Shown here: one piece after another, positions 1 to 64,000 of the stretch
How positions within the stretch are numbered: position 1 is the stretch's first letter
Layout of the letters: every line of letters starts with the position of its first letter
Assembly: GCA_964487275.1 (NCBI GenBank)
Contig: CAZAQE010000028.1
Coordinates: forward strand, 262-64,261
Length of the DNA stretch: 64,000 nucleotides
Direction of reading: 5' to 3'
DNA from: an uncultured Nocardioides sp.
GTDB lineage: Bacteria; Actinomycetota; Actinomycetes; Propionibacteriales; Nocardioidaceae
Made by a program: the position numbers and the translations under genes
Notes under the pieces: model-generated
What the model saw: the letters and a program-made list of their open reading frames with translations, nothing else
Told to the model about the DNA's origin: nothing
The model's database searches: none

Positions 1-63
1 TCTCCCAAAGCCCGGCGGGTTCGTTGAATCCCGACCGCATCCGCGCGAGGGCGGGGACCCGAC

Positions 64-729
64 TCAGCGGGACGAGGCGCCCTTGCGGGCCCGGTGGACC
101 TCCTCGACCAGCTGGTCGGCGGGCACGTCGAAGGCCGTGATCGGTACGACGAGAGGGTCCCGGCCGGCGCGGAGGTCGATCCGCACCCCCGCCGGGTTGC
201 GCTGCTGGACGCTCGCGCCCTTCACCTCGCGCCACGGCACCGTCACGGCGGTGTGGTAGCCGCGGTAGGCCAGCGCGTCCGGCCCCAGCTCGAGGGTCCA
301 GCGGTGCAGCCGGCCGCTGAGGAGGCGGACCAGGTCGGGCAGCGACGCCAGCGCGCCGACGATCGCCAGCAGCGCGAAGCCCGGCGACTCGAGGGCACCG
401 AAGTCCGTGGCCGCGAGCCAGGCCCAGAGCGCGGCCACGGCCAGCAGCGCCGCCCAGGCGACGAGCAGGCCCGCCACCGTTCCCAGGGGCGCCCGGAACG
501 CGCGGACGCCGTCGGTGGACACGACCGTCTCGCGGCGCCGGCGGGGCCGGACGAGCGCGGAGAGCGCCGTGACGAGGAGACCGGCGAACGCCACCAGCAG
601 GCCCGCCCCGGACCAGGCCAGGGCACCGTCGGCAACGGACGCCATGACCGCCCCGGCCAGCATCCCGACGAGGAGCAGCAGGAGCACGCTGGCCGTCCAC
701 CACCGCGGGATCAGCCGTTCCGGGCTCAC
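64..729 (-). CDS. polytopic membrane protein with soluble C-terminal PH-like domain; candidate immunity/partner of the upstream toxin-like gene
   Basis: Part of track ORF 64..783. GTG at 729 overlaps the TGA of the upstream gene (GTGA coupling). About four hydrophobic helices, then a ~70-aa soluble tail. Confidence 0.55.
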   Translation of the reverse strand: MSPERLIPRWWTASVLLLLLVGMLAGAVMASVADGALAWSGAGLLVAFAGLLVTALSALVRPRRRRETVVSTDGVRAFRAPLGTVAGLLVAWAALLAVAALWAWLAATDFGALESPGFALLAIVGALASLPDLVRLLSGRLHRWTLELGPDALAYRGYHTAVTVPWREVKGASVQQRNPAGVRIDLRAGRDPLVVPITAFDVPADQLVEEVHRARKGASSR

Positions 730-1832
730 CACGGCGTCACCGCGTCCCAGGCGTCGCCGATCGCGCCGGTCGCGTCGTCCCACCGGTCACCTGTCCAGTC
801 GGTGATGTCGTCCCAGTTGTCGTAGATCGTGCCGGCCAGCCACGAGCCGCCGGCAGCGAGCGCGCCTCCGGCCAGCACCACGGCCCACGCCGGGGCGGTG
901 ACCACACCGGCCGTGACCAGGAGACCGACCCCGACGCCCACGGCGATGCTGGTCCCGGTCGTGACCGCGACCCGCGTCCAGTCGCCGCTCTGCGTCCCCT
1001 CGTAGATGCCGAATCCGACGTCGATCAGGATGCCGGCCGGTCCACCGAAGAACCTGGCGCCCTTCCCGAACAGGTCGGCCTTGGTGAGCAGGTCGTCCAG
1101 CTGCGACTGGCCGGCGGGGGTCTTCAGCCGGTTGCGCACGGCCGGGTTGCCCGAGACGCGGGTCTTGCGGCGGAACTCCGCCGCGTCGGCCTTGTAGTCC
1201 TTGGCCTTGTTCAGGAGCGCCCAGCCGGCCAGGCCCGCCCCGGCGCCGCTGGCGAAGTTGGGGAACAGTGCGGCGATCGCCTCGAAGAGCGTGTCGGACG
1301 CGTCCTTCTTGCGGGCGTCCGCGACGTCGGCCGGCATGTTCGCGTCGACCCAGTCGACGAAGGTCTGGTAATCGCTCGCGGCGTCCTCCACGAGGGTGTT
1401 CCACAGCTCGATCCGCGCGACCGCCTCGTTGTACGCCGTCTCCTCCGGCGATCCCGCCTCGAAGGGGGTCGTCGGGGCGGCGGCGGGCTCCGAGATGACG
1501 GTGCCGGTGACGGTCAGGCCGCCCTCGGAGGCGCGGGCGCGGATCGACTTCATGTCGTCCTCGAGCCGCTTGAGCTTGGCGGCGTAGTCGTCGAGCGCCG
1601 TGGCCGCCCGCCCGACCCGCTCCTCGTGCTTGTCGCTGGCGCGCAGGATGTCGCCGGACACGTTGCGGTAGGAGGAGTAGGTCTCGCCCTCCCAGGAGTC
1701 CTGGGCGTAGTTGCGGGCGTCCTGCTGCTCGTCGCTGGCCTTGCCGACCTTGTCCTTGAGCGTGTCGCGCAGCCAATTGGCGGCGGCCGTGACCGCGTCC
1801 GGCGAGCCCTCGACCTTCGTGTCCAGGCTCAC
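726..1832 (-). CDS. WXG/LXG-like N-terminal helical domain fused to a glycine-zipper membrane C-terminus; putative T7SS-type secreted effector
   Basis: Track ORF of 368 aa. N-terminus is helical with a W-x-G motif (DSWEGETYSSY) and a coiled coil (AAKLKRLEDDMKSIRARA). C-terminus is GxxxG-rich and hydrophobic (GVGVGLLVTAGVV, LAGGALAAGGSWLAG), followed by a W/D-rich tail. Confidence 0.6.
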   Translation of the reverse strand: MSLDTKVEGSPDAVTAAANWLRDTLKDKVGKASDEQQDARNYAQDSWEGETYSSYRNVSGDILRASDKHEERVGRAATALDDYAAKLKRLEDDMKSIRARASEGGLTVTGTVISEPAAAPTTPFEAGSPEETAYNEAVARIELWNTLVEDAASDYQTFVDWVDANMPADVADARKKDASDTLFEAIAALFPNFASGAGAGLAGWALLNKAKDYKADAAEFRRKTRVSGNPAVRNRLKTPAGQSQLDDLLTKADLFGKGARFFGGPAGILIDVGFGIYEGTQSGDWTRVAVTTGTSIAVGVGVGLLVTAGVVTAPAWAVVLAGGALAAGGSWLAGTIYDNWDDITDWTGDRWDDATGAIGDAWDAVTPW

Positions 1833-2113
1833 GCGAGCCTGCCCATCCTGTCGAACTCCGCGGCGATCGCGGCCTCGGTGAGGCCGAGGTCGTCCGCACA
1901 GTCGCGGACGAGCTCGGCGATGCCGGTGTTGATCACCGCGATCTCGCCGGCCGTCTCGCTGACCGCGGCCAGGATGTTCGCGACGTGCTCAGCGCCGTAC
2001 CCCGCGTCGACCGTCTTCGGCGCCGTCGCGGCCGCCTCGTCGATCTTGCCTGCGGCGTCGTCGTGGCCGCCCGAGATCACGGCCGCCGCGCCGGCGTCCA
2101 GTCGCAGGGTCAC
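1829..2113 (-). CDS. small helical protein (94 aa), possible secretion helper
   Basis: In-frame GTG at 2113 overlaps the stop of the upstream gene. Its own TGA overlaps the GTG start of 726..1832. The N-terminal extension in the 135-aa track ORF is Arg-rich and looks non-coding. Confidence 0.5.
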   Translation of the reverse strand: MTLRLDAGAAAVISGGHDDAAGKIDEAAATAPKTVDAGYGAEHVANILAAVSETAGEIAVINTGIAELVRDCADDLGLTEAAIAAEFDRMGRLA

Positions 2114-2418
2114 GCCGGACCACCTGCTGGCTGAGCGGAGCGGACGTGCTCGGGGACCTCCACGTCGAGCAGCTTGAGGTCGAAGTGCTTGGCCTGCCTG
2201 ATGTCGTCGACCTTGCCGGTCTCGAACAGCAGCCACGCCTGGTCGTCTCCCCAGGCGTCGAGCAGCCGGTCCAGCGCCGTGTAGGCCACCAGCGCGATCC
2301 GGCCGTCACCGAGTCGCAGCATCCTGAAGTCGCTCACCGCGCCGTCGGGTCCGGTCTCGACCGGGAGGTAGACCACGGGTGGCACGGGGCGTTGCCTGGT
2401 CGGCTGCTGGTCGTTCAC
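2110..2418 (-). CDS. small SseB/SAV_915-like protein (102 aa)
   Basis: C-terminal part of track ORF 2110..2883, with GTG at 2418. Segment RIALVAYTALDRLLDAWGDDQAWLLFETGKV resembles small actinobacterial SseB-like proteins. First gene of a four-gene overlapping operon. Confidence 0.5.
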   Translation of the reverse strand: MNDQQPTRQRPVPPVVYLPVETGPDGAVSDFRMLRLGDGRIALVAYTALDRLLDAWGDDQAWLLFETGKVDDIRQAKHFDLKLLDVEVPEHVRSAQPAGGPA

Positions 2419-2494
2419 GACGGCGAGGCTACCCAGCCCCCGGCAGATCACACGGCGCCCGCACGACCGGATCGTCGCCGCTGGTTGGCGGGGC

Positions 2495-2527
2495 GGTCGC
2501 GCGCCGGTCGATCGCCGTTCGCCCGCC
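2495..2527 (+). promoter_or_regulatory. three tandem 11-nt direct repeats (GGTCGCGCGCC GGTCGATCGCC GTTCGCCCGCC); candidate PhoP PHO-box operator of phoD
   Basis: Exact 11-nt periodicity with a conserved G(G/T)TC head, 19 nt upstream of the phoD ATG. Confidence 0.3.
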
Positions 2528-2545
2528 CACGGTGGGCTGGTCGGC

Positions 2546-4114
2546 ATGATCTCGGCCACTCCGGAACCCACCTCACGCCGCACCCTGCTGCGCGGCGCCG
2601 TCCTGACCGCCGGTGCTGCGGCCGGCCTGCACGCGTCCCGCTCCTCGGCAGCCCCCCTCCTCGTGCGCCGCGACCGGCCGCTGCTGCCCCTGGGCGTGCA
2701 GTCCGGTGACGTCCGCGCGAGGTCCGCCGTGCTCTGGGCGAAGGCGGACCGGCCCGCCCGCCTGGTCGCCGAGGTCAGCCGCGACGCCTCCTTCCGGGGC
2801 GCCCGCAGGATCCCCGGCCCGGTCGTCACCCCGTCGACCGACCTCACCGGACGCTTCGAGCTGCGCGGGCTGCCGACGGGCACCGACCTCCACTACCGGA
2901 TCAGCGCCGTCGACCTGGACGACGACCGCGCCACGAGCGAGCCCACCGTCGGCCGTCTGCGCACGGCCCCGGGCCATGGCGACGACGTCCGCTTCCTGTG
3001 GTCCGGCGACATCGCCGGTCAGGGCTGGGGCGTGAACCCGGCGTACGGCGGCTTCCGGATCGCCGAGGCGATGCGCGCCCGCGACGCCGACTTCTTCCTC
3101 TGCAGCGGCGACAACGTGTACGCCGACGGACCGGTCCAGTCCTCCGTCGCGCTGCCGGACGGATCGACCTGGACCAACCTGGTCATCCCGGAGAAGACCA
3201 AGGTGGCCGAGACGCTGACGGAGTACCGCGGCCAGTACCGCTACAACCTGATGGCCGACAACTGGCGCGCCTTCCTCGCCGAGACGGCGCAGGTCGTGCA
3301 GTGGGACGACCACGAGGTGACGAACAACTGGTACCCCGGCGAGATCCTCGAGGACGCCCGCTACACCGAGAAGCGGGTCGACGTGCTCGCCGCCCGGGCC
3401 GCCCGGGCCTTCCACGAGTACACCCCGATCTCCGGCATCTCCCCGGACGCCGAGGGCCGCGTCTACCGGGTCCTCCCCTACGGCCCCCACCTCGACCTCT
3501 TCGTGCTCGACATGCGCACGCACAAGGACCCGAACACGGCGAACGACGAGACGACCACCGACGGCGGGGTGCTCGGCCGGCGCCAGACGGCGTGGCTGAT
3601 CGACGGCCTGCGCCGCTCGCGCGCCACCTGGAAGGTGATCGCCGCGGACCTGCCGCTCGGGCTCGTCGTACCGGACGGGATGTTCCAGGAGGGCCTCGCG
3701 CAGGGAGACCCCGGTGCCCCGCTGGGCCGTGAGGCCGACATCGCCGAGGTGCTCACCGCGCTGTCGCGGGCCGGGATCCGCAACCACGTGTGGCTGACCG
3801 CCGACGTCCACTACACGGCGGCCCACCACTACTCCCCCGACCGGGCGGCCTACCAGGACTTCGACCCGTTCTGGGAGTTCGTGTCGGGGCCGCTCAACGC
3901 GGGCGGCTTCGGGCCCAACCGCCTGGACGGCACCTTCGGTCCGGTCGCGGACTTCGTCGCCGCGCCGCCCGTCGCCAACGCGTCGCCGGCCGCCGGCCAC
4001 CAGTACTTCGGCGAGGTCGAGGTCGACGGCGCCACCGGCCGGCTGACCGTGACCCTGCGCGACGTCGAGGGCGCGGCGCTCTACACGCGGACGCTGGACC
4101 CGGCGGCCCGCTGA
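2546..4114 (+). CDS. phoD: alkaline phosphatase D family (PhoD), Tat-secreted
   Basis: 522-aa ORF. Twin-arginine signal TSRRTLLRGAVLTAGAAA. PhoD-like metallophosphatase motifs (FLWSGD, CSGDNVYADG, WDDHEV). Confidence 0.9.
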   Translation: MISATPEPTSRRTLLRGAVLTAGAAAGLHASRSSAAPLLVRRDRPLLPLGVQSGDVRARSAVLWAKADRPARLVAEVSRDASFRGARRIPGPVVTPSTDLTGRFELRGLPTGTDLHYRISAVDLDDDRATSEPTVGRLRTAPGHGDDVRFLWSGDIAGQGWGVNPAYGGFRIAEAMRARDADFFLCSGDNVYADGPVQSSVALPDGSTWTNLVIPEKTKVAETLTEYRGQYRYNLMADNWRAFLAETAQVVQWDDHEVTNNWYPGEILEDARYTEKRVDVLAARAARAFHEYTPISGISPDAEGRVYRVLPYGPHLDLFVLDMRTHKDPNTANDETTTDGGVLGRRQTAWLIDGLRRSRATWKVIAADLPLGLVVPDGMFQEGLAQGDPGAPLGREADIAEVLTALSRAGIRNHVWLTADVHYTAAHHYSPDRAAYQDFDPFWEFVSGPLNAGGFGPNRLDGTFGPVADFVAAPPVANASPAAGHQYFGEVEVDGATGRLTVTLRDVEGAALYTRTLDPAAR

Positions 4115-4136
4115 GCCTCGTGCACTACGCCATCAT

Positions 4137-5066
4137 GTGGGCGTGATTCCCACCCGGATCCCCCACGGCCGTACCGCCCGACGTGTCGAGTGGGCACACC
4201 TGCCGCCCGCCGTGCGCGACGCGGTGGAGACCCGACTGGGCGCACCGGTCGAGGAGGCGGTGTCACAGGGCGCCGGCTTCACACCGGGCTTCGCCTCGGT
4301 GCTCACCTGCACCGACGGCTCCCGGCACTTCGTGAAGGCCGCCTCGGTCCGCGCGCAGCGGATGTTCGCCGACTCCTACCGCGAGGAGGCCCGCAAGCTC
4401 GGCGCCCTGCCGCCCGGCACCCCGGCACCGCGGCTGCTGTGGACCGACGAGGTCGCCGACTGGTTCCTGCTCGGGATCGAGTACGTCGACGGACGGGCCC
4501 CGCTGCGCCCCTGGACCGACGCCGACCTGGGCGTCGCCTCGGCCATGGCCGTGGAGATGACCAGGTTGCTCACCCCCGCCCCGGCCGGCCTCGGCCGGGC
4601 CACCGAGGAGTTCGCGTCGTGGCCGGCGCTCTGGGACCGGCTGGACCACCCGCGGGCGGCGGAGATCGGGGCGCTGGCCGCCCGCTACGCCGAGGTCGTG
4701 GACGGCGACACGCTCGTGCACACCGACATCCGCGACGACAACATCCTCGTGCTGGCGGAGGGCCGCGCCGTGCTCTGCGACTGGAACTGGCCGGTCGTCG
4801 GCGCCGCCTGGCTCGACTCGCTGTTCCTGCTGATCGGCCCGCGCGGCGACGGCCTGGACGTCGAGGGGCACATCGCGGAGCACCCGCTGCTGTCCGGCGT
4901 CCCGACCGAGCACGTCGACGTCGTACTCGCGCTCGTGCTGGGCTACTTCGCCGCCTCGGCCAACGAGCCCGTCCCGCCGACCTCGCCGTACGTCCGGGCC
5001 GCGCAGGCGTGGCAGCGCGACGTGGTCGACCAGTGGCTGGCGCAGCGGCGTGGTTGGAGCGACTGA
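4137..5066 (+). CDS. aminoglycoside/choline-kinase-like phosphotransferase family protein
   Basis: 309-aa ORF with an APH-type catalytic loop HTDIRDDNIL and CDWNW. Confidence 0.75.
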   Translation: MGVIPTRIPHGRTARRVEWAHLPPAVRDAVETRLGAPVEEAVSQGAGFTPGFASVLTCTDGSRHFVKAASVRAQRMFADSYREEARKLGALPPGTPAPRLLWTDEVADWFLLGIEYVDGRAPLRPWTDADLGVASAMAVEMTRLLTPAPAGLGRATEEFASWPALWDRLDHPRAAEIGALAARYAEVVDGDTLVHTDIRDDNILVLAEGRAVLCDWNWPVVGAAWLDSLFLLIGPRGDGLDVEGHIAEHPLLSGVPTEHVDVVLALVLGYFAASANEPVPPTSPYVRAAQAWQRDVVDQWLAQRRGWSD

Positions 5067-5075
5067 GCCCTCCGC

Positions 5076-5561
5076 TCAGGCGCGGCCGATCGCCTCGGGG
5101 TCGATGACGACGAACTGCGGATCGTCGGGGTGCACGTGTACGTCGAGGATCGTGTCGACCTGGATCCGCGGGATCGCGAGCTGGGAGACCAGCTCGTCGA
5201 CCGTGACCCGGTAGGGCTCGCCGGTCTCCGGCGTCACCTCGAGGGTGAACACGACGTAGGGATCCTGGTTGAGGTGTCCGCGGACGCGCGCGTTCGCGAT
5301 CCGGGCCGTGGTCCGGATGCCGTCCTCCATCGCCCGGCGCCGGTGGGCGTTGCGGGCCCGGACCTGGCGGATCTTGAAGAAGGCGAAGACCGCCAGGCCG
5401 ACGCCGGCCACGGCGAAGGCGTAGCCGGCATAGGTGCCGGCGTGCTTGCCCCCGTCCCGGGTCGCGCCCATGACGACCAACGTCCAGAAGGCGATGGTCG
5501 GCACGATCATGATCACGCCGACGGGGAACTGCGGCTGTGAGGGGGGCGTCACGGCCGCCAT
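5076..5561 (-). CDS. hypothetical membrane protein (161 aa)
   Basis: Trimmed from track ORF 5076..5747 to the ATG at 5561 (MAAVTPPSQ...). Two N-terminal hydrophobic helices, then a soluble domain. Confidence 0.5.
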   Translation of the reverse strand: MAAVTPPSQPQFPVGVIMIVPTIAFWTLVVMGATRDGGKHAGTYAGYAFAVAGVGLAVFAFFKIRQVRARNAHRRRAMEDGIRTTARIANARVRGHLNQDPYVVFTLEVTPETGEPYRVTVDELVSQLAIPRIQVDTILDVHVHPDDPQFVVIDPEAIGRA

Positions 5562-5753
5562 CCCAGCAGGTCGGGGCCGTGCTGGCAACGATCCCGGCCG
5601 GTTGGCGATTTGGGACCACTGTTCGCCCGCTGTTAGCCTTGCTGGTCGCGTCTCCCGCGTGCCTGCGCCTGCCCTCGTCGGTCGGCCGGCTCCCGCGGAT
5701 CCGCGCTCCGGACCAGTCCAGACATCCACCCGAACACGTAGAGGCAATCACCC

Positions 5754-6014
5754 GTGGCGAACATCAAGAGCCAGATCAAGCGCAACAAGCAGAACGAGAA
5801 GCGCCACGAGCGCAACAAGGCCGTCAAGTCGGGCCTGAAGACCGCGATCCGCAAGTTCCGCGAGGCCGCCGAGGCCGGCGACAAGGACAGCGCGGTCGCG
5901 CTGGCCCAGGACGCCACGAAGAAGCTCGACAAGGCTGCTTCGAAGGGCGTCATCCACAAGAACCAGGCCGCGAACCGCAAGTCGTCGATCGCCAAGCAGG
6001 CCGCCTCTCTCTGA
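5754..6014 (+). CDS. rpsT: 30S ribosomal protein S20
   Basis: 86 aa, [26 protein letters not shown]..., a canonical S20 N-terminus. Confidence 0.97.
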
Positions 6015-6055
6015 GTTTCCCCTGCTCTGGCTCCGGTCCGGAGCCATCACGTCAA

Positions 6056-6083
6056 GGGAGTCCCCGAACGGGGGCTCCCTTTC
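6056..6083. terminator. hairpin plus T-tract between convergent rpsT and holA
   Basis: GGGAGTCCCC-GAAC-GGGGGCTCCC (10-bp stem with one G:U) followed by TTTCG. Confidence 0.55.
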
Positions 6084-6089
6084 GTGATA

Positions 6090-7061
6090 TCAGGAGCGAC
6101 GGAGCGCGGTGATGGTGAGCACCAGCCGCTCCAGCGCGTACGACGCGTCGCTGGCCGCGCCCTTGATGTCGGCGTCGGCCTGGGCGACCGCGCGGATCGC
6201 GCGGGACAGGCCCGCCTCCGACCAGCCGCGGGCCTGGTCGCGCAGCGAGCGCAGCTTCCACGGCGGCACACCCACCTCGCGAGCGAGGTCGGCATCGCGC
6301 ATCCCGCGCGGGGCGCTCACCAGCCGGGCCAGGCCGCGGGCGCTGCCCGCGAAGGCGGAGGTGATCAGCACGGCCGCAGTGCCGGCGTCGAGCGCCCAGC
6401 GGAGCTCCTCGAGCGCAACCTGGCCGCGCCCGGCGAACGCCGCGTCGGCGACCGCGAAGGACTTCGCCTCGGCGCGGCCACCGAAGTAGCGCTTGACTTG
6501 GGACTCCCCGATCCGCTCCCCCGGGAAGTCGTTGGCGAGCTGGCTCGCCGCACCGGCCAGTGAGCGCAGGTCGCGACCGATCGCCTCGATGAGGACGTCG
6601 GCGGCGTCGCGGTCGAGCGTGGCGCCGTGGCGTCGTACCTCGTTGGCGACGAAGGCGGGGAAGTCGGAGGGCTTCAGCTCCTCGGACTTGTGCTCCGTGA
6701 CGGGCGGGAGCTTGCGGAGCTTGGTGAGCACCCCGCTGCCCTTCTGCCCTCCGCCGTGGACCAGGACGAGGGCGACGTCGTCGGCCGGGGCACCGGCGTA
6801 GGCGAGGAGGCCGTCGACGGACTCGTCGGGCAGGTTCTCCAGGCCGCGGACGACGACGCAGCGCACGGCCGAGAACAGCGACGGGGCCGCCATCTCGCCG
6901 AGCGAGGCGAGCGTGAGGTCGGCCGCCGCGGCGTCGGAGAACTCTGCCTCGGCGTCGTGCTCACGCACGGCGGCCTTGACGTCGTCGACGGTGCGGGCGC
7001 CGAGGAACTCCTCCTTGCCGGTGACCAGGATGACCCGTCCCAACACGTCAGCGGCCCGCAT
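6090..7061 (-). CDS. holA: DNA polymerase III subunit delta
   Basis: Track ORF 6090..7097 trimmed to the ATG at 7061 (MRAADVLGRVILVTGKEEFL). Length, composition and position downstream of comEC are typical of actinobacterial holA. Confidence 0.88.
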   Translation of the reverse strand: MRAADVLGRVILVTGKEEFLGARTVDDVKAAVREHDAEAEFSDAAAADLTLASLGEMAAPSLFSAVRCVVVRGLENLPDESVDGLLAYAGAPADDVALVLVHGGGQKGSGVLTKLRKLPPVTEHKSEELKPSDFPAFVANEVRRHGATLDRDAADVLIEAIGRDLRSLAGAASQLANDFPGERIGESQVKRYFGGRAEAKSFAVADAAFAGRGQVALEELRWALDAGTAAVLITSAFAGSARGLARLVSAPRGMRDADLAREVGVPPWKLRSLRDQARGWSEAGLSRAIRAVAQADADIKGAASDASYALERLVLTITALRRS

Positions 7062-7106
7062 GGGAGACACCTTCCCACACGCTCCCGACACGAGCACCGG
7101 CGGCGG

Positions 7107-8696
7107 TCACCGGGCCACGACCCTCGGTCCGGCTCCCCCGGCGACGACCGCGACATCGCCCTCCTCGTCGGTCCGGTGCACCTCGGCGCCGGCAGCACGG
7201 AGGCCGTCGAGCAGGTCGGGTGCCGGGTGGCCGTAGTCGTTGTCGGCACCCACCGACACCAGCGCGAGCTCCGGGCGCAGCGAGGTGAGCCAGCGCTCGT
7301 CCTGGTGACGGCTGCCATGGTGGGGCACCTTGAGGACGTCGACGTCGAGGCCCGGGAGCAAGCGGGCGAGTTCGGCCTGGCCGGGTGGCTCGATGTCGCC
7401 GGTGAGGAGCAGCCGGAGCCCGGCGACGTCGACCACGAGCACCACGCTGGCATCGTTGGCGGAGCTGCCGTCGCCCGCCCCCGGCACCGGCACGGGGACG
7501 TCCGGGTGCACGACCTGGATCGTGGCCGTGCCGACCCTGCGGGTCGCGCCGTACGACGCCCTCCGCACCGGCACCCCCGCCCGGGCCGCCACTTCGCGGA
7601 CCTCGTCCACCGCCGCCGGCGGGTCCAGCACCGAGGTCACCTCGACGGCACCGACGCGGCGTCCACGCACCACCCCGGCCAGGCCGTCGACGTGGTCGGC
7701 GTGGAAGTGGGTCAGCACGACGAGCGGGACCTGCTCGACACCGAGCCGGTCGAGACAGCCGTCGACGGCCTCCGGATCGGGGCCCGCGTCGACCACGACC
7801 GCGGCTCCCGGACCGACCGACACCGCGAGCGCGTCGCCCTGCCCGACGTCGCAGGCCACCAGCACCCAGCCCGCCGGCGGCCACCCGAAGGAAGGCGTCG
7901 ACCAGATCCGGCCCGGCACCCCCAGGACGACCAGCAGGAGCAGCACCGCGAGCGAGACACCCCACGCCCGGTGGCGCACGATCCGGGGCAGGACGACGGC
8001 GACCGCGACGCAGAGCCCGACGAGCAGCAGCACGGCCAGCGGCCCGGTACCCCATGCGACCGCCGCTCCGGGCAGGTCCGCACCACGCTCGGCGACCGCG
8101 ATGATCCACGCGACGCACCACGCCGCGCCGGTGCCGACCACCCGGCCGGCAGCCGGGAGCACCAGCCCGACCAGCCCGCCGAGCAGGCCGAGCACGGTCG
8201 CCGGTCCGACCGCCGGACCCGCGAGGAGGTTGGCCAGCACCGCGACCAGGCTGACCTGGCCCGACAGCACCGCCACGACCGGCGTGCAGGCCAGCTGCGC
8301 GGCCGTCGGCACCGCCACCGCCTCGGCGAGGCCGCGGGGCATCCACCGGGAGAGCGCCTCGGCCAAGGGCGGGCCCAGCAGCACGATCCCTCCGGTCGCG
8401 AGGACCGAGAGCGCGAAGCCGGCCGACGTGGCGAGCGCGGGATCGACCAGCACCAGCACGACCAGCGCGACACCGAGCGCCCGCAGGCCGCGACGGCGCC
8501 CGTCCGGCCCGAAGGCGAACAGCCCGACCGTGCCCATCGCCGCCGCTCGCAGCACGCTCGGCTCCGTGCGGGCGAGCAGGACGAACCCGATGATCCCGGC
8601 GAGGCCGACGAGCACCAGCCAGCGGCCGCGGACGCCGACCGCCCGGGCAGCCAGCAGCAGGGCCCCGACGACGAGGGTCAGGTTGGTGCCGGACAC
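7107..8696 (-). CDS. comEC: ComEC/Rec2 3' fragment (competence membrane domain plus metallo-beta-lactamase domain), separated from its 5' part by the insertion
   Basis: 529 aa with many TM helices and MBL motif THFHADHVDG...VPHHGS. The frame stays open upstream to 8720 (CGLTHLTAVSGTNL), so the GTG at 8696 is only a nominal start. Confidence 0.9.
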   Translation of the reverse strand: MSGTNLTLVVGALLLAARAVGVRGRWLVLVGLAGIIGFVLLARTEPSVLRAAAMGTVGLFAFGPDGRRRGLRALGVALVVLVLVDPALATSAGFALSVLATGGIVLLGPPLAEALSRWMPRGLAEAVAVPTAAQLACTPVVAVLSGQVSLVAVLANLLAGPAVGPATVLGLLGGLVGLVLPAAGRVVGTGAAWCVAWIIAVAERGADLPGAAVAWGTGPLAVLLLVGLCVAVAVVLPRIVRHRAWGVSLAVLLLLVVLGVPGRIWSTPSFGWPPAGWVLVACDVGQGDALAVSVGPGAAVVVDAGPDPEAVDGCLDRLGVEQVPLVVLTHFHADHVDGLAGVVRGRRVGAVEVTSVLDPPAAVDEVREVAARAGVPVRRASYGATRRVGTATIQVVHPDVPVPVPGAGDGSSANDASVVLVVDVAGLRLLLTGDIEPPGQAELARLLPGLDVDVLKVPHHGSRHQDERWLTSLRPELALVSVGADNDYGHPAPDLLDGLRAAGAEVHRTDEEGDVAVVAGGAGPRVVAR

Positions 8697-8699
8697 CGC

Positions 8700-8724
8700 C
8701 GTCAGGTGGGTCAGACCGCACTAG
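8700..8724. repeat. attL junction: shared core TGGGTCAG (8707..8714) plus element-side half-site CGCACTAG (8717..8724)
   Basis: The core is identical to 22381..22388. The half-site is the reverse complement of CTAGTGCG at 22365..22372. Confidence 0.75.
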
Positions 8725-8742
8725 AAGGCAACAACCACTACG

Positions 8743-10206
8743 ATGCTAAACGTGACCGAGGCCCTTGCGCGGGAGTACCTGCGAGTAAGTACCGACAAGA
8801 GTGGCCGCGGCGCGTCTGTCGCTCAGCAACACGACGAGAATCAGCGTGCCGCCGAGAGCCGCGGTTGGCGCCTGCTGCCGCCCTATAGCGAGCCTGAGGC
8901 GGTCTCGGCGTCGCGTTACTCCCGCAAGGCCCGTGAGGCGTTTGGCGACTTGCTCGAGGACATTGAATCAGGGTCGTTCGGGGCCGACGTCCTCGTTCTG
9001 TGGGAGGCGTCGCGGGGTTCCCGTCGCACGGGCGAGTGGGTCGACCTGATCGACGTCTGCGCCAGTCGCGACGTAAGGATTCACGTCACCTCCCACGGTC
9101 GGACCTACGACCCGACGAACCCCCGCGACCGCCGGACCCTTCTCGAGGACGCCGTTGATAGTGAGTACGAGTCCGCAAAACTCAGCGGCCGAGTCAGTCG
9201 CGCACTCGCCGCCAACGCGAGTGCTGGCCGTCCGCACGGGCAGATCCCCTACGGATACCGCCGCGTGTACGACGATCGCTCCGGTGCGCTGATCCGCCAG
9301 GAGCCCGATCCGGCAACCGCGCCGAACATTGCCGAGTTGTTCGCCCGCGTCCGTGCCGGCGACTCATTGCGCAGCATCGAGCGGGACTGGGCTGCGCGGG
9401 GCATCGTGAACAAGTCCGGTCGCCCCTTCGGTTCTGCGCACCTTCGCTCACTACTCGACGTTCGGGCCTACGCCGGTGACCGAGTGCACGGGAACCAAGT
9501 GCATGCCGGCGACTGGGAGCCCATCGTCGAGCGCGACACTTGGCAAGCCGTGCGAGCGATCCTCAGCGACCCGGCCCGGCGGACCAACCGGCCGGGCCGC
9601 GGCATCTACAAGGTGTCCATGATCGCCCGCTGCGGCGTCTGCGAAGGCCCGATGGCGGGAGACGCCAAAGTCGACGGACGCCGCCGAACCGAGCCCGTTT
9701 ACAGATGCCGCAACAACCACGTCACAGTTCCCCTCGCCAGCCTGGACCAACATGTCGAAGAAGTCGTCAGCGCGTACCTATCCCGCCCCGAAATCCGGAC
9801 GGCACTGTCAGCCGCCGCGGTGGAAAGCGGCGAGCTCCAAGCAGCACGGAACCGCGTGGCGAGACTCAAGGGCGAGTTAGACGACCTCTACGAGCGTGGC
9901 GCAAGCGGACAGATCTCGCCGGCAGGCGTGGCAGCGATGGAACCGGGCCTCCTAGGCCGCCTGAGCGGCGCTCAGGCCGACCTCGAGGCGCTACAGACCC
10001 CGAGTGCGCTCGTCGGCATCCTCGGCCGCGAGAGCGGTTCTGGAACGTCGCTGGGGGACCTGACCGTCGAGCGTCTTCGCGCAATCTACGACCTTGTCTG
10101 CACCCCTGACCTCCTCGGAGTTCCGCACGTCAACAGGTCATCCCGACGAGGGCCGAAACAACCCCCGGTTCGCGACCGAGTCGAGTGGCGACGCAGCTCG
10201 GACTGA
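8743..10206 (+). CDS. large serine recombinase (phage-type serine integrase)
   Basis: 487 aa. Resolvase catalytic N-domain (YLRVSTDKSG, VLVLWEASRGSRR), recombinase domain, zinc ribbon (CGVCEGPM...YRCRNNH) and a C-terminal coiled coil. Starts about 20 bp from the attL core. Confidence 0.95.
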   Translation: MLNVTEALAREYLRVSTDKSGRGASVAQQHDENQRAAESRGWRLLPPYSEPEAVSASRYSRKAREAFGDLLEDIESGSFGADVLVLWEASRGSRRTGEWVDLIDVCASRDVRIHVTSHGRTYDPTNPRDRRTLLEDAVDSEYESAKLSGRVSRALAANASAGRPHGQIPYGYRRVYDDRSGALIRQEPDPATAPNIAELFARVRAGDSLRSIERDWAARGIVNKSGRPFGSAHLRSLLDVRAYAGDRVHGNQVHAGDWEPIVERDTWQAVRAILSDPARRTNRPGRGIYKVSMIARCGVCEGPMAGDAKVDGRRRTEPVYRCRNNHVTVPLASLDQHVEEVVSAYLSRPEIRTALSAAAVESGELQAARNRVARLKGELDDLYERGASGQISPAGVAAMEPGLLGRLSGAQADLEALQTPSALVGILGRESGSGTSLGDLTVERLRAIYDLVCTPDLLGVPHVNRSSRRGPKQPPVRDRVEWRRSSD

Positions 10207-10600
10207 CGAGGCCAGGAGAACAAGATCCTCGCCATCCACAGCAAGATCTACTCGAAGTACAACAGCCAGCAGCCGGCCCAACCACCAACTCGATTAAGCG
10301 GCGCCAGTGGGCGTGTTCTGAGTGCGAATCGTGGCGGCGCCGCGCCTGCTAGATGCGCCTTTACGGGCACGCGTAGGTGCGCCCTGGGGACGAACGGGCC
10401 TCGTATGCAACACGCGCGTTAGTACGATTTTCCATGGAGGCGCCGGAAGATTCCGGCAAGGCTCCGCGCGCGGTTGGAAGAGCCGTCAGGACTGACCAGA
10501 CTGTCACCGCGCCGAGGGTTACAACCCGGTCGACTTGTCCCGGTCCCCTTGGAAAGACGCGACCGACCAGCCCCCACCCACAGACATTCACCTTCGCGAT

Positions 10601-10640
10601 CCGGGGGCGGTCACTTCCGCCAAGAAACTCCCGCCCCCGG
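10601..10640 (+). promoter_or_regulatory. 10-bp-stem hairpin CCGGGGGCGG-N20-CCGCCCCCGG just upstream of the first rightward gene
   Basis: Perfect inverted repeat read from the sequence. It lies within the 466-bp non-coding gap after int. Confidence 0.3.
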
Positions 10641-10671
10641 CTCGCTCCGTCCACTCCAAAGGAGCGACCTG

Positions 10672-10881
10672 ATGACAGTAGCCCCTTCTGCAACCCTCGA
10701 CCGAACTCGGCCGCGCTGGGCAGGCCCCACGGCCGCGGGCCGGTACATCGGCGTCACGGATCGCACGATCCGTAACTACATCGCGCGCGGACTCCTAACC
10801 GCCTATCACCTTCCCGGCTCAAACCATGTGCGGGTCGATCTGAACGAGATCGACGCCCTCATGGGAGCCGAGCGTGACTGA
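10672..10881 (+). CDS. excisionase-family HTH DNA-binding protein (69 aa)
   Basis: ATG at 10672 preceded by AAAGGAG. Segment YIGVTDRTIRNYIARGLLTAYHLPGSNHVRVDLNEID fits the MerR/Xis-type HTH_17 pattern. Confidence 0.7.
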   Translation: MTVAPSATLDRTRPRWAGPTAAGRYIGVTDRTIRNYIARGLLTAYHLPGSNHVRVDLNEIDALMGAERD

Positions 10882-11020
10882 GGCCGAGGCGAATCGGAGG
10901 CATGCCGCCTCAGTAGCCATGAGCGCTCCCGCTCCGTCGATGGATCAGCTCGAGCGGTTGGCGCGACTCCTGCGACCGACCGAGCCCTCCCCTGCCCTCT
11001 TGACTAGTGAGGCCGCGTGA
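10874..11020 (+). CDS. possible small ORF (48 aa)
   Basis: GTG overlaps the end of the previous gene. Its TGA overlaps the next start (GTGATG). Below the track threshold and has no recognisable domain. Confidence 0.3.
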   Translation: MTEAEANRRHAASVAMSAPAPSMDQLERLARLLRPTEPSPALLTSEAA

Positions 11021-11238
11021 TGAAGCGCCTCACTGTCGCCACTGTCACTCCCGCGCTCGACGTCTGGAACGGGTACGGCAGCCGCGACCTGCTCGAGCAG
11101 CACCGCGGCCGGCCTCCGGTCTGGTCGTCGAACCCCCGCGGCTGGGTCGCTCAGCCGGCCAACCGTGCTGACCTCATCGCCCTCGCCGAGCTCCGTGGAT
11201 TCGACGTGCGGGTCGAGGAAGCCGAGGTGGTCCGGTGA
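11020..11238 (+). CDS. hypothetical protein (72 aa)
   Basis: Track ORF 11017..11238 (GTG 11017 or ATG 11020). Stop overlaps the next start (GTGA). Confidence 0.5.
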   Translation: MKRLTVATVTPALDVWNGYGSRDLLEQHRGRPPVWSSNPRGWVAQPANRADLIALAELRGFDVRVEEAEVVR

Positions 11239-11504
11239 CCGATCCAGACCGCTTCTTCCGCGATCTGATGGCCGACTGCATGGCCGACGCGCTCGCTCAC
11301 CAGTGGCGAGAACGAGCCGACGTCATCAGAGCTGCTCGACCAAGGGAAGGCGATTACCTGGGGCAGAGCACAGTCGACGACCAGCGGGCACGGTGGCACC
11401 GCATGACCGCGATGGCCGCCGCTTGCGACGCCAAGGCCACCGTTGTCGCACGCGTGATGTTCCCGGAGATCGAGGACTTCCCCTTTTGGGAGGAGGCCGC
11501 GTGA
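11235..11504 (+). CDS. hypothetical protein (89 aa)
   Basis: Track ORF with overlapping GTGA junctions on both sides. Confidence 0.5.
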   Translation: MTDPDRFFRDLMADCMADALAHQWRERADVIRAARPREGDYLGQSTVDDQRARWHRMTAMAAACDAKATVVARVMFPEIEDFPFWEEAA

Positions 11505-12055
11505 GGGACCGCCAGAAGAAGATCGACTTCGAGCTAGACGAGTTCTCAGCCCACCGCAACGAGCACTGGAACGACAAGGCGGCCAACCCCCGGCACCCGC
11601 TCGCCCTCCGGGTCTACTTCGCCGCCCTCGGCCATCGTCGAGTCGGTGGCCACGCACCCTTCACGACGGGCGAGCTGGCCGAGTTGCTGGTGAACACCGA
11701 CGCGGTGATCCCGGACCGTCGCCGGGTGGCCGAGGCGATCCGGCAGTGCGTCCAGTGGGGCTACCTGGCGGAAGGCAGCAACGCCCTGTGTCTGGTGGTT
11801 CCGCTCGACGACGTCCAGGGCGGTCGGGGGCAGGAGTACCGCTGCCGCCGCAGCCACAGCAAGCGCGCAGCACAGGCCCATGCTGACGGCTGCGACTGCC
11901 CCCGCTGCTCACATGTGTCCGTGCCCAAACGGACACATGCCCCCGAAGTGTCCGTGCTCAACGTGGACACATTGCCCCTAGGTGTCCGCTTCCAGCCGGA
12001 CACCTCAAGCGGTGGCTCTCTCTTCTCTCTACCAACCCACGAGGAATCCGCATGA
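11501..12055 (+). CDS. hypothetical protein with a probable winged-helix DNA-binding domain (184 aa)
   Basis: Trimmed from track ORF 11165..12055 to the GTG at 11501, which is coupled to the previous stop. Segment FTTGELAELLVNTDAVIPDRRRVAEAIRQCVQWGYLAEG looks like a wHTH. C-terminus has CDCPRC. Confidence 0.5.
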   Translation: MRDRQKKIDFELDEFSAHRNEHWNDKAANPRHPLALRVYFAALGHRRVGGHAPFTTGELAELLVNTDAVIPDRRRVAEAIRQCVQWGYLAEGSNALCLVVPLDDVQGGRGQEYRCRRSHSKRAAQAHADGCDCPRCSHVSVPKRTHAPEVSVLNVDTLPLGVRFQPDTSSGGSLFSLPTHEESA

Positions 12056-12159
12056 GCGTCCAAATCCAATCCTGCGAACACCCGGCCGACGACCCGCGCT
12101 GGACCTGTTCCGCCTGCATCACCCACCTCGCCGCCGACCTCGACGGGAGTGACCGATGA
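12052..12159 (+). CDS. possible Cys-rich mini-protein (35 aa)
   Basis: ATG at 12052 overlaps the previous TGA, and its stop overlaps the next ATG. Sequence MSVQIQSCEHPADDPRWTCSACITH.... Confidence 0.35.
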   Translation: MSVQIQSCEHPADDPRWTCSACITHLAADLDGSDR

Positions 12160-12509
12160 ACGTCATCGGCGTCGAACACCTCACCCTCGAAACCCGAGAC
12201 CCCATCCAGCCGACGCTCGCCCGTTACGGCTTCGACCTCGGCCACCAGCACATCGGCCGCGACGACGTCTCCGTAGCCGTGTTCCGTGCCTCTGAATGCT
12301 TGGGGCTGGCGTCCCAGCCGCCCGCGTGGTTCGGCGTCGAGGAGCAGCCCGAGGACGCTGCTGCCTACTACTGGTGCGCCACCCCAGACAGCGACGACCG
12401 GCCTGCCGGTGCCCCGCTGCACGTCTCGACCACCGTGCCCTACCTCGAGCCCCGCTACGGCGACTCCTGGATCGCTTTCGTCGTCGAGATCCCCGAGACA
12501 GAGGAGTAG
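12156..12509 (+). CDS. hypothetical protein (117 aa)
   Basis: Track ORF, translationally coupled to the upstream mini-ORF. Confidence 0.5.
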   Translation: MNVIGVEHLTLETRDPIQPTLARYGFDLGHQHIGRDDVSVAVFRASECLGLASQPPAWFGVEEQPEDAAAYYWCATPDSDDRPAGAPLHVSTTVPYLEPRYGDSWIAFVVEIPETEE

Positions 12510-12513
12510 GCCC

Positions 12514-12831
12514 GTGCTCAGCAGCGAACAGCCTCGCCTCGCCCCCGACGACCTCGACCGCGCCAAGGATGCGTTCAACCACAGCCCCGCCTGTCAGGGC
12601 ACCGTCTGGGCCAGCTACGTCAACCGACTCGGCTCCCCGATGCTCCGATGCCGCGGCTGCGAACGTATCGTCCCCGTCGCCCGGCTCCTCGATCAGCTCA
12701 GGGAAGTCCCTCTCCGGCGCTACGTGATGCCCTGCATCCGCTGCGACCAGGACATCCGGCTCTACCGACCCAAGCCCCGCATCCCGCTGCACGAGAGCTG
12801 TGCTCGTAGGCGGCGCCAGGAGGGCCGCTGA
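12514..12831 (+). CDS. zinc-ribbon-like Cys-rich protein (105 aa)
   Basis: Trimmed from track ORF 12286..12831 to the in-frame GTG at 12514. Paired CxxC motifs (CRGC ... CIRC). Confidence 0.45.
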   Translation: MLSSEQPRLAPDDLDRAKDAFNHSPACQGTVWASYVNRLGSPMLRCRGCERIVPVARLLDQLREVPLRRYVMPCIRCDQDIRLYRPKPRIPLHESCARRRRQEGR

Positions 12832-12832
12832 G

Positions 12833-13219
12833 GTGCGATGGACGTTCCTGGCCGACGGGACGCCGTGCGTCGTCCTTGCGGCCGATGACAGCCTCTCCGA
12901 GCTTGTTGCGCTTGTCGACAGGACCGACCGCGCCACCGCCTACGCAGGCCGTCTCCCGTCGCCTGCGGCCGGACAGTTCGTGCGCCTTGGGCGGCACGTT
13001 CTCGCGGTTGCCGCACTGGTTCCGCAGCGGGAACCAACCACCGCGTCAGGGGCCTCCGGATCGGCACGATGGATCACAACGAAGGAAGCCGCAGACATCC
13101 TGCGAGTCACCGAGCGAGCCGTGCGCAAACGCATCGCCAACGGGTCACTCACGGCCCAAATGCTCGGCGGTCGCTGGCTCATAGACCTCAAGGAGATCCC
13201 CAATGCTGCAGCCGCATAA
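12833..13219 (+). CDS. protein with C-terminal excisionase-type HTH (128 aa)
   Basis: GTG at 12833 lies 9 nt after AGGAGG (the track start at 12800 is also possible). C-terminus WITTKEAADILRVTERAVRKRIANGSLTAQMLGGRWLIDLKEI. Confidence 0.6.
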   Translation: MRWTFLADGTPCVVLAADDSLSELVALVDRTDRATAYAGRLPSPAAGQFVRLGRHVLAVAALVPQREPTTASGASGSARWITTKEAADILRVTERAVRKRIANGSLTAQMLGGRWLIDLKEIPNAAAA

Positions 13220-13979
13220 CCCGCTTCTCGACACCTACCGCACCCTGAGCGGCAACGTGGTCGAGCTCGGCCGGGGCCTGTTCCCCGAGTTCACCTTTGC
13301 GAACGACGGCACCCCGGACTACATCCGCCGCGCCAAGAACGAGTGGCAGTTCATCCCGCGGCAGCTCAAGGTCATCGACGACACCCTCACGGAGCTTGGC
13401 GAGACGGTCGTCCAGATCAGTTTCGACGGCCGGCTCAGCGCACAGGCGAAGGCCGACGACCTCGCTTCGGCCACCGCCTCGATCAAGGCCAAGATCGACG
13501 CGGCGACAAGCGATGTCAGCACTCGTGCGGCGCATGTTCTCGACATCATGAAGACCGCGGCCTATCCCGCCCGCCCCGGCACCCCGGACGCGGCGCAGGA
13601 GGCCCGCATTGCAGGGATCAAGGCAGACCTACGGATGGTCTGGGACGTGCTCGAGTCCGACGAGGAGTTCGTCCCGGCGATCACCGAGTCACTCCGTCGT
13701 GCGATCGGTGACGGAGACGACCTCCAGTCCTGGCTCATCGCGTCAACGAGGTGGCCCGAGGACTACCTCCGCGCTCGAGGGGCCGAGTACCGGATCCGTC
13801 AGCTCCAGAGCGACCTCGCCTCAACTCTCGACGCCCACACGCCAGCCAACCTCGCCGAAGCACGACGCATCTACGCCGTCCTCGCAGACGGACGCCACGG
13901 ACTGCCGCTGCTCACGGTCCTGTTCGACCACCTCGACGGCATTGTCGACGACCTCGCCGCATGGCGGGGCGCCGCCTGA
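13203..13979 (+). CDS. hypothetical protein (258 aa), largest unassigned ORF of the element
   Basis: ATG lies 7 nt after AGGAG. Acidic and helical. No motif recognised. Confidence 0.55.
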   Translation: MLQPHNPLLDTYRTLSGNVVELGRGLFPEFTFANDGTPDYIRRAKNEWQFIPRQLKVIDDTLTELGETVVQISFDGRLSAQAKADDLASATASIKAKIDAATSDVSTRAAHVLDIMKTAAYPARPGTPDAAQEARIAGIKADLRMVWDVLESDEEFVPAITESLRRAIGDGDDLQSWLIASTRWPEDYLRARGAEYRIRQLQSDLASTLDAHTPANLAEARRIYAVLADGRHGLPLLTVLFDHLDGIVDDLAAWRGAA

Positions 13980-14107
13980 TGGACGGGGCATGCCGATCCT
14001 GCGAAGCGACCGAGTGCCCGACCGGCTGCGTGCGGCTCATCCAAGCCGACCGCCACGTCTGCGGGGCCAAGTGCTGCGACGACTGCACCCACACCCCTGG
14101 GGGGTGA
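13979..14107 (+). CDS. Cys-rich mini-protein (42 aa, 9 Cys)
   Basis: ATG overlaps the previous TGA (TGATG). Sequence MDGACRSCEATECPTGCVRLIQADRHVCGAKCCDDCTHTPGG. Confidence 0.4.
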   Translation: MDGACRSCEATECPTGCVRLIQADRHVCGAKCCDDCTHTPGG

Positions 14108-14203
14108 CTCCCCTCGGACCCCGAATCGAGGACTGTGGGTGAGGGCGCTCCGAGGTGCGGCACGCATTCTCGCTCGTTTTCCGATGACCATGAAGGAGGC
14201 CCT

Positions 14204-14671
14204 GTGGCCGCCGAATCAGCCCCTGAGGGCCACCCTGAGCGCCTTGCGCCCGCGGGTCTGAGTGCGCGGGCCGGCGAGTTCTGGGCGCGCATCCAGGACG
14301 AGTTTGAGCCGTCCGACGCCGAGACTGAGTTGCTGGTTGAGGTGGTGCAGACGATCACCGAGATCGACTCGTTGAAGGCCGCCCTGACTGCTGACGGTGT
14401 CTCGGTGCAGGGCTCAATGGGTCAGAAGCGCGTTCACCCGGCAGTCAATGAGATCCGACAGCACCGGATGGCATTGGCTCGGCTCCTCAAGCAGCTCGAT
14501 CTCAGCGACGAGGAGCCGGAGACGGAGGCGACCAAGGCGGCTCGCCGTGCCGCTCAGGCGCGCTGGTCTCAGTCCCGTGGCCGAGACCGGGCGCGGATTG
14601 CTGAGAACGGCCCTGCGTTACCCGAAGATCCGGAGGTAGCGGCCCTCAAGAAGTGGATGCAGGGCGCATGA
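14204..14671 (+). CDS. phage terminase small subunit, P27-family-like
   Basis: GTG at 14204 follows GAAGGAGG. Segment GLSARAGEFWARIQDEFEPSDAETELLVEVVQ...ADGVSVQGSMGQKRVHPAVNEIRQHRMALARLLKQLDL follows the P27 TerS layout. Confidence 0.6.
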   Translation: MAAESAPEGHPERLAPAGLSARAGEFWARIQDEFEPSDAETELLVEVVQTITEIDSLKAALTADGVSVQGSMGQKRVHPAVNEIRQHRMALARLLKQLDLSDEEPETEATKAARRAAQARWSQSRGRDRARIAENGPALPEDPEVAALKKWMQGA

Positions 14672-14832
14672 GGCGCCGTGAGAAGCAGCCCCCTCCGGAG
14701 CCTGAGCCGCCAGCGGAGGAGCGACAGTCGGACGTCCGCGACCGATTTCCCGTCCACTGCTCTGAGTGCGGCGCCGGCCCGCTCCCGCGTCCGTGGCGCG
14801 GAGGTGCGCGATGCCCGAACCACGCCCGCTAG
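14668..14832 (+). CDS. possible zinc-ribbon mini-protein (54 aa)
   Basis: ATG overlaps the TerS stop (ATGA). Sequence ...FPVHCSECGAGPLPRPWRGGARCPNHAR. Below the track threshold. Confidence 0.35.
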   Translation: MRRREKQPPPEPEPPAEERQSDVRDRFPVHCSECGAGPLPRPWRGGARCPNHAR

Positions 14833-14929
14833 CCGCGACGCCTCACTCGCTCAAGCGACAGGGCACTGTCCCCCCGTGGTACGGGGGCGCGCCCTGCCGC
14901 ACTACGACCGTACTTCCGAAGGAGAACCG

Positions 14930-15196
14930 ATGACCAGCGAGATCCCACCTGAGGTGGACGAGTATCTGATCGCCCTGCCGGCCGAGGTGAAGGAGACCTT
15001 GCTCGACCTGGTAAAGATCGCAGCCGACACGGACGTCGCCGGCAAGCACTACCTCATGAGCTGGACTATCGAGGTCTCCGAGTTCGCGCTGGCCGGACTC
15101 CGGGTGCGCGAGGACGCCACGATCGCACGTCTGCTCGCGACGGTCGGGCAGCTCCTTGCCGCGATCTACCGCAACGACGCGAAGGAGGTGGCGTGA
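14930..15196 (+). CDS. hypothetical protein (88 aa), positionally like a tail assembly chaperone
   Basis: ATG at 14930 follows GAAGGAG. Stop overlaps the tape-measure start (TGATG). Confidence 0.45.
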   Translation: MTSEIPPEVDEYLIALPAEVKETLLDLVKIAADTDVAGKHYLMSWTIEVSEFALAGLRVREDATIARLLATVGQLLAAIYRNDAKEVA

Positions 15197-18006
15197 TGGC
15201 TGTTCGTCGCGAGCGGGTCATTCTCGACCTCCAGGACGATTTCAGTTCGGGCATGGTTCGGGCTGCTGGTGCGACGGCGATGCTTCGTCGGGAGCTGCGT
15301 GACCTCGATGGGATGTCGGTCCGGATCACGCAGACGTTCAACGACAACACTCGTGGCGTCGATCAGTTCTCGCGGTCGTTGGATCAGTCGGGGCGGTCGA
15401 TCGACCGTTATTCGGGGCGCCTGGCGGCGTTGGCGCAGGCGGGTCTCGTCTTCGGTCCGGGCGCTATTCCGGTCACCGCGGTCGCTACCGCTGGTGTCGC
15501 GGGCCTTGCGTCTCAGCTTGGTTTCGCGGCGATCGGCATGGGGTCGCTGGTGGTCGCGACTCGTGGCGTGGGTGACGCCCTCAAGGCGCTGAATGAGGCC
15601 GCTCTGGAGCCCACTGCGGACAACATCGAGAAGGCGCGCGTCGCGATGGCCGAGCTCGGGCCCGAGGCGCAGCAGTTCGTTCTCCGCTTCCAGGAGCTCC
15701 GCCCGGTTCTCGGTGACCTCAGGGACGCTGCTGCCGCTGGCTGGTTCCCTGGTCTCACTGAAGCGCTCGACCATTTCGAGCTCGTGGCGCCCCGCGTCGC
15801 GTCCCTCTTTGAGGCACTGGGCCGCGCAGGAGGCCAGCTCGTGGCCGAGGGTGCTGAGGCGCTGGCGGGTGGCGAGTGGGCAGAGTTCTTGTCGTTCGTC
15901 GAGCGCGAGGGCCCTGAGTCGCTCGAGCAGCTCGGTCGTTCAGTGGGCAATGTCGTACACGGGCTGGCCGAGCTCTGGATGGCGTTCGCCCCTCTCAATG
16001 ACGACTTCTCGACGTGGCTACTCAACGCCAGCAGGGACTTCGACGCCTGGGCCGCAGGGCTCGCGCAGACGCAAGGGTTCGAGGACTTCATCGAGTACGT
16101 TCGCCGCGTCGGTCCGCAGGTCGGCCAGACGCTCGGCGCCATCGCGGAATCGGTCGTGTCCATCGTGGAGGCTGCGTCCCCGCTCGGCGGACCTGTCCTC
16201 GAGGCGTTCGAGACCATCGCCGACCTCGTCCGGGCGATCGCGGAGTCCCCGGTGGGGCCGAAGATCTTCACGATGGCCGCCGCCTTCTTGGTCCTGAACA
16301 AGACGCTTGCGGTTACCGCCGGACTGCTGGCGCGGACGGGTTTCGTCGGTGCAGCGGGTGCGCTGCGCAACGCCGGTCCGGCGGCTGGGACTGGTGCTGG
16401 CCCCGGTGCGCCGGGTGTCCTTCCCATCGCTTCGCGAGTGACGGCGACACGTACCGCCTTCGGTCAGCTCCGGACCGACCTGACCGCACTCCGCAGCGCG
16501 ACGATGGCGCAGCGCAACGCCAGTACGTCGCTGATCGCGGCCCAGGCGCGCGTGAACACAACAATGCGGCAGTACGGCTCGACCGTCGCTAAGGCCGGCG
16601 CGGGCGCTGGTGCCTTCGCCGTTGCCACTGGCGCGATAGGCGGCGGCCTTGGGCTGCAGAACACCGCCATGCTCGGTCTGGTTGGCACGATGGCTGGCCC
16701 GTGGGGCGCTGCCGTCGGTGCGGGCATCGGGTTGACGATCGACCTCGCAAACGCGACCGGCCAGTACGCCGACGCGCAGGAGCGAGCGAACGCGGCGGTG
16801 AAGTCGAACAACGTCGAGCAGATCACTGCGGCGATCGCCGAGCAGCGCAAGATCCTCGCCGGCGCGATGGACTCCGACAAGGTCACCGGAGTTGGGGACT
16901 TCTTCTCCGACGTCGGCCGCGGCCTGACCGGTGGCGGTGGCGCAGACGTGAAGGCTCGCGCCAAGAAGCAGATCGCCGAGCTCGAGGATGCTCTCCGTGG
17001 CGTGAGGAAGGAGACCCTTCTGGTCGCCCGGCAGGAGCAGATCACCCTCTGGGCCGAGGCGGTCAGCGAGGAGTTCTTAAGCCTGGGCAGGGCGATCGAC
17101 AAGCCGACGCTGAGCCTCGACCGGCTCATGAAGCGGATGGAGAACCAGGGCCGCGCAGCGAGGGACATGGGGAAGAACCTCCGAGAAGCCCTCGCGAACG
17201 GTGCTGATCCTGAGGCGTTGCAGCGGCTCATCGATGAGCTGGGCCCGCAGGCAGGCCTTGTCCTCGAGCAACTGGCGAAGGGAGGCGAAGATGCCGCCGC
17301 GCGCTTCAACAGGGGGTGGGGCAGGACTCAGAACCTTCTGGCGATCCTCGAGAAGGCGATTGAGGATGTGGGCGCTGCGGTCAACCGGCTGCCGGACGGA
17401 AAGATCATCAAGATCGACGCGGACACCCGCCGCGCCGCCCGAGCGATCGACCGCATTCGCGAGGAGGCCAAGTCCGTAGCGAAGGACTGGCAGGTCCGCT
17501 TCATCGTCACTCAGACCAACCGGATCAACAAGCCGGAGATCAACGGGCCGGGGTCGCCTCAGAACTACGCCACCGGGGGCTACACGGGCTGGGGTGGCAA
17601 GTATCAGCCGGCGGGCATCGTCCACCGCGGCGAGGTTGTGATCCCGCAGGAACTGGTCGCTCGCGACCGCGACCTGCTTCGAAACCGCTACGGCCACCTT
17701 CCCGGCATGGAGCAACTGCACTCGGGAGGTATGGCGGGATACACGCAGGCCGAGGCAGTTGCTCGATCGCGCGCAGCTCTGGCGGCCTCTGCCCAAGCAG
17801 TTCGGATGTCGTCTAGTAGTGCGCCGGCAGTGAACGTCACGACCCAGCTCTCCCGCGACGACCTTGACTACCTGGCCGAACGGCTCGAGCGGGCTCGTCC
17901 GATGTACGGCGACGTGCACATGGCGCCGCACGACTACAGCGAGTTCCGCAGGCAGATGGCCGATGACCGTGCGCGGATGCAGCGCGGGGGGTTCGGGCGT
18001 CGCTGA
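15196..18006 (+). CDS. phage tail tape measure protein
   Basis: 936 aa. Long Ala/Gly-rich helical protein with internal Gly-rich hydrophobic segments. The C-terminal motif YATGGYTGWGGKYQPAGIVHRGEVVIPQ is common in siphovirus tape measures. RBS GAAGGAGG lies 7 nt upstream. Confidence 0.8.
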   Translation: MAVRRERVILDLQDDFSSGMVRAAGATAMLRRELRDLDGMSVRITQTFNDNTRGVDQFSRSLDQSGRSIDRYSGRLAALAQAGLVFGPGAIPVTAVATAGVAGLASQLGFAAIGMGSLVVATRGVGDALKALNEAALEPTADNIEKARVAMAELGPEAQQFVLRFQELRPVLGDLRDAAAAGWFPGLTEALDHFELVAPRVASLFEALGRAGGQLVAEGAEALAGGEWAEFLSFVEREGPESLEQLGRSVGNVVHGLAELWMAFAPLNDDFSTWLLNASRDFDAWAAGLAQTQGFEDFIEYVRRVGPQVGQTLGAIAESVVSIVEAASPLGGPVLEAFETIADLVRAIAESPVGPKIFTMAAAFLVLNKTLAVTAGLLARTGFVGAAGALRNAGPAAGTGAGPGAPGVLPIASRVTATRTAFGQLRTDLTALRSATMAQRNASTSLIAAQARVNTTMRQYGSTVAKAGAGAGAFAVATGAIGGGLGLQNTAMLGLVGTMAGPWGAAVGAGIGLTIDLANATGQYADAQERANAAVKSNNVEQITAAIAEQRKILAGAMDSDKVTGVGDFFSDVGRGLTGGGGADVKARAKKQIAELEDALRGVRKETLLVARQEQITLWAEAVSEEFLSLGRAIDKPTLSLDRLMKRMENQGRAARDMGKNLREALANGADPEALQRLIDELGPQAGLVLEQLAKGGEDAAARFNRGWGRTQNLLAILEKAIEDVGAAVNRLPDGKIIKIDADTRRAARAIDRIREEAKSVAKDWQVRFIVTQTNRINKPEINGPGSPQNYATGGYTGWGGKYQPAGIVHRGEVVIPQELVARDRDLLRNRYGHLPGMEQLHSGGMAGYTQAEAVARSRAALAASAQAVRMSSSSAPAVNVTTQLSRDDLDYLAERLERARPMYGDVHMAPHDYSEFRRQMADDRARMQRGGFGRR

Positions 18007-18142
18007 CTAGTGTCAAGCAGTACGACTACAACGACCTTCTGGGCGAGATGGAGCATGTCCGGCGGTCTTGACAGGTACGGGCGTGCGGCGGCCAAAGCGG
18101 TGCGAGCGTAGTTCTGTCCCGGTAATCTGCGCCCATGGTCGG

Positions 18143-18183
18143 CACCCATCCCTCTCCTCGAGCGTTGCGCTGAGGGATGGGTG
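18143..18183 (+). terminator. 12-bp-stem hairpin downstream of the tape-measure gene
   Basis: CACCCATCCCTC-N17-GAGGGATGGGTG. No U-tract. Confidence 0.35.
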
Positions 18184-18325
18184 CGCACAACGCCGCGAAG
18201 GCGCATAGCGCCGTCTGCCAGGCGGTCCGATCGTGGCGCTGATCGCTCAGCCGCCAGGGGTTCGTGCCACCCGCGACGGCGGGAAGTGGAAGTTCGCGCG
18301 TGGGATCACTGGCTCAAACTTCGTG

Positions 18326-18706
18326 ATGAACGACTTCGCAACCCTCGAAGCCCGGCTGGGCGCGCGGGTTCTCGAAGTGGTTAAGGCGGAGTTGTTTTTC
18401 AAGATGCGGCAAGCCGAGTTCGGGCGGCTCGCTTACGGGCGCGGACCCGAGTTTGACGTAGAGCAGATGGCCGCCGCCCCTGACGTGCTGGAGCTTCGCT
18501 TGTCCGATCGAAGCGGCGACGACGAGAACCTCCTGCACATGCGGTTCTTCTTTTCGGAGCCACTCGATCTTCCCGGTTCACTGGTCGGCCTCGGCCTGCT
18601 CTGGAAGCGACCGGGTGGGATCGATCAGGAGATGCAGACCCAGACGGCCCTGCGTGCCTCGCTTCGGCTGCAGGAGTACACGCAACGAGAGGACTACGGA
18701 TTGTGA
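18326..18706 (+). CDS. RelE/HigB-like (Gp49/DUF891-type) toxin candidate (126 aa)
   Basis: Track ORF 18233..18706; the ATG at 18326 is preferred. Segment VLELRLSDRSGDDENLLHMRFFFSEP...LVGLGLLWKRPGG...Q..A resembles the ELR...YR..YF...KK pattern of Gp49-like toxins. An XRE gene follows. Confidence 0.45.
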   Translation: MNDFATLEARLGARVLEVVKAELFFKMRQAEFGRLAYGRGPEFDVEQMAAAPDVLELRLSDRSGDDENLLHMRFFFSEPLDLPGSLVGLGLLWKRPGGIDQEMQTQTALRASLRLQEYTQREDYGL

Positions 18707-18713
18707 GATTCCC

Positions 18714-18729
18714 GTCAACCGACGTTGAC
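18714..18729 (+). promoter_or_regulatory. palindrome GTCAAC-CGAC-GTTGAC in an A/T-richer spacer upstream of the XRE gene; candidate operator
   Basis: Perfect 6-bp inverted repeat. A second palindrome TCATATGA lies at 18751..18758. AGGAGG is at 18761. Confidence 0.3.
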
Positions 18730-18772
18730 CTGTTGGCTATGATCAATAAGTCATATGACAAGGAGGTGTGAC

Positions 18773-19162
18773 ATGGAGCTAGAGGAGCTTCTCGGGATCG
18801 ATCTGCGAAACCCGCTGCAGATGCGGGCTAAGCGGATGGTGGAGGCCGACGAGAACTTTCTTGACGAGCTTGTCCGCCTGCGAAAGGCGAAGGGCCTGTC
18901 TCAAGAGGTCGTCGCCGACAGGATGGAAATCTCCCAGAGCGCGGTCGCGCGCATCGAGTCTGGAGAGCGCGATCCTCGTCTTTCGACCCTTCGGCGCTAT
19001 GCGATGGCGGTCGGCGCCGTCTACTCCCACACTGTCGACGATGACGAGCCGCGGATCCTGAAGACTCCCATCGGGGGCGAGCATCGCTCGATGGAAGACC
19101 CTTGGCCCGCAGTCGAGCGGCCGAAGATTCACCGAGGCAAGGTGCCGAGCGCAGGTGCCTGA
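18773..19162 (+). CDS. XRE-family HTH transcriptional regulator / antitoxin candidate (129 aa)
   Basis: ATG at 18773 lies 6 nt after AGGAGG. HTH_3 motif LRKAKGLSQEVVADRMEISQSAVARIESGERDPRLSTLRRYAMAVG. Confidence 0.8.
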   Translation: MELEELLGIDLRNPLQMRAKRMVEADENFLDELVRLRKAKGLSQEVVADRMEISQSAVARIESGERDPRLSTLRRYAMAVGAVYSHTVDDDEPRILKTPIGGEHRSMEDPWPAVERPKIHRGKVPSAGA

Positions 19163-19634
19163 TCCGCGCTTTGGAGAAGATTGGCCCGATGCGTTCATCG
19201 GTGGATACGCGATCAGCCGACTACTCCGCCGTTCGGACCACGAGAACGACGAGCCCGGCATGGCCTGGAAGATCTATCCGGCCATCTTCGAGTTCGACGG
19301 GGACGATCCGGCCAACCGGCCGACCTTGGCCATCGTCGGGGACTTCACGCTGTGGGCTGGCTCGGAGTGGGCCGGCGTCCGAGCGCATGCCAACCTCTTC
19401 GTCAGGGATGTCGAGCCACTGACTGACGATGAGTGGCAGGCTGCCAATGAACTCACCGTGCAGCATGTCGATTGGTTGGAGCGCGGCCTGTACGACTTCG
19501 TCGCTCAGGCCATGCGCGCGATGATGGCGAGCGGGTCAGGCCTCACTGTTCCCAGGAGCACGCCAGACTATGAACTCCTTCTCGTGGACATAGACGAGGT
19601 CGTGAACGACAGCGGCTTCCGGGATGCCGACTAG
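19155..19634 (+). CDS. hypothetical protein (159 aa)
   Basis: GTG start overlaps the XRE gene by 8 nt. No recognisable domain. Confidence 0.5.
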   Translation: MPDPRFGEDWPDAFIGGYAISRLLRRSDHENDEPGMAWKIYPAIFEFDGDDPANRPTLAIVGDFTLWAGSEWAGVRAHANLFVRDVEPLTDDEWQAANELTVQHVDWLERGLYDFVAQAMRAMMASGSGLTVPRSTPDYELLLVDIDEVVNDSGFRDAD

Positions 19635-19640
19635 GCTGGC

Positions 19641-19952
19641 ATGACCGGGCGAGGCGGCTACAAGCAGACCGACGGAATCGTCGTCGCCCGCCTCTGCGGC
19701 ACGTCACGTCAACTAGCAACCGGGCACGCCGAGGATGACGAAGCGATCGCCGAACTCCAGGCAATCACGACCCGCGTCGAGCTGTTGAGCCAGGCTGCCG
19801 GCGTCTGCATGGCCCAGCACCGTTACAGCGCCGCGGTCCATCCGTTCGCAAGTCGGTCGGCGGACCTGTTGTTCGCTGCTGGCGCTGACCTCGAGTTGGC
19901 CGAGAAGCAGGCTGCACTGTCGCTCGCCTCATTGAATGGCAACCGCCCCTGA
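19641..19952 (+). CDS. hypothetical protein (103 aa)
   Basis: Starts 6 nt after the previous stop. A hairpin (GCCCCTCGG ... CCGAGGGGC, about 19957..19997) follows. Confidence 0.45.
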   Translation: MTGRGGYKQTDGIVVARLCGTSRQLATGHAEDDEAIAELQAITTRVELLSQAAGVCMAQHRYSAAVHPFASRSADLLFAAGADLELAEKQAALSLASLNGNRP

Positions 19953-20098
19953 GTGCCCCTCGGACGCTTGGTTGTCTCTCCGCCCACCCGAGGGGCTGTC
20001 CTTTCTCGGGGACGCGACGACGCTACGACGAGCAGCGACCCAAGAGGAACAGTTCGGATCCTCTGATTTGCGTCGGAGTCCGGGCCTAGGGTGCCGGC

Positions 20099-20551
20099 AT
20101 GAAGTCCTCACGTGCTCTGGTGGCGGCCCTGGTTGCGATCGGGTTGCTGGCTGTGGGGCTTGCTGCCGCCTTGGGGATCGTCCTCGCAAACGATGATTCG
20201 GACGACTCGCCCAGCAGGGCTAGCGACGTGTCGTCTGAGACGTCGGAGTCTCCGATGTCGCCTCTCCGGCCTGCGTGGCTCGCGTGCCGCGACTTTGACG
20301 AGGACGGCACGGTGGCGCTGACGGACGAAGACCAGTCGATCGTCATCAGCACGGGTCAGTACGGATCGGGTGTCGCGGCGGACTGCATCCTCGACCAACT
20401 TGAGGTCTCGGAGGCCATCCGGTCACAGGTGGACCACACCACGGCGATGATGGGCGTCCAGACTGCGGATCAGGATGGCCTCGCCTACCAGTGGTCGTAT
20501 CACCCCGACAACGGCCTGAATATGACCATCACGGTGGACGGATCCGAGTAG
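20099..20551 (+). CDS. membrane-anchored/secreted hypothetical protein (150 aa)
   Basis: N-terminal signal/anchor MKSSRALVAALVAIGLLAVGLAAALGIVLA, an acidic Ser-rich linker, then a globular domain with 2 Cys. Confidence 0.6.
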   Translation: MKSSRALVAALVAIGLLAVGLAAALGIVLANDDSDDSPSRASDVSSETSESPMSPLRPAWLACRDFDEDGTVALTDEDQSIVISTGQYGSGVAADCILDQLEVSEAIRSQVDHTTAMMGVQTADQDGLAYQWSYHPDNGLNMTITVDGSE

Positions 20552-20566
20552 CCGGACCCCAGGACG

Positions 20567-20791
20567 CTAGTTGTTTGGTCGCCGCCGAGCGCTCGCCGCC
20601 CTAGCAGTTCGCGCAGGCGTGACCGCCTGCTTCGCGATGATCTCCTCGACCATCCCGTCGGTGAACCGCCACACCGACCGCTTCGGCTTCACGCACGGCC
20701 AGCCGCCACCAGGGCGACACTTCATACGGACGTCGTCGACCGTGATTCCCAGAAGGTCGGTCAACTCGACGTCGGTGAGCAGCCTGTTCAT
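20567..20791 (-). CDS. excisionase/AlpA-type HTH protein (74 aa)
   Basis: Track ORF trimmed to the ATG at 20791 (MNRLLTDVELTDLLGITVDDV...VWRFTDGMVEEII). Paralogue of the adjacent gene. Confidence 0.6.
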   Translation of the reverse strand: MNRLLTDVELTDLLGITVDDVRMKCRPGGGWPCVKPKRSVWRFTDGMVEEIIAKQAVTPARTARAASARRRPNN

Positions 20792-20805
20792 CTCTTCAAG
20801 CCCTC

Positions 20806-21036
20806 TCAATCACGGCGACGTTCCCGAGCGCCGGGAAACATCGGCTTCACCTCTGGCGCCGGCGTGACTAGGTGGCGCGCCAGGATCTCCCGGACCTGCT
20901 CTTCGGTAAACCGCACCGTCTTGCCCAGCCGGTAATGAGGCCACCCCTCGCTCTTGCGGAGCTGAACGACGGTCGAGAGCGGCATGTTTAGCCGCTCTGC
21001 GAGGTCGGCGTGCGTGAGCAGGCGATTGCTGTCCAT
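20806..21036 (-). CDS. excisionase/AlpA-type HTH protein (76 aa)
   Basis: ATG at 21036 (the track start at 21042 is TTG). Sequence MDSNRLLTHADLAERLNMPLSTVVQLRKSEGWPHYRLGKTVRFTEEQVREIL. Confidence 0.65.
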   Translation of the reverse strand: MDSNRLLTHADLAERLNMPLSTVVQLRKSEGWPHYRLGKTVRFTEEQVREILARHLVTPAPEVKPMFPGARERRRD

Positions 21037-21056
21037 GGCCAACAGAGAACAGCATC

Positions 21057-21266
21057 GTGCTCATGCAGAACTACCTGACCCCCGAGCAAGCCGCCGAACT
21101 CTTGCCCTTCGGCAATCCGGATTGGATCCGTGCCCAGCTCCGGGCTGGTCGTCTGCGTGGCTCGAAGGTCGGTGGCCGCTGGCTGGTGGAGCCGGCCGCT
21201 CTCGAGGAGATGGTCTCGGCCGGCTCCAATCAGCAGGTCAGACGTCGGCGGCGCCGTACTACTTGA
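21057..21266 (+). CDS. excisionase-type HTH protein (69 aa), divergent from 20806..21036
   Basis: YLTPEQAAELLPFGNPDWIRAQLRAGRLRGSKVGGRWLVEPAALEEMV with an Arg-rich tail. Start is GTG 21057 or ATG 21063. Confidence 0.6.
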   Translation: MLMQNYLTPEQAAELLPFGNPDWIRAQLRAGRLRGSKVGGRWLVEPAALEEMVSAGSNQQVRRRRRRTT

Positions 21267-21360
21267 CTGTCGCGAGGATGCGGGCGATCTCCTCAACCTG
21301 CTGGTCGGTGATCGGCGGCAGACTGGCGACGAACGCAGCCGCCCTCTCTTCGGGAGTCAT
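21259..21360 (-). CDS. possible mini-protein (33 aa)
   Basis: ATG at 21360 within track ORF 21259..21471. Sequence MTPEERAAAFVASLPPITDQQVEEIARILATVK. Confidence 0.3.
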   Translation of the reverse strand: MTPEERAAAFVASLPPITDQQVEEIARILATVK

Positions 21361-21392
21361 GCTCGGATCCTTGTCTCTCGTCCGCGGCTCAG

Positions 21393-21761
21393 TCACGGGA
21401 CGACATTGTCGTTGAGGCGCATGGCCTCGGCTGCTTCGGTCGCCTCCCTGACGTTCGCATCGAGAGCACACGCCATCGCGATCGACAGCTTCTCAATGAA
21501 CAGCGAGGCAGCGGCGCCACTGGGGAACGAGTGCTGCCCGCCCTCCAGGTAGACCCAGGGTTCCCACGGCTGCTCACCCCACGCGATCGCGCTGACTTCC
21601 CAGACGTTTGGGAACGCGGTGAACTCGTCGGGACGAGCCTTGCGAGACTGGTTGCCCCACTTCACCTCATGCAACACGAGGCCGTTCTCACCGGGAGTGT
21701 GCGAGCCCTGGCGATAGGCGGTGTCGCACGGGAAGCGATAACACCGGACGGCGGCGCTCAT
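21393..21761 (-). CDS. hypothetical protein (122 aa)
   Basis: Track ORF. ATG overlaps the stop of the upstream gene (ATGA). Confidence 0.5.
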   Translation of the reverse strand: MSAAVRCYRFPCDTAYRQGSHTPGENGLVLHEVKWGNQSRKARPDEFTAFPNVWEVSAIAWGEQPWEPWVYLEGGQHSFPSGAAASLFIEKLSIAMACALDANVREATEAAEAMRLNDNVVP

Positions 21762-22018
21762 CGGACGACCCTCAGGTTGGCGCGACCGGCCGGCCGGTCG
21801 TCGTCGCGGACATACCCGTAGGCCCCCGCCTCGCGCCCGAGCTCGAATGCCCGTCGGACCTGACGGCTGTAGGTCTTGTTGAAGTGCACCACGAGGGGGC
21901 CGACAACGAATCCCGCTCCGGAGCTGTGGGGCAGGGCCTCACGAACGCACCAGCGCACGCGGGTCAGGATGGGGGTAGCGCTTTCGAGCGCAGCAGTAGT
22001 ACCGTTTAGTTCAGACAT
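21758..22018 (-). CDS. hypothetical protein (86 aa)
   Basis: Track ORF, first sizeable gene of the leftward module. Confidence 0.5.
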   Translation of the reverse strand: MSELNGTTAALESATPILTRVRWCVREALPHSSGAGFVVGPLVVHFNKTYSRQVRRAFELGREAGAYGYVRDDDRPAGRANLRVVR

Positions 22019-22042
22019 TGTGTTCCCTTTCGGAACGCCCGG

Positions 22043-22111
22043 CCCTGGTGGAGTTGCAGCTCCCCAGGGCCTGCTTGTTTCTCTGGGTCGAGAGGGCGGT
22101 TGCAGCCGCCC
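22043..22111 (-). ncRNA. two hairpins sharing the same hexaloop (CUGCAA on the coding minus strand); possible regulatory RNA structures
   Basis: 22043..22069: CCCTGG(T)GGAG-TTGCAG-CTCC-CCAGGG. 22094..22111: GGGCGG-TTGCAG-CCGCCC. Both lie in the 5' untranslated gap upstream of 21758..22018. Confidence 0.3.
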
Positions 22112-22211
22112 CTGAATCGCTGGTTCCTACGCCGTGCCGGTGATCGGCAGGCGGGACCGGGTCCTAAGTGGTCTAGACGGGTTCATCACCTCCTCTCGTC
22201 GTTGAGCCGCA

Positions 22212-22340
22212 TCAGCCGAGGAAGATGCGGTGGCCGACCTGCTCCATCAGGGTCGGTGGCTGCTGGGACGCGAGCAGCAGGCAGGTGGCCGTGATGGCGG
22301 CGAAGATGGTGCACAGCACCAGCGCGGGGATGAGTCGCAC
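22212..22340 (-). CDS. possible hydrophobic mini-protein (42 aa) at the element's right edge
   Basis: GTG at 22340 lies 8 nt after GGAGG. Sequence VRLIPALVLCTIFAAITATCLLLASQQPPTLMEQVGHRIFLG. Below the track threshold. Confidence 0.35.
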   Translation of the reverse strand: MRLIPALVLCTIFAAITATCLLLASQQPPTLMEQVGHRIFLG

Positions 22341-22364
22341 GGTAGGGACCTCCAGAGATAGCAA

Positions 22365-22395
22365 CTAGTGCGCTTCATCATGGGTCAGGCCGGTC
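22365..22395. repeat. attR junction: element-side half-site CTAGTGCG (22365..22372) plus shared core TGGGTCAG (22381..22388)
   Basis: The core is identical to 8707..8714 and in the same comEC codon phase. Confidence 0.75.
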
Positions 22396-23123
22396 GTCCG
22401 GAAGTCCGCCTCGACCTCGGCGGGCAGGCCGGCGTCGTCGCCGTCGACGAGGGCCGGGACGAGCCCGGCCTGCGCGGGCGGCCGGTGGGCCACGGAGTCG
22501 CGGATAGCGGACCGCACGGCTCCCGCCGCGCGCCACCACGGGTCGGGACCACGGATCCGGACCGGCGACCGGCCGGAGAGCAGCAGGGCCCCGTCCTGCG
22601 GGCTGTCCGACGGCGCGAGGCGACCCTCGGCGAGCACCCGCTCCCCCAGCTCCACCCCGGCCCACGCCGGGTCGCCGAGGACGACGACGGACCCGCCGAG
22701 GCTCCGGCGCTCACCGCGGGCGGTTGCCTCCTCCACCCGCAGCCGTACGACGACCCGGTCGCCCCACTGCCCGTCCACCCTCCGCGGGTCGGACACCACG
22801 GTGCCGACCAGGTCGGCGGTGGCCCGGCCGGCCGCCCACGTGCTCAGCGGGCTCGTCGCCACCGCCTCCAGCCTCAGCAGGGCTCCGGCGAGCACCGCCG
22901 CGCCGACGACGACGGACGCGAGGACCAGCCGCCGCCCGGGTGACCCGCGGCCGGCGCGGCCGGTCCAGGCGAGGGCGCCGGCCACGGCCAGCAACGCGAC
23001 CAGCACCGGCACGGCCAGACCGCCGCTGCGGGTCGCCGCGATCCCGCCCAGCCACGCCGAGCAGCCCAGCACCGGCATCCGGAAGTCGTGCCCGGGCCGG
23101 GCGTGGGGCGCCGGCTCAGCCAC
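22365..23123 (-). CDS. comEC: ComEC 5' fragment (N-terminal TM plus DUF4131-like region), truncated four codons into the insertion
   Basis: 252 aa ending ...EADFRTTGLTH followed by element-encoded DEAH and a stop. It continues seamlessly into 8706..7107 if the element is removed. Confidence 0.85.
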   Translation of the reverse strand: MAEPAPHARPGHDFRMPVLGCSAWLGGIAATRSGGLAVPVLVALLAVAGALAWTGRAGRGSPGRRLVLASVVVGAAVLAGALLRLEAVATSPLSTWAAGRATADLVGTVVSDPRRVDGQWGDRVVVRLRVEEATARGERRSLGGSVVVLGDPAWAGVELGERVLAEGRLAPSDSPQDGALLLSGRSPVRIRGPDPWWRAAGAVRSAIRDSVAHRPPAQAGLVPALVDGDDAGLPAEVEADFRTTGLTHDEAH

Positions 23124-23139
23124 CGGCCACTCTCCTAGG

Positions 23140-24183
23140 GTGATCGCCGTGAGCCGCTACACGACCCCCGAGCTGGCCCGCGGCGCGCTCGGCGCCCTGG
23201 TCGGCATCGCCGTGGCCGGCGCGACCGCGCGCGCCGTGCCGGGCGGTCCGGAGATGCTGCCCTACATCGTCGCGCCGATGGGTGCGTGCGCCGTGCTGCT
23301 CTTCGCCGTCCCGGCGAGCCCGCTGGCGCAACCCTGGCCGGTCCTCGGCGGCAACGTGATCTCGACCGCGGTGGGACTGGGCGCGCACTGGCTGGTCGAC
23401 GACGTGCTGCTCGCGGCGGCGATCGGCGTCGGTGCCGCCATCGGCACGATGATGCTCCTCGGCTGCCTGCACCCGCCCGGCGGGGCGTGCGCCCTGCTGG
23501 CCGCCACGGCCACACCGGAGATCCACGAGCAGGGCATCATGTTCGCGCTCACACCGGTCGCGGTGAACACCGCGATGCTGCTGGTCGCAGCGATCGTCGT
23601 GAACAACCTGACCGGCCGCCGCTACCCGCACCGGCCCGCACCATCCGCACCGGCGAGCGCCGCCGCCGAGCTCGGCATCACGACCCCGGACGTCGAGCAG
23701 GCGATGAAGCGGCTTGCCGACCGCCTCGACGTGCTCCCGGCCGACATCGTCGCGATCGTCCGCGACGCCGAGACCCATGCCCTCGACCGGCGGCTCGGAT
23801 CGGTCCCGGTGTCGCGCATCATGAACCGCGACGTCGCGGTGGCGCACCCGTTCGAGTCGATCTACCGCGCCCGGACACTCCTCGTGCAGCGGCAGGTCAA
23901 GACGTTGCCCGTCGTCGACGACGAGCGGCACGTGATCGGGGTCGTGTCGATCATCGACCTGTTCACCCGCGACATCGTCGAACTGGAGACCGTCGACTCG
24001 ATCATGCGGACCGAGGTCACCACGATCCGCGAGGACACCCCGGTCGCCGAGCTGATCCCCGCGATGACCACCGAGGGCTACAAGAACGTGCCGGTCGTGG
24101 ACACCGAGGACCGGCTCGTCGGGATGATCACACGCGGCGAGCTGATCGCGGTGCTGCACCGGGCGCTCCTCGGCGCCTTCTGA
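23140..24183 (+). CDS. HPP-family membrane protein with tandem CBS domains
   Basis: Trimmed from track ORF 22801..24183 to the GTG at 23140 (23149 also possible). HPP motif LGCLHPPGGA. C-terminal CBS pair (IMNRDVAVAHP..., IMRTEVTTIRED...). Confidence 0.8.
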   Translation: MIAVSRYTTPELARGALGALVGIAVAGATARAVPGGPEMLPYIVAPMGACAVLLFAVPASPLAQPWPVLGGNVISTAVGLGAHWLVDDVLLAAAIGVGAAIGTMMLLGCLHPPGGACALLAATATPEIHEQGIMFALTPVAVNTAMLLVAAIVVNNLTGRRYPHRPAPSAPASAAAELGITTPDVEQAMKRLADRLDVLPADIVAIVRDAETHALDRRLGSVPVSRIMNRDVAVAHPFESIYRARTLLVQRQVKTLPVVDDERHVIGVVSIIDLFTRDIVELETVDSIMRTEVTTIREDTPVAELIPAMTTEGYKNVPVVDTEDRLVGMITRGELIAVLHRALLGAF

Positions 24184-24211
24184 CCCGCTCCTCCACGGCC
24201 CGGCCACGGCG

Positions 24212-25147
24212 TCAGACCGTCACGTGGGGGGCCAGCCTGGCGAGGGTCTTCTCGCCGATCCCGTCGACCTCGAGCAGCTCGTCGACGCTGGTGAACCCGC
24301 CCCGCTCCTCGCGCCAGCTGATGATCGACTGCGCGGTGACCGGGCCGACGTCGGGCAGCGCCTCGAGCTCCGCCTGCGTCGCGAGGTTGAGGTTCACCGG
24401 TGCACCGGCCGTCCCCGGGGCGGCCGCCCCCGCTGCCCCGGCGGCTCCCCCGGGCGCAGTCCGCGCGCCGACGACGACCTGTTCGCCGTCGACCAGCACC
24501 CGGGCGAGGTTGATCGACGTGAGGTCGACGCCCGGCTTCGCCCCTCCGGCCGCCTCGACCGCGTCGGTCACCCGGGCGCCGGCGTCCAGGACGACGATCC
24601 CGGGGCGGCGCACCTTGCCGGCGACGTCGACGGTGACCTGCCCGCCGGCGTCGGGCACCGCACTCGCACCGGTGGTCGTCCCGGATCGGGCCGGGACCAG
24701 CGGCTCGACGGCCTCGACGCTCGACGGGGCGACCCCGGGACCCGGATCGTCGCGCACGACCCACCACGTGGTGACCGCCAGCCCGGCGGCCACCACGAGC
24801 GCAACGACGGCCACGTGGACGGGCGCCAGGGGCGGCATCCGTTCGAGCACGGCCCCCGCCCCCCAGCCCGTACGACGCCGTGCCGCATGCCGCCCCGGGA
24901 CGGGGATCGCAGGTGGTGGCTCCGGTGCCGGATCCGTCGGCGCCACGGGATTCGGCAGCCGGCCGGGCCCCCGGTCCGCCACCCGGGTGTGGTCGGCCCA
25001 CCACGGCGCCGTCGCTCCCGTGGTGTCGAAGGTGTCGTCGTCCGGCTCGCGGTCGGCGGGGGCGCCCCGACCCTCGCCCGCACCGGCGGCGATCAGGGCG
25101 AGACGACGCGCGGCGACGTCATCGGTGGCGGGGCGTCGGGAGTGCAT
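24212..25147 (-). CDS. comEA: ComEA-family DNA-binding competence protein
   Basis: 311 aa. TM anchor, SLBB-like region (VDVAGKVRRPGIVVLDAGARV) and C-terminal helix-hairpin-helix (NLNLATQAELEALPDVGPVTAQSIISWREERGGFTSVDELLEVDGIGEKT). Confidence 0.9.
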   Translation of the reverse strand: MHSRRPATDDVAARRLALIAAGAGEGRGAPADREPDDDTFDTTGATAPWWADHTRVADRGPGRLPNPVAPTDPAPEPPPAIPVPGRHAARRRTGWGAGAVLERMPPLAPVHVAVVALVVAAGLAVTTWWVVRDDPGPGVAPSSVEAVEPLVPARSGTTTGASAVPDAGGQVTVDVAGKVRRPGIVVLDAGARVTDAVEAAGGAKPGVDLTSINLARVLVDGEQVVVGARTAPGGAAGAAGAAAPGTAGAPVNLNLATQAELEALPDVGPVTAQSIISWREERGGFTSVDELLEVDGIGEKTLARLAPHVTV

Positions 25148-25280
25148 GCCGGCACGCTAGGCAGCCGGGGCGCCGGATGCCCCGGGCCGGCCGGAGACCT
25201 GTGGACGACCGGCTGCCGCCACCCCTGCCTGTGGACAGCTGGCGGACGTCCTCGTGACGAGCGGGACGGTTGAGGACCGG

Positions 25281-26153
25281 TCAGACGTCGAGGACCGGCG
25301 CGACGCAGATGGCGAGCATCCCCGGGCCGACGTGCGCACCGAGCACGCCGCCGAGCTCCACGCAGCGCACCGGGCTGCCGTCGGCGGCGGGCGCCAGCTG
25401 CTCGCCCAGCTGCTCGACCAGGCGCTCGGCCATCGCTGTCGCCCGCTCCTCGGCGGCCAGGTGGGCCACACAGGCCTCGACCCGCTGCTCCCCCGCAGCC
25501 GCCACCGCCATCGCCTCGAGCTGGGCGATCGCCTTGGCCGCCGTGCGCACCTTGGCCTGCGGTGCGATCACGCCGTCGACGATGCCGAGCAGCGGCTTCA
25601 CCGCGAGCACCCCACCGAAGACGGCGGCCGCCGCACCGACCCGGCCGCCACGCCGGAGGTACTCCAGCGTGTTGACGTAGAACAGCGAGGTCGCCGCCTC
25701 GGCGCGAGCCCGCGCCGCCTTGGCCGCGTCCGCGGCCGTGCCACCGGCCCCGATGACCGCGCAGGCCGACTCGACGGCGTACCCGGTCGCGACCCCGACC
25801 TGTCGTGAGTCGACGCAGGTGACCGGTACGGGAGCCGTGCGCGACGCCACGAGGGCCGACTCGAAGGTCCCGCTCACCTCGGCCGACAGGTGGACCGAGA
25901 CGATCTCGGTCGCCCCCTCCTCGGCCAGCTGCGCATAGAGGTCGGAGAACACCGCGGGCGCCGGGCGCGAGGTGCTGACCGCGCGCTTCTCGCGCAGCGC
26001 GGCGGCGACCTTCTCCGGGGTCACGCCCTCGGAGCCCTCGTCGAACGACTCGTCGTCGATGATCACCTGCAGCGGGACCACCCGGACCAGCCCGGAGCCC
26101 GCGACCTCCGCGGGAACGGTCGAGGCGGAGTCGGTGACGACGACGACGGACAC
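25281..26153 (-). CDS. DegV-family fatty-acid-binding protein
   Basis: 290 aa. Sequence VVVTDSASTVP...VVPLQVIIDDESF...STSRPAP is typical of DegV. Confidence 0.85.
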   Translation of the reverse strand: MSVVVVTDSASTVPAEVAGSGLVRVVPLQVIIDDESFDEGSEGVTPEKVAAALREKRAVSTSRPAPAVFSDLYAQLAEEGATEIVSVHLSAEVSGTFESALVASRTAPVPVTCVDSRQVGVATGYAVESACAVIGAGGTAADAAKAARARAEAATSLFYVNTLEYLRRGGRVGAAAAVFGGVLAVKPLLGIVDGVIAPQAKVRTAAKAIAQLEAMAVAAAGEQRVEACVAHLAAEERATAMAERLVEQLGEQLAPAADGSPVRCVELGGVLGAHVGPGMLAICVAPVLDV

Positions 26154-26160
26154 GGGGCGA

Positions 26161-28575
26161 TCACACCACGATGTTGACGAGCTTGGGCGCCCGCACGATC
26201 ACCTTGCGGACCGTCCGGCCGTCGATGGCCTTCTGCACCGCGGGGTCGGCGAGCGCAGCCGCCTCCAGGTCGGCCTCGCTGATGTCGGGCGCGACCTCGA
26301 GGCGACCGCGGACCTTGCCCTGGATCTGGACGACCGCGGTCACGGCGTCCTCGACCAGCAGCGCCTCGTCGACCGCGGGCCACGGGACCTGGGCGACGGA
26401 CGGCTCGTGGCCCAGCCGCTCCCACATCTCCTCGGCCGTGTACGGCGCCACCAGCGACAGCAGGATCGCGACCGTCTCCGTCGCCTCACGGACGGCCGGG
26501 TCCTCGGCGCCGCAGCCCGAGTCGATCGCCTTGCGGGTCGCGTTGACCAGCTCCATGATGCGGGCGACGACCACGTTGAAGCGGTAGGAGTCGAGCAGGT
26601 GCGCAGCCTCGTGCACCGTCCTGTGGGTGACCTTGCGCAGCGCGACGTCACCCGCGGTGACGTCCGCTCCGGGCGCCGAGGCCACGTCACCGGCGAGCCG
26701 CCAGGCGCGCTGGAGGAACTTCGCCGAGCCGGCCGGCGACACGTCGGCCCAGTCGATGTTGTCCTCGGGCGGGCTGGCGAAGACCAGCGTCAGGCGCACC
26801 GCGTCGACGCCGAACTCGTCCAGCTGCGCGCCGAGCGCGACGCCGTTGCCGAGGGACTTGCTCATCTTGTGGCCGTTGTTGATGACCTTGCCCTGCGAGA
26901 GGTACGCCGAGAACGGCTCGTCCCAGTCGATCAGGCCCTGGTCGCGCAGCGCCTTGGTGAAGAAGCGGGCGTAGAGCAGGTGGAGCACCGCGTGCTCGTC
27001 GCCGCCGAGGTAGAAGTCGATCGGTCCCCACGCCTTCGCCAGCGCCGGGTCGAAGGCCTGCGTGCTGTCGTGCGGCGAGAGGTAGCGGAAGAAGTACCAG
27101 GACGAGTCCACGAAGGTGTCCATGGTGTCCGTGTCGCGGGTGGCCGGCCCGCCGCAGGTCGGGCAGGACACGTTGACCCACTCGGTGGCAGCGCCCAGCG
27201 GCGAGGTGCCCTTCGGCTTCAGGTCCGCGCCGCGCAGCTCGGGCAGCTCGACGGGCAGCTGGTCGTCGGGGACGGCGACCTCGCCGTCCACCGGACAGTG
27301 GATGATCGGGATGGGCGCACCCCAGTAGCGCTGGCGGGAGAGCAGCCAGTCGCGCAAGCGGAAGTTGACGGTGCCCTGGCCGTGCCCGCTGGCCTCGATC
27401 GCGGCGATCGCCTTCGACACCTCGGCGGCCTTGTCGTAGGGCTGCTCGTCGTCGTACACGGGCACGATGGGGAGGCCGAACTTCTCGGCGAACTCCCGGT
27501 CGCGCTCGTCGTGCGCCGGCACGGCCATGATCGCGCCGGTGCCGTAGTCGGCCAGCACGTAGTCCGCGGCCCACACCGGGATCTGCTCGCCGGTCAGCGG
27601 GTTGGTGGCGGTGACCCCGAGGTCGACGCCCGTCTTGGGCCGGTCGGTCGCGAGGCGGTCGATGTCGGAGGCCTTGCGGACCTCGGTGAGGTAGTCCTCC
27701 AGCGCCTGCGCCCGCTCGGGGGTGACCAGCTGCCGGGCCAGCTTGGCATCGGCCGCGACGACCATGAAGGTCGCCCCCACCAGGGTGTCGGGACGCGTGG
27801 TGAAGACCGTGATCGGCTCGTGTCCCTCGATGTCGAACACCACGTGGGCGCCCTCGGAGCGGCCGATCCAGTTGCGCTGCGCGTTGACGACCTTGGGGAT
27901 CCAGGTGTCCTGCAGGTCATCGAGCGAGTCGTGGAGCTCCTGGGCGTACTGCGTGGTCCTGAAGTACCACTGCGTCAGCTCCTTCTTGGTGACCTCCGCG
28001 CCGCACCGCTCGCAGGTGCCGTCGGCCAGGACCTGCTCGTTGGCCAGCACCGTCTGGTCGTTGGGGCACCAGTTGACCGGCGAGTTCTTGCGGTAGGCCA
28101 GGCCCTGCTCGCGCAGCCGGAGGAACAGCCACTGCGTCCACTTGTAGTACTCGGGGTCCGAGGTGTGCAGCCGGCGCGACCAGTCGAAGCTCAGGCCGTA
28201 CTTCTTGAACGAGCTGAACTGCGTCTCGATGTTGGCGTAGGTGTACGTCGCCGGGTGCTCGTCGTTCTTGATCGCGGCGTTCTCGGCGGGCAGGCCGAAG
28301 GAGTCCCAGCCCATCGGGTTGAGCACCTCGAAGCCGCGGAGCTTCTTGTAGCGGCAGAGCACGTCGTGCAGGGCCATCACCTCGGCGTGGCCCATGTGGA
28401 GGTCGCCACTCGGGTAGGGGAACATCGTCAGCCCGTAGAACTTGGGCTTCTCCCCGGCGAGCACGGCCGCGTCGTCGGCGCGGAAGGCGTCGAGGCGCTC
28501 CCAGACCGGAAGCCACTTCTCCTCGACGGCATGGGCGTCGTAGTGGACCTCGGGGGATGCAGCCGTTTCACTCAC
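26161..28575 (-). CDS. leuS: leucine--tRNA ligase
   Basis: 804 aa. HIGH-type motif ([10 protein letters not shown]) and KMSKS (HKMSKSLGN). Confidence 0.97.
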
Positions 28576-28605
28576 GGCGCAAGGATAGTCGCCGCGGGGG
28601 GCGAC

Positions 28606-30408
28606 TCAGGGCACGGCCTCGCCCGTCTGGACCCGCCACAGCGCGGCGTAGGCACCGTCGAGGGCGACCAGCTCGTCGTGGGTGCCCGCCTCGGCCACGC
28701 GGCCGCCGTCGAGGACCCAGATCCGGTGGGCGTGGCGCACCGTCGAGAGCCGGTGGGCGACGACGATCGTGGTGCACCGCTCGCCGGCCCGGCGCAGGGA
28801 CTGCTGGATCGCCGCCTCGGTCTCGTTGTCGACCGCGCTGGTGGCCTCGTCGAGCACGAGGATCGCCGGGTCGCGCAGCAGCGCCCGGGCCAGCGCGATG
28901 CGCTGCCGCTGGCCGCCGGACAGGGTGATCCCCCGCTCCCCCACCCAGCTGTCGTAGCCGTCCGGCAGCCGCTCGACGAATTCCGCGGCCGCGGCCGCCT
29001 CGGCAGCGGTCCGGACCTCCTCGCGCGTCGCGTCGGGGCGTCCGTAGGCGATGTTCTCCGCGACCGTCCCCGAGAAGAGGTAGACGTCCTGGGCGACGTA
29101 CCCCATCGAGCCGCGCAGCGAGTCCCAGTCGAGGTCGCGCACGTCGGTGCCGTCGAGCAGCACCTGCCCCGATCGCGGGTCGTCGAAGCGGAGCACGAGC
29201 CGCAGCAGCGAGGACTTGCCGGCGCCGGTCGGCCCGACGATCGCGTGCGTCTCGCCGGCAGGGACGACCAGGTCGAGGCCGTGGAGCACGTCCGGCCCGT
29301 CGGCGTACCCGGCTCGCACGCCGCGCAGCTCCACCCGCCCGCCGACGGGCTTCGCCAGCACCGAGGTGCCCGCCGGGACGTCGACCGGCTCGGCCAGCAG
29401 CGCCAGGATCCGCGCGGTGGAGGCCCGGCCGCGCTGGTAGAGGTCGAGCACCTCGGCCACGGCGGTCAGCGGCCACAGCAACCGCTGGGTCATGAACACC
29501 AGCACCGAGTAGAGGCCGAGCTCGAGCTCGCCGTCGAGCGTGGCCCAGCCGCCGAGCAGGAGCGTGCAGGTGAAGCCGGCGAGGATCGCCATCCGCACGA
29601 GCGGGACGAACGCGGCCGACGAGCGGATGGCCACCACGTTCGCCTCGCGGTACGCCGCCGACACGGCAGCGATCCGGTCACGTTCCCGGTCCTCGGCGGT
29701 GAAGGCCTTGATCGTGGCGATGCCGGCGAGATTCGCACCGAGGGCTCCGGAGAGGTCGGCGACCGACTCCCGGACCCGGTCGTAGAGCGGCTCCAGCCGC
29801 TTCTGGAAGTAGAGCGAGCCGACGACGATCACCGGGATCGGCAGGAAGGCGTAGAGGGTCAGCTCCCACGAGGCGACGGCGAAGACGATGCCCACCAGGA
29901 CCACGTTGAGGGCGGTCTGCAGGATCTCCGGGAGACCGCGGTCGAGCAGGCGCTCGAGCTGGTTGACGTCGTCATTGAGGGTCGCGAGCGTCGAGCCCTG
30001 CGGGCGCGCCTCGTGCCAGCCCAGGTGCAGGTGCTGGGCGTGGTCGTACGCCTCGACCCGCAGGTCGTGCTCGATGCCCTGCGCCAACCCTCGCCAGAGC
30101 ACGTCGGCGGCGTACTCGGAGGCCGACTCGATGACCCACACGACGAGGTTGATCGCGGCGAGCCAGCCGAGCTGGGCGTAGCGGGACTCGACGCCGAGGA
30201 GGTCGCCGACGAACGAGTCGGCGCCGCGGACGACGACGTCCACGGCCGCGCCGATCAGCAGCTCGGGGACGACGTCGGCCACCTTGTTGAGCGTCGACAT
30301 CGCGACGGCGAGCACGAAGCGGCCGCGGAACCCGCGGTAGCGCTTCCAGAGCGCGCCCAGCGGCCGCTCGATCACCGGGTCCACCGCGTTCCTTCCGCCA
30401 CCCAACAA
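28606..30408 (-). CDS. ABC transporter, fused permease/ATP-binding (exporter type)
   Basis: 600 aa. N-terminal six-TM domain, Walker A GPTGAGKSS, signature LSGGQRQRIALARA, Walker B ILVLDEATS. Confidence 0.9.
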   Translation of the reverse strand: MLGGGRNAVDPVIERPLGALWKRYRGFRGRFVLAVAMSTLNKVADVVPELLIGAAVDVVVRGADSFVGDLLGVESRYAQLGWLAAINLVVWVIESASEYAADVLWRGLAQGIEHDLRVEAYDHAQHLHLGWHEARPQGSTLATLNDDVNQLERLLDRGLPEILQTALNVVLVGIVFAVASWELTLYAFLPIPVIVVGSLYFQKRLEPLYDRVRESVADLSGALGANLAGIATIKAFTAEDRERDRIAAVSAAYREANVVAIRSSAAFVPLVRMAILAGFTCTLLLGGWATLDGELELGLYSVLVFMTQRLLWPLTAVAEVLDLYQRGRASTARILALLAEPVDVPAGTSVLAKPVGGRVELRGVRAGYADGPDVLHGLDLVVPAGETHAIVGPTGAGKSSLLRLVLRFDDPRSGQVLLDGTDVRDLDWDSLRGSMGYVAQDVYLFSGTVAENIAYGRPDATREEVRTAAEAAAAAEFVERLPDGYDSWVGERGITLSGGQRQRIALARALLRDPAILVLDEATSAVDNETEAAIQQSLRRAGERCTTIVVAHRLSTVRHAHRIWVLDGGRVAEAGTHDELVALDGAYAALWRVQTGEAVP

Positions 30409-30470
30409 GTTAGGTTGACCTTAGTCGAGCGCGGCCCGCGCCCCGCAGCCGGGGCCAGTAGCGTGACACC

Positions 30471-31232
30471 ATGACTGTCACCGACCTCTTCCGACTCGAC
30501 GGCAAGGTCGCCGTCGTCACCGGCGCCAGCTCCGGCCTGGGCGTCGACTTCGCGAAGGCCCTCGCCGAGGCGGGCGCCGACGTCGCCCTCGGCGCCCGCC
30601 GCGTCGAGCGCCTCGCCGACACCGCCGCGCTCGTCGAGGCCGCCGGACGCCGCGCACTGTCCGTGCAGACCGACGTCGCCGACCCCGCCTCCTGCCAGGC
30701 CCTCGTCGACGCCGCAATGGCGGAGTTCGGCCGGGTCGACATCCTCGTCAACAACGCCGGCGTCGGCACCGCCGTACCCGCGACCCGGGAAACACCGGAG
30801 CAGTTCACGCAGGTCATCGACATCAACCTCAACGGCAGCTACTGGATGGCCCAGGCGTGCGGGCGCGTGATGCAGCCGGGCTCGGCCATCATCAACATCT
30901 CCTCGGTGCTCGGCATCACCACCGCCGGGCTCCCCCAGGCCGCCTACGCCGCTTCCAAGGCCGGCGTCATCGGCATGACCCGCGACCTCGCGCAGCAGTG
31001 GACCGGCCGCAAGGGCATCCGGGTCAACGCCATCGCGCCCGGCTTCTTCACCTCCGAGATGACCGAGTCCTACCCGCCGGGCTACCTCGAGTCGCAGCAG
31101 GCCCGGATCCCCGCCGGCCGCAAGGGCGACCCGCGCGAGCTCGCGGCGACCCTGGTCTTCCTCGCCTCCGACGCCGCCGGCTATGTCACCGGCCAGACCC
31201 TCGCGGTCGACGGGGGCATGACGATCACCTGA
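30471..31232 (+). CDS. SDR-family oxidoreductase (FabG-like)
   Basis: 253 aa. TGASSGLG cofactor motif, NNAG, and catalytic YAASKAG. Confidence 0.9.
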   Translation: MTVTDLFRLDGKVAVVTGASSGLGVDFAKALAEAGADVALGARRVERLADTAALVEAAGRRALSVQTDVADPASCQALVDAAMAEFGRVDILVNNAGVGTAVPATRETPEQFTQVIDINLNGSYWMAQACGRVMQPGSAIINISSVLGITTAGLPQAAYAASKAGVIGMTRDLAQQWTGRKGIRVNAIAPGFFTSEMTESYPPGYLESQQARIPAGRKGDPRELAATLVFLASDAAGYVTGQTLAVDGGMTIT

Positions 31233-31315
31233 TCCTCCACCTGGTCCCCGAACACCGTGGCGAGGAACGACGAGGCCCCCGGCGCTGCCGGGGGCCTCGT
31301 GCGTGGGTACGACGG

Positions 31316-33391
31316 TCAGCGAGCCGCGAACGCGACCACGACCGAGGGGCGCGGGAACGCGTCGGTGTGCGGCCAGGTGCTCGCCTGGTTCTCGAACGTG
31401 GCACCGTCGATCTCGCCGGGGTGCTGGACGGCGACGAACAGCGAGCGGTCGTCGTCGGCGATCAGCGGGCCGCAGGCCTCGGCACCCTTCGGCACCGTGC
31501 AGAACTGCTGCACCTGGCCACGGTTCGGGCCGGAGACGGGCACGCGGAACACGCCGTCGTTGCTGCCGAGCACGTTGCCGTCGGTGGAGACCCACAGGTT
31601 GCCGGCGCTGTCGAAGGCGACGTTGTCCGGGCAGCTGATCGGGCTGACCTTGGTCTTGTCGAAGCCGCCGAACCACGTCTCCGGTGCGGCCGGGTCGCCG
31701 CACACGAGGAAGAGGTCCCACGTGAAGGTCGTCGCCGCGTGGTCGCCGCCGTCGGGAGTCATCTCGAGCACGTAGCCGTTGCGGTTGCCCTTGGCCGTGG
31801 TCAACGGCGCCGCGATGCTGGCGCGCACCTGCGACGACGCGAGCGGGTTGGCCTCGTCGGTCGGGTACTTCACGCCCCGGTCCGAGTTGTTGGTCAGGGC
31901 GGCGTACACCTTGCCGTTGACCGGGTTGGGCTCGACGTCCTCGGGACGGTCCATCTTCGTGGGCGCGACCTTGTCGGCCGCGAGGCGGGTGAAGAGCAGC
32001 ACGTCCTGCACCGACATGCCGGGCACGAACGACTGGGAGTCGGAGGTCAGCGGCAACCAGGTGCCGGTGCCGTCGAACTGGCCGTCCTCCGTGCCGTCGC
32101 CGACCAGCTTCGCGACGTACAGCGTGCCCGTGGTGAGGAGGGTGAGGTTGTGGGCGCGCGCGGCCCGGGTGCCGGAGCCGTCGTACTTCCCGGCCGAGAC
32201 GAACTTGTAGAGGTAGTCGCCGCGCTCGTCGTCGCCCATGTAGGCCACGGCATGGCCGTCGGCGGAGAGCGCGATGTTGGCGCCTTCGTGCTTGAAGCGG
32301 CCGAGCATCGTGTGCTTCTTCGGGGTGGAGGTCGGGTCGTAGGGGTCGACCTCGACGATCCAGCCGAACCGGTGCGGCTCGTGCGGCTCCTTCGACAGGT
32401 CGAAACGCGGGTCGACGCTGCCCCAGCCCCGGCCGGAGCCGCTGATGCCGTAGCGCGCGTACTGCGTGGCGTAGCGGGCGTCGAGGCCGGTGCCCTTGTC
32501 GAAGTACTGGTTGAAGTTCTCCTCGCCCGACAGCACCGTGCCCCAGGGGGTGGTGCCGCCGGCGCAGTTGTTGAACGTGCCGAGGACGTTCTTGCCGGCC
32601 GGGTCGGCCGTGGTGCGCACCCGCGCGTCGCCGACGACCGGGCCGGTCAGCTCGAAGGTGGTCGCGTCGTGGAGGCGGCGGTTCTCCCTCGCATGCCCCA
32701 GGCCGGTGCGCTTCCACGAGCCGGCGGGCTTGTGGCGGCGCACCTTCACCACGGACATGCCGTGGTTGGCGATCGCGATCCGCTTGATGTCGTCGGCCGA
32801 GTAGGTACCGGTCGGGAACATGAGGTTCTCGTCGGTGTACTCGTGGTTGACCACCAGCAGCGCCTCGTCGTCGCCGAGCGGGAGCAGGCCGACGTAGTCG
32901 CAGTTGTAGCCGAACTGCTTGCGGGCGGCCTCGACGGACTGCGCGAAGACGTCGAACTCGGGGGCACCCTTCACGACCGGGTCACCCCAGCGGATGACGA
33001 CGTCGTGGTCGAAGCCCTTGGGCGTGGTGAAGGCGTCGAGCTTGTTCGGCTCGACCGGGGCGAACGCCGCGGCGCCGAGGGTGCCGGCCGAGGTCGGCGC
33101 GCCCGGGCGGCGCGGGGCCGACGTCGCGGCGGCAGCGAGGCCGCCCGACTGCACGACGCCGCCGACGAGGAGCGCGCCGGCCGTCATCGAGCCACCCCGG
33201 AGGAAGCTGCGCCGACCGACCGCACGGGCGATCTCGTCACGAACGTGACCGTGGTCGGTCGGGTTGGGCTCCGGCTGGTCGCAGGCGTTGCCGCAGCGGA
33301 AGAAGCAGGTCATGTGGGAGCGCGAACCGTGGCGGTTGCCCTGGTCGACCAGGGACAGGAGCGGACGGTTCTCGGGACGCGCAGAAGTCAT
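31316..33391 (-). CDS. phoX: PhoX-family phosphatase (DUF839), Tat-secreted
   Basis: Trimmed from the fused track ORF 31316..34630 to the ATG at 33391. Tat motif GRRSFLRGGSMTAGALL. Beta-propeller-like body (NCAGGTTPWGTVLSGEEN, RFGWIVEVDP, MDRPEDVE). Confidence 0.85.
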   Translation of the reverse strand: MTSARPENRPLLSLVDQGNRHGSRSHMTCFFRCGNACDQPEPNPTDHGHVRDEIARAVGRRSFLRGGSMTAGALLVGGVVQSGGLAAAATSAPRRPGAPTSAGTLGAAAFAPVEPNKLDAFTTPKGFDHDVVIRWGDPVVKGAPEFDVFAQSVEAARKQFGYNCDYVGLLPLGDDEALLVVNHEYTDENLMFPTGTYSADDIKRIAIANHGMSVVKVRRHKPAGSWKRTGLGHARENRRLHDATTFELTGPVVGDARVRTTADPAGKNVLGTFNNCAGGTTPWGTVLSGEENFNQYFDKGTGLDARYATQYARYGISGSGRGWGSVDPRFDLSKEPHEPHRFGWIVEVDPYDPTSTPKKHTMLGRFKHEGANIALSADGHAVAYMGDDERGDYLYKFVSAGKYDGSGTRAARAHNLTLLTTGTLYVAKLVGDGTEDGQFDGTGTWLPLTSDSQSFVPGMSVQDVLLFTRLAADKVAPTKMDRPEDVEPNPVNGKVYAALTNNSDRGVKYPTDEANPLASSQVRASIAAPLTTAKGNRNGYVLEMTPDGGDHAATTFTWDLFLVCGDPAAPETWFGGFDKTKVSPISCPDNVAFDSAGNLWVSTDGNVLGSNDGVFRVPVSGPNRGQVQQFCTVPKGAEACGPLIADDDRSLFVAVQHPGEIDGATFENQASTWPHTDAFPRPSVVVAFAAR

Positions 33392-33412
33392 GGCCGCAGC
33401 CGACCAGAGGCC

Positions 33413-33452
33413 GGTGAACCGGGACCGGCCCGCAAGTGGCGTGAGGGTGAAG
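33413..33452 (-). promoter_or_regulatory. two (G/C)TTCACC motifs spaced 33 nt apart (3 x 11) upstream of phoX; candidate PHO-box elements
   Basis: The minus strand reads CTTCACC (33452..33446) and GTTCACC (33419..33413), in the phoX/chrA divergent intergenic region. Confidence 0.25.
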
Positions 33453-33490
33453 TGGCGACGGCCCCTGATCGACTGCCGGTCCGGACCGGC

Positions 33491-34648
33491 ATGATGGGCG
33501 CCATGGACCCCCGGCCCGGCTCGGCGCGCGAGGTCGGCGGCCTCTTCCTGCGTCTGGGCACCATCGCCTTCGGTGGACCCGCGGCCCACGTCGCGCTCAT
33601 GCGCGAGGAGCTGGTACGCCGCCGCGCCTGGGTCACCGACGAGCGCTTCGCCGACCTGATGGGCGCGACCAACCTGATCCCCGGCCCCAACTCCACCGAG
33701 CTCGCCATCCACCTCGGCCACGAACGCGCCGGCTGGCGCGGACTGCTCCTCGCCGGGGTCGCCTTCATCCTGCCCGCGGCGCTGATGGTGACCGGCCTCG
33801 CCTGGGCCTACGTCGAGTACGGCGACACCCCCGCCATCGACGGGATCCTCTACGGCGTGGTGCCGGTCGTCGTCGCGATCATCGCCTGGGCGCTGGCCGG
33901 CCTCGGGCGCACGGTGCTGAAGTCCCCCTGGCTCGCGTTGCTCGCGGTGGCGGCCCTGGCGTCGTACCTGCTGGGCGTGAACGAGCTGGTGATCCTCTTC
34001 GGCGGTGCCGCGGTCGCGGCCGCGGCCAGGGGCGCGCACGCGTTGGCCGGCCGCGAGCGGCATCAGCTGCTGGGGCTGCCGCTGCTCGCCGGCACGCCCG
34101 TCTTCGCCGACCCGACCGGCACGCAGCTCGCCGAGCTCTTCCTCACCATGCTGAAGATCGGGTCGGTGCTCTACGGCAGCGGATACGTCATCCTCGCCTT
34201 CCTCGAGGGCGACTTCGTCGACCGGCTGGGCTGGGTGACACGCGACCAGGTCCTCGACGCCGTGTCGATCGGCCAGGTCACGCCCGGCCCGGTGTTCACC
34301 ACCGCGACCTTCCTCGGCTACGTCGTGGCCGGCCTCCCCGGCGCCTTCCTCGCCACCGTGGCGATCTTCCTGCCGTCGTTCGTGTTCGTCGCCCTGCTGA
34401 CCCGGGTCACGGGCTGGCTCCGCTCGCGCCCATGGACCTCGGCACTGCTCGACGGCCTCAACGCCACCGCCCTGGCCCTGATGGCCGGGGTGTCCTTCGA
34501 GCTGGCCAGGACGGGGCTCGTCGACGTGCTCACGGTGGGGCTGTGCGCCGCGACGCTGGTGCTGCTGTGGCGCACCAGGCTCAACAGCGCGTGGTTCATC
34601 GGGTGGGGCGCGCTCGTCGGCGTCGCCCACGTGCTCCTCGGCGGTTGA
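33491..34648 (+). CDS. chrA: chromate transporter (ChrA family)
   Basis: Trimmed from track ORF 30857..34648 to the ATG at 33491. Contains LRLGTIAFGGPAAHVALM and a second CHR repeat VSIGQVTPGPVFTTATFLGY. Confidence 0.88.
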   Translation: MMGAMDPRPGSAREVGGLFLRLGTIAFGGPAAHVALMREELVRRRAWVTDERFADLMGATNLIPGPNSTELAIHLGHERAGWRGLLLAGVAFILPAALMVTGLAWAYVEYGDTPAIDGILYGVVPVVVAIIAWALAGLGRTVLKSPWLALLAVAALASYLLGVNELVILFGGAAVAAAARGAHALAGRERHQLLGLPLLAGTPVFADPTGTQLAELFLTMLKIGSVLYGSGYVILAFLEGDFVDRLGWVTRDQVLDAVSIGQVTPGPVFTTATFLGYVVAGLPGAFLATVAIFLPSFVFVALLTRVTGWLRSRPWTSALLDGLNATALALMAGVSFELARTGLVDVLTVGLCAATLVLLWRTRLNSAWFIGWGALVGVAHVLLGG

Positions 34649-34660
34649 GCCGCGGCGCCC

Positions 34661-35134
34661 CTACCGCACCGGGTGGTGGCTGGTGATCGAGATCCGGTTG
34701 AACGCGTTCATCGTGATCGCGACCCACGCGACCGCGCTGTAGGCCGCGTCGCCGAGGACGGCGCGCGCCATGTCCTCGACGTACGACCGCTCGACCGGCT
34801 CGAGGACCCGCGTGATCGACTCGGCGAGCTCCAGCGCCGCGCGCTCCTGCTCGGTGAACAGGTCCGTCTCCTGCCAGGCGGGCAGCACCGCGATCCGCCG
34901 CTCCGACTCCCCCGCCTCGATCGCCTGCCGGTGGTGCAGGTCGAGGCAGTAGGCGCACCCGTTGATCTGGGAGACCCGCAGGTTGACCAGCTCGACCAGC
35001 GCGCGGCTGATGCCGGCGGCTGCGGCGGCGTCGCCCACCTGCTGGGACAGCGCCACCGCAGCCTTGTACGACGCCGGCTGGGCCTTGTCGAGGAAGACGT
35101 GGCGACGCCGGTCTCCGCCGGCGGGCGCGCTCAT
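34661..35134 (-). CDS. carboxymuconolactone decarboxylase / AhpD-like alkylhydroperoxidase family protein
   Basis: Track ORF trimmed to the ATG at 35134, which is coupled (ATGA) to the upstream gene. CxxC motif in QINGCAYCLDLH. Confidence 0.8.
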   Translation of the reverse strand: MSAPAGGDRRRHVFLDKAQPASYKAAVALSQQVGDAAAAAGISRALVELVNLRVSQINGCAYCLDLHHRQAIEAGESERRIAVLPAWQETDLFTEQERAALELAESITRVLEPVERSYVEDMARAVLGDAAYSAVAWVAITMNAFNRISITSHHPVR

Positions 35135-35430
35135 GCCGCGGGGTCGGTGATGTCGTCGTACTCGGGGTGCTTGGTCAGCCACTTCGCGACGTAGGGGCAG
35201 TGGGCGATGATGCGCTTGCCCCGGGCCCGGACGTCCGCGAGGGCGAACTCGACGACGCCGCCGGCGAGCCCCTGGCCGGCGTACCTGTCATCGACCTCGG
35301 TGTGGACGAAGTCGACGTGCTCGTCGTCAGGCAGGCGGTACTGCGTGAAGCCCGCGAGCTCGCCGCCGTCGCGGATCTCGTAGCGATGGTGCTCGGGGGC
35401 GTGGACGTAGGTGATCGCCGGATCGGTCAT
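35131..35430 (-). CDS. small GNAT-family N-acetyltransferase (YjdJ-type)
   Basis: ATG at 35430. Sequence ...VDFVHTEVDDRYAGQGLAGGVVEFALADVRARGKRIIAHCPYV. Confidence 0.75.
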   Translation of the reverse strand: MTDPAITYVHAPEHHRYEIRDGGELAGFTQYRLPDDEHVDFVHTEVDDRYAGQGLAGGVVEFALADVRARGKRIIAHCPYVAKWLTKHPEYDDITDPAA

Positions 35431-35509
35431 GGCGCCATCCTGCCGGGATGCACCGGAAAACACACGGAGGCCGCCCCGATCGGGACGGCCTCCGGCGTGG
35501 TGCGGTCGA

Positions 35510-37738
<2,229 letters not shown>

Positions 37739-37742
37739 TCAC

Positions 37743-38174
37743 TCAGGTGCGGACGGAACAGTCGGGGCAGACGCCCCAGTAGATGACCTCGGCCTCGTCG
37801 ATGACGAACCCGCGGGAGTCGGACGCCGTCAGGCACGGCACGTGCCCCACGGCGCAGTCCACGTCGGCGATCGAGCCGCACGAGCGGCACACGACGTGGT
37901 GGTGGTTGTCGCCGGTGCGCGTCTCGTAGCGCGCGACGGAGCCCGCCGGCTTGATGCTGCGCACGAGGCCGGACTCGGTCAGGGTGTGCAGCGAGTCGTA
38001 GACCGCCTGGTGCGACACGTCCGGGAGCAGGGCCCGCGCCGCGGAGATGACCGACTCGGTGTCGGCATGCGGGTGGGCGTGCACGGCCTCGAGGACGGCC
38101 AGCCGGGGTCGGGTGACCCGGAGCGCGACGTCCCGCAGCAGCTGCTGGAAGTCGGGCTGGTCCATGCCGGCCAT
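37743..38174 (-). CDS. furA: Fur-family transcriptional regulator (FurA type, upstream of katG)
   Basis: Trimmed to the ATG at 38174. Contains RVTRPRLAVLEAV, HHHVVCRSCG and CPDC metal sites. Position immediately upstream of katG. Confidence 0.88.
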   Translation of the reverse strand: MAGMDQPDFQQLLRDVALRVTRPRLAVLEAVHAHPHADTESVISAARALLPDVSHQAVYDSLHTLTESGLVRSIKPAGSVARYETRTGDNHHHVVCRSCGSIADVDCAVGHVPCLTASDSRGFVIDEAEVIYWGVCPDCSVRT

Positions 38175-38185
38175 CCTGCCACTTT

Positions 38186-38202
38186 TCTTGAATGAGTCAA
38201 GA
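38186..38202. promoter_or_regulatory. palindrome TCTTGA-ATGAG-TCAAGA 12 nt upstream of furA; candidate FurA autoregulatory operator
   Basis: Perfect 6-bp inverted repeat in an A/T-richer patch of the furA 5' region. Confidence 0.35.
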
Positions 38203-38266
38203 CTCCACGCCAAGGAGTCCCGCGAGTCCTGCGGGTGTTCCCCGGGCTTCCGGGTACCGACGCCCC

Positions 38267-38449
38267 ATGGACCTTTCACCTGCCTGGCTGATCGTGGGAA
38301 TCGTCGTTGCCCTCTTCATCGTGGGCGGGCTCGTCTTCGCCTTCGTCGCCGACCGCAACCGCAACGAGGACGTTGCGCACGACACCGAACGCCTCGACCC
38401 CGACCCGACCAGTCCGCCGACCGACCCGTCGAGCCGCCACGGCGGCTGA
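38267..38449 (+). CDS. small single-pass membrane protein (60 aa)
   Basis: ATG at 38267 within track ORF 38192..38449. Sequence MDLSPAWLIVGIVVALFIVGGLVFAFV.... Confidence 0.4.
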   Translation: MDLSPAWLIVGIVVALFIVGGLVFAFVADRNRNEDVAHDTERLDPDPTSPPTDPSSRHGG

Positions 38450-38525
38450 CGTCGTACGACGTCGGCACGGCTCGCGGTGCTGACCACCCCGCGGCGGGTC
38501 GGCGCCGTGCCGCTACGGTCGGTGC

Positions 38526-39125
38526 ATGGCACACCGCATGAGGCTCCGGCGCACGATCGCCCGAGGCGCGCTCCGCGCGACGAGGTGGCGGCTCGTCGGT
38601 GACGTGCCGAAGGGCGGCGGGATCCTCGTCGGCGCTCCGCACACGTCCCAGTGGGACTGGGTCGCGATGCTGATGATCGCGTGGGCCAACGGGGTGCGAC
38701 CGCACGTCTTGGTGGCCGACCGCTACTTCAAGGGCGTGGTCGGCTGGGTGCTGCGCCGGACCGGCGGGATCCCGCTCGACCGGTCGAGCCCGGGAGCCAC
38801 CATCCGCGCGCTGCTCGCCGCTGCCGAGACCGACGACGCCTTCCAGCTGGTCATCGCACCCGAGGGCACCCGGAGCACGGGCGAGTTCTGGAAGCCCGGC
38901 TTCTACCGCATCTCCCAGCAGACCGGGCTGCCCATCAGCCTGGGCTTCGTCGACGGCCCGACGCGCACCCTGGGCATGGGGCCGACCTTCCACCCCACCG
39001 GCGACGTGGTCGCCGACATGGACCTGGTCCGCGCCTTCTACGCCGACAAGCGCGGCGTCCGCCCCGAGAACCGCACCGAGCCGCGGCTACGCGAGGAGTC
39101 GACGGAGACCCCGCCGGACGCCTGA
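38526..39125 (+). CDS. 1-acyl-sn-glycerol-3-phosphate acyltransferase family protein
   Basis: 199 aa. HxxxxD motif (HTSQWD) and PEGTRS. Confidence 0.8.
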   Translation: MAHRMRLRRTIARGALRATRWRLVGDVPKGGGILVGAPHTSQWDWVAMLMIAWANGVRPHVLVADRYFKGVVGWVLRRTGGIPLDRSSPGATIRALLAAAETDDAFQLVIAPEGTRSTGEFWKPGFYRISQQTGLPISLGFVDGPTRTLGMGPTFHPTGDVVADMDLVRAFYADKRGVRPENRTEPRLREESTETPPDA

Positions 39126-40286
39126 GCCGTCGGCCCCGGCGCCGACCGTGCCAGCACTCCCCCGCAGGCCCCACCAGACGCTGGCGACGAGCAGCCCCAG
39201 CGCCGTCAGCACGTAGGCGTTGCCGGCGATCCCTTCAACGAAGCTCCAGTCGTACTCCCGCCCATGGCGGAAGGGCGACCACCAGACCGCTCGGGAGCAC
39301 GCCACCGCGGCCACGCCGCCCGCGACCACGCGGGCGCGCGGAAGGCCGCTGCACCACAGGGCGATCGTGGTCGGCACCAGCCACACCCAGTGGTGGTCCC
39401 ACGAGATCGGCGAGGCCAGCAACATCCCGTACGCCGCCGTGCACGCCGCGAGCGGCCGGGCCGCCGGGGAGTCCGAGCGCCAGAGCAGGGCGGCGCCGGC
39501 GAGGGCCACCACGCCCGTCGTACCGGCCACGACGAACCACAGCGAGGTGGGCGCCTCGTGCCCCAGCAAGCGGCTCAGGAAGCCCAGCACGGACTGGTTG
39601 CCGGCGTACTCCACCCCGCCGACGCGCCCCGGGTCCCAGAGCACGTCGGTCCAGTACGCCCAGGAGGCGCCCGGTGCGGCGACGGCACCGACGAGGACGG
39701 TGGCCGCGAAGCTCGCGACCGTGGTGCCGGCCGCGCGGCGGCGCCCCACGACCAGGAAGAACGCGACGAAGAAGAGCGGCGTGAGCTTGATGCCCGCCGC
39801 GAGGCCGACCAGCCAGCCGGCGTGCTTGCGGTCAGGGCGCAGGACGTCGGCCAGGATCGCCGCCATCAGGAACAGGTTGACCTGACCGAAGGAGAAAGTC
39901 GACCAGACGGGTTGCGAGGCCAGCGCCGCCACGACGGCTGCCGGCAGCACCATCCCCGTCGGGGCCGCGCCACAGGCGCGCAGCACCAGGTCCAGGGTGA
40001 ATGCCAACACCACCACGCAGGCCGCCGCCCACAGGCAGGCGCTCAGCCAGATCGGCAGCACCGCGAGCGGCAGCATCAGCACCGCAGCGAAGGGCGGGTA
40101 CGTGAAGGGCAGGTCCGCGACCTGGAAGCGCACCCCGTAGAGGTCGCCACCGAACAGGGCGCCGGCGCCGAGCTCGTAGACCCGCAGGTCGATGAACCAG
40201 CTCCAGCGCCAGGCCAGCACGCCGCACAGCAGCCCGACGGCGAGGGCCAGGGCGGCGACCAGGCGATGGGGGGTACGCGTCTCCAC
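39087..40286 (-). CDS. polytopic glycosyltransferase family 87 (DUF2029, mannosyltransferase-like)
   Basis: 399 aa, more than 9 TM helices. N-terminal WSWFIDLRVYELGA...DLY...FTYPPFAA is typical of GT87. Confidence 0.7.
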   Translation of the reverse strand: METRTPHRLVAALALAVGLLCGVLAWRWSWFIDLRVYELGAGALFGGDLYGVRFQVADLPFTYPPFAAVLMLPLAVLPIWLSACLWAAACVVVLAFTLDLVLRACGAAPTGMVLPAAVVAALASQPVWSTFSFGQVNLFLMAAILADVLRPDRKHAGWLVGLAAGIKLTPLFFVAFFLVVGRRRAAGTTVASFAATVLVGAVAAPGASWAYWTDVLWDPGRVGGVEYAGNQSVLGFLSRLLGHEAPTSLWFVVAGTTGVVALAGAALLWRSDSPAARPLAACTAAYGMLLASPISWDHHWVWLVPTTIALWCSGLPRARVVAGGVAAVACSRAVWWSPFRHGREYDWSFVEGIAGNAYVLTALGLLVASVWWGLRGSAGTVGAGADGSGVRRGLRRLLA

Positions 40287-40385
40287 CCGACGAGGCTAGG
40301 TCCGGGGACCGGCCCGTACCGCGGACCGGACGCCGACGTACGGAGTCTTCACCCGATGGTCGCCGGCCCGTCGGTCGGGCCATTC

Positions 40386-40427
40386 CCCAAAACGCAGGAA
40401 GTCCGGGCCCTGGGGCCCGGACTTCCT
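40386..40427 (-). terminator. rho-independent terminator downstream of tRNA-Ala
   Basis: On the minus strand: AGGAAGTCCGGGCC-loop-GGCCCGGACTTCCT followed by GCGTTTTGGGG. Confidence 0.8.
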
Positions 40428-40434
40428 GTCGCGG

Positions 40435-40507
40435 TGGAGGTGAGGGGACTCGAACCCCTGACCCCCTGCATGCCATGCAGGTGCGCTACCAGCTGCGCCA
40501 CACCCCC
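40435..40507 (-). tRNA. tRNA-Ala (anticodon GGC)
   Basis: The minus strand reads GGGGGTGTGGCGCAGCTGGTAGCGCACCTGCATGGCATGCAGGGGGTCAGGGGTTCGAGTCCCCTCACCTCCA. It folds as a cloverleaf: 7-bp acceptor stem with the G3:U70 alanine identity pair, D-stem GCGC/GCGC, anticodon loop AUGGCAU, T-loop TTCGAGT. CCA is not fully encoded. Confidence 0.93.
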
Positions 40508-40599
40508 GCACTCGTTGCTCCACCCGAAGGCGGGGCAACGGGTAGGAATACTAGCCAACCCATCCGGCGAAGGTGAAATCCGGGGGTCGGTTTCCTGCC

Positions 40600-41202
40600 T
40601 CAGGCGTTGTACGACGCCAGCGCCCACGCGCCCGTCGTGCGCTGCTCGAGCACGACCCGTCCGCAGTTGCCCAGGGCGCGCAGGTCACGCGCCTGCGCCA
40701 GCGGCCACCCGAAGAAGGCGACGAGGCCGGTGCGCGTGGCGGCGCCGTGCGAGACGGCGACCCCGCACTCCCCCGGGCCGAGGGCGGCGGCGAGCTCACG
40801 CAGGCAGGCCACGTAGCGCTCGGCGACCTCCCGGGGCGACTCGGCGCCGGGGATGCCCTCCCACTCGCCGTTGCGGAAGCGGGTGAACGCGGCCGGGTCG
40901 CGCGCCTCGATCTCGGCGTGGGTCAGGCCCTGGAGCTCGCCCAGACGGAACTCCCGCAGGCGCTCGTCGTACGACGGCACGAGTCCGCACTCCTTGGCGA
41001 CCACCTCCGCGGTCACCCGCGCGCGGACCAGGTCGCTGGTCCACACCAGCGACGGGGACAGCTCCGCGACCAGCGGGGCGACGGCGCGGGCCTGCTCGAG
41101 GCCGATCTCGTCGAGCTCGGTGTCGAGCTGGCCCTGGACGCGGTGTGCGGCGTTCCAGGCGGTCCGGCCGTGGCGCAGCAGGACGATCCGGCGCGGGCTC
41201 AT
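40600..41202 (-). CDS. histidine phosphatase family protein (GpmB-like)
   Basis: 200 aa with the RHG motif LLRHGRTAWN. Confidence 0.85.
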   Translation of the reverse strand: MSPRRIVLLRHGRTAWNAAHRVQGQLDTELDEIGLEQARAVAPLVAELSPSLVWTSDLVRARVTAEVVAKECGLVPSYDERLREFRLGELQGLTHAEIEARDPAAFTRFRNGEWEGIPGAESPREVAERYVACLRELAAALGPGECGVAVSHGAATRTGLVAFFGWPLAQARDLRALGNCGRVVLEQRTTGAWALASYNA

Positions 41203-41582
41203 TCGGCGGTGGCGGGCCCGTTGATCTCGGCCGGCAGCTCGATGGCCGGGCAGTCGCGCCAGAGCCGCTCGAGTGCGTAGAACTCGCGCTCCTCGGCATG
41301 CTGCACGTGGATCACGACGTCGCCGTAGTCGAGCAGCACCCAGCGGCCGTCGCGGTGGCCCTCGCGGCGGATCGGCTTGGCGCCGAGCTCGCGGAGCTTG
41401 TCCTCGACCTCCTCGACGATGGCGCGGACCTGCCGGTCGTTGCCGCCGGAGGCGAGCAGGAAGGCGTCGGTGATCGCGAGCTGCTCGCTCACGTCGAACG
41501 CGAGCTGGTCGGTGGCGAGCTTGTCGGACGCCGCGACCGCGGCGGCGCGGATCAGCTCGACAGCGTGCTCAGAGGCGGTCAT
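41199..41582 (-). CDS. rsfS: ribosome silencing factor
   Basis: 127 aa. Sequence ...[28 protein letters not shown]. Coupled to nadD upstream. Confidence 0.92.
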
Positions 41583-42211
41583 TCAGGTTCCGTTCCAGTG
41601 GTGCCGGGCGGGTAGAGCCCGTGCTTGGTGATGTATTGCACGACGCCGTCCGGGACGAGGTACCAGACCGGCTGGCCGGCCCGCTGCCGCTCGCGGCAGT
41701 CCGTCGACGAGATCGCCAGCGCCGGCACCTCCACCATGGTCACACGATCGTGCGGAATCTTCGCCAACGTCGCGGGGTCCATGTCGGCCCCCGGCCGGGT
41801 GCAGCCGACGAAGTGGGCCAGGTCGAAGACCTCGTCGGCGTCGCGCCAGCTGAAGATGTCGGTGAGCGCGTCGGCACCGGTGATGAAGTAGAGGTCGGCC
41901 CCGGGACGCTCGGCCCGCAGGTCCCGCAACGTGTCGATCGTGTAGGTCGGGCCGGCCCGGTCGATGTCGACGCGGCTCACCGTGAACCGGGGGTTCGCGG
42001 CGGTCGCGATGACCGTCATCAGGTAGCGGTGCTCCGCGGGCGACACCTCACGGTCGGCCTTCTGCCAGGGCTGGCCGGTCGGCACGAAGACGACCTCGTC
42101 GAGGTCGAACCAGCCCTGGACCTCCGAGGCGGCGACGAGGTGGCCGTGGTGGATCGGGTCGAACGTGCCGCCCATCACCCCGACGCGGGTGCGCCCGTCC
42201 GGCCCCGGCAA
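41579..42211 (-). CDS. nadD: nicotinate-nucleotide adenylyltransferase
   Basis: 210 aa with [11 protein letters not shown] and ISSTDCR motifs. Confidence 0.93.
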
Positions 42212-42233
42212 CTGCAGTCCCTTCGCCGGGACG

Positions 42234-42398
42234 TCAGCTGTGGTCGCGGCCGCCGCCGAACCAGACGAGGCCGAGCAGCAGGAAGAGGAGGAAGGCCAGC
42301 GTGCCGCCGCCGATGATCCACGGGTTCACGGCGGGCTCGCCGTGCTCCTCGGCGGCGCTGACGACGGCGAGGGCGGTGAGGCTGATCTGGCTGAGCAT
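42234..42398 (-). CDS. possible small membrane protein (54 aa)
   Basis: Sequence [54 protein letters not shown]. Below the track threshold; fills the gap upstream of nadD. Confidence 0.35.
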
Positions 42399-42441
42399 GG
42401 CCCGGATCCTATCGGAGGGTCCGGGGCGCGCGCCGCCCAGA

Positions 42442-42903
42442 TCAGTGGATGGCGAAGTCGACGCCCAGGAACAGGAGCGTGAACCGGATCGTGCGACCGA
42501 CGAAGACGGTGGGGATGAAGGCCCACAAGGGCATCTTCAGGATGCCGCCCACGGCCGCCATCGCGAGCAGCGGAGGGATGCCGGCCGACGCGGCGAGGAA
42601 CATGATGGCGACGGCGTACCAGGGGCGGCCCTGCATCCGACCCATCCACTTCTCGTACGACGCCTTCACCTTCGGGGCCGAGAGCTTCTTCTTCGCCCAC
42701 GTCGACTCGGACCCGCGGCGCGCGGCCTCGTAGACGATCACCTTGCCGACCGTCGCGCCGGCACCGGCGGCGATGCCGAGGGAGACGGCGGCCGCGACAC
42801 CGGGCTCGGCCGCACCCGCACCGAGGATGTAGACCTCGATCGGGAGGAACGGGAGCAGCGCGGACAGGAGGCTGAACGCGAACGTCGTCAGCCACAGGAT
42901 CAT
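42442..42903 (-). CDS. VTT-domain (DedA/YqaA-like) membrane protein
   Basis: 153 aa, four hydrophobic helices, N-terminal LPFLPIEVYILGAG. Confidence 0.6.
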   Translation of the reverse strand: MILWLTTFAFSLLSALLPFLPIEVYILGAGAAEPGVAAAVSLGIAAGAGATVGKVIVYEAARRGSESTWAKKKLSAPKVKASYEKWMGRMQGRPWYAVAIMFLAASAGIPPLLAMAAVGGILKMPLWAFIPTVFVGRTIRFTLLFLGVDFAIH

Positions 42904-42909
42904 GCCGGA

Positions 42910-43569
42910 TCAGGCCTTCTCGCCCGGGGTCGACGGCTCGCGCGCGGGCACCGGCAGGCCGAGCTTCAGCAACCACCCCAGCGACACGCACTTCAGCACG
43001 AGCAGGCCCACCGCGATGATCGTGCCCAGCCAGACCCAGCCGCTGACCAGCAGGATGACCGCGAAGGCACCCGAGTTGGCCGCCTTGCCGACGCGCGACC
43101 AGTTCCAGAGGTAGATCCGGCGATCGATGACGTGGAAGTAGTTGGGGCTGCGGATCGGCCAGGCGAGGAAGGCCAGCGACAGGTACATGTCGATGACCAT
43201 GAACTCGAAGAGGTAGATGCCGATCGGGATCCCGATCCACGTCATCGGGTCCTCGCTGATCCAGCCACCCGGCTGCAGCCAGATCAGGCCGACGTAGAGC
43301 GCCCCGCAGCTGAGCCGGTCGCACATCATGTCGATGACCGCACCCATCCGGGTCTCGCAGTCGCGCCAGCGCGCCCACTCGCCGTCGATGCTGTCGCCGA
43401 CCCAGTACGTGACGAGGCCGATCACGATCCAGGCGAGGCTCTCGTCGTAGGCGGCCCACACGGCGATCGCGAGCGTGATGACGGTGCGGACGAAGGTGAT
43501 GATGGTGGCCCCGGTGAAGAGCCGTTCGACGGAGGGATCGGCGTAGATCCGGTCCGGGGAGCCTGCCAT
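42910..43569 (-). CDS. CDP-alcohol phosphatidyltransferase family protein
   Basis: Trimmed to the ATG at 43569. Signature DSIDGEWARWRDCETRMGAVIDMMCD matches D(x2)DG(x2)AR...G(x3)D(x3)D. Confidence 0.85.
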   Translation of the reverse strand: MAGSPDRIYADPSVERLFTGATIITFVRTVITLAIAVWAAYDESLAWIVIGLVTYWVGDSIDGEWARWRDCETRMGAVIDMMCDRLSCGALYVGLIWLQPGGWISEDPMTWIGIPIGIYLFEFMVIDMYLSLAFLAWPIRSPNYFHVIDRRIYLWNWSRVGKAANSGAFAVILLVSGWVWLGTIIAVGLLVLKCVSLGWLLKLGLPVPAREPSTPGEKA

Positions 43570-43682
43570 GCGGCGAAACCTACCGGTCCCCCGGAAGCAC
43601 CCGGACGACACTCCCCCGGGTTGGTCACCCACATTGGCGAGGGATTCACCGGCCGTCCACCTGCCGCCCCTAGCGTCGCGAC

Positions 43683-44606
43683 GTGACCTGGCTGGCTGTC
43701 GTGTTCGCCCTGGCGGCCGCGGCGACCACTGCGGTGTCCACCTCGGCCCAGCACCTGTGGGCCCCACGCGCCCCGCTGGTCGCGGTGCTGCTGGCCATCA
43801 CCCTGGGGCCGGTCGGCTTCGCCTTCCACGTGCTCGCCCTGGACAACGGCCCGATCGGCCTGGTGCAGCCGATCGCGATCCTCGGCATCGTGCTCGCCGT
43901 GCCCCTGCGGGCGGCGTTGGTCCGCACCCCGCCGGACCGGCCCGAGCTGGTCGCGGTCGTCGTGACCGGCCTCGCGATCGCCGCACTGCTGCTGGCGACC
44001 GATGCGCAGGAGGCGCCGCACGACCCCGACCCCGGAGTCCTGCTGGCCGGCGTCGGGGCCCTCGCCGTCGTGGCGGCGCTGCTGATCGCCGTCGCCGGCG
44101 GCGTGCCCCACCCGACCGGGCGGGCGTTCCTGCTCGGCAGCGCCTCCGGTGTGCTCTTCGGCCTGATGTCGGTGCTGATCGAGGCCGACCGGCTCCGCTG
44201 GGCGCTGGTCGCGTGCGGCGTCAGCGGCATCGCCGTCAACCAGCTGGCCTACCGGGCGGCGCGGCTGTCCGCGTCGATGCCGGTGCTCAACGTGGTCAAC
44301 GTGCTGCTCACGCTGGGCTTCGCCCACCTCGTGCTGGGCGAGGTGCCCCGGCACAGCGTCCTGTCGGTCGCCGTCTCCGCGGTCGCCCTCGCCGCGATGG
44401 CGTGGGGGCTGTGGCGGCTGGCCGCCGAGCCGGGGTCAGCGCACGTGGCCGTCGCCGATGACGACGTACTTGGTGGAGGTCATCTCGGGCAGGCCCATCG
44501 GGCCGCGGGCGTGCAGCTTCTGGGTGCTGATCCCGATCTCGGCGCCGAAGCCGAACTCACCGCCGTCGGTGAACCGGGTGGAGGCGTTGACCAGGACGGC
44601 CGCTGA
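43683..44606 (+). CDS. polytopic membrane protein (DMT/EamA-like?); 3' end uncertain
   Basis: 307-aa track ORF. The hydrophobic body ends near 44430. The last ~170 nt run antisense into proA, so the true C-terminus is unclear. Confidence 0.5.
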
Positions 44607-45686
44607 GTCGACCTCGGCCACGAACCGCCGGGCGGCGCCCTGGTCCTCGGTGACGATCGCGTCGGTGTGGCCGCTGGACCAGGTGCGGATGTGCTCGAGC
44701 GCAGCGTCGAGGTCGGGGACCACGCGCGCGGCGATGTCGAGGGAGAGGTACTCGGTTGCCCAGTCCTCGTCGGTGGCGGCCACCACGTCGTCGTACGAGC
44801 CGAAGGTGGCATCGCCGTGGATGGTCACCCCCGCGTCCTGCAGGGCCGCGACGACCCGCGGCAGGAACTCGTCGGCGACGTCGGCGTGCACGAGCAGCGA
44901 CTCGGCGGCGTTGCAGACGCTGGTGCGGTGGGTCTTGGCATTGAGGACCAGCGGCAGCGCCTTGTCGAGGTCCGCCGCCCGGTCGACGTAGACGTGGCAG
45001 TTGCCGACACCGGTCTCGATGACCGGCACCGTCGAGTCGTTGACGACGGACTGGATCAGGCCGGCACCGCCACGCGGGATGAGCACGTCGACCAGCCCAC
45101 GGGCCCGCATCAGCGCCTTCACGCTGTCGTGCGAGTCGCCGGGGACGAGCTGCACCACGTCGGCCTCCAGACCGGACGCGGCGACCGCGTCGCGGAGCAC
45201 GGCGACGATGGCGGCGTTGCTGGAGCGGGCCGAGGAGCTGCCGCGCAGCAGCACGGCGTTGCCGGACTTGAGGCAGATGCCGGCGGCGTCGGCGGTCACG
45301 TTGGGCCGGGCCTCGTAGATCATCCCGACGACACCGAACGGCACCCGGACCTGGCGCAGCTCCAGCCCGTTGGCCAGGACGCCGCCGCGCACGACCTCGC
45401 CGACGGGGTCGGCGAGCCCGGCGACGTCGCGCAGGCCCTGCGCCATGCCCGCGAGCCGCTCGTCGGTCAGCCGCAACCGGTCGATGATGTTGGGCGGGGT
45501 GCCATCCGCCTCGGCGCGGGCGACATCTTCGGCATTGGCAGCGAGGACCTCCTCCGAGCGGGCGAGCAGGGCGTCGGCCATCGCGTGCAGCGTGGCGTCC
45601 TTCTGCGCCCGCGTCGCCAGGGCCAGCCCGCGGCTGGCGACCCGCGCCCGCTGGGCGACCTCACGTACGGCTGCCTCGGCACTCAT
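44436..45686 (-). CDS. proA: glutamate-5-semialdehyde dehydrogenase
   Basis: 416 aa. Sequence ...[12 protein letters not shown]...[10 protein letters not shown]...[12 protein letters not shown]. Confidence 0.95.
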
Positions 45687-45728
45687 GGGTCAAGGATAGG
45701 GCCGTCCGGCACGGCCTCCGGCCGGGTA

Positions 45729-47057
45729 TCAGGCGCAGGGCCGGGACGTCGGCTCGATGCCGACCCGATGGGTCACGCGGCCGTTGTTCCACATCCGCAG
45801 GAACATGTCGTCGTAGGTCCTGGTGACCCGCGCACCGTGCAGCTCGAGGGTGACCTCGTCGCTGCTGAGCCCCGGCGGCGACCAGTTCTCCGAGCCGGTC
45901 CAGACCAGCCGGTCGCCCCGTCCCTGGTAGGTGCCGTTGACCGTCACGTACTTGAGGTGGGAGTAGCAGCTCGGGCCGTAGACGGTGTCGTCCGGGTCCG
46001 AGGTCGACGGGCGCGGGCCCCAGTCCCAGTCCGCCGACTTCACGCCGATCCGGGCCTGCAGGAGGATGCGGACGACCTCGCGGCTCATCAGCGAGCCGAT
46101 CACCCGCACCTGGCACCCGTTCCTCCGGTGCAGCGCCAGCAGTCCGGCCAGGCGCTCCCCGCGGGTGCCGTACCAGGCGCGCATGTTCACGGTGATGACC
46201 GTCCGGCGGGCCGTGTTGCCGTAGCCCACCGGCGCGGCGCAGCTGACGTCGCGGAGCCGGACGTACGGCGCGTCGGTGATCGCCCTCGTCGTGGTGACGC
46301 GGCTCGTCGAGCCCGTGACCGGGCGCTGGAAGTAGGCGTTGACCTGGTCGCTGACGTAGGTGATCCGACGGGGAGTCCAGGCCCGGTCGCGGCGCATCTG
46401 GTCGAACACGGTCCACCACGTCCGGAACAGGCCGTACTCGCCGGCGATCGCCACCGAGTCGTTCCACTGCCCGTTCATGGCGGCGGCGGCCAGGTTGGAC
46501 GAGCTGCTGATGAGCAGCCGTGGAGTCGCACCGGTGCGGGTGAAGGAGTAGACCTTCAGGTGCATGTTGCCCGCCGGGCTGCTGTTGCGGCAGGCGTCCC
46601 GGCAGACGTAGAGGAAGCTGGAGTGGCTCGGGTTCTTGCCGATGGCGCGCTGCACGCGCGCCTCGAGCGGCCCCACCAGGTTGGCGTTGACGATGACCTG
46701 GACCCGCACCCCACGTCGCTTGGCCGCGATCAGCTTGTCGGCACTGGCCTTCAGCCCGAGGTTGTAGGTCGCGATCCGGATCATCTCACCCGGAGGCGTG
46801 TGGTCGATCGCGGCGTGGATACGCCGCACGATGAGGGCACGCTGCTCGAAGTCGCCGATCGGCCAGTTGAACGTGACGCCCGTGTAGGGAACCCAGGGGG
46901 CCGCTGCCGCTGCCGCGCGGGACGCCGCCGGCGCAGGCGCTGGCGACGCCTTCGCGGGCTCCTGCCACCGGGCAACGGCCACGAGCGAGAGGACCATCGT
47001 CAGTGCCGCCGCGACGATGGGTGCGGTCAGGGTCTTCCGGGTCTGCAGAGCCACCAA
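45729..47057 (-). CDS. secreted phospholipase-D-superfamily (two HKD-like motifs) protein
   Basis: 442 aa. N-terminal signal/anchor. NMHLKVYSF...SSSSNL and SHLKYVTVNG...TGSENW. Confidence 0.7.
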   Translation of the reverse strand: MVALQTRKTLTAPIVAAALTMVLSLVAVARWQEPAKASPAPAPAASRAAAAAAPWVPYTGVTFNWPIGDFEQRALIVRRIHAAIDHTPPGEMIRIATYNLGLKASADKLIAAKRRGVRVQVIVNANLVGPLEARVQRAIGKNPSHSSFLYVCRDACRNSSPAGNMHLKVYSFTRTGATPRLLISSSSNLAAAAMNGQWNDSVAIAGEYGLFRTWWTVFDQMRRDRAWTPRRITYVSDQVNAYFQRPVTGSTSRVTTTRAITDAPYVRLRDVSCAAPVGYGNTARRTVITVNMRAWYGTRGERLAGLLALHRRNGCQVRVIGSLMSREVVRILLQARIGVKSADWDWGPRPSTSDPDDTVYGPSCYSHLKYVTVNGTYQGRGDRLVWTGSENWSPPGLSSDEVTLELHGARVTRTYDDMFLRMWNNGRVTHRVGIEPTSRPCA

Positions 47058-47129
47058 ACCAAGGTATATCGATAGACTTTATGCAATCAACTCGGCGGAG
47101 GCCGCGGGACGAGGCGGTGAAATGGCGAC

Positions 47130-47161
47130 GAGCGCCGCGCCCCTTGCGGGGCGCGGCGCTC
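47130..47161 (-). terminator. perfect 14-bp-stem hairpin downstream of etfA
   Basis: GAGCGCCGCGCCCC-TTGC-GGGGCGCGGCGCTC. Confidence 0.6.
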
Positions 47162-47188
47162 GTGCGTCGGCTGGTGCCGCCTGGCGGC

Positions 47189-48151
47189 TCAGCCCTTGCG
47201 CTTCTCGATCTCGGCGGTGACGGCCGGGAGGACCGTGTGCAGGTCGCCGACGACGCCGAAGTCCACGAGCTCGAAGATCGGGGCCTCCTCGTCCTTGTTG
47301 ACCGCGACGATGGTCTTCGAGGTCTGCATGCCGGCGCGGTGCTGGATCGCGCCCGAGATGCCGTTGGCGACGTACAGCTGCGGCGAGACGACCTTGCCGG
47401 TCTGGCCGACCTGGAAGGTGTGCGGCTTCCAGCCGGAGTCGACGGCGGCACGCGAGGCGCCGACGGCCGCGCCGAGCGCGTCCGCGAGACCCTCGACCGC
47501 GGCGAAGTCACCGCCGGTGCCACGACCACCGGAGACCACGATCGCGGCCTCGGTCAGCTCGGGACGACCGGTGGCCTGACGCGGCTGCGCGGCGACGATC
47601 TGCGCGGTCTTGGCAGCGTCCGAGATCGACGCGGCGAACTCCTCGACGGCGCCGGCGCCGGCGCCCTCCTCCGGAGCGGCCGCGTTGGGCTTGACCGTGA
47701 TGATCGGCGTGCCCTTGACGACCTTGGCGTCCACCGTGAAGTTGCCGGCGAAGACCGACTGGGTGGTGACGATGTCATCGCCGTTGACCTGGACGTCGAC
47801 GGCGTCGGTGATCAGGCCCGAGGAGAGCTTGATCGCCAGACGGCCGCCGATCTCCTTGCCCTCGGCCGAGGCCGGGATCAGGATCGCGGCCGGCGAGGTC
47901 TTCTCGGCGAGCTGCTGGAGCACCTCGGCCTTGGGGGCCACCAGGTAGCCCTTGATCTCCGTGTCGTCGACGACGTAGACCTTCTCGGCGCCGTAGGCCT
48001 TGACCGCGTCAGCGGCAGCGGCGGCCTTGTCGGCACCGCCGATGAAGACGGCCGACGGGGAGCCGATCCGCTTGGCGATCGCCAGCAGCTCGTAGGTGGG
48101 CTTGCGGACCGCGCCGTCGACGTGGTCGACCAGAACGAGAACTTCAGACAT
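47189..48151 (-). CDS. etfA: electron transfer flavoprotein subunit alpha
   Basis: 320 aa with the C-terminal FAD-binding region ...[34 protein letters not shown]. Confidence 0.95.
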
Positions 48152-48175
48152 GACTATTCGATCCCTTCTGGCTTC

Positions 48176-48976
48176 TCAGATGAACTTCTTGGACGCAAGG
48201 AAGTCGACCAGCGCGGTGGCGCCGGAGCCGTCCTCGTCCTTGACGATCTCGCCGGCGGTGCGCGGCGGGCGGGCCGTGGTGGCCTCGACCTTGGTCCAGG
48301 CGGCGTCGAGGCCGACCTCGGAGGCGTCCACGCCGATGTCGGCGAGGGAGAGCGACTCCAGCGGCTTCTTCTTCGCGGCCATGATGCCCTTGAACGACGG
48401 GTAGCGGGCCTCACCCGACTGGTCGGTCACGGACAGGACCAGCGGCAGCGTTCCGCCGATGACCTCGGTGGCGGTGTCGCCGTCACGCTTGATCCGGACC
48501 TGGTCGCCCTGGGTCTCGACGACCGCGGCGAGGGTGACCTGCGGCAGGCCGAGGCGCTCGGCGAGCATCGCCGGGACGACGCTCATGCCGCCGTCGGTGG
48601 ACGCGAGGCCACCGACGATCAGCTCCGGGACACCGATCTTCTCGATCGCCTTGGCGAGCACGAGCGAGGTCGCGATGGCGTCGGAGCCGGCGATCGCGTC
48701 GTCCTGCACGTGGACGGCCTTGTCGGCGCCCATCTGCAGCGCCTTGCGGACGGCGGCCTCGGCCTCCGCCGGCCCGACGGTCAGCGCGGTGACGGTGATC
48801 TCCTCGTCGGCGCGCTTCTCCTTGATCTGGAGGGCCTGCTCGACGGCGTACTCGTCGAGCTCGGACAGCAGGCCGTCGACGCCGACGCGGTCGACGGTGT
48901 TGTCCGCCTCGAACTTGCGGTCGCCCGTCGCGTCCGGGACGTACTTCACAAGGACGACAATGTTGGAGAGAGTCAT
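48176..48976 (-). CDS. etfB: electron transfer flavoprotein subunit beta
   Basis: Trimmed to the ATG at 48976 (MTLSNIVVLVKYVPD...). Upstream of etfA. Confidence 0.93.
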   Translation of the reverse strand: MTLSNIVVLVKYVPDATGDRKFEADNTVDRVGVDGLLSELDEYAVEQALQIKEKRADEEITVTALTVGPAEAEAAVRKALQMGADKAVHVQDDAIAGSDAIATSLVLAKAIEKIGVPELIVGGLASTDGGMSVVPAMLAERLGLPQVTLAAVVETQGDQVRIKRDGDTATEVIGGTLPLVLSVTDQSGEARYPSFKGIMAAKKKPLESLSLADIGVDASEVGLDAAWTKVEATTARPPRTAGEIVKDEDGSGATALVDFLASKKFI

Positions 48977-49152
48977 GGTTGTGGCCGGACCGGCCCCTTC
49001 CTGTGCTTCGTGGGTCCTGCCGCGTGGTCCGCGAGCAGGGCGCAACTGAGGTCCGTTTCCGGACAGCGTCTTGCAGGTTACCGCCCGGTCATCAGCCGGG
49101 GAATCCACGTCTCAGTGGACTACCTCACACGCGAGGGCCCACCCCGGGTCCG

Positions 49153-49554
49153 TCAGGGACGCAGGAGCCGCTCGAGGATCCGGCCGACGACGAGGTAGAC
49201 GACGCACGCGATGCCGTAGTTGAACAGCGCCGTCTTCACCGAGCCGTTGGGGTCGGCGAACTCCTTCACCGGGTTGCCCAGGTCGAAGAAGCCGAGGTCG
49301 AAGGTGTCGGCGAGGTCACGCACGGCCTGGACCAGCGCGTTGTCCTCGTTGGCCTCGAGCGCGTAGGAGAACGCCGCGGCGGCGAGCACCATCGCGAGCG
49401 TCACACAGATGATCCACACGACCCGGGCAGCACTGTCGCGCAGGCGCGCGACGTTGAGCGCACGGGTGTCGGTGCCGCTCGCGCCGTCGGCGCCGGCGGG
49501 TCCGGCCTTGTGCTCGCCCATCGGGTCCTCCGCCATGTCGTCATCCTCCGCCAT
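49153..49554 (-). CDS. hypothetical membrane protein (133 aa)
   Basis: Trimmed from track ORF 49153..50394 to the ATG at 49554. Acidic N-terminus and two TM helices. Confidence 0.5.
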   Translation of the reverse strand: MAEDDDMAEDPMGEHKAGPAGADGASGTDTRALNVARLRDSAARVVWIICVTLAMVLAAAAFSYALEANEDNALVQAVRDLADTFDLGFFDLGNPVKEFADPNGSVKTALFNYGIACVVYLVVGRILERLLRP

Positions 49555-49559
49555 GCCGC

Positions 49560-50345
49560 TCAACGACCTTCGAAGATGGCCTTGCCCGGCCCGTTCTCGA
49601 TGAACGACGCCATGCCGGTCCGGCTGTCCTGGGTGGCGAACACGGCCGAGAAGTGCTGCCGCTCGATCTGGAGGCCGGTCTCGATGTCGGTCTCCAGCCC
49701 GCGGTCCACGGACTCCTTGATCGCCCGCAGCGCGTACGGCGCCGCGCCGGCGAACGTCGACGCCCAGGCGACGGCCTCGGCGTACACGTCGGCGGCCGGG
49801 ACGACACGGTCGACCAGGCCGATCGCGAGCGCCTCCTCCGCCTTCACGAAGCGACCGGTGTAGAGCAGGTCCTTCGCCCTGCTCGGACCGACCAGTCGCG
49901 GCAGGCGCTGGGTGCCGCCCGCGCCCGGGATGATGCCGAGCAGGATCTCGGGCTGGCCGAGGACGGCGTTGTCGGCGGCGAAGCGCACGTCGGCGGCCAT
50001 CGCGAGCTCGCACCCGCCGCCGAGGGCATAGCCGTTGACCGCCGCGACGACGGGCTTGGGGATCCGGGCGACGGAGTTGACGGCGTTCTGGAGCTTCTCC
50101 ACCCGGTCGACCATGTCCGTGTAGGACATGTCGGCCATCTCCTTGACGTCGTTCCCGGCGGCGAAGACCCGCTCGCCGCCCCAGACGACGACGGCGCGGA
50201 CGTCGGACCGGTCGGTGGCCTCGGCCGCGGCGAGCGTGAGCTCGTCCTGGACCTGGATGCTGATGGCGTTCATCGCCTTGGCGCGGTCCAGACGGATGGT
50301 CCCGACTCCGTCGGCGACCTCCAGGCGCACGAACTCGCTGGTCAT
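49560..50345 (-). CDS. enoyl-CoA hydratase/isomerase family protein
   Basis: Trimmed from track ORF 49560..51260 to the ATG at 50345. Crotonase motifs AVNGYALGGGCELAMAAD and GIIPGAGGTQRL. Confidence 0.92.
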   Translation of the reverse strand: MTSEFVRLEVADGVGTIRLDRAKAMNAISIQVQDELTLAAAEATDRSDVRAVVVWGGERVFAAGNDVKEMADMSYTDMVDRVEKLQNAVNSVARIPKPVVAAVNGYALGGGCELAMAADVRFAADNAVLGQPEILLGIIPGAGGTQRLPRLVGPSRAKDLLYTGRFVKAEEALAIGLVDRVVPAADVYAEAVAWASTFAGAAPYALRAIKESVDRGLETDIETGLQIERQHFSAVFATQDSRTGMASFIENGPGKAIFEGR

Positions 50346-50477
50346 CTGCTCCCTCTCGATGGCTCGGCTGGGGGTTGGGCCCCCCGTCCCGCATTCTGCC
50401 GCTACCCGGTGGGGTCGGTCACCTGTACCCGCCACTTGGGCGCGTCGTGCAGTTCGACGACCCTGCACAATGGCCCG

Positions 50478-52586
<2,109 letters not shown>

Positions 52587-52900
52587 CCACGAACCGCGAC
52601 CGGCAGGCCTTCACCGCTGAAGCGACGTGGTTCATGCACGGCCGCGGCTCCGCCGAGATCGGCGAGACTCGTCCATGGGCACGTGGTGAGGTCGACGGGA
52701 TGCCCGCGCTGAGTGCCCTGCTCTCCTCCTCGCGCGTCACGCCCATCACTGTCGACCTGGCCGCCTTCGAGCTGCTCGCTCGGGACACTCGCGGCGGCAC
52801 ATGCGGATGGCTGTGCCTGGAGCCGTCGCCGGGGAACCTCGCTGAGGACACTTGCCTGCCTCCGGGGCTTGGTGCCTTCTGGCACCCCAGCGGACGAGAC

Positions 52901-52963
52901 CGTCGTACCGGACAAATCGGTCGTGAATCGGGCGAATCCACTACCGATCTGTCCGGTACGACG
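52901..52963 (-). terminator. long imperfect hairpin immediately downstream of glgP
   Basis: CGTCGTACCGGACAAATCGGT (52901..52921) pairs with ACCGATCTGTCCGGTACGACG (52943..52963). No U-tract. Confidence 0.4.
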
Positions 52964-52971
52964 GCAGAGGG

Positions 52972-55554
52972 TCAGGCCAGCGCGACGACCCCCAGCTCGG
53001 CGGGTGCGACCAGCAGCGGGTGCTTCGGCACGACCCGGACGGTGTAGCCGAACGGGCCGGGGCGGCCGAGCTCGAGATCGCCGTCGAAGCGGTGGCGGCC
53101 GCCGTCGTACGACTCGACGAGCGTGAGCGCGGTGAGCGCGGTGTCGACGAGGTCGTCCTCGGCGTCGACACGGCCGTGGACCAGCTGCACCTCGACGTCG
53201 CCCGGGGCGAGGTCGCCGAGGGCGACGTAGGAGTGCACCGCCAGGCGCGCGCCGACCTCGGTCACGTCGCCCAGGCCCGCGGCCTCGACGTGCTCGACCC
53301 GCACGCCCGGCCACGCCGCGCGGACGCGCGACTTCCAGGCGGCGAGGTCACGCGCGCCGTTCTCCGTCGCCGCGAGCGCGCGGGCGTTGGCGGCGGCCGG
53401 GGCGTAGAGCTGGGCGATGTAGTCGCGGACCATGCGGGTCGCGAGCACCTTCGGGCCGAGGTTGGCCCAGGTGTGGCGCAGCATCTCGATCCAGCGGCCG
53501 GGGACGCCGTCGGTGTCGACGTCGTAGAAGCGGGGGGCGACCTCGTTCTCGATGAGGTCGTAGAGCGCAGCGGCCTCGAGGTCGTCGCGCTTGTCGGAGT
53601 AGTCCTCCAGGCCGTCGGCGGACGGGATCGGCCAGCCGAACTCCGGCTCGTACCACTCGTCCCACCAGCCGTCGAGGATCGACAGGTTGAGGCCGCCGTT
53701 GAGCGCGGCCTTCATCCCCGACGTGCCGCACGCCTCGTAGGGGCGCAGCGGGTTGTTGAGCCACACGTCGCAGCCCGGGTAGAGCGGCTGCGCGAGGGCG
53801 ATGTCGTAGTTGGGCAGGAAGACGATGCGGTGCCGCACGTCCTCGGCGTCAGCGAAGCGGACCAGCTCCTGGATCAGCCGCTTACCGCCGTCGTCGGCCG
53901 GGTGCGCCTTGCCGGCGACGACGAGCTGGACGGGGCGCTCGGGGTGCAGCAGCAGCGACTTGAGGCGCTCGGGGTCGCGCAGCATCAGCGTCAACCTCTT
54001 GTACGACGGCACGCGACGCGCGAAGCCGATGGTCAGCACGTCCGGGTCGAGCGCCTCGTCGATCCAGCCGAGCTCGGCGGGCGCCGCCCCGCGCTTCTCC
54101 CAGGACTTGCGCAGGCGACGCCGGGCGTCGGCCACGAGCCGCTCGCGCAGCGCGCGCTTGGTCCGCCACACGTCGGGGCCGGAGACCTTGTCGAAGGCGG
54201 CCCAGAAGGCCTCGGTGTCGTCGCCGTCGTAGTCGGCCCCCTGCGCGGTCGCGAGGGCCGCGACCTCGGGGGCGACCCAGGTCGGGGCGTGCACGCCGTT
54301 CGTGATCGACGTGATCGGCACCTCGGCCTCGTCGAACGCGGGCCACAGGCCGTTGAACATGCCGCGGCTGACGTGGCCGTGCAGCTGCGAGACCCCGTTC
54401 GCGCGCTGCGCGAGCCGGAAGCCCATCACCGCCATGTTGAAGACGCCCGGGTCCCCGCCCTCGTAGTCCTCGGCACCCAGCGCGAGCACCAGGTCGACCG
54501 GGACCCCGGGGGTCGCGCCCTGATCGCCGAGGTACTGCTCGACGAGCGTGCGCGGGAAGCGGTCGATGCCGGCCGGCACCGGCGTGTGCGTCGTGAAGAC
54601 GGTCGACGTACGACCGATCTCGAGGGCGGTCGCGAAGTCGATGTCGCTCTGCGAGGTGAGCTCGCGGATCCGCTCCACGCCGAGGAAGCCCGCATGGCCC
54701 TCGTTGGTGTGGAAGACCTCCGGCGCCGGAGCGCCGGTGATCCGGGAGTAGGCGCGCAGGGCGCGGACGCCACCCACACCGAGGAGCAGCTCCTGGCGCA
54801 GGCGGTGCTCGGTGTTGCCGCCGTACAGGCGGTCGGTGATCAGCCGGTAGGGCTCGGGGTTCTGCTCGAAGTCGGTGTCGAGGAGGAGCAGCGGCACCCG
54901 GCCGACCGAGGCCACCCAGATCCGGGCCAGCAGGTCGGGGCCGTCGGGCATCCGGATGGAGATCGTCGCCCGTTCGCCGTCCTCCTCGTGGAGCAGCGAG
55001 ATCGGGAGCCCGTCGGGGTCGAGCACCGGGTAGCTCTCGACCTGCCACGCCTCACGCGACAACGCCTGCTTGAAGTAGCCGTGCTTGTAGAGCAGACCGA
55101 CACCGACGATCGGCGCGCCGAGGTCGCTGGCCGCCTTGAGGTGGTCGCCGGCGAGGATGCCGAGGCCGCCGGAGTACTGCGGGAGGACCGCGGTGATGCC
55201 GAACTCGGGCGAGAAGTAGGCGATCGACGCCGGCCACGTCCGGTCCGGCTCCGCGGCGCTGGCCCGCTGGTACCACCGCTCCCCCGTGAGGTACGACGCC
55301 AGGTCGGCGCGCACCTCGGCCACCCGCGCGACGTAGGACTCGTCGGCGGCCAGCTCGGCCCAGCGCGCGGCCGGCACCTCCCCCAGCAGCCGCAGCGGGT
55401 CGCGCACACCGAGCCACAGCTCGGGGTCGATCTCCTCGAAGAGCGCCTGGGTCGGCGGGTGCCACGACCAGCGCAGGTTGGCCGCGAGCTCGCCGAGCGC
55501 GGCGAGGGCGTCGGGCAGGACGGGGCGGACCGTGAACCTCCGGATCGCACGCAT
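52972..55554 (-). CDS. glgP: alpha-glucan (glycogen/maltodextrin) phosphorylase
   Basis: 860 aa. The long actinobacterial GlgP type with SGGLGILAGDHLK and GTSGMKAALNGGLN. Confidence 0.93.
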   Translation of the reverse strand: MRAIRRFTVRPVLPDALAALGELAANLRWSWHPPTQALFEEIDPELWLGVRDPLRLLGEVPAARWAELAADESYVARVAEVRADLASYLTGERWYQRASAAEPDRTWPASIAYFSPEFGITAVLPQYSGGLGILAGDHLKAASDLGAPIVGVGLLYKHGYFKQALSREAWQVESYPVLDPDGLPISLLHEEDGERATISIRMPDGPDLLARIWVASVGRVPLLLLDTDFEQNPEPYRLITDRLYGGNTEHRLRQELLLGVGGVRALRAYSRITGAPAPEVFHTNEGHAGFLGVERIRELTSQSDIDFATALEIGRTSTVFTTHTPVPAGIDRFPRTLVEQYLGDQGATPGVPVDLVLALGAEDYEGGDPGVFNMAVMGFRLAQRANGVSQLHGHVSRGMFNGLWPAFDEAEVPITSITNGVHAPTWVAPEVAALATAQGADYDGDDTEAFWAAFDKVSGPDVWRTKRALRERLVADARRRLRKSWEKRGAAPAELGWIDEALDPDVLTIGFARRVPSYKRLTLMLRDPERLKSLLLHPERPVQLVVAGKAHPADDGGKRLIQELVRFADAEDVRHRIVFLPNYDIALAQPLYPGCDVWLNNPLRPYEACGTSGMKAALNGGLNLSILDGWWDEWYEPEFGWPIPSADGLEDYSDKRDDLEAAALYDLIENEVAPRFYDVDTDGVPGRWIEMLRHTWANLGPKVLATRMVRDYIAQLYAPAAANARALAATENGARDLAAWKSRVRAAWPGVRVEHVEAAGLGDVTEVGARLAVHSYVALGDLAPGDVEVQLVHGRVDAEDDLVDTALTALTLVESYDGGRHRFDGDLELGRPGPFGYTVRVVPKHPLLVAPAELGVVALA

Positions 55555-55764
55555 GGCTCCGACGTTAACGCCTGCGACTTGAACGATCCAATGACGTGAC
55601 CGCCTGCCGGGCGCCCCACGCCGCTCCGAGGTGTCACCAGAACTGTGCGCGACAGGCCGTAACCCCTCGACGTCACGGCGGTTGAGGGTGCAACAGACGG
55701 GCGAGGCGGAGTCATGGGGGCTGCCTCGCCCGTCGTTGTCCTCTCCGGCCCTAGGCTGGTCCCG

Positions 55765-57000
55765 ATGAGCACCTCAGCCCTCCGCTCCGTCGCCGACCAC
55801 CAGCGCCACGTCGCCGAGCTGCTCGTCCGCCCGGGCGGCCCCGGCGGGTGGCCGACCGAGACGGTCCCCCTCGAGGACGCGCGCGGCCGGGTCCTCGCCG
55901 AGTCCCTGCGGGCGGCCGAGCCGCTGCCGGCCTTCGACAACTCCGGGATGGACGGGTACGCCGTCCGGGCGGCCGACGTCGAGGGCGCCTCGTCCGACGC
56001 GCCGGTCCGGCTCCCGGTGGCGGGCGACATCCCCGCCGGTGCGCCGGTGGGCGTGCTGGCTCCGGGCACGACGCTGCGGATCATGACCGGGGCCGCAGTG
56101 CCCCGGGGCGCGGACGCCGTCGTGGAGGTCGAGGTCACCGACGGCGGCACGGAGACCGTCACGATCAGCGAGGCACGCCAGGCGGGGAGCTTCGTGCGCC
56201 CGGCGGGCAGCGACGTCGCCGTGGGCGACGAGGTGCTCGCCGCCGGTGCCGTGCTGGGGGCTGCCCAGGTCGGCGTGCTGGCCGCTCTCGGCGTCCGCCA
56301 GGTCGTCGTACGACGCCGTCCGCGCGTGCTGGTGGTGTCGACCGGCTCGGAGCTGGCCGAGGAGCCGCTTCCCGGCTCGGGACAGATCCGCGACGCCAAC
56401 GGCGCCCTTCTCGCCGCCGCGGTCGAGGACGCCGGCGGGATCGCCGTGCGCAAGCTGTGGGTCGAGGACGACGTGCCCACCTTCCTCGCGCTGCTCGACG
56501 GCGAGCTCGCCTCCGGAGAGGTCGACCTGGTGCTCACGAGCGGCGGGGTGAGCGCCGGCGCCTACGAGGTGGTCAAGGACGGGCTCGGCCCGCGCGGGAT
56601 CGAGTTCGTGAAGGTCGCCATGCAGCCCGGGATGCCGCAGGGCTCCGGCCTGGTCGACGGTGTGCCGGTGGTGTGCCTCCCGGGCAACCCGGTGAGCGCC
56701 CTGACGTCGTACGAGGTCTTCGTGCGTCCGGCGCTGCGCGCCGCCTTCGGGCACCCGGTCCCCTACCGCGCGGTCGTGCGCGCACGACTCACCGAGCCGC
56801 TCACCCCGCTGGCCGCGAAGCGGCAGTGGCGCCGCGCCCGACTCGACCGCGCGGCGGGGACCGTCACCCCCTGGGGTCCGCCCGGCTCGGGCTTCCTCGG
56901 CTGGTTCGCGGGTGCGGACGCACTGATCGACCTGCCGCCGGGTACCGGCCCGCTGGCGCCGGGCGACACCGTCGAGGTGTGGGACTTGGCGCTCTCCTGA
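55765..57000 (+). CDS. moeA: molybdopterin molybdenumtransferase
   Basis: Trimmed to the ATG at 55765. Contains FDNSGMDGYAV, TGSEL, SGGVSAG and PGNPVSA. Confidence 0.9.
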   Translation: MSTSALRSVADHQRHVAELLVRPGGPGGWPTETVPLEDARGRVLAESLRAAEPLPAFDNSGMDGYAVRAADVEGASSDAPVRLPVAGDIPAGAPVGVLAPGTTLRIMTGAAVPRGADAVVEVEVTDGGTETVTISEARQAGSFVRPAGSDVAVGDEVLAAGAVLGAAQVGVLAALGVRQVVVRRRPRVLVVSTGSELAEEPLPGSGQIRDANGALLAAAVEDAGGIAVRKLWVEDDVPTFLALLDGELASGEVDLVLTSGGVSAGAYEVVKDGLGPRGIEFVKVAMQPGMPQGSGLVDGVPVVCLPGNPVSALTSYEVFVRPALRAAFGHPVPYRAVVRARLTEPLTPLAAKRQWRRARLDRAAGTVTPWGPPGSGFLGWFAGADALIDLPPGTGPLAPGDTVEVWDLALS

Positions 57001-57019
57001 GACCCGATAGGTTCGTGAC

Positions 57020-59004
57020 ATGGTCGGACGCATCCCCGTCATCGACGTGAAGCCGGTCCTGGTGACCGGACCGACCGAGGGAGCGCTCCCGGTGAAGGCC
57101 GCCGTCGGCGAGCCGTTCCCCGTGAGCGCCACCGTGTTCCGCGAGGGCCACGACCGGCTCGGTGCCGAGGTCGTCCTCGTGGGGCCGGACGGGAAGAGAC
57201 GTCCACCGGTACGGATGACGACGCGGCCGGCGGTCGACCGGCACAGCGTCGACCGCTACGAGGCGTGGGTGTCCGCCGACGCCGAGGGCGCGTGGTCGTT
57301 CGAGATCCACGCGTGGTCGAGCCCGCTCGGGACCTGGTTCCACGACGCCGGCATCAAGATCCGGGCCGGCGTGGACGTGGAGCTGATGTTCGCGGAGGGC
57401 AGGCTGCTCTTCGAGCGGGTCCTCAAGGGCAAGGGCCTGACCCGGACCGAGCGGGCCACGATCAAGGCGGCGGTCGCCGCGGCCGGTGACACGAAGCGTC
57501 CGGTCGAGGCACGCCTGGCCCAGATCGAGTCGGCCGAGGTGGTCACCGCCCTCGAGGCCCATCCGTTGCGCGACCTGCTGACCGTCGAAGGCCCCTTCCC
57601 CGTGTTCGTCGACCGTCCTCGCGCGCTCTTCGGCAGCTGGTACGAGTTCTTCCCCCGCTCCGAAGGCGGCTTCGCGGGCTCCACGAAGCGGCTGCCCGCG
57701 ATCGCGGCGATGGGCTTCGACGTGGTCTACCTGCCGCCGATCCACCCGATCGGCGAGGTCAACCGCAAGGGCCCGAACAACACCGTCGTCGCCGAGGGCG
57801 AACCGATCCCGGAGGACTGGGACGGCTCACCGTGGGCCATCGGCAGCCGGTACGGCGGCCACGACGCCATCCACCCCGATCTCGGCACGATCGAGGACTT
57901 CGACGCGTTCGTCGCCGAGGCCCGCGCGCTGGACCTCGAGGTCGCCCTCGACCTCGCGCTCCAGGCCGCGCCCGACCACCCCTGGGTCGCCGCGCACCCG
58001 GAGTGGTTCACGACCCGCGCCGACGGCACCATCGCCTACGCCGAGAACCCGCCGAAGAAGTACCAGGACATCTACCCCGTCAACTTCGACGCCCACCCCT
58101 ACGACCACCCCGACAGCCTCGCGACCGAGGTGCTGCGGGTCGTGCGGTACTGGATGGACCACGGCGTGCGGATCTTCCGCGTCGACAACCCCCACACCAA
58201 GCCGGTCTCGTTCTGGCAGTGGTTGCTCGCCGAGGTCCGGGGCACCGACCCCGACGTGCTCTTCCTCGCCGAGGCCTTCACCAAGCCGCCGATGATGCAG
58301 ACGCTCGGTGCGATCGGCTTCCACCAGTCCTACACCTACTTCACCTGGCGCACGGCGAAGGTCGACATCGAGGACTACCTGCTCGAGGTGTCGGGCGAGT
58401 CCGCGCACCGGGTGCGGCCGAACTTCTTCGTCAACACCCCCGACATCCTCCACGAGTTCCTCCAGTACGGCGGCCCGGCGGCCTTCAAGATCCGCGCTGC
58501 CCTCGCGGCCACCTCCTCCCCCACCTGGGGTGTCTACTCCGGCTACGAGCTCGGCGAGCACGTGGCGGTGCGGCCGGGCAGCGAGGAGTACCTCGACTCG
58601 GAGAAGTACCAGGTGCGTCGCCGCGACTGGGCCGCGGCGACGGAGCCCGGCACGGTCGGGGCCGACCTGACGTCGTACCTCTCCCGGCTGAACGCGATCC
58701 GCCGCGCCCACCCGGCGCTGCAGCTCCTGCGCAACCTCGCCGTCAACCCGACCGACTCCGACCAGGTCCTCAGCTTCTCCAAGGTCGCGGACCACGACCG
58801 GGTGATCGTGGTGATCAACCTCGACCCGCACCAGCCGCGCGAGACGATGGTCCACGTCGACCTCGCCGCGCTGGGGCTCGCGCCCGGGTCGTCCTACACG
58901 GTGCACGACGAGATCACCGGCGAGGAATGGACCTGGGGCGAGCACAACTACGTCCGGCTGGCGCCCGAGCAGCCGGCCCACATCCTGAGCGTGAAGGAGC
59001 ACCC

Positions 59005-59008
<4 letters not shown>
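57020..59008 (+). CDS. glgE: alpha-1,4-glucan:maltose-1-phosphate maltosyltransferase
   Basis: 662 aa. N-terminal [13 protein letters not shown]... is typical of GlgE, followed by a GH13_3 catalytic core ([10 protein letters not shown]). Confidence 0.93.
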
Positions 59009-60725
<1,717 letters not shown>

Positions 60726-60729
<4 letters not shown>

Positions 60730-62054
60730 CGGACCAGTTCCTCGCCCCCTTCATCGGCCGCAGCCGCTGGTTCGGCGGCAAGGGGCGCGACTTCACGGTC
60801 ACCGGCGAGGAGGTCGTCGGCACCATCGGCGATGCGCCGCCGGTCGAGGTGCGGCTCGTCGAGCTCACCTACGCCGACGGCGAGGTCGAGCTCTACCAGC
60901 TCCCGCTCTCCGTGTACGACGACCCGCAGGACCACCTCGAGCACGCCCTGGTCGGCGAGCGCGACGGCCGGTTCGCCTACGACGCGGTGCAGGACCGGAC
61001 GGCGATGGCGGCGTACCTGCGGGCCTTCGAGGACGGTCCGGGGGTGGCCGACGGACTCCGCTTCGTCCGGCTCGAAGGTCACGAGCTCGACCCGGCCGCG
61101 ACGCCGAGCCCGTTCGGCGGTGAGCAGTCGAACTCGACGGTCTTCTTCGGCGAGGACGCGGTCCTCAAGCTCTTCCGCAAGATCACCCCGGGCGAGAACC
61201 CCGACGTCACCACGCACCGGGCGCTCACCGAGGCCGGCTCGACGCATGTCGCGGCGCTCTACGGCTGGATCGAGCAGGGCGACCGGCAGCTGGGCATGCT
61301 GCAGCAGTTCCTGCGCACGGCGAGCGACGGCTGGGGCCAGGCGCTCGCCAGTGTCCGCGACCTCTTCGCGGAGGCGGACCTGCACGCCGAGGAGGTCGGC
61401 GGTGACTTCGCCGGCGAGGCGGCCCGGCTCGGGGAGGCGCTCGCCGAGGTGCACCACCAGCTCCGCGACGCGTTCCCCACATCGACCCTGTCCGCGTCCG
61501 TGCTGGCCGAGATGATGGCGCAACGGCTCGACGCCGCGATCGGGGTCGTCCCCCAGCTCGCCGACCACGCGGAGCGCGCCCGGGCGGTGTTCGCGGCCGT
61601 GGCCGGGCTCGGCGAGATCCCGGTGCAGCGCGTCCACGGCGACCTGCACCTCGGGCAGACGCTGCGCACCGTCGCGGGCTGGAAGTTCGTCGACTTCGAG
61701 GGCGAGCCGGCCAAGCCCCTGTCCGAGCGGCTGCTGCCCGACTCTCCCTGGCGCGACGTCGCCGGGATGACCCGCTCCTTCGACTACGCCCCACACGCCG
61801 TGGCGGCCTCGATGCCGGCCGAGGACGCCGACGTCGAGCACCAGCGCGCGGTCCGCGCCGACGAGTGGGCCCGGCGCAACCGGCGGGCGTTCCTGGCGTC
61901 GTACTGCGGGGAGGGCGGGCTGGGCCCAGCCGACCGCACGCTGCTGACCGCGTACGTCGTCGACAAGGCCGTCTACGAGTGCCTCTACGAGGCCCGGAAC
62001 CGGCCCAACTGGTTGTCGATCCCGCTGGAGGGCGTCGCCCGCCTCGTGGGCTGA
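60726..62054 (+). CDS. pep2: maltokinase
   Basis: GTG at 60726 overlaps the treS stop. Contains RWFGGKGR..., EQSNSTV and the kinase loop [12 protein letters not shown]...FVDFEGEP. Confidence 0.85.
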
Positions 62055-62111
62055 GCTGCGCAGCGACGACGGCCGCCCGGGATCCCCGGGCGGCCGTCGT
62101 GCGGGACGAGG

Positions 62112-62747
62112 TCAGCGGGTCGCGCCGACCATCCGGCGACGGGCGAGAACCGCACCTGCGACGGTGAGCAGGCCGCCTCCGGCGAGCAGCGGCGCGACGT
62201 CGACCTGCCGCTCCTCGGTGGTGGCCGCGGCGGCACCGGCGTCGATGCGGGTCGGGACCTCGATGTGGGCGGCATCCTTCACCTCGCCACCCGCCTTCGG
62301 CTGGTCCTTCGGCTGGTCCTTCGGCTGGTCCTTCGGCTGGTCCTTCGGCTGGTCCTTGGGCTCGTCCTCGGGCTCGTCACCCGGGACCTCCTCCGGCTCG
62401 TCGCCGGGGTTCGGGCCGTCCTTGTCACCGGGGATCTGCGGGTCGTCGTCGCCCGGGTTCGGGCCGTCCTTGTCACCGGGGACCTGCGGGTCGTCGTCGC
62501 CCGGGTTCGGGCCGTCCTTGTCACCCGGGATCTGCGGGCCGGGCTCGTCCTCGCCCTCGGGGTTGGTGATCTCGCCCGGCCCCTCGGGGCGCGGGTCGTC
62601 GTCGCCGGGCAGCACGATGACCGGACCGGGCGTCGGGTCGAAGCCGGGCGTCTCGGCCTGAGCAGCGCCGCTGCCGAGGGCGAGGGCGGCCGCGGCCAGC
62701 GGGGTGGCGACCAGCAGGCGGAGGGCGGTGCGGGTGGTGGCGTTCAT
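62112..62747 (-). CDS. secreted Asp/Pro-rich tandem-repeat protein with a C-terminal membrane anchor
   Basis: Trimmed to the ATG at 62747. Signal peptide MNATTRTALRLLVATPLAAAALALGSGAAQA. Repeats 3 x PGDKDGPNPGDDDPQ(I/V) and 5 x KDQP. C-terminal LLAGGGLLTVAGAVLARRR. Confidence 0.75.
   Translation of the reverse strand: MNATTRTALRLLVATPLAAAALALGSGAAQAETPGFDPTPGPVIVLPGDDDPRPEGPGEITNPEGEDEPGPQIPGDKDGPNPGDDDPQVPGDKDGPNPGDDDPQIPGDKDGPNPGDEPEEVPGDEPEDEPKDQPKDQPKDQPKDQPKDQPKAGGEVKDAAHIEVPTRIDAGAAAATTEERQVDVAPLLAGGGLLTVAGAVLARRRMVGATR
62295..62378. repeat. 12-nt tandem repeat CTTCGGCTGGTC x5 perfect plus 2 degenerate (codes KDQP repeats)
   Basis: Units begin at 62295, 62307, 62319, 62331 and 62343. 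Read directly from the sequence. Confidence 0.9.
62407..62540. repeat. 48-nt tandem repeat x about 3 (codes PGDKDGPNPGDDDPQx)
   Basis: GGGTTCGGGCCGTCCTTGTCACC recurs at 62407, 62455 and 62503. Confidence 0.85.
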
Positions 62748-62854
62748 CGGTACTCCCTGGGTTCGGTGGGCCGGGCGGCCCGTTCGCGTTCGTTGGGAGT
62801 AGGAGCGGTCCGCGGCAGGGACCTTGCAGATTTCTCCTGGCGCTTTTCTGCTCG

Positions 62855-62907
62855 GGTGGTCGAGGAGGTCGCGCAGCGCTCCCGGTGGTCGAGGAGGTCG
62901 CGCAGCG
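62855..62907. repeat. 24-nt direct repeat GGTGGTCGAGGAGGTCGCGCAGCG x2 (29-nt period) in a divergent intergenic region
   Basis: Copies at 62855..62878 and 62884..62907. Confidence 0.85.
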
Positions 62908-63151
62908 ACCGTCACGAGACCCCTGGCTCCGGTGCACCTGCCCGGGTGTCAGGTGGCCTGTGGTCGGGTCTTCAAGCGGCAGCGACGAGGGAGCTGGGGG
63001 GTGGCTGGGGTCGGTGGTCGGGTGCGGTCCGGCGCCCTCGTTGATCACTCGTGGCGCCAGTTGTTCTCCACACGCCGAAGTAGGGTTTCGTCAGTCCACA
63101 GGCGGGTTTCCGCCGCCTCGTTGTGTCGGACGCGGGTGGGAGAATCCAGTC

Positions 63152-64000
63152 ATGGATCTCGGGCACCAGCACTCACCGATCGGCCGGTACGACGGCCGGT
63201 CGGTGTCCGAGCTGCTCACCGAGATCAGCGCCGAGACGACCGGCCGCCAGGCCTCCCAGGTCCGCGAATGGGTCGCGATCGTCGCGTGGGCCGACCAGAA
63301 CGCCGTCACGGTCTCCGAGGGTGCGGCGACGCTGGTCGAAGGGGTGATCGACACCGGTGTCCCGATCGCCGGTCCCGGCGCACCCCTGGTGTCGGAGTTC
63401 AACCTGATGGAGCTCATCGCCGTCCTGCAGCGCTCCCCGGATGGTGGCCGTGCGTACGTCGGGCGGGTCGTCGAGTGCGCCTGGCGGCTCCCGCGGCTCT
63501 ACACCGCTGTCGTCGACGGCCGGGTCGCGCCATGGCGGGCCGAACGGATTGCGGACCTGACCAAGTCGCTGCCGGCGGAGGCGGCCGGGTTCGTGGACCG
63601 GCACCTCGCCGCCGCCGTCGGTGGCGTGGGTTGGGCGCAGCTCGAACGGCTCGTCACCGAGGCCATCGTCCGCTTCGACCCCGAACGCGCCGAGGCGGAG
63701 CGGCAGGAGGCCAACGAGCACCGGCACTTCGACATCCACCTCGACCAGGTCGACCAGCACGGCAACGTCCACGTCGACGCCTACCTCGACGCCGCAGACG
63801 GACACGGCCTCAACCTTGCGGTCTCCCGTGAGGCGCACCTGCTGGGCCAGCTCGGTGATGAGTCCAGCCTCGACGTCCGTCGCGCGACGGCCGCTGGTGC
63901 GATCGCGCGACGTGACCTCGCCCTCGACCTGCTGATCGCCGACGAGGACACCGGGGAGGTCATCGCCGAGTCACCCGGCAGGCGGGTCGAGCTCCACGTC
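63152..64000 (+). CDS. DUF222-domain protein (13E12-repeat/HNH-endonuclease family), 3'-truncated by the window edge
   Basis: Open frame from the ATG at 63152 to the window end. It is absent from the track because no stop is reached. Layout ...WRLPRLYTAVVDGRVAPWRAERIADLT...RFDPERAEAERQEANEHRHFDIHLD..G...VDAYLDAADG is typical of DUF222 N-domains. Confidence 0.7.
   Translation, partial: MDLGHQHSPIGRYDGRSVSELLTEISAETTGRQASQVREWVAIVAWADQNAVTVSEGAATLVEGVIDTGVPIAGPGAPLVSEFNLMELIAVLQRSPDGGRAYVGRVVECAWRLPRLYTAVVDGRVAPWRAERIADLTKSLPAEAAGFVDRHLAAAVGGVGWAQLERLVTEAIVRFDPERAEAERQEANEHRHFDIHLDQVDQHGNVHVDAYLDAADGHGLNLAVSREAHLLGQLGDESSLDVRRATAAGAIARRDLALDLLIADEDTGEVIAESPGRRVELHV

Follow-up and report, generated by a model that had tools for sequence, protein, structure and literature searches.

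Four overlapping minus-strand genes (g1 to g4) in the 64-kb window (the whole stretch of DNA that was analyzed) from a soil Nocardioides bacterium constitute a translationally coupled, self-contained operon, in which g3 may encode a T7SSa-exported, membrane-inserting effector and g4 its cognate membrane partner. We hold this reading tentatively, at slightly short of an even chance, and a toxin/immunity role of g3 and g4 is plausible. The features considered are listed below by coordinates and strand.

64..729, minus: g4, 221 aa (alternative start 732), four-TM protein (residues 1-136) plus predicted bacterial PH domain (137-221)
726..1832, minus: g3, whole gene, 368 aa, GTG start
729..824, minus: g3 residues 337-368, acidic Trp-rich tail (YDNWDDITDWTGDRWDDATGAIGDAWDAVTPW), net charge -8, five Trp
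825..1046, minus: g3 residues 263-336, amphipathic lead-in (…DVGFGIYEGTQSGDW), then a hydrophobic helical hairpin of the Gly/Ala-zipper type, predicted by hydropathy
1047..1310, minus: g3 residues 175-262, further helices extending the soluble bundle (AlphaFold pLDDT 70-95)
1311..1832, minus: g3 residues 1-174, WXG100/PPE-like N-terminal domain, from AlphaFold, Foldseek and family-level Pfam
1686..1694, minus: W47-E48-G49 codons (WxG turn), read directly from the sequence
1829..2113, minus: g2, 94 aa, helical EspC/PE-like partner, from sub-threshold Pfam T7SS_ESX_EspC matches
1874..1888, minus: g2 residues 76-80 (L-G-L-T-E), position of the T7SS YxxxD/E motif, degenerate (Leu for Tyr, acidic residue kept)
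2110..2418, minus: g1, 102 aa from the GTG at 2418, SAV_915/SseB-like small protein, predicted peptide-binding chaperone
2419..2545, no strand: presumed operon promoter region, by position only, in the divergent intergenic gap between g1 and the PhoD-type phosphodiesterase gene
2546-4114, plus: PhoD-type phosphodiesterase gene, divergent neighbor of g1

Gene structure, recurrence and genomic setting of the cassette

Reading the sequence confirmed the four open reading frames as originally described (2418..2110, 2113..1829, 1832..726 and 729..64), each with a GTG start and all three junctions (g1/g2, g2/g3 and g3/g4) being GTGA overlaps. Their GC3 values of 0.88-0.96, compared with GC2 values of 0.43-0.55, show a coding-type composition, as is typical of real genes in a genome of 72% GC. 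Moreover, the cassette recurs with its 4-nt overlaps in 26 related Nocardioides/Propionibacteriales loci, which is far above chance, and every related locus examined has the genes together as a unit. One metatranscriptome contig, ending at 2396, spans the g1/g2 and g2/g3 junctions. In public gene calls, g1 begins at 2385 (91 aa) and g4 at 732 (222 aa), and the N-terminal 11 residues of the 102-aa form of g1 are not conserved. A promoter/terminator scan of the operon returned nothing beyond shuffled sequences, and the equivalent intergenic stretch of the related locus L001 showed no sigma-70-type consensus.

Clustered at 50% identity, the g3 family numbers at least 1,189 clusters, of which almost all fall at 350-430 aa, and the best 150 of these representatives have one architecture in common. 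Very distant cassettes, in which g1, g2 and g3 are likewise accompanied by a membrane protein, were detected in a Mycobacteroides-labelled genome, a Pseudonocardiaceae genome and one metagenome. The cassette moves as a unit among at least eight chromosomal contexts without any fixed "core" position, and within a clade it keeps its place. One distant cassette is flanked by genes for an MmeI-type restriction enzyme and a Schlafen/AlbA_2 protein and by a DISARM-like gene set; the other contexts consist of housekeeping genes. The original prediction that the window lacks ESX/T7SS core genes held, with no EccC or EccD homologue found within the 64 kb, and T7SS core genes were also absent within 10 kb of every four-gene cassette examined. 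In two genomes, distant g3 paralogues are separated by 1.5 kb from eccD and eccC; those inside T7SS loci sit between esx-like genes and other conserved genes of the locus. At the level of the lineage, EccCa is widespread in Nocardioidaceae, and eccD-eccC loci are present in two Nocardioides species.

The g3 N-terminal domain and its predicted small partners

Structural modeling and family-level profile searches assign the N-terminus of g3 to the WXG100/PPE-type domains of actinobacterial T7SSa rather than to LXG. The AlphaFold model built from 146 sequences, with pLDDT mostly >90 over residues 1-174, predicts two helices (11-46 and 50-103) joined by W47-E-G49, a small beta element (residues 2-4 with 112-114) and a further helix (129-174). 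The W-E-G at residues 47 to 49, highlighted in the original prediction, proved near-invariant in that W47 and G49 are conserved in ≥90% of the 146 sequences. Foldseek returned PPE41, PPE15 and PPE4 together with EsxA as best matches, PPE41 with a probability of 0.97 and all with E-values >0.3, and superposition on the EsxA structures 3zbh_H and 2vs0_B gave TM-scores of 0.82-0.86 (normalized to the target) with an rmsd of 1.9 Å. An earlier model from 16 sequences had reached a pLDDT of 56, with uninformative Foldseek results. Pfam matches across the g3 family were all below cut-off, namely, WXG100 in 9 of 16 members (best E-value, 2.5e-5), PPE and T7SS_signal in 4 of 16 each, and WXG100_2 in 2 of 16. 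Neither the WXG100/PPE models (PF06013, PF00823 and PF25547 in the threshold test) nor T7SS_signal matched the window's own g3 at E ≤ 1, and no Pfam or NCBIfam model reached its curated cut-off on the window's g2, g3 or g4. LXG (PF04740) did not appear among the Pfam matches listed at E ≤ 1 for the window's g3 or among those listed at E ≤ 10 for 16 family members (25 of 29 families). Hence, the WXG100 half of the "WXG100/LXG-like" N-terminus first proposed is upheld by the Pfam and fold evidence, while the LXG half is not. The following segment (residues 175-262), with predicted helices at 179-189, 193-226 and 239-263, has a computed net charge of +6.

By sequence similarity, g2 resembles EspC-type T7SS partners. 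T7SS_ESX_EspC matched 6 of 14 members of the g2 family below threshold (best E-value, 0.0046), and an equivalent small ORF at one paralogue locus matches both EspC and WXG100; g2 lies directly upstream of g3 in every cassette examined. The column of the export motif reads YRTLD, YETAE and YQNGE in distant cassettes, is canonical (YxxxD/E) in loci L005, L032, L041 and L042, and reads YGDTD or FAGTD, mostly FxxxD, in paralogue loci, while the window's clade carries L/M/I-xxx-D/E. The g1 protein is an SAV_915/SseB-type predicted chaperone, considering that NCBIfam SAV915_dom (NF042914) scored 55.4 bits (cut-off, 40) with its whole 58-position model covered, and that Pfam SseB matched 9 of 14 family members (best E-value, 2.4e-4). 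In each four-gene cassette, even the very distant ones, it precedes g2. SseB domains have a predicted chaperone role (PMC9503650), and a literature search on SAV_915 yielded nothing functional. The proposal that the two small upstream proteins are helpers is thus retained for a predicted chaperone (g1) and an EspC-like protein (g2), but not in its Lap-type form, since the Lap families (DUF3130/DUF3958) matched neither g1, which matches SAV_915/SseB instead, nor g2, of which the EspC match is itself weak.

This arrangement is reminiscent of PE/PPE pairs with EspG and of EspC/EspA pairs, in which a helical partner of ∼95 aa is likewise encoded immediately upstream of a WxG protein (here, the N-terminal ∼175 residues of g3). 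The best structural matches of g3 are PPE proteins, the small partner has a motif at the YxxxD/E position, g1 provides a separate small candidate chaperone, and the genes for the (here presumed) substrates lie apart from the secretion locus. In contrast to the PE/PPE systems, no EspG-like gene is present in the cassette; its sole extra soluble protein, the candidate chaperone, is the SseB/SAV_915 domain of ∼100 aa. Further differences are the Leu in place of the motif Tyr in the window's clade, the sub-threshold PPE/EspC scores, the extension of g3 by a putative membrane hairpin and an acidic Trp-rich tail followed by the dedicated membrane protein g4, and the host itself, as Nocardioides is a monoderm without a mycomembrane, unlike the mycobacterial hosts. 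Proteins with T7SS_signal (PF21725) carry variable enzymatic toxin domains. Such actinobacterial "putative T7SS-secreted protein" toxins resemble the cassette in having an EspC-like gene upstream, and several g3 family members gave sub-threshold matches over at most 168 of the 241 profile positions, whereas the g3 family has one invariant membrane module.

The g3 C-terminal module and the membrane protein g4

Hydropathy analysis revealed two hydrophobic Gly/Ala-rich spans in g3 (∼288-310 and ∼315-336), in agreement with the glycine-zipper transmembrane segments originally postulated for this C-terminus, with an invariant proline (Pro314) in the turn between them. Residues 263-336 are described here as a putative membrane-inserting or pore-forming module on sequence grounds. 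The charges flanking the hydrophobic helices are -3 and -8, and according to the positive-inside rule such acidic flanks should stay outside the cytoplasm. Among 15 orthologues, conservation within g3 is highest over residues 263-368, with the tail as the best-conserved segment; the last residue of the tail is aromatic across the family, and its repeat number differs between orthologues. The expectation of a polymorphic toxin found no support in this comparison, as conservation peaks in the hairpin and tail and the architecture is fixed. C-terminal domain swapping was likewise dismissed, the apparent "N-terminal-only" matches being frameshifted calls or divergent full-length members.

A profile of the g3 C-terminus matched the pyocin S5 channel domain in the PDB (E-value, 4.9e-6), with colicins E1, A and S4 next (0.026-0.089), so that the four best matches are all channel-forming bacteriocins; the reversed-sequence control had a best E-value of 0.04 and returned no bacteriocin. 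The similarity to pyocin S5 covers the pre-hairpin helix, a "TGDW" motif and the hydrophobic hairpin, with the GDW motif being restricted to the Nocardioides branch of the family. Comparison by hhalign with six colicin channel domains (from plasmids) gave 39% and 4% over ∼60 columns, Pfam Colicin (PF01024) was absent from the matches listed for 16 family members, and Foldseek returned no colicin for the model. AlphaFold (146 sequences) predicted helices for residues 271-368, but with pLDDT <50. Considering the hhalign values and the unconfident hairpin, full colicin-domain homology was not upheld and a local similarity retained. Pore-forming colicins and pyocin S5 are also comparable in that a small polytopic membrane protein, in their case an immunity protein of 3-4 TM, is encoded next to them. 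They differ in that g3 has neither a confident 10-helix bundle nor a Pfam Colicin match, in their entirely dissimilar delivery domains, and in their immunity proteins Cai, Cei and Cki, to which the co-directional, PH-bearing g4 is not homologous.

The downstream gene had been described as a four-TM protein with a PH-like tail, and both parts are supported for g4 by hydropathy, which shows four hydrophobic spans with a +5 loop between TM2 and TM3, and by a weak match to Pfam bPH_6 (16.1 bits; cut-off, 22). The same model matched 6 of 14 family members (best E-value, 1.6e-4), one homologue has a precomputed PF10756 match, and relatives are named "PH domain-containing" or "DUF5673" in their sources. 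The PH domain is predicted to face the cytoplasm. In total, 122 g4 homologues track g3 in the same taxa, and g4 is single-copy in all loci examined, where no arrays, tandem copies or orphans were seen. It evolves faster than g3, and in distant cassettes it is replaced by non-homologous membrane proteins. Immunity genes often accompany their partner, evolve faster and get swapped, as g4 does; g4 is a candidate immunity or partner protein of g3. A PH-like partner was also sought for the paralogues embedded in T7SS loci, and the idea was given up because the downstream 228-aa membrane protein has no PH match or similarity to g4.

Proposed mechanism and alternative explanations

In the reading we prefer, the cassette would encode cargo of an ESX-4-like T7SSa whose machinery lies elsewhere in the genome. 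The g2 protein and the N-terminal ∼175 residues of g3 would form a helical heterodimer presenting a bipartite signal, with WxG on g3 and [Y/F/L]xxx[D/E] on g2, and g1 would act as a cytoplasmic chaperone, as EspG does for PE/PPE or Lap/DUF4176-type proteins do for LXG toxins. After export, the C-terminal module of g3 could insert into a membrane from outside, and the lead-in, the Gly-zipper hairpin with its acidic flanks and the acidic Trp-rich tail would perturb or permeabilize that membrane. As the cognate membrane partner, g4 would most probably protect the producer's own membrane in an immunity-like manner. Against this reading stand the lack of a nearby T7SS core gene, the Leu in place of Tyr in the window's g2 motif, the sub-threshold Pfam and NCBIfam scores of g2, g3 and g4, the Foldseek E-values and the unconfirmed colicin-type homology. 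The fixed architecture, the conserved hairpin and tail, and the absence of tandem or orphan copies of g4 argue against the toxin part.

The latter observations would fit a non-toxic, self-acting envelope module, in which g3 resides in the producer's membrane (either anchored or T7SS-exported and re-inserted) in a stable complex with g4. It might serve as an envelope component associated with the T7SS, as a conduit or in membrane homeostasis, and g1 and g2 would be assembly partners. The single architecture among the best 150 of at least 1,189 representatives, the strongest purifying selection falling on hairpin and tail, the one-to-one ratio of g3 to g4, the positional stability within clades, and the paralogues embedded inside T7SS loci, as a component would be, all favor such a module. 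We nevertheless consider it rather unlikely. The cassette relocates as a unit among its many contexts, a structural partner that is obligate would not be expected to give way to unrelated proteins as the fourth gene does in distant cassettes, the acidic flanks speak against insertion by the ordinary route from the cytoplasm, and g3 is locally similar to bacteriocin channel domains. Still less credence is given to a T7SS-independent membrane-acting module, e.g., an abortive-infection or stress-triggered pore former kept inactive by g1 and g2 in the cytoplasm and g4 in the membrane, with the WXG-like domain serving interaction or regulation only. This would agree with four-gene cassettes always lying apart from T7SS genes, with the missing motif Tyr, with the one cassette amid restriction and DISARM-like genes, and with the occurrence of SseB domains in conflict systems (PMC9503650). 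It is countered by the physical linkage of paralogues to eccC/eccD, by the conservation of WxG and of the acidic motif residue, and by the defense-island context being met once among otherwise housekeeping surroundings. PADLOC, moreover, gave no match for any of the four proteins, and a known anti-phage defense system was discarded on that basis.

It is very improbable that the cassette encodes a polymorphic membrane toxin of the LXG type, comparable to TspA or TelE, for which two Lap-like proteins would help with targeting and a cognate protein would confer immunity. The T7SSb system TspA/TsaI of S. aureus, a membrane-depolarizing toxin with a membrane immunity protein, does share with the cassette a helical N-terminus (T7SS-targeting in TspA, presumably so in g3), a C-terminus with colicin-like resemblance that is membrane-active in TspA and putatively so in g3, TspA being modelled as colicin-like, and a polytopic membrane protein directly downstream (PMC7456083), and the small helical partners and Gly-rich hydrophobic C-terminus add to the analogy in layout. 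However, TspA has an LXG domain, a highly polymorphic toxin domain and several DUF443 tsaI copies downstream (PMC7456083), whereas the cassette has a PPE/WXG100-like domain, a C-terminus that is the most conserved part of g3, and a single g4 of four TM plus bPH. DUF443 matched neither the window's g4 nor its family members. Given the missing LXG, DUF3130/DUF3958 and DUF443 matches, the PPE/EsxA-like fold of g3 and an actinobacterial host from a lineage with T7SSa-type EccC/EccD, membership of g3, g1 and g2 in the LXG/Lap systems was rejected.

Delivery of antibacterial toxins by the T7SS is well established for Bacillota (e.g., PMC7456083 and PMC13460014), while the exports and purpose of the ancestral ESX-4-like T7SSa in non-mycobacterial Actinobacteria are a largely open field. 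The cassette defines a big uncharacterized family that combines a predicted chaperone, a PE/EspC-like partner, a PPE/WXG-like carrier with a hairpin, and a membrane partner. If exported and membrane-active, it would offer a tractable model both of T7SSa cargo recognition, with a non-EspG chaperone and a Tyr-less motif, and of T7SS-mediated membrane attack or insertion in soil bacteria; were it a complex acting on the producer's own envelope, three currently "hypothetical" families would still gain a role. Speculatively, and with more doubt than confidence, these genes might be the founding example of a very large, conserved and non-polymorphic family of membrane-inserting effectors that T7SSa exports in environmental Actinobacteria, in which an SseB-type chaperone replaces EspG and a PH-domain membrane protein stands guard, and g3 might be the first antibacterial pore-former of an ESX-4-like system or a translocon-like protein planted in the neighboring or own membrane. 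Either reading, pore-former or translocon-like, would, if true, give the ancestral T7SS of non-mycobacterial actinobacteria a concrete function.

Two minor observations concern other candidates. Matches to PHROG were confined to Gly-rich hydrophobic stretches of tape-measure proteins and were set aside as compositional. Two S8 peptidase genes following the N. zeae cassette were considered as mycosins, an idea abandoned on account of their absence from other loci and their resemblance to secreted enzymes; both have N-terminal signal and propeptide-like regions, and one carries a long C-terminal extension.

Gene structure, transcription and genomic setting

The original prediction of a four-ORF cassette at the left end of the window proved correct in its coordinates, with a GTGA overlap at all three junctions. 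The genes, named g1 to g4 in transcription order, are as follows:

2418..2110, minus strand: g1, 102 aa, GTG start
2113..1829, minus strand: g2, 94 aa, GTG start
1832..726, minus strand: g3, 368 aa, GTG start
729..64, minus strand: g4, 221 aa, GTG start

GC content by codon position (0.88 to 0.96 at the third and 0.43 to 0.55 at the second, in a sequence of 72% GC) showed a coding signature, indicating that all four are genuine genes. Public gene calls for this DNA place the start of g1 at 2385 (91 aa) and that of g4 at 732 (222 aa), and the initial 11 residues of the longer g1 lacked conservation, so that these two start sites are ambiguous. A 676-nt soil metatranscriptome contig spanned positions 1721 to 2396, including the g1/g2 and g2/g3 overlaps, which is consistent with the g1-g3 junctions lying on one transcript, DNA carry-over being the alternative source of the contig. 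In the source genome, the operon is bordered by a divergent PhoD-type phosphodiesterase gene on one side and lepA on the other, with rpsT and holA close by. As anticipated, no core gene of a type VII secretion system (T7SS) was found in the window, the 64 kb containing neither an EccC or EccD homologue nor a large multi-P-loop ORF.

A 2019 wastewater metagenome contained, at a depth of about 288, a stretch identical to positions 1 to 2700; an isolate-sized run, covered to a depth of about 135, showed 7 differences from it, and RNA contigs of ∼99% identity were present in a soil metatranscriptome, indicating a wide distribution of the strain or of close kin. Elsewhere in the window, a large serine recombinase with Resolvase and Recombinase domains (8743-10206, plus strand) borders a low-GC stretch (0.63 to 0.68 versus about 0.72) reaching about 22.3 kb, whose ORFs, including one of 937 aa (15193-18006), had no Pfam match. 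The region 8743-22300, which adjoins the comEC/holA region, probably represents a mobile element that has integrated there or an island of prophage-like type.

Conservation and distribution of the cassette

Homologues of g3 and g4 were almost confined to Nocardioides and related Propionibacteriales. Isolates that carry the cassette include N. zeae, N. renjunii, Pimelobacter simplex and Nocardioides sp. CPCC 206347. Each of the 26 loci that contain a full-length g3 relative also had g1, g2 and g4 homologues alongside it in unchanged order, with the 4-nt overlaps largely kept. The same layout was found in very distant cassettes (20 to 36% identity) from a Mycobacteroides-labelled genome, a Pseudonocardiaceae MAG and a metagenome contig, with g1 to g4 products of about 105 to 120, 92 to 94, 385 to 434 and 210 to 290 aa, respectively. 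The PhoD/LepA chromosomal site was common only to the four closest relatives and a second site to nine other loci, and at least eight chromosomal contexts were seen in all, including tuf/trmB, rpmB, clpB/dnaK and one restriction/DISARM-like island. Thus, the cassette keeps its site within clades but moves as a block.

Some genomes contained two cassette copies, as in two MAGs (loci L015 and L024, and L022 and L028). At another related locus, L020, the main cassette is followed ∼2 kb further downstream by a second, divergent pair of g2-like and g3-like genes (13639-14954, minus strand) that runs on the other strand, showing that paralogous modules are able to cluster. Upstream of the cassette of L024, whose g1, g3 and g4 are seemingly split by frameshifts, a long ORF (7349-9343; about 575 to 660 aa) includes, towards its N-terminus, one more g1-like (SAV_915) domain. 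Within positions 3292-20667 of locus L041, a distant cassette is flanked by an MmeI/Eco57I-type restriction-modification enzyme, a Schlafen AlbA_2/HATPase protein and a DISARM-like set (helicase, MZB/DUF1998, PLD and N6-methyltransferase), so that at least one family member resides in a defence island.

Probable relationship of g1, g2 and g3 to type VII secretion

The g1 product scored 55.4 bits with NCBIfam SAV_915, above the curated threshold of 40, and Pfam SseB matched 9 of 14 g1 family members; SseB-type domains are predicted peptide-binding chaperones (PMC9503650). Pfam and NCBIfam searches assigned no curated family to g2, and sub-threshold matches to EspC, a family of T7SS substrates, were obtained for 6 of 14 g2 relatives and for the equivalent small ORF of the paralogue loci described below. 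The position at which T7SS substrates have YxxxD/E reads YRTLD, YETAE, YQNGE or YGDTD in distant g2 homologues, FxxxD in most paralogue loci and L/M/I-xxx-D/E in the clade of the window, where g2 itself has LGLTE. In g3, the predicted W47-E48-G49 is present and near-invariant in the family. Family-level matches of the g3 N-terminus were to WXG100 (9/16), PPE, WXG100_2 and T7SS_signal, none reaching its cut-off. AlphaFold, given a 146-sequence alignment, modeled residues 1 to 260 as a long helical bundle (pLDDT mostly >90), for which the top-probability Foldseek matches were PPE subunits of PE-PPE-EspG complexes (PPE41, probability 0.97) or EsxA hairpins (TM 0.82 to 0.86, rmsd 1.9 Å), all with weak E-values (>0.3). 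The cassette proteins had no match to LXG, Lap or DUF443 among the Pfam matches listed for the window proteins and family members, or to PADLOC models. Considering these PPE/EsxA-type matches and the lack of LXG or Lap matches, the N-terminal apparatus is of the PE/PPE-EsxAB kind of the actinobacterial system (T7SSa), and the LXG side of the proposed WXG100/LXG-like N-terminus, with helpers of the kind that LXG toxins need, was not upheld.

In two genomes (loci L030 and L035), eccC (1,369 aa; FtsK/SpoIIIE E 9e-79) and a divergently oriented eccD (YukD plus EccD) are followed, 1.5 kb downstream, by a divergent g3-family paralogue with the hairpin and a 'YDHWDDITD…' acidic tail, and two small esx-sized genes stand in between. 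EccCa was abundant in Nocardioidaceae, and two named Nocardioides species had eccD-eccC followed by small esx-like genes. At two Nocardioides T7SS loci, L043 (5833-9711) and L044 (14155-17801), three small genes (101 to 129 aa) after eccC precede a 678-aa Abhydrolase_8 (DUF1023) protein with an LppA-like gene and an 822-aa protein without a Pfam match, respectively; these are candidates for locus-encoded T7SS cargo of another kind. The L035 locus also encodes a 426-aa protein of the MinD/ParA/ArsA type (935-2215, minus strand) with a deviant Walker A (KGGVGTT), which calls to mind the EspI-type ATPase known from ESX-1.

The putative membrane module, the possible role of g4 and alternative explanations

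The Gly-rich hydrophobic C-terminus foreseen for g3 was confirmed as a pair of hydrophobic helices rich in Gly and Ala (about 288-310 and 315-336) within the following module:

Residues 263-368: C-terminal module of g3, comprising lead-in, hairpin, junction and tail
Amphipathic lead-in: sequence …DVGFGIYEGTQSGDW
Helical hairpin: many small-xxx-small motifs, with an invariant Pro within a 3-4-residue turn
'YDNWDDI' junction: between hairpin and tail
Acidic Trp-rich tail: net charge -8, variable repeat number, aromatic last residue

Both hairpin flanks are acidic and, under the positive-inside rule, such flanks are expected outside the cytoplasm, which would fit insertion of the hairpin from the outer face of the membrane. 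When a profile of the last 150 residues of 16 diverse g3 members was searched against the PDB, the four best matches were all channel-forming bacteriocins (pyocin S5, E 4.9e-6; colicin E1, 0.026; colicin A, 0.074; colicin S4, 0.089), aligned over the pre-hairpin helix, a 'TGDW' motif and the hairpin. With the same sequences reversed, the lowest E was 0.04, the proteins matched were unrelated and bacteriocins were absent; thus, the pyocin S5 match is well over compositional background, while the colicin matches taken individually are not. Membership of the colicin family was not confirmed: Pfam Colicin matched none of the g3 family members searched, hhalign against six plasmid-derived colicin channel domains gave 39% with the full-length profile and 4% with the C-terminal profile over about 60 columns, AlphaFold placed residues 271 to 368 at pLDDT <50, and the GDW motif is limited to the Nocardioides branch. 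The match is therefore best treated as a resemblance of local extent, perhaps due to homology, to the hairpin core of pore-forming bacteriocins.

At E ≤ 1e-3 the g3 family comprised at least 1,189 representatives, of which 708 remained at ≤ 1e-10; nearly all were 350 to 430 aa long and matched end to end; the few N-terminal-only matches were frameshifts or divergent full-length proteins, and no domain shuffling was seen among the matches listed. One frameshifted relative also matched 'Hydrolase N-terminal helical domain'. When 15 orthologous cassettes were compared, conservation within g3 was highest in the hairpin (263-336) and the tail (337-368), with, for example, 85% and 88% identity versus 71% in the N-terminal and 69% in the middle part. 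This is the opposite of TspA, the membrane-depolarising toxin of S. aureus, in which the toxin domain is highly polymorphic, with several copies of the tsaI immunity gene after it (PMC7456083). The g4 product, a putative bPH-type membrane protein with four hydrophobic helices, is encoded by a single copy per cassette, its homologues being one-to-one with g3. With a conserved C-terminus, no shuffling and a single g4, the expectation of a TspA-type polymorphic toxin with multiplied immunity genes was not supported, and the literal LXG/TspA-type reading, contradicted in its defining features, is scarcely tenable. The g4 gene diverged faster than g3, and in distant cassettes and the T7SS-embedded paralogues the downstream gene encodes a different membrane protein without detectable similarity to g4; both patterns fit an immunity-like partner.

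We consider it probable that the cassette is a T7SSa-substrate-type module. As a more tentative proposal, with a little less than an even chance in full, g2 and the PPE/WXG-like domain of g3 would pair as a PE/PPE-like helical heterodimer presenting WxG and a [Y/F/L]xxx[D/E] element, g1 would chaperone this complex or the hydrophobic C-terminus of g3, and an ESX-4-like T7SSa encoded elsewhere would export it; the g3 hairpin would then enter a membrane from outside and perturb it, with g4 shielding the producer. What the data show directly is how the genes are arranged, that they are conserved as a unit, which families and folds they belong to, that paralogues are physically linked to eccC/eccD, and the transcript; complex formation, export, the topology of insertion, toxicity and protection are inferred. 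A non-toxic envelope complex acting on the producer itself, which we regard as rather unlikely, is favoured by the uniform architecture, by how strongly the hairpin is constrained and by the pairing of each g4 with one g3. A pore or abortive-infection module independent of T7SS, suggested by the constant separation of the cassette from T7SS genes, the single defence-island context and the Tyr-less motif in g2, is improbable, considering the absence of PADLOC matches and the linkage of paralogues to eccC.

Systems in which a T7SS substrate is accompanied by partners, by a chaperone and by a partner in the membrane are already known. New here are the predicted SseB/SAV_915 chaperone, replacing the EspG of PE/PPE systems, a membrane module that is conserved instead of polymorphic, a partner in the membrane of putative bPH type, and the occurrence in monoderm environmental actinobacteria apart from the secretion locus; neither a curated family nor functional literature was found for g2, g3 or g4. 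The extreme C-terminus of g3 (…DAWDAVTPW; residues 337-368, window 729-824) is its best-conserved stretch and always has an aromatic end in the family. The EccC-binding signal of EsxB likewise ends in an aromatic residue, and the tail might be a recognition signal instead of part of the membrane module.

What the first reader, a model, noticed from the sequence alone, without database searches (positions are those of the whole stretch)
7107..23123. comEC is interrupted in frame by a 13.7-kb insertion, and the two halves rejoin seamlessly across an 8-bp shared core
The 5' fragment (23123..22365, minus strand) ends ...FRTTGLTH, then reads four element-encoded codons (DEAH) and a stop. The frame of the 3' fragment is open from 8720 and reads CGLTHLTAVSGTNLTLVV.... 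The octamer TGGGTCAG occurs at 8707..8714 and 22381..22388 in the same codon phase (Leu codon CTG at 8714..8712 and at 22388..22386). Deleting one core copy plus everything between gives ...FRTTGLTHLTAVSGTNL..., the conserved start of the ComEC competence domain, and a protein of about 780 aa. This is a clean site-specific insertion, not decay. It may act as a reversible switch on a DNA-uptake channel gene, like known phage-mediated switches in comK, sigK and spsM of Firmicutes. I am not aware of an actinobacterial comEC example.
Basis: seen in the sequence. Interest (0 to 1): 0.88.

Follow-up and report, generated by a model that had tools for sequence, protein, structure and literature searches.

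The report
Phage-like element splits Nocardioides comEC
A 13.7-kb phage-derived mobile element carrying a large serine recombinase sits precisely inside the DNA-uptake channel gene comEC of a Nocardioides bacterium. The same conserved comEC motif is used as a landing site by related elements across the Actinomycetota. This extends a behaviour already known from streptococcal prophages, and a regulated "switch" is not shown.

Summary
comEC (minus strand) is split at ...GLTH by 13,666 bp of lower-GC DNA flanked by TGGGTCAG. Joining the halves gives a 780-aa ComEC that aligns without gaps to orthologues.

A near-isogenic strain (99.6-99.8% nt identity in both flanks) carries the empty site, and its sequence equals the predicted attB. 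Its ComEC differs from the joined product by one residue.

The element encodes a large serine recombinase 28 bp from the left core, several excisionase-like HTH proteins, an Xre repressor, a small-terminase-like protein and a tape-measure-like protein. No capsid, portal or large terminase gene was detected.

Related integrases (72-78% identical) sit at the identical comEC position in other hosts. A second, distant recombinase lineage inserts 5-8 codons downstream in at least six further genera, including a full-size prophage. All adjoining comEC fragments are still open frames.

Serine-recombinase prophages in comEC are already known in streptococci, at a different motif. I found no actinobacterial report.

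Verdict: a real, recently mobile, site-specific insertion and a new member of a known kind. The "reversible switch" reading is possible but untested. Blocking transformation, or simple use of a conserved dispensable target, is at least as likely.

The parts
22365..23123 (-). comEC 5' fragment: 252 aa, N-terminal membrane and DUF4131 part, ending GLTH plus 4 element-encoded codons (DEAH) and TAG
22381..22388 (.). Right copy of the shared core TGGGTCAG (CTGACCCA on the comEC sense strand). The predicted crossover dinucleotide is TG at 22381-22382.
8715..22380 (.). Inserted element: 13,666 bp, 66.3% GC against ~72-73% in the flanks
8707..8714 (.). Left copy of the shared core TGGGTCAG. The predicted crossover dinucleotide is TG at 8707-8708.
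7107..8720 (-). comEC 3' fragment: the frame is open from 8720, the mechanical ORF is 7107..8696 (529 aa); it holds the rest of the Competence domain and the Lactamase_B domain
8743..10206 (+). Large serine recombinase (487 aa) that starts 28 bp from the left core and is divergent from the comEC 3' fragment
   Evidence: Pfam Resolvase E=2.7e-21, Recombinase E=2e-11, Zn_ribbon_recom weak. phrog_95 integrase E=6e-68. The family profile hits SPbeta YokA/SprA and TP901-1 integrase structures.
8715..8735 (.). Element-side arm of predicted attP, carrying CGCACTAG (+ strand). It is the inverted partner of CTAGTGCG at the right end.
22360..22380 (.). Other element-side arm of predicted attP (CTAGTGCG...). 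It supplies the DEAH codons and the stop that end the 5' fragment.
10672..10881 (+). 69-aa excisionase-like/MerR HTH protein downstream of the integrase; a candidate directionality factor
   Evidence: weak: HTH_17 E=1.5e-4, phrog_66 E=1e-6
11501..12055 (+). 184-aa protein of unknown function. It is conserved at 36% identity in the related element on L002.
12800..13219 (+). HTH_17 (excisionase-family) DNA-binding protein
14135..14671 (+). Small-terminase-like protein (P27 family; below the curated cut-offs)
   Evidence: phrog_1496 E=5e-14. Pfam Terminase_4 22.5 bits against a cut-off of 24.7. TIGR01558 24.3 bits against 45.6.
15193..18006 (+). 937-aa protein resembling a tail tape measure protein
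   Evidence: 12 PHROG tape-measure families, best E=1.8e-13. Weak tblastn hits to annotated tape measure genes.
18755..19162 (+). Xre-type HTH regulator, a candidate repressor
   Evidence: Pfam HTH_3 E=3e-13
20567..21042 (-). Two small genes on the comEC strand: an 80-aa protein with no family match in Pfam or PHROGs, and a 78-aa HTH_17/excisionase-like protein
21057..21266 (+). 69-aa HTH_17 protein
21393..22364 (-). Right-end genes of 122, 86 and ~42-50 aa. They are co-oriented with, and directly downstream of, the comEC 5' fragment. They are conserved in the related element on L059 (88%, 59% and 82% identity).
6090..7097 (-). holA (DNA polymerase III delta), immediately downstream of comEC; host flank
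24212..25147 (-). comEA (SLBB + HHH_3), intact; host flank. An HPP/CBS gene lies between it and comEC on the + strand.

Best explanation
A phage-derived integrative element (13.7 kb) has inserted by large-serine-recombinase (LSR) site-specific recombination into an attB inside the most conserved motif of comEC (G-L-T-H-L-T-A-V-S-G-T-N). This is a Nocardioides genome close to N. aromaticivorans.

Shown:
- precise insertion
- an intact recombinase next to the junction
- an empty site in a near-isogenic strain
- the same site occupied by diverged relatives in other hosts

Inferred:
- The recombinase pairs attP (arms CTAGTGCG...CGCACTAG) with attB and exchanges strands at a central dinucleotide, probably CA on the sense strand, within the 8-bp core.
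- While integrated, ComEC is cut into an N-terminal fragment and a channel-plus-nuclease fragment, so DNA uptake should be abolished.
- Excision by the integrase plus an unidentified directionality factor would restore the gene exactly. Several excisionase-like HTH proteins are candidates.

The element lacks detectable capsid, portal and large-terminase genes but keeps small-terminase-like and tape-measure-like genes. It is therefore either a satellite-like element or a deletion derivative of a prophage.

The likeliest reason for this target is that it is an invariant sequence in a conserved but dispensable gene. Silencing transformation, which can delete integrated elements, may be an added benefit to the element.
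For: - Seamless join and domain continuity.
- Empty site identical to the predicted attB in L058, which is 99.6-99.8% identical in both flanks. Its ComEC, P0250, is 1 aa different from the joined product.
- LSR domains with a YLRVS serine motif and a conserved C-x2-C...C...H. Distant profile match to the SPbeta and TP901-1 integrases.
- attP and attB both show dyad symmetry about the same non-palindromic CA inside the core, scoring 11/20 and 10/20. attP has an 8-bp perfect inverted repeat.
- Independent occupancy of the identical position. L002 plus L059 give both junctions, with an integrase 78% identical, in a host whose ComEC is 95% identical. L060 has an integrase 72% identical in a host with LTHLAAVSGTNL.
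- 5' fragments ending GLTHDEPH* (P0256-P0258) occur alongside intact alleles of the same lineage (P0001, P0249, P0252).
- A distant LSR clade (38-43% identical) inserts 5-8 codons downstream in Pseudarthrobacter, Arthrobacter, Microbacterium, Brachybacterium, Granulicoccus and another Nocardioides. Two human-gut contigs also show this, one carrying a full set of siphovirus head and tail genes.
- All comEC fragments next to these elements remain long open frames.
- The Logan contig L001 begins exactly 30 nt (k-1 for k=31, which I take from memory to be the Logan assembly k-mer size) before the base where attL and attB diverge. This is what a graph branch between occupied and empty sites in one sample would give.
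- Phage ancestry of the cargo.
Against: - No excision product (attP) was found. An exact search of IMG/VR for the attP junction gave nothing, and no relative of the integrase is present there.
- The dyad symmetry is modest, and in attB another axis scores slightly higher. The crossover dinucleotide is therefore a prediction.
- The directionality factor is not identified.
- The terminase and zinc-ribbon matches are below curated cut-offs.
- One close integrase relative (L061, 74% identical) lies next to a truncated IS3 orfA rather than comEC, so specificity is not absolute or that locus has been rearranged.
- Natural transformation has not been shown for Nocardioides. ComEC function is inferred from homology and from Micrococcus luteus, for which papers on natural transformation and com genes were retrieved but not read.
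Confidence: 0.9

Rival explanations
1. Regulated genetic switch (active lysogeny or developmental excision). The host exploits the element. Under competence-inducing conditions the element excises without killing the cell, comEC is restored and DNA uptake occurs, and the element later reintegrates. One concrete version: transcription from the comEC promoter reads through the truncated 5' fragment into the co-oriented right-end genes, one of which is the directionality factor, so that competence induction triggers excision.
For: - Excision would restore the gene exactly.
- comEC fragments are undecayed in seven independent lineages.
- Occupied and empty sites coexist among near-identical strains, and possibly within one sample.
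- Conserved right-end genes lie directly downstream of, and co-oriented with, the 5' fragment, with a GGAGG-GTG start 20 nt after its stop.
- Precedent exists in Listeria comK (PMC7397523).
Against: - No evidence of conditional excision.
- Undecayed fragments and presence/absence polymorphism are equally expected for recent insertions of an ordinary mobile element.
- The architecture is not conserved. In L031, L032 and L039 the integrase itself follows the 5' fragment, whereas in the window, L038, L041, L049 and L099 it lies at the other end.
- The cargo differs completely between lineages.
- No promoter-like or terminator-like signals were detected at the right end.
- Nocardioides has no known terminal differentiation (background knowledge).
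Confidence: 0.12
2. Immobile remnant. A prophage integrated at comEC, then lost most structural and lysis genes, and is now a fixed, defective insertion that permanently inactivates comEC in this lineage.
For: - No capsid, portal, large terminase, tail tube or lysis genes were detected.
- The small-terminase-like gene lies close to the tape-measure-like gene, as an internal deletion of the head and tail genes would leave it.
Against: - The integrase is a full-length ORF and both junctions are exact. The two cores are identical.
- A strain 99.6-99.8% identical lacks the element.
- A diverged relative (integrase 78% identical) keeps the same right-end layout, including the distance from the end of the tape-measure gene to the junction. 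This points to a persisting small-element family rather than one-off decay.
- comEC shows no secondary damage.
Confidence: 0.15
3. Artefact or transposition. The split is an assembly chimera in a metagenome-assembled contig, or the 8-bp repeat is a target-site duplication made by a transposase.
For: The window appears to be a metagenome-derived contig of 64,262 bp. An 8-bp direct repeat is also what many transposons leave.
Against: - Independent assemblies reproduce the left junction at 100% identity (L001), and both junctions are reproduced in another sample (L002, L059).
- No transposase was detected in the element.
- The element side of both junctions forms an attP-like palindrome that already contains the core.
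- Insertion at the identical nucleotide position in hosts with different comEC alleles is site-specific recombination, not transposition.
Confidence: 0.02

Closest known systems
Streptococcal comEC-integrating elements: prophage Phi1207.3 / Phi10394.4 and Tn1207.1 (S. pyogenes, S. pneumoniae celB), and S. suis phage phi-SsuSH0918_comEC
   Same: These are phage or phage-like elements that integrate site-specifically inside the comEC coding sequence using serine recombinases. The insertion is precise and occurs at a defined dinucleotide, disrupting the DNA-uptake channel gene (PMC4260502).
   Different: - Different phylum (Bacillota, not Actinomycetota).
- Different position in the gene. In the S. 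suis record the ComEC fragment resumes at ...DADHVGD, which is the metallo-beta-lactamase HxHxDH motif near residue ~580. Here the insertion is at the start of the Competence domain, residue ~248.
- Those elements carry two or three recombinase genes, two of them in tandem. Here there is a single 487-aa LSR.
- They are 50-kb phages carrying resistance genes. Here the element is 13.7 kb and has no detected head genes.
Listeria monocytogenes comK prophage (A118 / phi10403S), 'active lysogeny'
   Same: A prophage (which, from memory, uses a serine integrase) interrupts a competence gene, and precise excision restores the reading frame (PMC7397523).
   Different: In Listeria, excision is shown experimentally to be conditional (inside macrophages) and non-lytic, and the target is the regulator comK. 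Here the target is the channel gene and no conditional excision is shown.
SPbeta (spsM) and skin (sigK) elements of Bacillus, excised by the serine recombinases SprA and SpoIVCA
   Same: A large serine recombinase excises an intervening phage-derived element to rebuild a split gene. The profile of the present integrase family matches the SPbeta integrase structures (9dxh, 9dxd).
   Different: From memory, those excisions occur in a terminally differentiating mother cell under sporulation sigma factors. No such cell type is known in Nocardioides. Sequence similarity to SprA is marginal (E=3e-5).
Pneumococcal prophages in comYC and ssbB, and elements in comM of Gram-negative bacteria ('chromosomal curing' arms race)
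   Same: Mobile elements recurrently and independently target genes needed for transformation, which protects them from deletion by incoming DNA (PMC12637031, PMC12378983).
   Different: Those cases are supported by population genomics and experiments in naturally transformable species. Here transformability of the hosts is unknown, and the benefit to the element is inferred only from recurrence of the target.
Actinobacterial LSR phages with attB inside host genes (Bxb1 in groEL1, phiC31 in a pirin-like gene; recalled from memory)
   Same: Actinobacterial temperate phages use large serine integrases with short attB sites inside conserved coding sequences. The integrase gene lies next to attP.
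   Different: The target gene is different. The nearest sequenced phage integrases are only ~33-36% identical (Rhodococcus and Gordonia phages).

Membership tests
Large serine recombinase (LSR) integrative elements | N-terminal resolvase catalytic domain with a nucleophilic serine | tested here: met
   Pfam Resolvase PF00239 E=2.7e-21 over residues 12-163. The Y12-L-R-V-S16 motif is conserved in >=90% of 12 relatives.
Large serine recombinase (LSR) integrative elements | C-terminal Recombinase domain plus zinc ribbon | tested here: met
   PF07508 E=2e-11. The zinc ribbon PF13408 scores 20.1 bits, below its 25.3 cut-off, but C297, C300, C322 and H326 are invariant in the family. phrog_95 integrase E=6e-68. 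The family profile hits SPbeta YokA structures over residues 53-322.
Large serine recombinase (LSR) integrative elements | Short attP and attB with imperfect dyad symmetry around a shared non-palindromic central dinucleotide, with the integrase gene next to attP | tested here: met
   The best attP axis (11/20, with an 8-bp perfect inverted repeat) and the second-best attB axis (10/20) both centre on CA, the last two bases of the core on the sense strand. The integrase starts 28 bp from the core. The symmetry is modest, so the exact crossover is a prediction.
Large serine recombinase (LSR) integrative elements | Recombination directionality factor needed for excision | not testable with these tools
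   Four small HTH_17/MerR-like proteins, one of them a weak match, are candidates. Directionality factors of LSRs share no common family, so none can be assigned from sequence.
Phage regulatory switch / active lysogeny | The element interrupts a host ORF and precise excision restores it | tested here: met
   In-silico join and a natural empty site identical to the predicted attB.
Phage regulatory switch / active lysogeny | Excision is conditional, non-lethal and followed by reintegration or maintenance | not testable with these tools
   This needs cultures or read-level data. The only hint is that the Logan contig ends exactly k-1 before the attL/attB divergence, which could equally reflect two co-occurring strains.
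Mobile elements that target competence genes (anti-curing) | Recurrent, independent insertion of different elements into a gene required for DNA uptake | tested here: met
   At least 11 occupied loci, three sub-sites within about 30 bp, two LSR clades separated on a neighbour-joining tree, and unrelated cargo.
Mobile elements that target competence genes (anti-curing) | The host is naturally transformable and the insertion lowers transformation | not tested
   No data exist for Nocardioides. Papers on natural transformation and com genes in the actinobacterium Micrococcus luteus were retrieved but not read (PMC4322843, PMC8467076).
Streptococcal Phi1207.3 / Tn1207.1 type comEC insertion | The same target position in comEC | tested here: not met
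   In the S. suis comEC phage record the ComEC fragment resumes at the HxHxDH motif of the beta-lactamase domain. Here the split is at residue ~248 of 780, in the Competence domain.
Streptococcal Phi1207.3 / Tn1207.1 type comEC insertion | Tandem pair of serine recombinase genes at the element end | tested here: not met
   The window element has a single LSR gene. Phi1207.3 and the S. suis phage have two adjacent ones.
Phage satellites (PICI-like elements) | Small (~10-15 kb) integrative element with integrase, regulators and packaging-related genes but without a full virion gene set | tested here: inconclusive
   Size 13.7 kb, with integrase, Xre regulator, HTH proteins and a small-terminase-like gene but no detected head genes. 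No recognisable replication module was found, and a tape-measure-like gene is atypical. An internal deletion of a prophage explains the content equally well.
Phage satellites (PICI-like elements) | Mobilisation depends on a helper phage | not testable with these tools
   No helper is known. No relative was found in IMG/VR or among sequenced phages.

The most novel reading that the evidence does not exclude
The comEC insertion is a self-resolving competence switch conserved in Actinomycetota. Induction of the comEA/comEC promoter would read through the truncated 5' fragment into element genes, either a directionality factor in the window-type elements or the integrase itself in the Micrococcales-type elements. 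This would trigger precise excision and restore the DNA-uptake channel only in a subpopulation. It would be active lysogeny acting on the channel gene rather than on a regulator, in a phylum where control of competence is almost unknown.
Probability: 0.1. Interest if true: 0.8.

Novelty: new member of a known kind. Interest (0 to 1): 0.5.

Why it matters
- **Extends a known conflict to a new phylum.** Competence and mobile elements are known to oppose each other in Bacillota and Proteobacteria. Here the same behaviour appears in Actinomycetota, where natural transformation is hardly studied. Repeated targeting of comEC by unrelated elements in at least seven genera suggests that ComEC-dependent DNA uptake matters in these bacteria. 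If it did not, silencing it would bring the elements no gain, although a purely "conserved, dispensable target" explanation remains open.
- **Offers candidate genome-engineering tools.** The work defines new large serine integrases with predicted attP/attB pairs and a target present in most actinobacterial genomes. Integrases such as phiC31 and Bxb1 are already used in this way in high-GC bacteria.
- **Gives a practical annotation rule.** A comEC split at the GLTHLxAVSGxN motif in an actinobacterial genome should be read as an occupied attB, not as a pseudogene.

Tried and rejected
- **attP search.** An exact search of IMG/VR viral contigs for the predicted attP junction (with two degenerate positions) gave no match. 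A search of IMG/VR for relatives of the integrase also found none. No free or circular form was therefore found.
- **Exact protein look-ups.** The joined ComEC was absent, partly because I entered V rather than M at the GTG start. The near-identical P0250 was found through its cluster instead. A look-up of the 252-aa fragment in the contig index found nothing.
- **Structures.** A single-sequence search of the integrase against PDB sequences gave no hit at E<=1e-5. Only the family profile reached SPbeta and TP901-1.
- **Signals.** A promoter and terminator scan of the right end (21800-22420) found nothing. This says little in a 70% GC organism.
- **Shared cargo.** tblastn of all window element proteins against the other comEC-associated loci found shared genes only in the close relatives L002 and L059. 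Nothing is shared with the Micrococcales-type elements except the integrase. I therefore rejected the idea of one conserved "comEC element".
- **Unassigned proteins.** Pfam, PHROGs and NCBIfam gave no function for the 258-, 184-, 157-, 159-, 150-, 122- and 86-aa proteins.
- **Rejected readings.** Transposon target duplication, assembly chimera and AICE/ICE were all considered. For the last, no conjugation function turned up in the family scans of the element's proteins.
- **Other features in the window.** Rfam and tRNA scans found only one tRNA-Ala at 40433-40507, unrelated to the element.


Full report
**1.

On the minus strand the ORF 23123..22365 (252 aa) ends ...FRTTGLTH, then DEAH and TAG. 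The frame of the downstream fragment opens at 8720 and reads CGLTHLTAVSGTNLTLVV. TGGGTCAG lies at 8707-8714 and 22381-22388 in the same phase.

Removing one copy plus the 13,666 bp between them gives a 780-aa protein. Pfam finds DUF4131, then Competence as a single stretch (residues 225-487, profile 1-266 of 270) that runs across the join at residue ~248, then Lactamase_B. Sixteen Nocardioides and Pimelobacter orthologues, many of exactly 780 aa, align with no gap over FRTTGLTHLTAVSGTNL. The insert is 66.3% GC against 72-73.5% in the flanks.

**2. An empty site exists**

The 90%-identity cluster around the joined protein contains P0250. It differs from the in-silico product only at V777I, apart from the M/V reading of the GTG start.

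Its contig (L058, Logan SRR31358315) is 99.8% identical to window 29123-22381 and 99.6% identical to 8718-1107. The two alignments abut at the core, and the 88 nt around it equal the predicted attB base for base. N. aromaticivorans CP022295 (ComEC 88% identical) has the same uninterrupted gene and the same synteny: degV, comEA, an HPP/CBS gene on the opposite strand, comEC, holA, rpsT.

**3. It is not an assembly artefact**

A Logan contig from SRR8893624 (L001) reproduces the left junction and 3.4 kb of the element at 100% identity. That contig starts exactly 30 nt before the first base at which the occupied and empty sequences differ. I take the Logan assembly k-mer size to be 31 (from memory, not checked here). 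A k=31 graph would break there if both forms were present in the reads. This is suggestive only, because two co-occurring strains would give the same result.

**4. What the element is**

- ORF 8743-10206 (+) starts 28 bp from the left core. It is a large serine recombinase: Resolvase E=2.7e-21, Recombinase E=2e-11, and a weak zinc ribbon with invariant C297, C300, C322 and H326. It also matches phrog_95 (E=6e-68), and its family profile reaches the SPbeta and TP901-1 integrase structures.
- The rest comprises four small excisionase-like HTH_17/MerR proteins (one a weak match), an Xre regulator, a small-terminase-like protein (phrog_1496 E=5e-14, below the Pfam and TIGRFAM cut-offs), and a 937-aa tape-measure-like protein. 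About ten proteins have no match.
- No capsid, portal, large terminase or lysis gene was detected.
- No sequenced phage is close. The best integrase identity is ~36% and the tape-measure hits are marginal.

The content fits either a satellite-like element or a prophage that lost its head and tail genes by internal deletion. A diverged relative (section 6) keeps the same right-end layout, which favours a persisting small-element family.

**5. att sites**

Rebuilding attP from the two element ends gives CCTTCTAGTGCGGTCTGACC-CA-TGATGAAGCGCACTAGTTGC. Its best dyad axis (11/20, including the perfect 8-bp inverted repeat CTAGTGCG/CGCACTAG) is the dinucleotide CA that ends the core on the sense strand. 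In attB the same axis scores 10/20 (CCGGAC...GTCCGG), just behind an unrelated axis.

A shared, non-palindromic central dinucleotide flanked by imperfect inverted arms is the expected anatomy for a large serine recombinase. The exact crossover remains a prediction. The CTAG in both attP arms explains why each comEC fragment meets a stop codon right at the junction.

**6. The same position is occupied in other hosts**

- In SRR19514071 both junctions were recovered (L002, L059). The host ComEC is 95% identical and the integrase 78% identical. The junction is at the identical nucleotide, and the 5' fragment ends GLTHDEPH*. The right-end genes and the end of the tape-measure gene are conserved (59-97% identity), while the interior is mosaic, including a PIN/DUF433 pair.
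- A JGI soil contig (L060, integrase 72% identical) shows the same junction in a host whose motif reads LTHLAAVSGTNL.
- Further 5' fragments ending GLTHDEPH* (P0257, P0258) belong to the same ComEC lineage as the intact P0001, P0249 and P0252.

Presence/absence polymorphism therefore exists in at least three host lineages.

One close relative (L061, integrase 74% identical) lies beside a truncated IS3 orfA instead.

**7. A second recombinase lineage uses the same motif**

A scan of one genome per GTDB species with the integrase family returned 54 loci. In six of them the integrase abuts a comEC fragment cut 5-8 codons downstream of the window's site:

| Host | Junction |
|---|---|
| Pseudarthrobacter, Arthrobacter | ...GMTHLTAVSG\| |
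| Microbacterium halotolerans | \|ITGAN... |
| Brachybacterium | \|ISGAN... |
| Granulicoccus phenolivorans | \|ISGAN... |
| Uncultured Nocardioides (L039) | both junctions present; core GGCACCAA in the G-T-N codons; element ~10.2 kb |

A Leucobacter locus (L048) carries a comEC fragment about 3.7 kb from its integrase and was left unresolved.

These integrases are 38-43% identical to the window's. On a neighbour-joining tree they form a clade apart from the window clade, whose nearest neighbours are not next to comEC. That tree is crude, so "two independent acquisitions of the target" is likely but not proven.

Cargo differs completely:
- L039 has a large terminase, portal and major head protein.
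- L038 has a primase-helicase.
- L041 has a primase-polymerase.

Two unannotated "Bacteriophage sp." records from human faeces (70-76% GC) show the same thing. MT835531.1 has an integrase divergent from |SGSNVAVV.... MT835568.1 carries terminase, portal, head-maturation and tape-measure genes and ends in ...GMTHLTAVSG|. Full-size temperate phages therefore use this attB too.

Every comEC fragment beside these elements is still a long open frame: 523-557 aa for the three complete 3' parts (that of L039 runs open to the end of its locus) and 282-370 aa for the 5' parts.

**8. Comparison with what is known**

Serine-recombinase prophages in comEC are established in streptococci. Phi1207.3, Phi10394.4 and Tn1207.1 integrate at a GA dinucleotide in comEC/celB (PMC4260502). 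A S. suis phage record is even named for the site. That site differs from this one: the S. suis ComEC fragment resumes at the HxHxDH motif of the beta-lactamase domain.

The general idea that mobile elements silence competence genes to escape deletion by transformation is developed for the pneumococcus (PMC12637031) and reviewed in PMC12378983. The table in that review lists comEC only for S. pneumoniae, and the review never mentions Actinobacteria. My searches combining comEC with serine integrase, large serine recombinase, attB, prophage, Actinobacteria or active lysogeny returned no actinobacterial case. That library lacks most subscription journals.

**9. Switch or not**

Precise reversibility is a property of every LSR insertion, so it does not by itself indicate a regulatory role. 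The undecayed fragments and the polymorphism fit a switch, but they fit recent mobility equally well.

In favour of a switch there is one structural lead. In the window-type elements, conserved small genes lie directly downstream of, and co-oriented with, the truncated 5' fragment. In the Micrococcales-type elements the integrase itself occupies that place. The comEC promoter could therefore drive element genes.

Against it, the arrangement differs between lineages, the cargo is unrelated, and no conditional excision is documented. I put the switch at about 0.1. The plain reading is a mobile, phage-derived LSR element using a conserved comEC motif as attB, with loss of DNA uptake while resident. 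I put that at about 0.9.

**10. Verdict**

This is a real and well-defined feature, and a new member of a known kind. Its interest is moderate. The recurrence across actinobacterial orders, the new integrase/att pairs, and the hint that competence matters in these bacteria are worth a systematic survey and a simple junction-read or PCR test.

Noticed in passing
L061 2362-3596 (JGI contig Ga0136611_10035075): An integrase 74% identical to the window's lies not in comEC but directly beside an IS3-family orfA that is truncated at ...AELVKPC*. It could be a secondary target, or an IS into which the element inserted.
   Followed up: partly
L059 7445-8523 (Logan SRR19514071): The related element in another Nocardioides strain carries a PIN_10 / DUF433 gene pair (probably toxin-antitoxin). 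The window element has different genes at that position, so the cargo is mosaic between conserved ends.
   Followed up: no
L039 9984-20200 (uncultured Nocardioides sp. isolate 3-306): A ~10.2-kb element of 58% GC in a 74% GC host, inserted in comEC. It encodes large terminase, portal and major head protein but is far too small for a complete tailed phage. It may be a capsid-forming satellite or a remnant.
   Followed up: partly
L099 and L102 (GenBank MT835531.1 and MT835568.1, 'UNVERIFIED: Bacteriophage sp.', human faeces, Mexico): These virome records are prophage ends joined to host DNA of 70-76% GC. About 30 kb of MT835531.1 appears to be bacterial chromosome, starting with the comEC 3' fragment. 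The two records may be the two ends of one ~40-kb prophage in one host.
   Followed up: partly
window 6090-7109: holA (essential DNA polymerase III delta subunit) starts 9-45 bp after the comEC stop on the same strand. The 13.7-kb insertion 1.6 kb upstream implies that holA has its own promoter inside the comEC 3' part, because no element gene reads outward at that end.
   Followed up: no
window 22801-24183 (+): The mechanical 460-aa ORF overlapping the comEC start is an over-extension. The real gene is an HPP/CBS membrane protein of 344 aa on the strand opposite to comEA and comEC, and it sits between them in all relatives examined.
   Followed up: yes
L001 1-31 (Logan SRR8893624 contig): The contig starts exactly k-1 = 30 nt before the base where the occupied and empty comEC sequences diverge. 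This suggests a de Bruijn graph branch, meaning both forms were present in that sample.
   Followed up: partly

Follow-up and report, generated by a model that had tools for sequence, protein, structure and literature searches.

In the 64,000-nucleotide stretch of DNA analysed here (the window), from an uncultured Nocardioides sp., the comEC gene is interrupted by an integrated element of 13,666 bp (positions 8715..22380, core copies excluded), as read directly from the sequence, and this element was very probably placed there by the large serine recombinase that it encodes itself, an account that takes in the recombination sites, the crossover and the integrase promoter. The element has a G+C content of about 0.64–0.70, against 0.73–0.80 in the flanks, and lies between two copies of an 8-bp core, TGGGTCAG, one in attL (8707..8714, forward strand) and one in attR (22381..22388, forward strand). 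On the reverse strand, the 3' part of comEC (7107..8714), which encodes the Competence and metallo-beta-lactamase domains, is severed from the 5' part (22365..23123), which encodes DUF4131 and whose frame stops at a TAG in the P arm of attP, 4 codons into the element. When position 8714 is joined to 22389, a single open comEC frame of 791 aa is restored, and comEC is intact at the insertion point in all of the same-genus loci examined (29/29), with no indel over the junction. The boundaries and the core proposed in an earlier note on this DNA are borne out by these 29 uninterrupted genes and by a natural empty-site contig (see below), and frame, relatives and contig agree with a conservative recombination in which attL and attR would give back exactly attB.

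The empty site was found in the metagenome that is the probable source of this genome. In one metagenome contig, 8706 is connected to 22381 through exactly 8 ambiguous bases and 13,674 bases are skipped, so that the empty site occurs in nature, and contigs of the same metagenome end exactly at 8714 and 22381. The flanks of the occupied and empty forms are identical over at least 1 kb, with 0 differences, which points to a very recent gain or loss of the element. The empty-site contig (depth 67) could stem from cells that never gained the element rather than from excision. The attP junction was searched for in the genome's own assembly and is absent from it, the circle joint is not among the 15 metagenome joints listed out of 28, and, since the depth of the element (about 216–232) is below that of the flanks (about 262), there is no indication of a free or replicating form. 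These depths and the missing joint would also suit a fixed remnant, in which the integrase or a partner factor is dead, the empty site comes from a sister strain in which the element was never present and the symmetry of the att sites is historical; the element is without recognisable capsid, portal or large-terminase genes, and the integrase gene of one relative (L049) has a frameshift at its 5' end, both of which point the same way. Such a remnant is nevertheless improbable, given that the integrase ORF is intact with every invariant family residue present, that both att arms are perfect and that the identical flanks speak for a recent event. Several small excisionase-like HTH genes are present within the element (12800–13219; 20806–21042, minus strand), and to none of them could the role of a recombination directionality factor be assigned.

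The integrase gene (8743..10206, forward strand; alternative start GTG 8752) encodes a large serine recombinase of 487 aa, whose catalytic serine, Ser16, is part of the motif REYLRVS. The protein matches the Resolvase (PF00239, E 2.7e-21) and Recombinase (PF07508, E 2e-11) domains, while its zinc ribbon (PF13408) falls under the cut-off (20.1 vs 25.3 bits); the residues R10-E-Y-L-R-V-S16 and the cysteines Cys297, Cys300 and Cys322 are invariant across 32 homologues. A phmmer search of PDB sequences with the single protein gave no match, and a profile was needed to retrieve SPbeta SprA (E 7e-22) and the A118 integrase (1e-7). The predicted model consists of a catalytic domain, a long helix, a recombinase domain, a zinc ribbon and two long coiled-coil helices (beta strands at 303–330, followed by helices 363–388 and 393–418), and in Foldseek the full-length model recovers the SprA, Bxb1 and PhiC31 integrases at E of about 1e-19 to 1e-20. 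The protein thus combines an N-terminal catalytic domain bearing the serine with the C-terminal recombinase domain, zinc ribbon and coiled coil of large serine recombinases. A tyrosine recombinase (Phage_integrase, PF00589) is absent from the contig, the 8 matches in the genome being all on other contigs, and the earlier view that the sites belong to a serine and not to a tyrosine integrase is supported by domains, SprA/A118 profile, fold and the lack of Phage_integrase on the contig. Among phage integrases, identity to this protein reaches 36% at most, and no relative was found in the viral contigs searched with it.

Joining the two ends of the element reconstructs attP as CTAGTGCG-CTTCATCA-TGGGTCAG-AC-CGCACTAG, where CGCACTAG at 8717–8724 and its reverse complement CTAGTGCG at 22365–22372 form an inverted repeat that is perfect over 8 bp, with a spacer of 18 bp between its arms. 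The midpoint of the spacer falls inside the core, as claimed previously, and the arrangement is above chance: a perfect run of at least 8 is seen at 0.07–0.12% of axes, and the chance of such a run at any axis in the 8-bp core is 0.005 under the element null and 0.009–0.018 under the chromosome null. The attP axis gives 13/25 matches, a local maximum. With the 25-bp half-site extent borrowed from the A118 structure paper (PMC3783163), attP would comprise the P half-site (22357..22380, forward strand), which holds the arm at 22365–22372, and the P' half-site, whose element-derived part (8715..8732, forward strand) covers positions 9–26 from the axis with the arm at 8717–8724. For the A118/LI integrase, 25-bp attP half-sites, a pseudo-palindromic attP and a central dinucleotide have been described (PMC3783163), and for phiJoe an attP of 45–50 bp in which the repeats are separated by about 20 bp (PMC5311408); the attP reconstructed here, with its perfect repeat round 18 bp and its axis inside the core, has the same form. 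CG occupies positions 10–11 from the attP axis in all four half-sites. In the viral contigs the attP arm pattern had no match beside a related integrase; two hairpins that did match it there are unrelated, lie without a related integrase and were discarded.

In the circular form, a 42-aa hydrophobic ORF that reads inward from the right end (22212..22340, minus strand, with GGAGG 8 nt before its GTG; coordinates read from the sequence) and int would diverge across a gap of 76 bp, mostly occupied by attP. The location of the repeat within this divergent intergenic region would also be expected of an operator or an RNA hairpin of the two genes, placed round the core by coincidence, and a Gordonia relative of the integrase (48% identical) provides a further argument for this, because its much longer repeat (an 11+7-bp inverted repeat) lies 21–38 bp from the centre, farther out than a half-site of 25 bp, and extends over the start codon of int. 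We consider a role of this kind quite unlikely: the axis lies within the core both here and in Gordonia, where it is centred on that element's own 3-bp core, and the 18-bp spacer with arms at positions 10–17 agrees with the serine-integrase attP in PMC5311408. Moreover, the attP of a Microbacterium relative has no clear dyad, which fits an imperfect symmetry of protein sites better than a conserved hairpin.

Joining the chromosomal flanks gives attB, which differs from attP, has the 8-bp core in common with it and lies where comEC encodes the conserved motif GLTHLTAVSG. It reads CCGGAC (8689–8694)-N27-GTCCGG, and its predicted half-sites are B (8683..8706, forward strand, antisense of comEC), with CCGGAC-ACCG in weak symmetry with B', and B' beyond the core (22389..22406, forward strand), with CGGT-C-GTCCGG. 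The dyad that the earlier note had seen in attB is therefore present in its letters, but it is no more than chance would give, since about 15% of chromosomal positions show a 6-bp run at one of the in-core axes, and it was dropped as evidence. Around the attP axis attB has 10/25 matches (P 0.20, a score equalled or bettered by 20% of random axes), or 14/25 (P 0.05) when one 1-nt gap is allowed. Nor do attP and attB, both placed on the same TGGG in the earlier note, have exactly the same centre, since with an odd spacer (N27) the attB axis sits on a base and is displaced by half a position from that of attP.

At the core's left edge, the attP axis separates a T from a G, and for this reason TG is predicted as the crossover dinucleotide (8707–8708 in attL and 22381–22382 in attR). 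TG is common to attP and attB and is non-palindromic, as well as being at the extreme edge of the core; its assignment as the central dinucleotide derives from the attP dyad axis, as the 8-bp identity alone cannot place the crossover. In the mechanism that we propose, an attP of about 50 bp (about 22357–22388 plus 8715–8732) would recombine with an attB of about 40–50 bp in the GLTHLTAVSG codons, each of the imperfectly symmetric sites being bound by the integrase, with two dimers in all. Both strands would be cut at the predicted TG and religated after rotation, giving attL and attR with the 8-bp core alone in common. Excision would rebuild comEC exactly and should require a separate directionality factor. 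The int gene would start just past the P' half-site, an arrangement that is shared by many serine-integrase cassettes of actinophages.

Integrases related to this one, 41–72% identical, also hit comEC and strike the same conserved ComEC motif at differing positions and in differing orientations. The closest homologues (P0002–P0009) are 70–81% identical. The L049 integrase (72% identical) is found at the same comEC position with the P' arm conserved, and the pattern ACC....TAG....CAA of the P' half-site is conserved in L049 and L050.

The int ORF opens at ATG 8743, and an in-frame TAG at 8722–8724 leaves room for no earlier start. Measured from the ATG, the core ends 28 bp away, the repeat has its outer end at 18 bp and the dyad axis lies at 35 bp, so the closeness of int to attP reported earlier holds, the figure of about 20 bp from the core being loose. 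There is nothing uncommon in an int gene so close to attP: attP is usually adjacent to int, and that of phiJoe lies 18 bp upstream of it (PMC5311408), the same distance as from repeat arm to ATG here. According to the earlier note, the int promoter must be either reconstituted across attP or supplied by antisense comEC sequence; the sequence favours a third option, the hexamer TACGAT (8739..8744, forward strand), a candidate –10 box 7 nt before the in-frame GTG 8752, from which a leaderless mRNA could be translated. TACGAT is the sole TANNNT in 8400–8800 and one of 10 on that strand in the whole element, and in a comparison of three related sequences (this int and its close relatives L049 and L050, taken from a metagenome scan) the T, A and T positions and the GTG are invariant. 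This –10-only promoter is a serious candidate, though it falls a little short of being probable; it would be intact in the integrated and excised states alike. A stringent search for sigma-70 promoters and for terminators gave no match at either end of the element. The closest relative, P0002, retains 'ML.V' at the N-terminus and GAAGG is found here 14 nt before ATG 8743, so that this ATG may be the true start, and L050 has AGGAG-N7-ATG, which is compatible with a leadered start. CAGCAT-N7-ATG at a divergent gene pair near 21040–21063 was considered as an internal control for leaderless –10 boxes and rejected as too weak.

The proposal of the earlier note, recast as a state-dependent promoter acting at the same sites, would leave int silent or host-driven in the integrated state and expressed from a promoter assembled in or borne by attP once the element is circular. 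Just 28 bp of element DNA precede the int ATG, and in the relatives L047, L046, L051 and L052, with clear GGAGG or GGGGG ribosome-binding sites 6–9 nt before the starts and about 23–28 bp from crossover to start, the transcripts must begin at or past the crossover; by our own reading, a weak CAGAGA-N17-CATCAT is also present on the P side of attP and missing from attL. We regard this switching as possible and rather doubtful for the present element, because this attP-spanning candidate is a poor match to the consensus, the forward strand has no TANNNT on the P side of attP or in 8400–8738, a sigma-70-like promoter was found at neither end and the conserved TANNNT-N6/7-GTG inside the element is simpler for this subclade. 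ICEKp1 and ICEclc carry tyrosine integrases. State-dependent integrase promoters are described for them (PMC13023037), and a paper on Tn4451 cited there (Lyras and Rood, 2000) belongs to the same subject by its title; as here, the integrase gene lies at the edge of the element, so that the upstream DNA changes upon excision. The element studied here is unlike ICEKp1 and ICEclc in that no state-dependent promoter was found and the self-contained –10 box is the better candidate.

Among known systems, the Streptomyces phage phiJoe is similar in having an actinobacterial large serine recombinase, an attP no longer than 50 bp whose inverted repeats are imperfect and which has a central dinucleotide, and an attB within a host gene. 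It differs in that the integrase here is only distantly related, with a target in comEC and an activity predicted from sequence, and in being a complete phage, whereas the integrase here is carried by an element of 13.7 kb in which no head genes are recognisable. The integrase of the Listeria phage A118/LI (4KIS, PMC3783163) also splits a competence gene (comK in that case) and shares with ours a pseudo-palindromic attP, a recombinase domain, a zinc ribbon and a coiled coil; on the other hand, the host phylum is another one, comK encodes a regulator and comEC a channel, and the zinc-ribbon motif, which should be displaced by 5 bp in attB relative to attP, could not be recognised in such a shift here. 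The catalogue of Durrant et al. (2022; PMC10083194) consists of computational predictions of large serine recombinases with the att sites that they use, made as here from element boundaries compared with empty sites; DNA competence genes are strongly enriched among the targets and distant integrases share one conserved gene. The main text of that study does not contain the word "ComEC", and our literature searches gave no direct report of a serine integrase in an actinobacterial comEC.

It is also conceivable, if very unlikely, that attP acts as part of the 76-bp divergent control region, that integrase bound at attP, attL or attR gates transcription and that the element is a reversible switch of comEC, like the comK prophage of Listeria, and no passive insertion. 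In that case, integration would rewire int and the inward right-end operon behind the 5' fragment of comEC, and an outward –10 box TAGCAT (8748–8743, minus strand) could drive the 3' fragment of comEC and the downstream essential holA. About 20% of the sites in the sample are empty, an observation taken together with this reading.

The layout, with int by attP, a short core and a symmetric attP, is already in the literature and resolves no open question, and the element is a well-supported but ordinary new example of the textbook serine-integrase arrangement. It provides a well-delimited natural attP/attB pair for an actinobacterial serine integrase not characterised before, and it is from such pairs that orthogonal integration tools for bacteria of high G+C content can be developed. 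With it, the comEC of Actinobacteria joins the competence genes favoured by serine integrases.

The element occupies 8715-22380 and is bounded on the + strand by two copies of the core TGGGTCAG (8707-8714 and 22381-22388), with the repeat arms CGCACTAG (8717-8724) and its exact reverse complement CTAGTGCG (22365-22372) just inside. Joining the element ends gives an attP of the form CTAGTGCG-N18-CGCACTAG, and joining the chromosomal flanks gives an attB of the form CCGGAC-N27-GTCCGG; core, arms and both sites were all present on direct reading as quoted in the earlier note. The two parts of the interrupted comEC, both on the minus strand, carry the Competence and metallo-beta-lactamase domains (7107-8696) and the N-terminal DUF4131 (22365-23123), and when 8714 is joined to 22389 a single open comEC frame of 791 codons results. 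Each of the 29 congeneric species sampled has a comEC locus that aligns unbroken over this junction with no indel, and the G+C content is 0.64-0.70 over the 13,666 bp between the cores versus 0.73-0.80 in the flanks. A CTAG within each repeat arm places a TAG stop facing outward-in at both element ends (8722-8724 and 22365-22367), the comEC 5' fragment stopping four codons into the element, at the right-arm TAG.

Independent support for the element ends was provided by a wastewater metagenome, the probable source of this genome. One of its contigs joins 8706 directly to 22381, the 8 bases that fit either side being exactly the core, and neighbouring contigs end at 8714 and 22381, as expected for the branch point of occupied and empty paths. 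Depths of about 262 in the flanks, 216-232 in the element and 67 in the short empty-site contig indicate that roughly 1/6 to 1/4 of the chromosomes in the sample are without the element. An empty site with these exact ends exists in nature, and the contig is compatible with either loss of the element or cells that never carried it; the metagenome joints listed include no circle junction (attP joint), and element depth shows no excess over flank depth. As to gene content, a small-terminase-like gene (14135-14671) lies close to a 937-aa tape-measure-like gene (15193-18006), and since PHROGs recognised neither a capsid nor a portal nor a large-terminase gene in the element, it looks like a phage satellite or reduced prophage.

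The sole recombinase candidate in the element is the integrase, a large serine recombinase encoded by int (8743-10206, + strand); there is no other long ORF at the left end, and an in-frame TAG within the repeat arm (8722-8724) excludes an earlier int start. Resolvase and Recombinase domains were detected in the protein (487 aa), with a zinc-ribbon match below threshold; across 32 aligned homologues, cysteines 297, 300 and 322 and the motif REYLRVS, which includes Ser16, do not vary. Among solved structures, the profile from this alignment matches the A118 integrase (E 1e-7) and, more strongly, SPbeta SprA/YokA (E 7e-22). The model predicted for the protein has a mean pLDDT of 82; besides the catalytic and recombinase domains it contains a long helix, a zinc ribbon rich in beta strands and a pair of long helices that run antiparallel, and Foldseek relates it to the SprA, Bxb1 and PhiC31 integrases (E ~1e-19 to 1e-20). 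Together with the location of all tyrosine recombinases of the genome on contigs other than that of the window, these data support well the assignment of the sites to a serine rather than a tyrosine integrase.

The earlier note also held both sites to be dyad-symmetric, which stands for attP and was overstated for attB. Complementarity was scored at every possible axis, with the rest of the window as null. The attP axis, which falls after the T and before the first G at the left edge of the core, is a clear local maximum (13/25 matches, with a perfect run of 8). Such a run occurs at about 0.1% of axes, and its chance at any axis within the 8-bp core is 0.005 (element null) or 0.009-0.018 (chromosome null); because it is so rare, the attP dyad is beyond chance. 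From this dyad the central dinucleotide is predicted to be TG (8707-8708 and 22381-22382), which is non-palindromic and found in both attP and attB, as the mechanism requires. The 6-bp attB repeat has an odd axis, half a base off that of attP, and about 15% of comparable positions in this chromosome, rich in G+C, have a repeat as good; scored at the attP axis, attB has 10/25 matches (P 0.20). A better description, CCGGAC-ACCG ... CGGT-C-GTCCGG, with ten matching bases and one bulge, reaches P just 0.05 at a fixed axis, and CG at positions 10-11 is common to all four half-sites. Being at about chance level, the attB symmetry should not count as evidence.

The same comEC position is occupied in a metagenome locus (L049) whose integrase is 72% identical and whose element-side arm is conserved, ACCGCA(C/T)TAGA...CAA; its integrase 5' end apparently lacks one base that the window and L050 have (GAGTAT-TACGCG at L049:150-170), a frameshift or an assembly error. 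More distant relatives are inserted in comEC at other positions, inside the codons for the motif HLTAVSG.N, in a Gordonia genome (integrase 48% identical; element of about 27 kb in opposite orientation), in a Microbacterium genome (41%) and in two metagenome contigs (43%). The inverted repeat in the reconstructed Gordonia attP (11+7 bp, with a spacer of 40 bp) has its centre on the 3-bp core there, and its right arm contains the int start codon; no strong dyad was seen in the Microbacterium attP. The Gordonia repeat (L047:9960-10020 with L056:1440-1510) amounts to 18 bp, GACGCGACCAT(G)ACTCATA, 21-38 bp from the centre, and covers the ribosome-binding site of int as well as its start codon, beyond the reach of a standard 25-bp half-site. 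A distance of about 23-28 bp between crossover and int start holds for all these comEC relatives, which makes the close attP-int spacing a trait of the clade.

The window int is indeed, as had been noted, nearly without upstream element DNA when integrated, its ATG lying 28 bp past the core and 18 bp past the outer edge of the arm. That its promoter must then be formed across attP or come from host DNA does not follow, as the element itself contains a candidate –10 box, TACGAT (8739-8744, + strand), 7 nt before a GTG (8752) in frame with int. The + strand of the whole element has 10 TANNNT hexamers, and only one falls between 8400 and 8800. When L049 and L050 (a locus with a 74% identical integrase) are aligned with the window, the T, A and T of the hexamer and the GTG are invariant, and the surrounding bases differ. 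Promoters with a –10 element alone are numerous in mycobacteria and other actinobacteria, where leaderless mRNAs starting from AUG or GUG are also common. The lone conserved hexamer and GTG, taken with this habit, favour a self-contained, leaderless int transcript, a reading that we hold tentatively, at somewhat less than even confidence: the closest homologue retains 'ML.V' at the N-terminus, L050 has a good AGGAG-N7-ATG, and clear ribosome-binding sites are seen in the more distant relatives, where transcription must start at or beyond the crossover. A promoter that switches between the integrated and excised states has documented precedents in ICEKp1 and ICEclc (PMC13023037), and the title of the Tn4451/TnpX paper cited there suggests another; for this int it is a serious, if less likely, rival. 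Within 8739-8748, a second TANNNT box, TAGCAT, on the minus strand (8748-8743), overlaps the –10 candidate and points out of the element towards the comEC 3' fragment and then a minus-strand gene (6090-7097) with a DNA polymerase III delta C-terminal domain. An equivalent box is present in L050 and absent from L049; TAGCAT may counteract polarity caused by the insertion.

Related integrases also use other targets. In L050 (2543-2640) the interrupted gene, read from its translation as an IS3-type transposase gene, meets the element at TGGTCAA, a sequence similar to the window core; this may be a secondary site or reflect shifted specificity. The integrase of L045, 63% identical, adjoins an HNH-endonuclease gene, and at L045:9850-10000, L063 and L006 integrase relatives directly follow such genes (H.HH...W..GG.T), a target presumably resembling the 13E12-repeat target of the Mycobacterium tuberculosis phiRv1 element. 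Several relatives (30-44% identical) interrupt a gene read as a CpaF/TadA-like ATPase. Two further serine recombinases of this genome (contig C32; L013 and L014), about 31% identical, abut coding sequence likewise read as that of a CpaF/TadA-like secretion ATPase, as do those of L004, L007, L008, L010 and L061 (...GGTQAGKTT.LN...GERVVS.EEVFEL). By these gene contexts the ATPase gene looks like another recurrent serine-integrase target.

In known systems attP usually adjoins int, lying 18 bp upstream of it in phiJoe, and serine-integrase attP sites are of 45-50 bp, with inverted repeats and a spacer of about 20 bp (PMC5311408); that of A118 is pseudo-palindromic, each half-site being 25 bp long, and has a central dinucleotide (PMC3783163). 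In a survey of large serine recombinases, DNA competence genes were strongly enriched among targets, and one target gene was common to distantly related integrases (PMC10083194). The arrangement in the window matches these descriptions point for point. The integrase protein is new, the closest integrases of sequenced phages being at most 36% identical, and the kind of system is already known, of which the window is a clean, naturally validated example.

Follow-up and report, generated by a model that had tools for sequence, protein, structure and literature searches.

The window analysed here, a 64-kb stretch of DNA from a Nocardioides strain near N. aromaticivorans, contains a mobile element of 13,682 bp (13.7 kb; 8707..22388) bounded by direct repeats of the 8-bp sequence TGGGTCAG at 8707-8714 and 22381-22388, the attL and attR cores, respectively. 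The left copy is the crossover region common to attR and to the empty attB of a close relative (L023). In the reconstructed attP, an 8-bp left arm, CTAGTGCG (22365..22372), and its perfect inversion on the right, CGCACTAG (8717..8724), are separated by an 18-nt spacer that holds the core, with the TG of the core at its centre. Dyad symmetry is the expected geometry of a serine-integrase attP, and the arrangement found here matches it. The GC content of the element is 0.663, against 0.735 and 0.724 in the host flanks; at 66.3% it resembles prophage loci (67%), unlike the host at 72-73%.

The element interrupts the host comEC at TGGGTCAG, exactly within a conserved motif, leaving a 3' part with the Competence and MBL domains (7107..8706, minus strand) and a 5' part with DUF4131 (22389..23123, minus strand). 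Removal of 8715..22388 in silico yields a single 780-aa comEC ORF whose Competence domain is uninterrupted, and precise excision would restore the gene. In L023, with flanks 99.6-99.8% identical, the site is empty and agrees with the reconstructed attB at 60 of 60 bases; because the site is unoccupied in a genome 99.7% identical, we read the insertion as recent and precise. The intact att sites claimed in a first-pass annotation of this DNA are borne out by the healed comEC and by this exactly matching empty site, and the block is neither fixed nor decaying among relatives, being missing from so similar a genome.

About 30 tightly packed ORFs had been described; GC3 supports 26 genes, while the dense packing stands, at 88% coding with 12 start/stop overlaps. 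Recognisable products are five HTH_17-type proteins, one XRE regulator, a large serine integrase and, from the phage repertoire, a small terminase of P27 type (TerS) and a tape measure protein (TMP) of 936 aa. Some 10 related elements of 8-14 kb occur in Nocardioides, Mumia, Luteimicrobium and Propionicimonas (L003-L010, L016 and L017), sharing in synteny the genes designated o73, o89, o184, o105, HTH128, o258, o42, TerS, o88 and TMP. These core genes are intact, while integrase type (serine or tyrosine), insertion site and cargo all vary.

The 487-aa integrase (8743..10206, plus strand) carries Resolvase (2.7e-21), Recombinase (2e-11) and Zn_ribbon_recom domains in Pfam, as previously proposed, and shares 33-36% identity with the serine integrases that Rhodococcus and Gordonia phages encode. 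Three of the five HTH_17 proteins pass the Pfam cutoff: 12833..13219, discussed below, 20806..21042 (minus strand) and 21057..21266 (plus strand). The 69-aa protein at 10672..10881 (plus strand; start backed by an RBS) has a weak HTH_17/MerR match of 22.4 bits, under the cutoff of 27, but matches the excisionase/regulator family phrog_66 (1.2e-6) and is a candidate regulator or excision factor; 20567..20809 (minus strand) is included solely because it is a paralog of 20806..21042 (41% identity). Homologs of the HTH_17 genes in 20567..21266 lie at the attR-proximal end of L003, L005 and L006, and this trio is a candidate source of Xis/RDF and regulatory functions. The 135-aa XRE-family protein (18755..19162, plus strand; HTH_3 3e-13, phrog_1373 6.4e-16), a candidate repressor or antitoxin, had been paired with a HigB-like protein at 18233..18706. 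The XRE half of that pair stands, but for the other (o157, a cargo gene on the plus strand, start codon uncertain) neither Pfam, PHROGs, PADLOC, NCBIfam nor PDB sequences lend support, and no library matches it.

Between the integrase and the HTH128 gene lies a run of early genes on the plus strand, beginning with o73 (11017..11238; 54, 44 and 28% identical to homologs in L003, L016 and L008) and o89 (11235..11504; 49% identical in L003). These are followed by o184 (11501..12055), presumably the ORF once labelled a wHTH protein, a label that finds no support here: it has no match in Pfam, PHROGs or PDB, and its AlphaFold (AF2) model is of low confidence (pLDDT 49). It has a conserved N-terminal domain and an invariant Cys/His cluster, with homologs in L003, L004, L016 and L017 and a family of 16 members in Nocardioides. 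Within its 3' end are three dyad-symmetric sites, GTGTCCG-N8/9-CGGACAC, spaced by 34 bp (11914..12003). The homologs in L016, L004 and L003 have the same dyad architecture at the same place with different site sequences, such that origin-like repeats co-vary with o184 across four elements. From these embedded repeats, o184 is a candidate replication initiator, and the dyads may be origin iterons. A replication module is only conjectured, because no primase or helicase was found in the element and the o184 model is poor. Next come a 35-aa ORF (12052..12159) with ATGA overlaps at each end, called as a gene on an identical Logan contig (L002); o117 (12156..12509; GC3 0.87, no family match); and the conserved Cys-rich o105 (12514..12831; 69% identical in L003), with weak zinc-finger hints.

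The most distinctive unit of the family is HTH128-o258-o42. HTH128 (12833..13219, plus strand; 128 aa) has a C-terminal HTH_17 domain (35.5 bits), is 78% identical to its homologs in L003 and L004, and stands directly upstream of o258 in 9 of 10 related loci, an adjacency seen throughout L003-L010. The orphan o258 (13203..13979, plus strand), which serves as the family's marker gene, is the largest unassigned ORF at 258 aa, the others reaching at most 184 aa, and the only one of capsid size. Its AlphaFold model is wholly alpha-helical (12 helices, pLDDT 88.6, pTM 0.76), with nothing significant in a fold search of PDB and BFVD (best E=0.14); an HK97 capsid fold is ruled out by the all-alpha model together with the absence of a significant match. 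Homologs form 187 clusters among 1.84 billion representatives; 45 diverse members gave no PHROG match and just two Pfam matches, isolated and near threshold, and o258 was not found in 50,697 phage or 72,556 plasmid records. The Cys-rich 42-aa peptide o42 (13979..14107, plus strand; GC3 0.88), a gene not picked up in the first-pass annotation, is translationally coupled to o258 and keeps its position in L003 (68%, E=2e-18) and L006 (38%, E=3e-5).

Next to this unit is TerS (14204..14671, plus strand), whose proposed P27 type is upheld by phrog_1496 (E=3.5e-14); Pfam Terminase_4 and TIGR01558, the curated P27 models, both match under their cutoffs. Homologs are present in L003, L004, L005, L006 and L008. 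In the prophage L015 the small ORF upstream of the large terminase (TerL) is unrelated, and so TerS-TerL compatibility with that lineage as helper is unsupported. The stop codon of o88 (14930..15196, plus strand) overlaps the start of the TMP gene (TGATG); its homologs in L016 (46% identity) and L006 (32%) are likewise directly upstream of TMP, tblastn finds no match in prophages L012, L013 and L015, and as an element-specific partner of the TMP it may have a chaperone-like role.

The TMP (15196..18006, plus strand) has no Pfam match but matches 11 PHROGs, eight of them annotated as TMP (best E=1.8e-13), in agreement with the original call. It is 56-62% identical to the TMPs of Nocardioides siphovirus prophages that are complete, with portal, MCP, tail tube and lysin genes: 56-57% for the N. 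aromaticivorans prophage L012, and 58% (tblastn, residues 2-936) or 62% over aligned columns for L015, whose 937-aa TMP is collinear with it. Beyond TMP the element and these prophages have nothing in common, the neighbouring structural genes leaving no trace at the protein level. Since TMPs of the elements and of prophages interleave in pairwise identity, exchange of TMP with local phages is suggested, and these complete prophages are candidate helpers; none lies within the window, nor does any other prophage or helper.

The right-hand end carries variable cargo: o159, o103 (phrog_19199) and o150 (19155..20551, plus strand) have no homologs in related elements, and a hydrophobic N-terminal segment of o150, judged by eye, suggests a signal or membrane anchor. 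Near attR, o122 and o86 (21393..22018, minus strand) have no family matches, and a small hydrophobic peptide ORF (22212..22364, minus strand; GC3 0.90) lies just inside attR, directly downstream of the truncated comEC 5' part.

Among the unassigned ORFs, neither remote homology nor fold comparison revealed a capsid, portal or TerL; every one of them is too small to be a portal or TerL, and no ORF matched endolysin or holin families. This agrees with the content originally described as satellite-like, that is, an integrase, Xis-like HTH proteins, TerS and TMP without capsid, portal, TerL or lysis genes, and with the view that the 258-aa ORF is no obvious TerL or portal. Of the two labels then offered, 'satellite or mini-prophage', the former is favoured and the latter excluded. 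We propose, with a probability of roughly 0.6, that the element, integrated and recently acquired, belongs to a family, most likely undescribed until now, of phage satellites of Actinomycetota that are small (8-14 kb), modular and dependent on a helper. Helper dependence and packaging are inferred from gene content, and it counts against the proposal that IMG/VR viral contigs probed with o258, o184 and TerS contain no family members. On induction of, or infection by, a compatible siphovirus, the integrase would excise the element, with an Xis-like HTH_17 protein serving as directionality factor, and replication would proceed from the iteron-like dyads within o184 with o184 as initiator. TerS would then steer the helper's large terminase onto satellite DNA for packaging into helper-made capsids, while the TMP, made together with its coupled o88, would be built into tails of helper tube and tip proteins, giving satellite particles a tail core specified by the satellite; its incorporation may also disturb helper tail assembly. 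HTH128-o258-o42, lying beside TerS, most likely acts in a packaging or morphogenesis step, an assignment made with low confidence.

It is unlikely, though worth weighing, that the element is instead an island for phage interference or defence, moved by its integrase and not packaged itself, in which TMP and TerS act as dominant-negative decoys against siphovirus tail assembly and DNA packaging and the variable right-hand genes are additional defence cargo. Blocking of tail assembly by satellites and prophages is known from Tai systems, the TMP is close to those of resident-type prophages, L017 has an Abi_2 gene, and the negative IMG/VR result fits an unpackaged island. A full-length, collinear TMP with a conserved, coupled o88 nonetheless looks functional rather than poisonous, PADLOC defence models gave generic HTH matches and one borderline match to o258 (E=0.0095) only, and a family that has reached several genera while exchanging integrases must have some means of transfer, phage particles being the only one encoded. 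Interference and satellite transfer can coexist. Actinomycetes commonly harbour small integrative elements that combine an integrase, Xis-like HTH proteins and a small replication module, and o184 with its iterons would fit a plasmid-like replicon; yet an AICE/IME-type element moving by conjugation or mobilisation, with phage genes acquired by chance, is the least probable reading, given that no ORF matches a relaxase, FtsK/TraB-like translocase, Nudix/Pif or Spd family, that plasmid records lack o258, and that chance capture fails to explain TerS and TMP conservation across the family.

If the element were what deletions had left of a Nocardioides siphovirus prophage, with integrase, TerS and TMP kept by chance, its prophage-like GC and its TMP identity to full prophages of the same host group would be accounted for, but this is already largely refuted and very improbable. 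TMP is the only gene held in common; no sequenced phage or prophage locus among those examined carries o258, HTH128 or o88; and at least 10 elements, spread over several genera and differing in integrase and site, have this unusual gene set intact and in syntenic order, as expected if, as first noted, this is no decayed remnant. The recent, precise insertion, the coding density and the overlapping gene junctions also argue against it. The Bacillus skin and SPbeta switches are driven by serine recombinases. Together with a precise site in a conserved comEC motif and an ORF that excision would give back, this invites a reading of the element as mainly a reversible comEC switch with incidental phage genes, akin to the 'active lysogeny' of the Listeria comK prophage. 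We regard this as improbable: related elements are integrated elsewhere, by different integrases, so that insertion in comEC is no family trait, and regulated excision is without support. The switch reading is about what follows from the insertion site, and fits the satellite explanation too.

Among described systems, the small prophage-like phiRv1, once offered as a comparison, does not fit, the element having no capsid or protease gene. Like PICIs, the element has a TerS of its own, but the analogy does not extend to a primase/replicase module, as none was found. Its nearest counterpart among known satellites is the EPIP class of Mycolicibacterium (preprint, December 2025); these have been physically isolated and carry, like the element, TerS, a serine integrase and TMP, a precedent for the satellite reading. 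Homology to EPIPs is confined to TerS, for which the EPIP protein is the nearest phage-database relative (36% identity). These TMP-bearing satellites have overtaken the earlier remark that it would be unusual for a satellite to bring a tape measure of its own.

A direct repeat of 8 bp, TGGGTCAG, borders the element at 8707-8714 and 22381-22388, the very positions at which the first-pass annotation had placed its ends (8707..22388, 13,682 bp). The flanks are two parts of a single minus-strand gene, comEC, encoding the DNA-uptake channel (7107..8706 and 22389..23123): the right flank holds the N-terminal DUF4131 part and the left flank the parts with the Competence and metallo-beta-lactamase domains; holA lies downstream of comEC on the left. 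Removal of 8715..22388 in silico yields a single 780-aa ORF (…TTGLTH·LTAVSGTNL…), the insertion point falling within the conserved GLTH/LTAVSG motif. The Competence domain of the healed protein scores 179.6 bits over positions 1-266 of the 270-position profile, compared with 139 bits for the C-terminal part alone. The same site is naturally empty in a close relative, in which contig L023 has the gene order of the window and an uninterrupted 780-aa comEC (L023:12025-14367), is 99.6-99.8% identical in DNA to window positions 538..8718 and 22381..30000, and matches the reconstructed attB at 60 of 60 bases. Since near-identical genomes differ by the presence or absence of the element, its insertion was recent and precise.

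In the reconstructed attP, two 8-bp arms form a perfect inverted repeat, CTAGTGCG-N18-CGCACTAG, whose centre is the TG that begins the shared core; the predicted attP junction reads …AACTAGTGCGCTTCATCATGGGTCAGACCGCACTAGAAGG… and the healed attB …GCCGTCAGGTGGGTCAGGCCGGTCGTCC…. Dyad-symmetric inverted arms are the geometry that a serine-integrase attP should show. The integrase itself contains Resolvase catalytic, Recombinase and zinc-ribbon domains, in agreement with its initial annotation as a serine integrase, and together with the short att sites these place it among the large serine integrases. The attB of phiJoe, a site that various mobile elements occupy in Streptomyces, was considered as the insertion site and rejected, as it lies not in comEC but within a SCO2606-like radical-SAM gene. 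Just inside attR, a minus-strand ORF at 22212..22364 encodes a small hydrophobic peptide (~42-50 aa, GC3 0.90, host-like codon usage); it begins directly after the stop codon that truncates the 5' part of comEC, and transcription reading on from the comEC promoter might express it.

Host DNA in the window has 72-75% GC and a GC scan falls to 62-69% in a block from ~9 to 22 kb. The element as a whole stands at 66.3%, between flanks of 73.5% and 72.4%, and equals in this respect the siphovirus prophage loci considered below (67%). A second lower-GC stretch (0.68-0.69) at 58000..61000 is distant from the element; one large ORF overlapping its start, encoding GlgE (57020..59008), is host-like, with a GC3 of 0.96. 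The host is a Nocardioides near N. aromaticivorans, with GlgE in the same 90%-identity cluster. A Logan contig (L002) matches the window at 100% identity over 3,491 nt, attL included; it is probably from the window's own strain, and for that reason is left out of the independent instances.

Gene calls based on third-position GC and ribosome-binding sites give 26 genes, which occupy 88% of the 13,682 bp and overlap at 12 start/stop junctions. The small terminase (TerS) matches phrog_1496 (E=3.5e-14), and the P27-family models Terminase_4 and TIGR01558 are matched only below their curated cutoffs; the 936-aa tape measure protein (TMP) has no Pfam match and matches eleven PHROGs, eight of them annotated as tape measure (best E=1.8e-13). 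Both of these assignments of the first-pass annotation, a P27-like TerS and a 936-aa tape measure, are upheld, and an XRE regulator is likewise present by Pfam. Of the five HTH_17 proteins it had counted, three exceed the Pfam cutoff, one falls below it and one is recognised solely as a 41%-identical paralog. Two of its names could not be recovered: the 'HigB-like' product of 18233..18706 matches nothing in Pfam, PHROGs, PADLOC, NCBIfam or PDB sequences, and the 'wHTH protein', presumably 11501..12055, has no family match and a poor structure model. An HTH_17-like gene (10672..10881) follows the integrase at the left end, and two neighbouring minus-strand HTH_17-type genes within 20567..21316 are tandem paralogs with 41% amino acid identity; the DNA repeat families D2-D4 reach a third 31-nt copy at 21286-21316, 3' of the divergent HTH_17 gene. 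Between o184 and o117 (ORFs are named here by their length in residues), a plus-strand 35-aa ORF at 12052..12159 bridges the two genes with ATGA overlaps at both ends; its product contains CxxH…CxxC, and the gene is also called on the identical Logan contig. Scans of the element found no Rfam family, no consensus sigma-70 promoter and no terminator-like matches above chance.

Beyond the integrase and the TMP, the longest ORF is 258 aa and the others are at most 184 aa, so that size alone leaves no portal or large terminase (TerL). No structural or lysis family was matched by the element's ORFs, and capsid, portal, TerL, tail tube and the lysis set are missing. The one ORF of some length, o258 (13203..13979), was modelled from a 15-sequence family alignment with good confidence (pLDDT 88.6, pTM 0.76) as twelve helices and zero beta strands, and is therefore incompatible with an HK97-type capsid fold. 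Foldseek returned nothing significant for this model in PDB (best E=0.14, TM <=0.33) or in BFVD (best E=0.14). ORF sizes, family searches and fold search thus agree with the original reading that recognisable capsid, portal, TerL and lysis genes are absent. A profile search of 1.84 billion representative proteins with o258 retrieved 187 clusters, almost all of them standalone proteins of 245-290 aa; 45 diverse members gave zero matches to PHROGs and two isolated single-member matches to Pfam, close to the E-value limit, and tblastn against 50,697 phage and 72,556 plasmid records was without a match. By these searches o258 is an orphan of these elements, present in no sequenced phage or plasmid. 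A capsid role was rejected on the all-alpha model, the lack of a PDB or BFVD match and the lack of profile likeness to the major capsid protein (MCP) or scaffold of EPIPs, the Mycolicibacterium satellites compared below; a scaffold-like role is speculation only.

The first-pass gene list lacked o42 (13979..14107, plus strand), a 42-aa Cys-rich ORF, MDGACRSCEATECPTGCVRLIQADRHVCGAKCCDDCTHTPGG, with a GC3 of 0.88, whose ATG overlaps the o258 stop codon by one base. It is kept immediately 3' of o258 in two related elements, L003 (68%) and L006 (38%), and is possibly a zinc-ribbon partner of o258 or TerS. A putative cos region 5' of TerS was discarded, as it is mostly the o42 coding gene, and no cos or pac site was identified in the element. 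Just 5' of the TerS ribosome-binding site, three elements share a short conserved motif that contains T, CGCTCGTTTTCC (GTCCGTTTTTC in L003), conspicuous in DNA of such GC (window ~14165..14185; L003 ~11130-11160; the related L008 ~10900-10935); a late-promoter, operator or packaging-site function would be conceivable for it.

The genomic contexts of o258 and TMP homologs reveal further small elements with shared genes, carried by uncultured or Logan-assembled actinomycetes, two Luteimicrobium species, Mumia xiangluensis, a Propionicimonas MAG and a Nocardioides sp. A syntenic core, to which o73, o89, o184 and o105 belong by protein comparison, unites at least ten related elements whose integrases and sites vary. 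HTH128, a 128-aa HTH_17 protein, adjoins o258 in nine of ten related loci, and HTH128-o258-o42 constitutes a core unit; at one locus (L011) the o258 match is weak and split. TerS occurs in the window, L003, L004, L005/L007, L006 and L008, and the o88-TMP pair in the window, L006 and L016, with TMP also in L005/L007, L008 and L009. Serine integrases are found in the window, L004 and L005 and tyrosine integrases in L003, L016 and L017, and every element has its own insertion site and its own right-hand cargo. In L004 (5495-7420) the serine integrase gene abuts a 183-aa fragment of T2SSE (Tad/CpaF-type ATPase) that ends a tad pilus operon, which suggests that this element likewise splits a host gene. 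In L006 (4751-5647) a 298-aa gene overlaps the end of the TMP gene; its product has no Pfam match, resembles phrog_13702 'terminase large subunit' weakly and over only the N-terminal 144 residues (E=3e-6), and is too short for a TerL.

Two relatives depart from this plan. L016 (4285-13069) is a ~8 kb element with a tyrosine integrase that has o73, o184, o88 and TMP (54-55%) in common with the window; the positions that TerS and o258 occupy in the window are taken in L016 by an HNH endonuclease of 89 aa and an unrelated protein of 266 aa. HNH proteins partner P27-type terminases in cos packaging. The smaller and more distant L017 (7110-14246; Nocardioides sp. JBETCN010000004) has an early block of tyrosine integrase, HTH_17, small ORFs and an o184 homolog, followed by a late gene for an HK97-type MCP (409 aa; Phage_capsid, E=9e-58) and an Abi_2 abortive-infection gene; no TMP was called in it. 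An MCP on the same early block suggests that the virion part being parasitised differs between lineages of the wider family.

Within the 3' end of o184 lie three dyad sites, GTGTCCG-N8/9-CGGACAC, spaced 34 bp apart (11914..12003). Homologs of o184 share the layout and position of these repeats with ~33-bp spacing (L016:7078-7169, L004:9066-9157, L003:8694-8790), and the repeat sequence itself is different in each of the four elements, as would be expected from co-variation of an initiator with its iterons. By analogy with lambda O/ori, the repeats may be iterons within an initiator gene; in translation they appear as 'VSV…VSV' motifs in the o184 tail. Across the o184 family the N-terminal domain is conserved and a Cys/His cluster is invariant; a structure model of o184 reached a pLDDT of 49, and a profile search of PDB sequences was empty.

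The TMP is the gene that ties the element to complete phages. Its family comprises at least 293 relatives, mainly in Nocardioides and Pimelobacter, and three close homologs sit in complete siphovirus prophages (L012, L013 and L015), each with a TerL-sized ORF, tail tube, two ORFs in the chaperone position, TMP, distal tail genes and an M15 lysin; an MCP is recognised in all three and an SPP1-type portal in L012 and L015. The homolog in L012, from N. aromaticivorans (CP022295), is 56% identical over residues 2-900, and that in L015 is 58% identical over residues 2-936 (937 aa, length identical); L013 is a prophage of Pimelobacter simplex. No other element protein matched these prophages by tblastn, which replaced a tblastx comparison for pseudogene remnants that had returned thousands of spurious high-GC matches. 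In an identity matrix, the window TMP is nearest to those of prophages L015 (62%) and L012 (57%) and then to that of the small element L016 (55%), and the L006 TMP is nearest to that of prophage L013. As TMPs do not group by element type, they seem to have been traded with local phages. The start of TMP is overlapped by o88 (TGATG), a gene kept in L016 (46%) and L006 (32%) and absent from all three prophages. Three results count against the satellite reading given below: no helper is present in the 64-kb window, TerS has no similarity to the small ORF 5' of TerL in prophage L015, and virome/IMG/VR scans with o258, o184 and TerS gave no match.

A TerS together with a TMP that is 56-62% identical to those of complete prophages supplies determinants for packaging and assembly by a helper, as is characteristic of satellites. 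We consider the element to be a helper-dependent satellite, with a probability of roughly 0.6. In the cycle that we infer, the serine integrase would excise the element upon induction, replication would probably proceed from o184 and its iterons, TerS would divert the helper terminase, and the TMP, with o88, would go into tails otherwise built by the helper.

Among the competing explanations, each of which we rate lower, is a prophage remnant. A conserved core combined with varying integrase, site and cargo argues instead for a modular mobile family under selection and not for independent products of decay; nor is the block fixed and decaying in relatives, the outcome that would have told against the first reading, as the site is empty in a 99.7%-identical genome and the syntenic relatives are intact. 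We therefore regard a remnant as less likely. An interference island that is not packaged and a conjugative or mobilisable element are likewise less likely than a satellite. Lastly, because ComEC should lose its function upon insertion and would regain it upon excision, the element and its comEC site could work as a genetic switch. As an account of the element itself a comEC switch is less probable than a satellite, comEC being the site of this element and other members having sites of their own.

Satellites are known best from Proteobacteria and Firmicutes. To our knowledge, few satellite isolates have been described from Actinomycetota, and TMP is carried there only by one very recent class, the EPIPs. 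If the satellite reading is true, TMP carriage is not peculiar to a single Mycolicibacterium system and would recur in an unrelated, sequence-defined family across Nocardioides, Mumia, Luteimicrobium and Propionicimonas. Why a satellite should need a tail ruler of its own can now be tested. Complete prophages from this host group encode close TMP homologs and thereby provide concrete helper candidates and predicted tail lengths, and o258, HTH128 and o88 are marker genes with which to find further members. With the ~0.15 nm of tail per TMP residue established for lambda-like phages, 936 aa predict a tail of roughly 140 nm, and a helper TMP of 1056-1118 aa one of about 160-170 nm. Reads SRR8893624 come from the lysogen and SRR31358315 from the natural empty-site strain. 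The comEC insertion and the empty-site strain form an isogenic pair for experiments, and the new serine-integrase attP/attB pair may serve as a genetic tool. It is tempting to go further, and we do so only tentatively, with the balance somewhat against it: the element might be the first to be recognised of a widespread family of actinobacterial satellites that take over helper capsids and supply their own tail core, repeatedly exchanging TMP with local siphoviruses for compatibility and using o88 in place of the phage chaperones. In such a family o258, as a new fold, and the zinc-ribbon-like peptide would act in packaging or capsid redirection, within a modular toolkit in which the L017 capsid gene or the L016 HNH gene may be used instead.

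Compared with known systems, the element resembles PICIs and SaPIs in its size (~13 kb), an integrase at one end, Xis/AlpA-like HTH regulators, a TerS of its own that may redirect packaging, accessory cargo at the far end, site-specific att and the lack of a virion structural set. It differs from PICIs in that the pri-rep module is absent and no gene divergent from the integrase could be identified as an Stl-type master repressor. Searches matched no primase or helicase family, leaving o184 with its iteron-like dyads as the only candidate initiator, and no homologs of cpm, ppi or rpp were found beside TerS. The element also has a TMP, which PICIs lack, and a serine integrase where theirs is a tyrosine integrase, and the host phylum is different.

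As in phiRv1 and phiRv2, a small element with a large serine integrase and a small Xis-like directionality factor is inserted in the chromosome. phiRv1 has capsid and prohead-protease homologs and a primase, and no TMP. The present element lacks these capsid, prohead protease and primase genes and is the only one of the two with a TMP. In its precise intra-ORF insertion, with excision restoring the gene, it is like SPbeta (spsM) and skin (sigK) of B. subtilis and the Listeria comK prophage; those are full or defective prophages bound to one gene and to developmental regulation, whereas sites in the present family vary.

The Streptomyces satellites MulchRoom and MiniFlayer (PMC10690885) and Ando (PMC13587820) bring their own capsid, portal and packaging genes and rely on borrowed tails. 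As the element would, these and the cf-PICIs supply some virion part as small siphovirus satellites, and their GC likewise tracks the helper and not the host. The element is their reverse, contributing a tail part (TMP) and TerS and no capsid genes. The capsid-forming set of MCP, portal, protease, connectors and TerL is absent from it, an MCP occurring only in the distant L017, and phage-database searches found no sequence likeness to these satellites.

The closest counterparts in design are the EPIPs (Extracellular Prophage-Inducing Particles), 11-kb satellites of Mycolicibacterium aichiense such as JSForest2 (OR387116), with genes for TerS, head-to-tail adaptor, stopper, serine integrase, HTH protein, scaffold, 'MCP' and TMP (bioRxiv 10.64898/2025.12.02.691453). 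Their particles, dependent on prophage HerbertWM, have small heads and long variable tails, and in their December 2025 preprint the authors stress that TMPs are otherwise unknown in satellites (bioRxiv 10.64898/2025.12.02.691453). Both EPIPs and the element are small and actinobacterial, with a serine integrase, HTH proteins, TerS and their own TMP, and without portal, large terminase, tail tube or lysis genes. The best phage-database matches of TerS are three 11-kb 'Mycolicibacterium phages', all of the EPIP class, and the EPIP and element TerS are homologous (36% identity, E about 1e-12). The integrases share a generic 22% identity, TMP has no specific match and no other gene is homologous; nothing in the element corresponds to the adaptor, stopper, scaffold and 'MCP' of EPIPs, and o258 is unrelated to the last two. 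Unlike EPIPs, it has the HTH128-o258-o42 and o88-TMP units and a host in the Nocardioidaceae, and it is known from the integrated sequence alone, whereas EPIPs were isolated as particles. With TerS the only homologous gene, membership of the EPIP class was rejected and EPIPs are kept as a functional analogue; most likely, the element belongs to a sequence-distinct family of TMP-carrying satellites in Nocardioidaceae and related actinomycetes.
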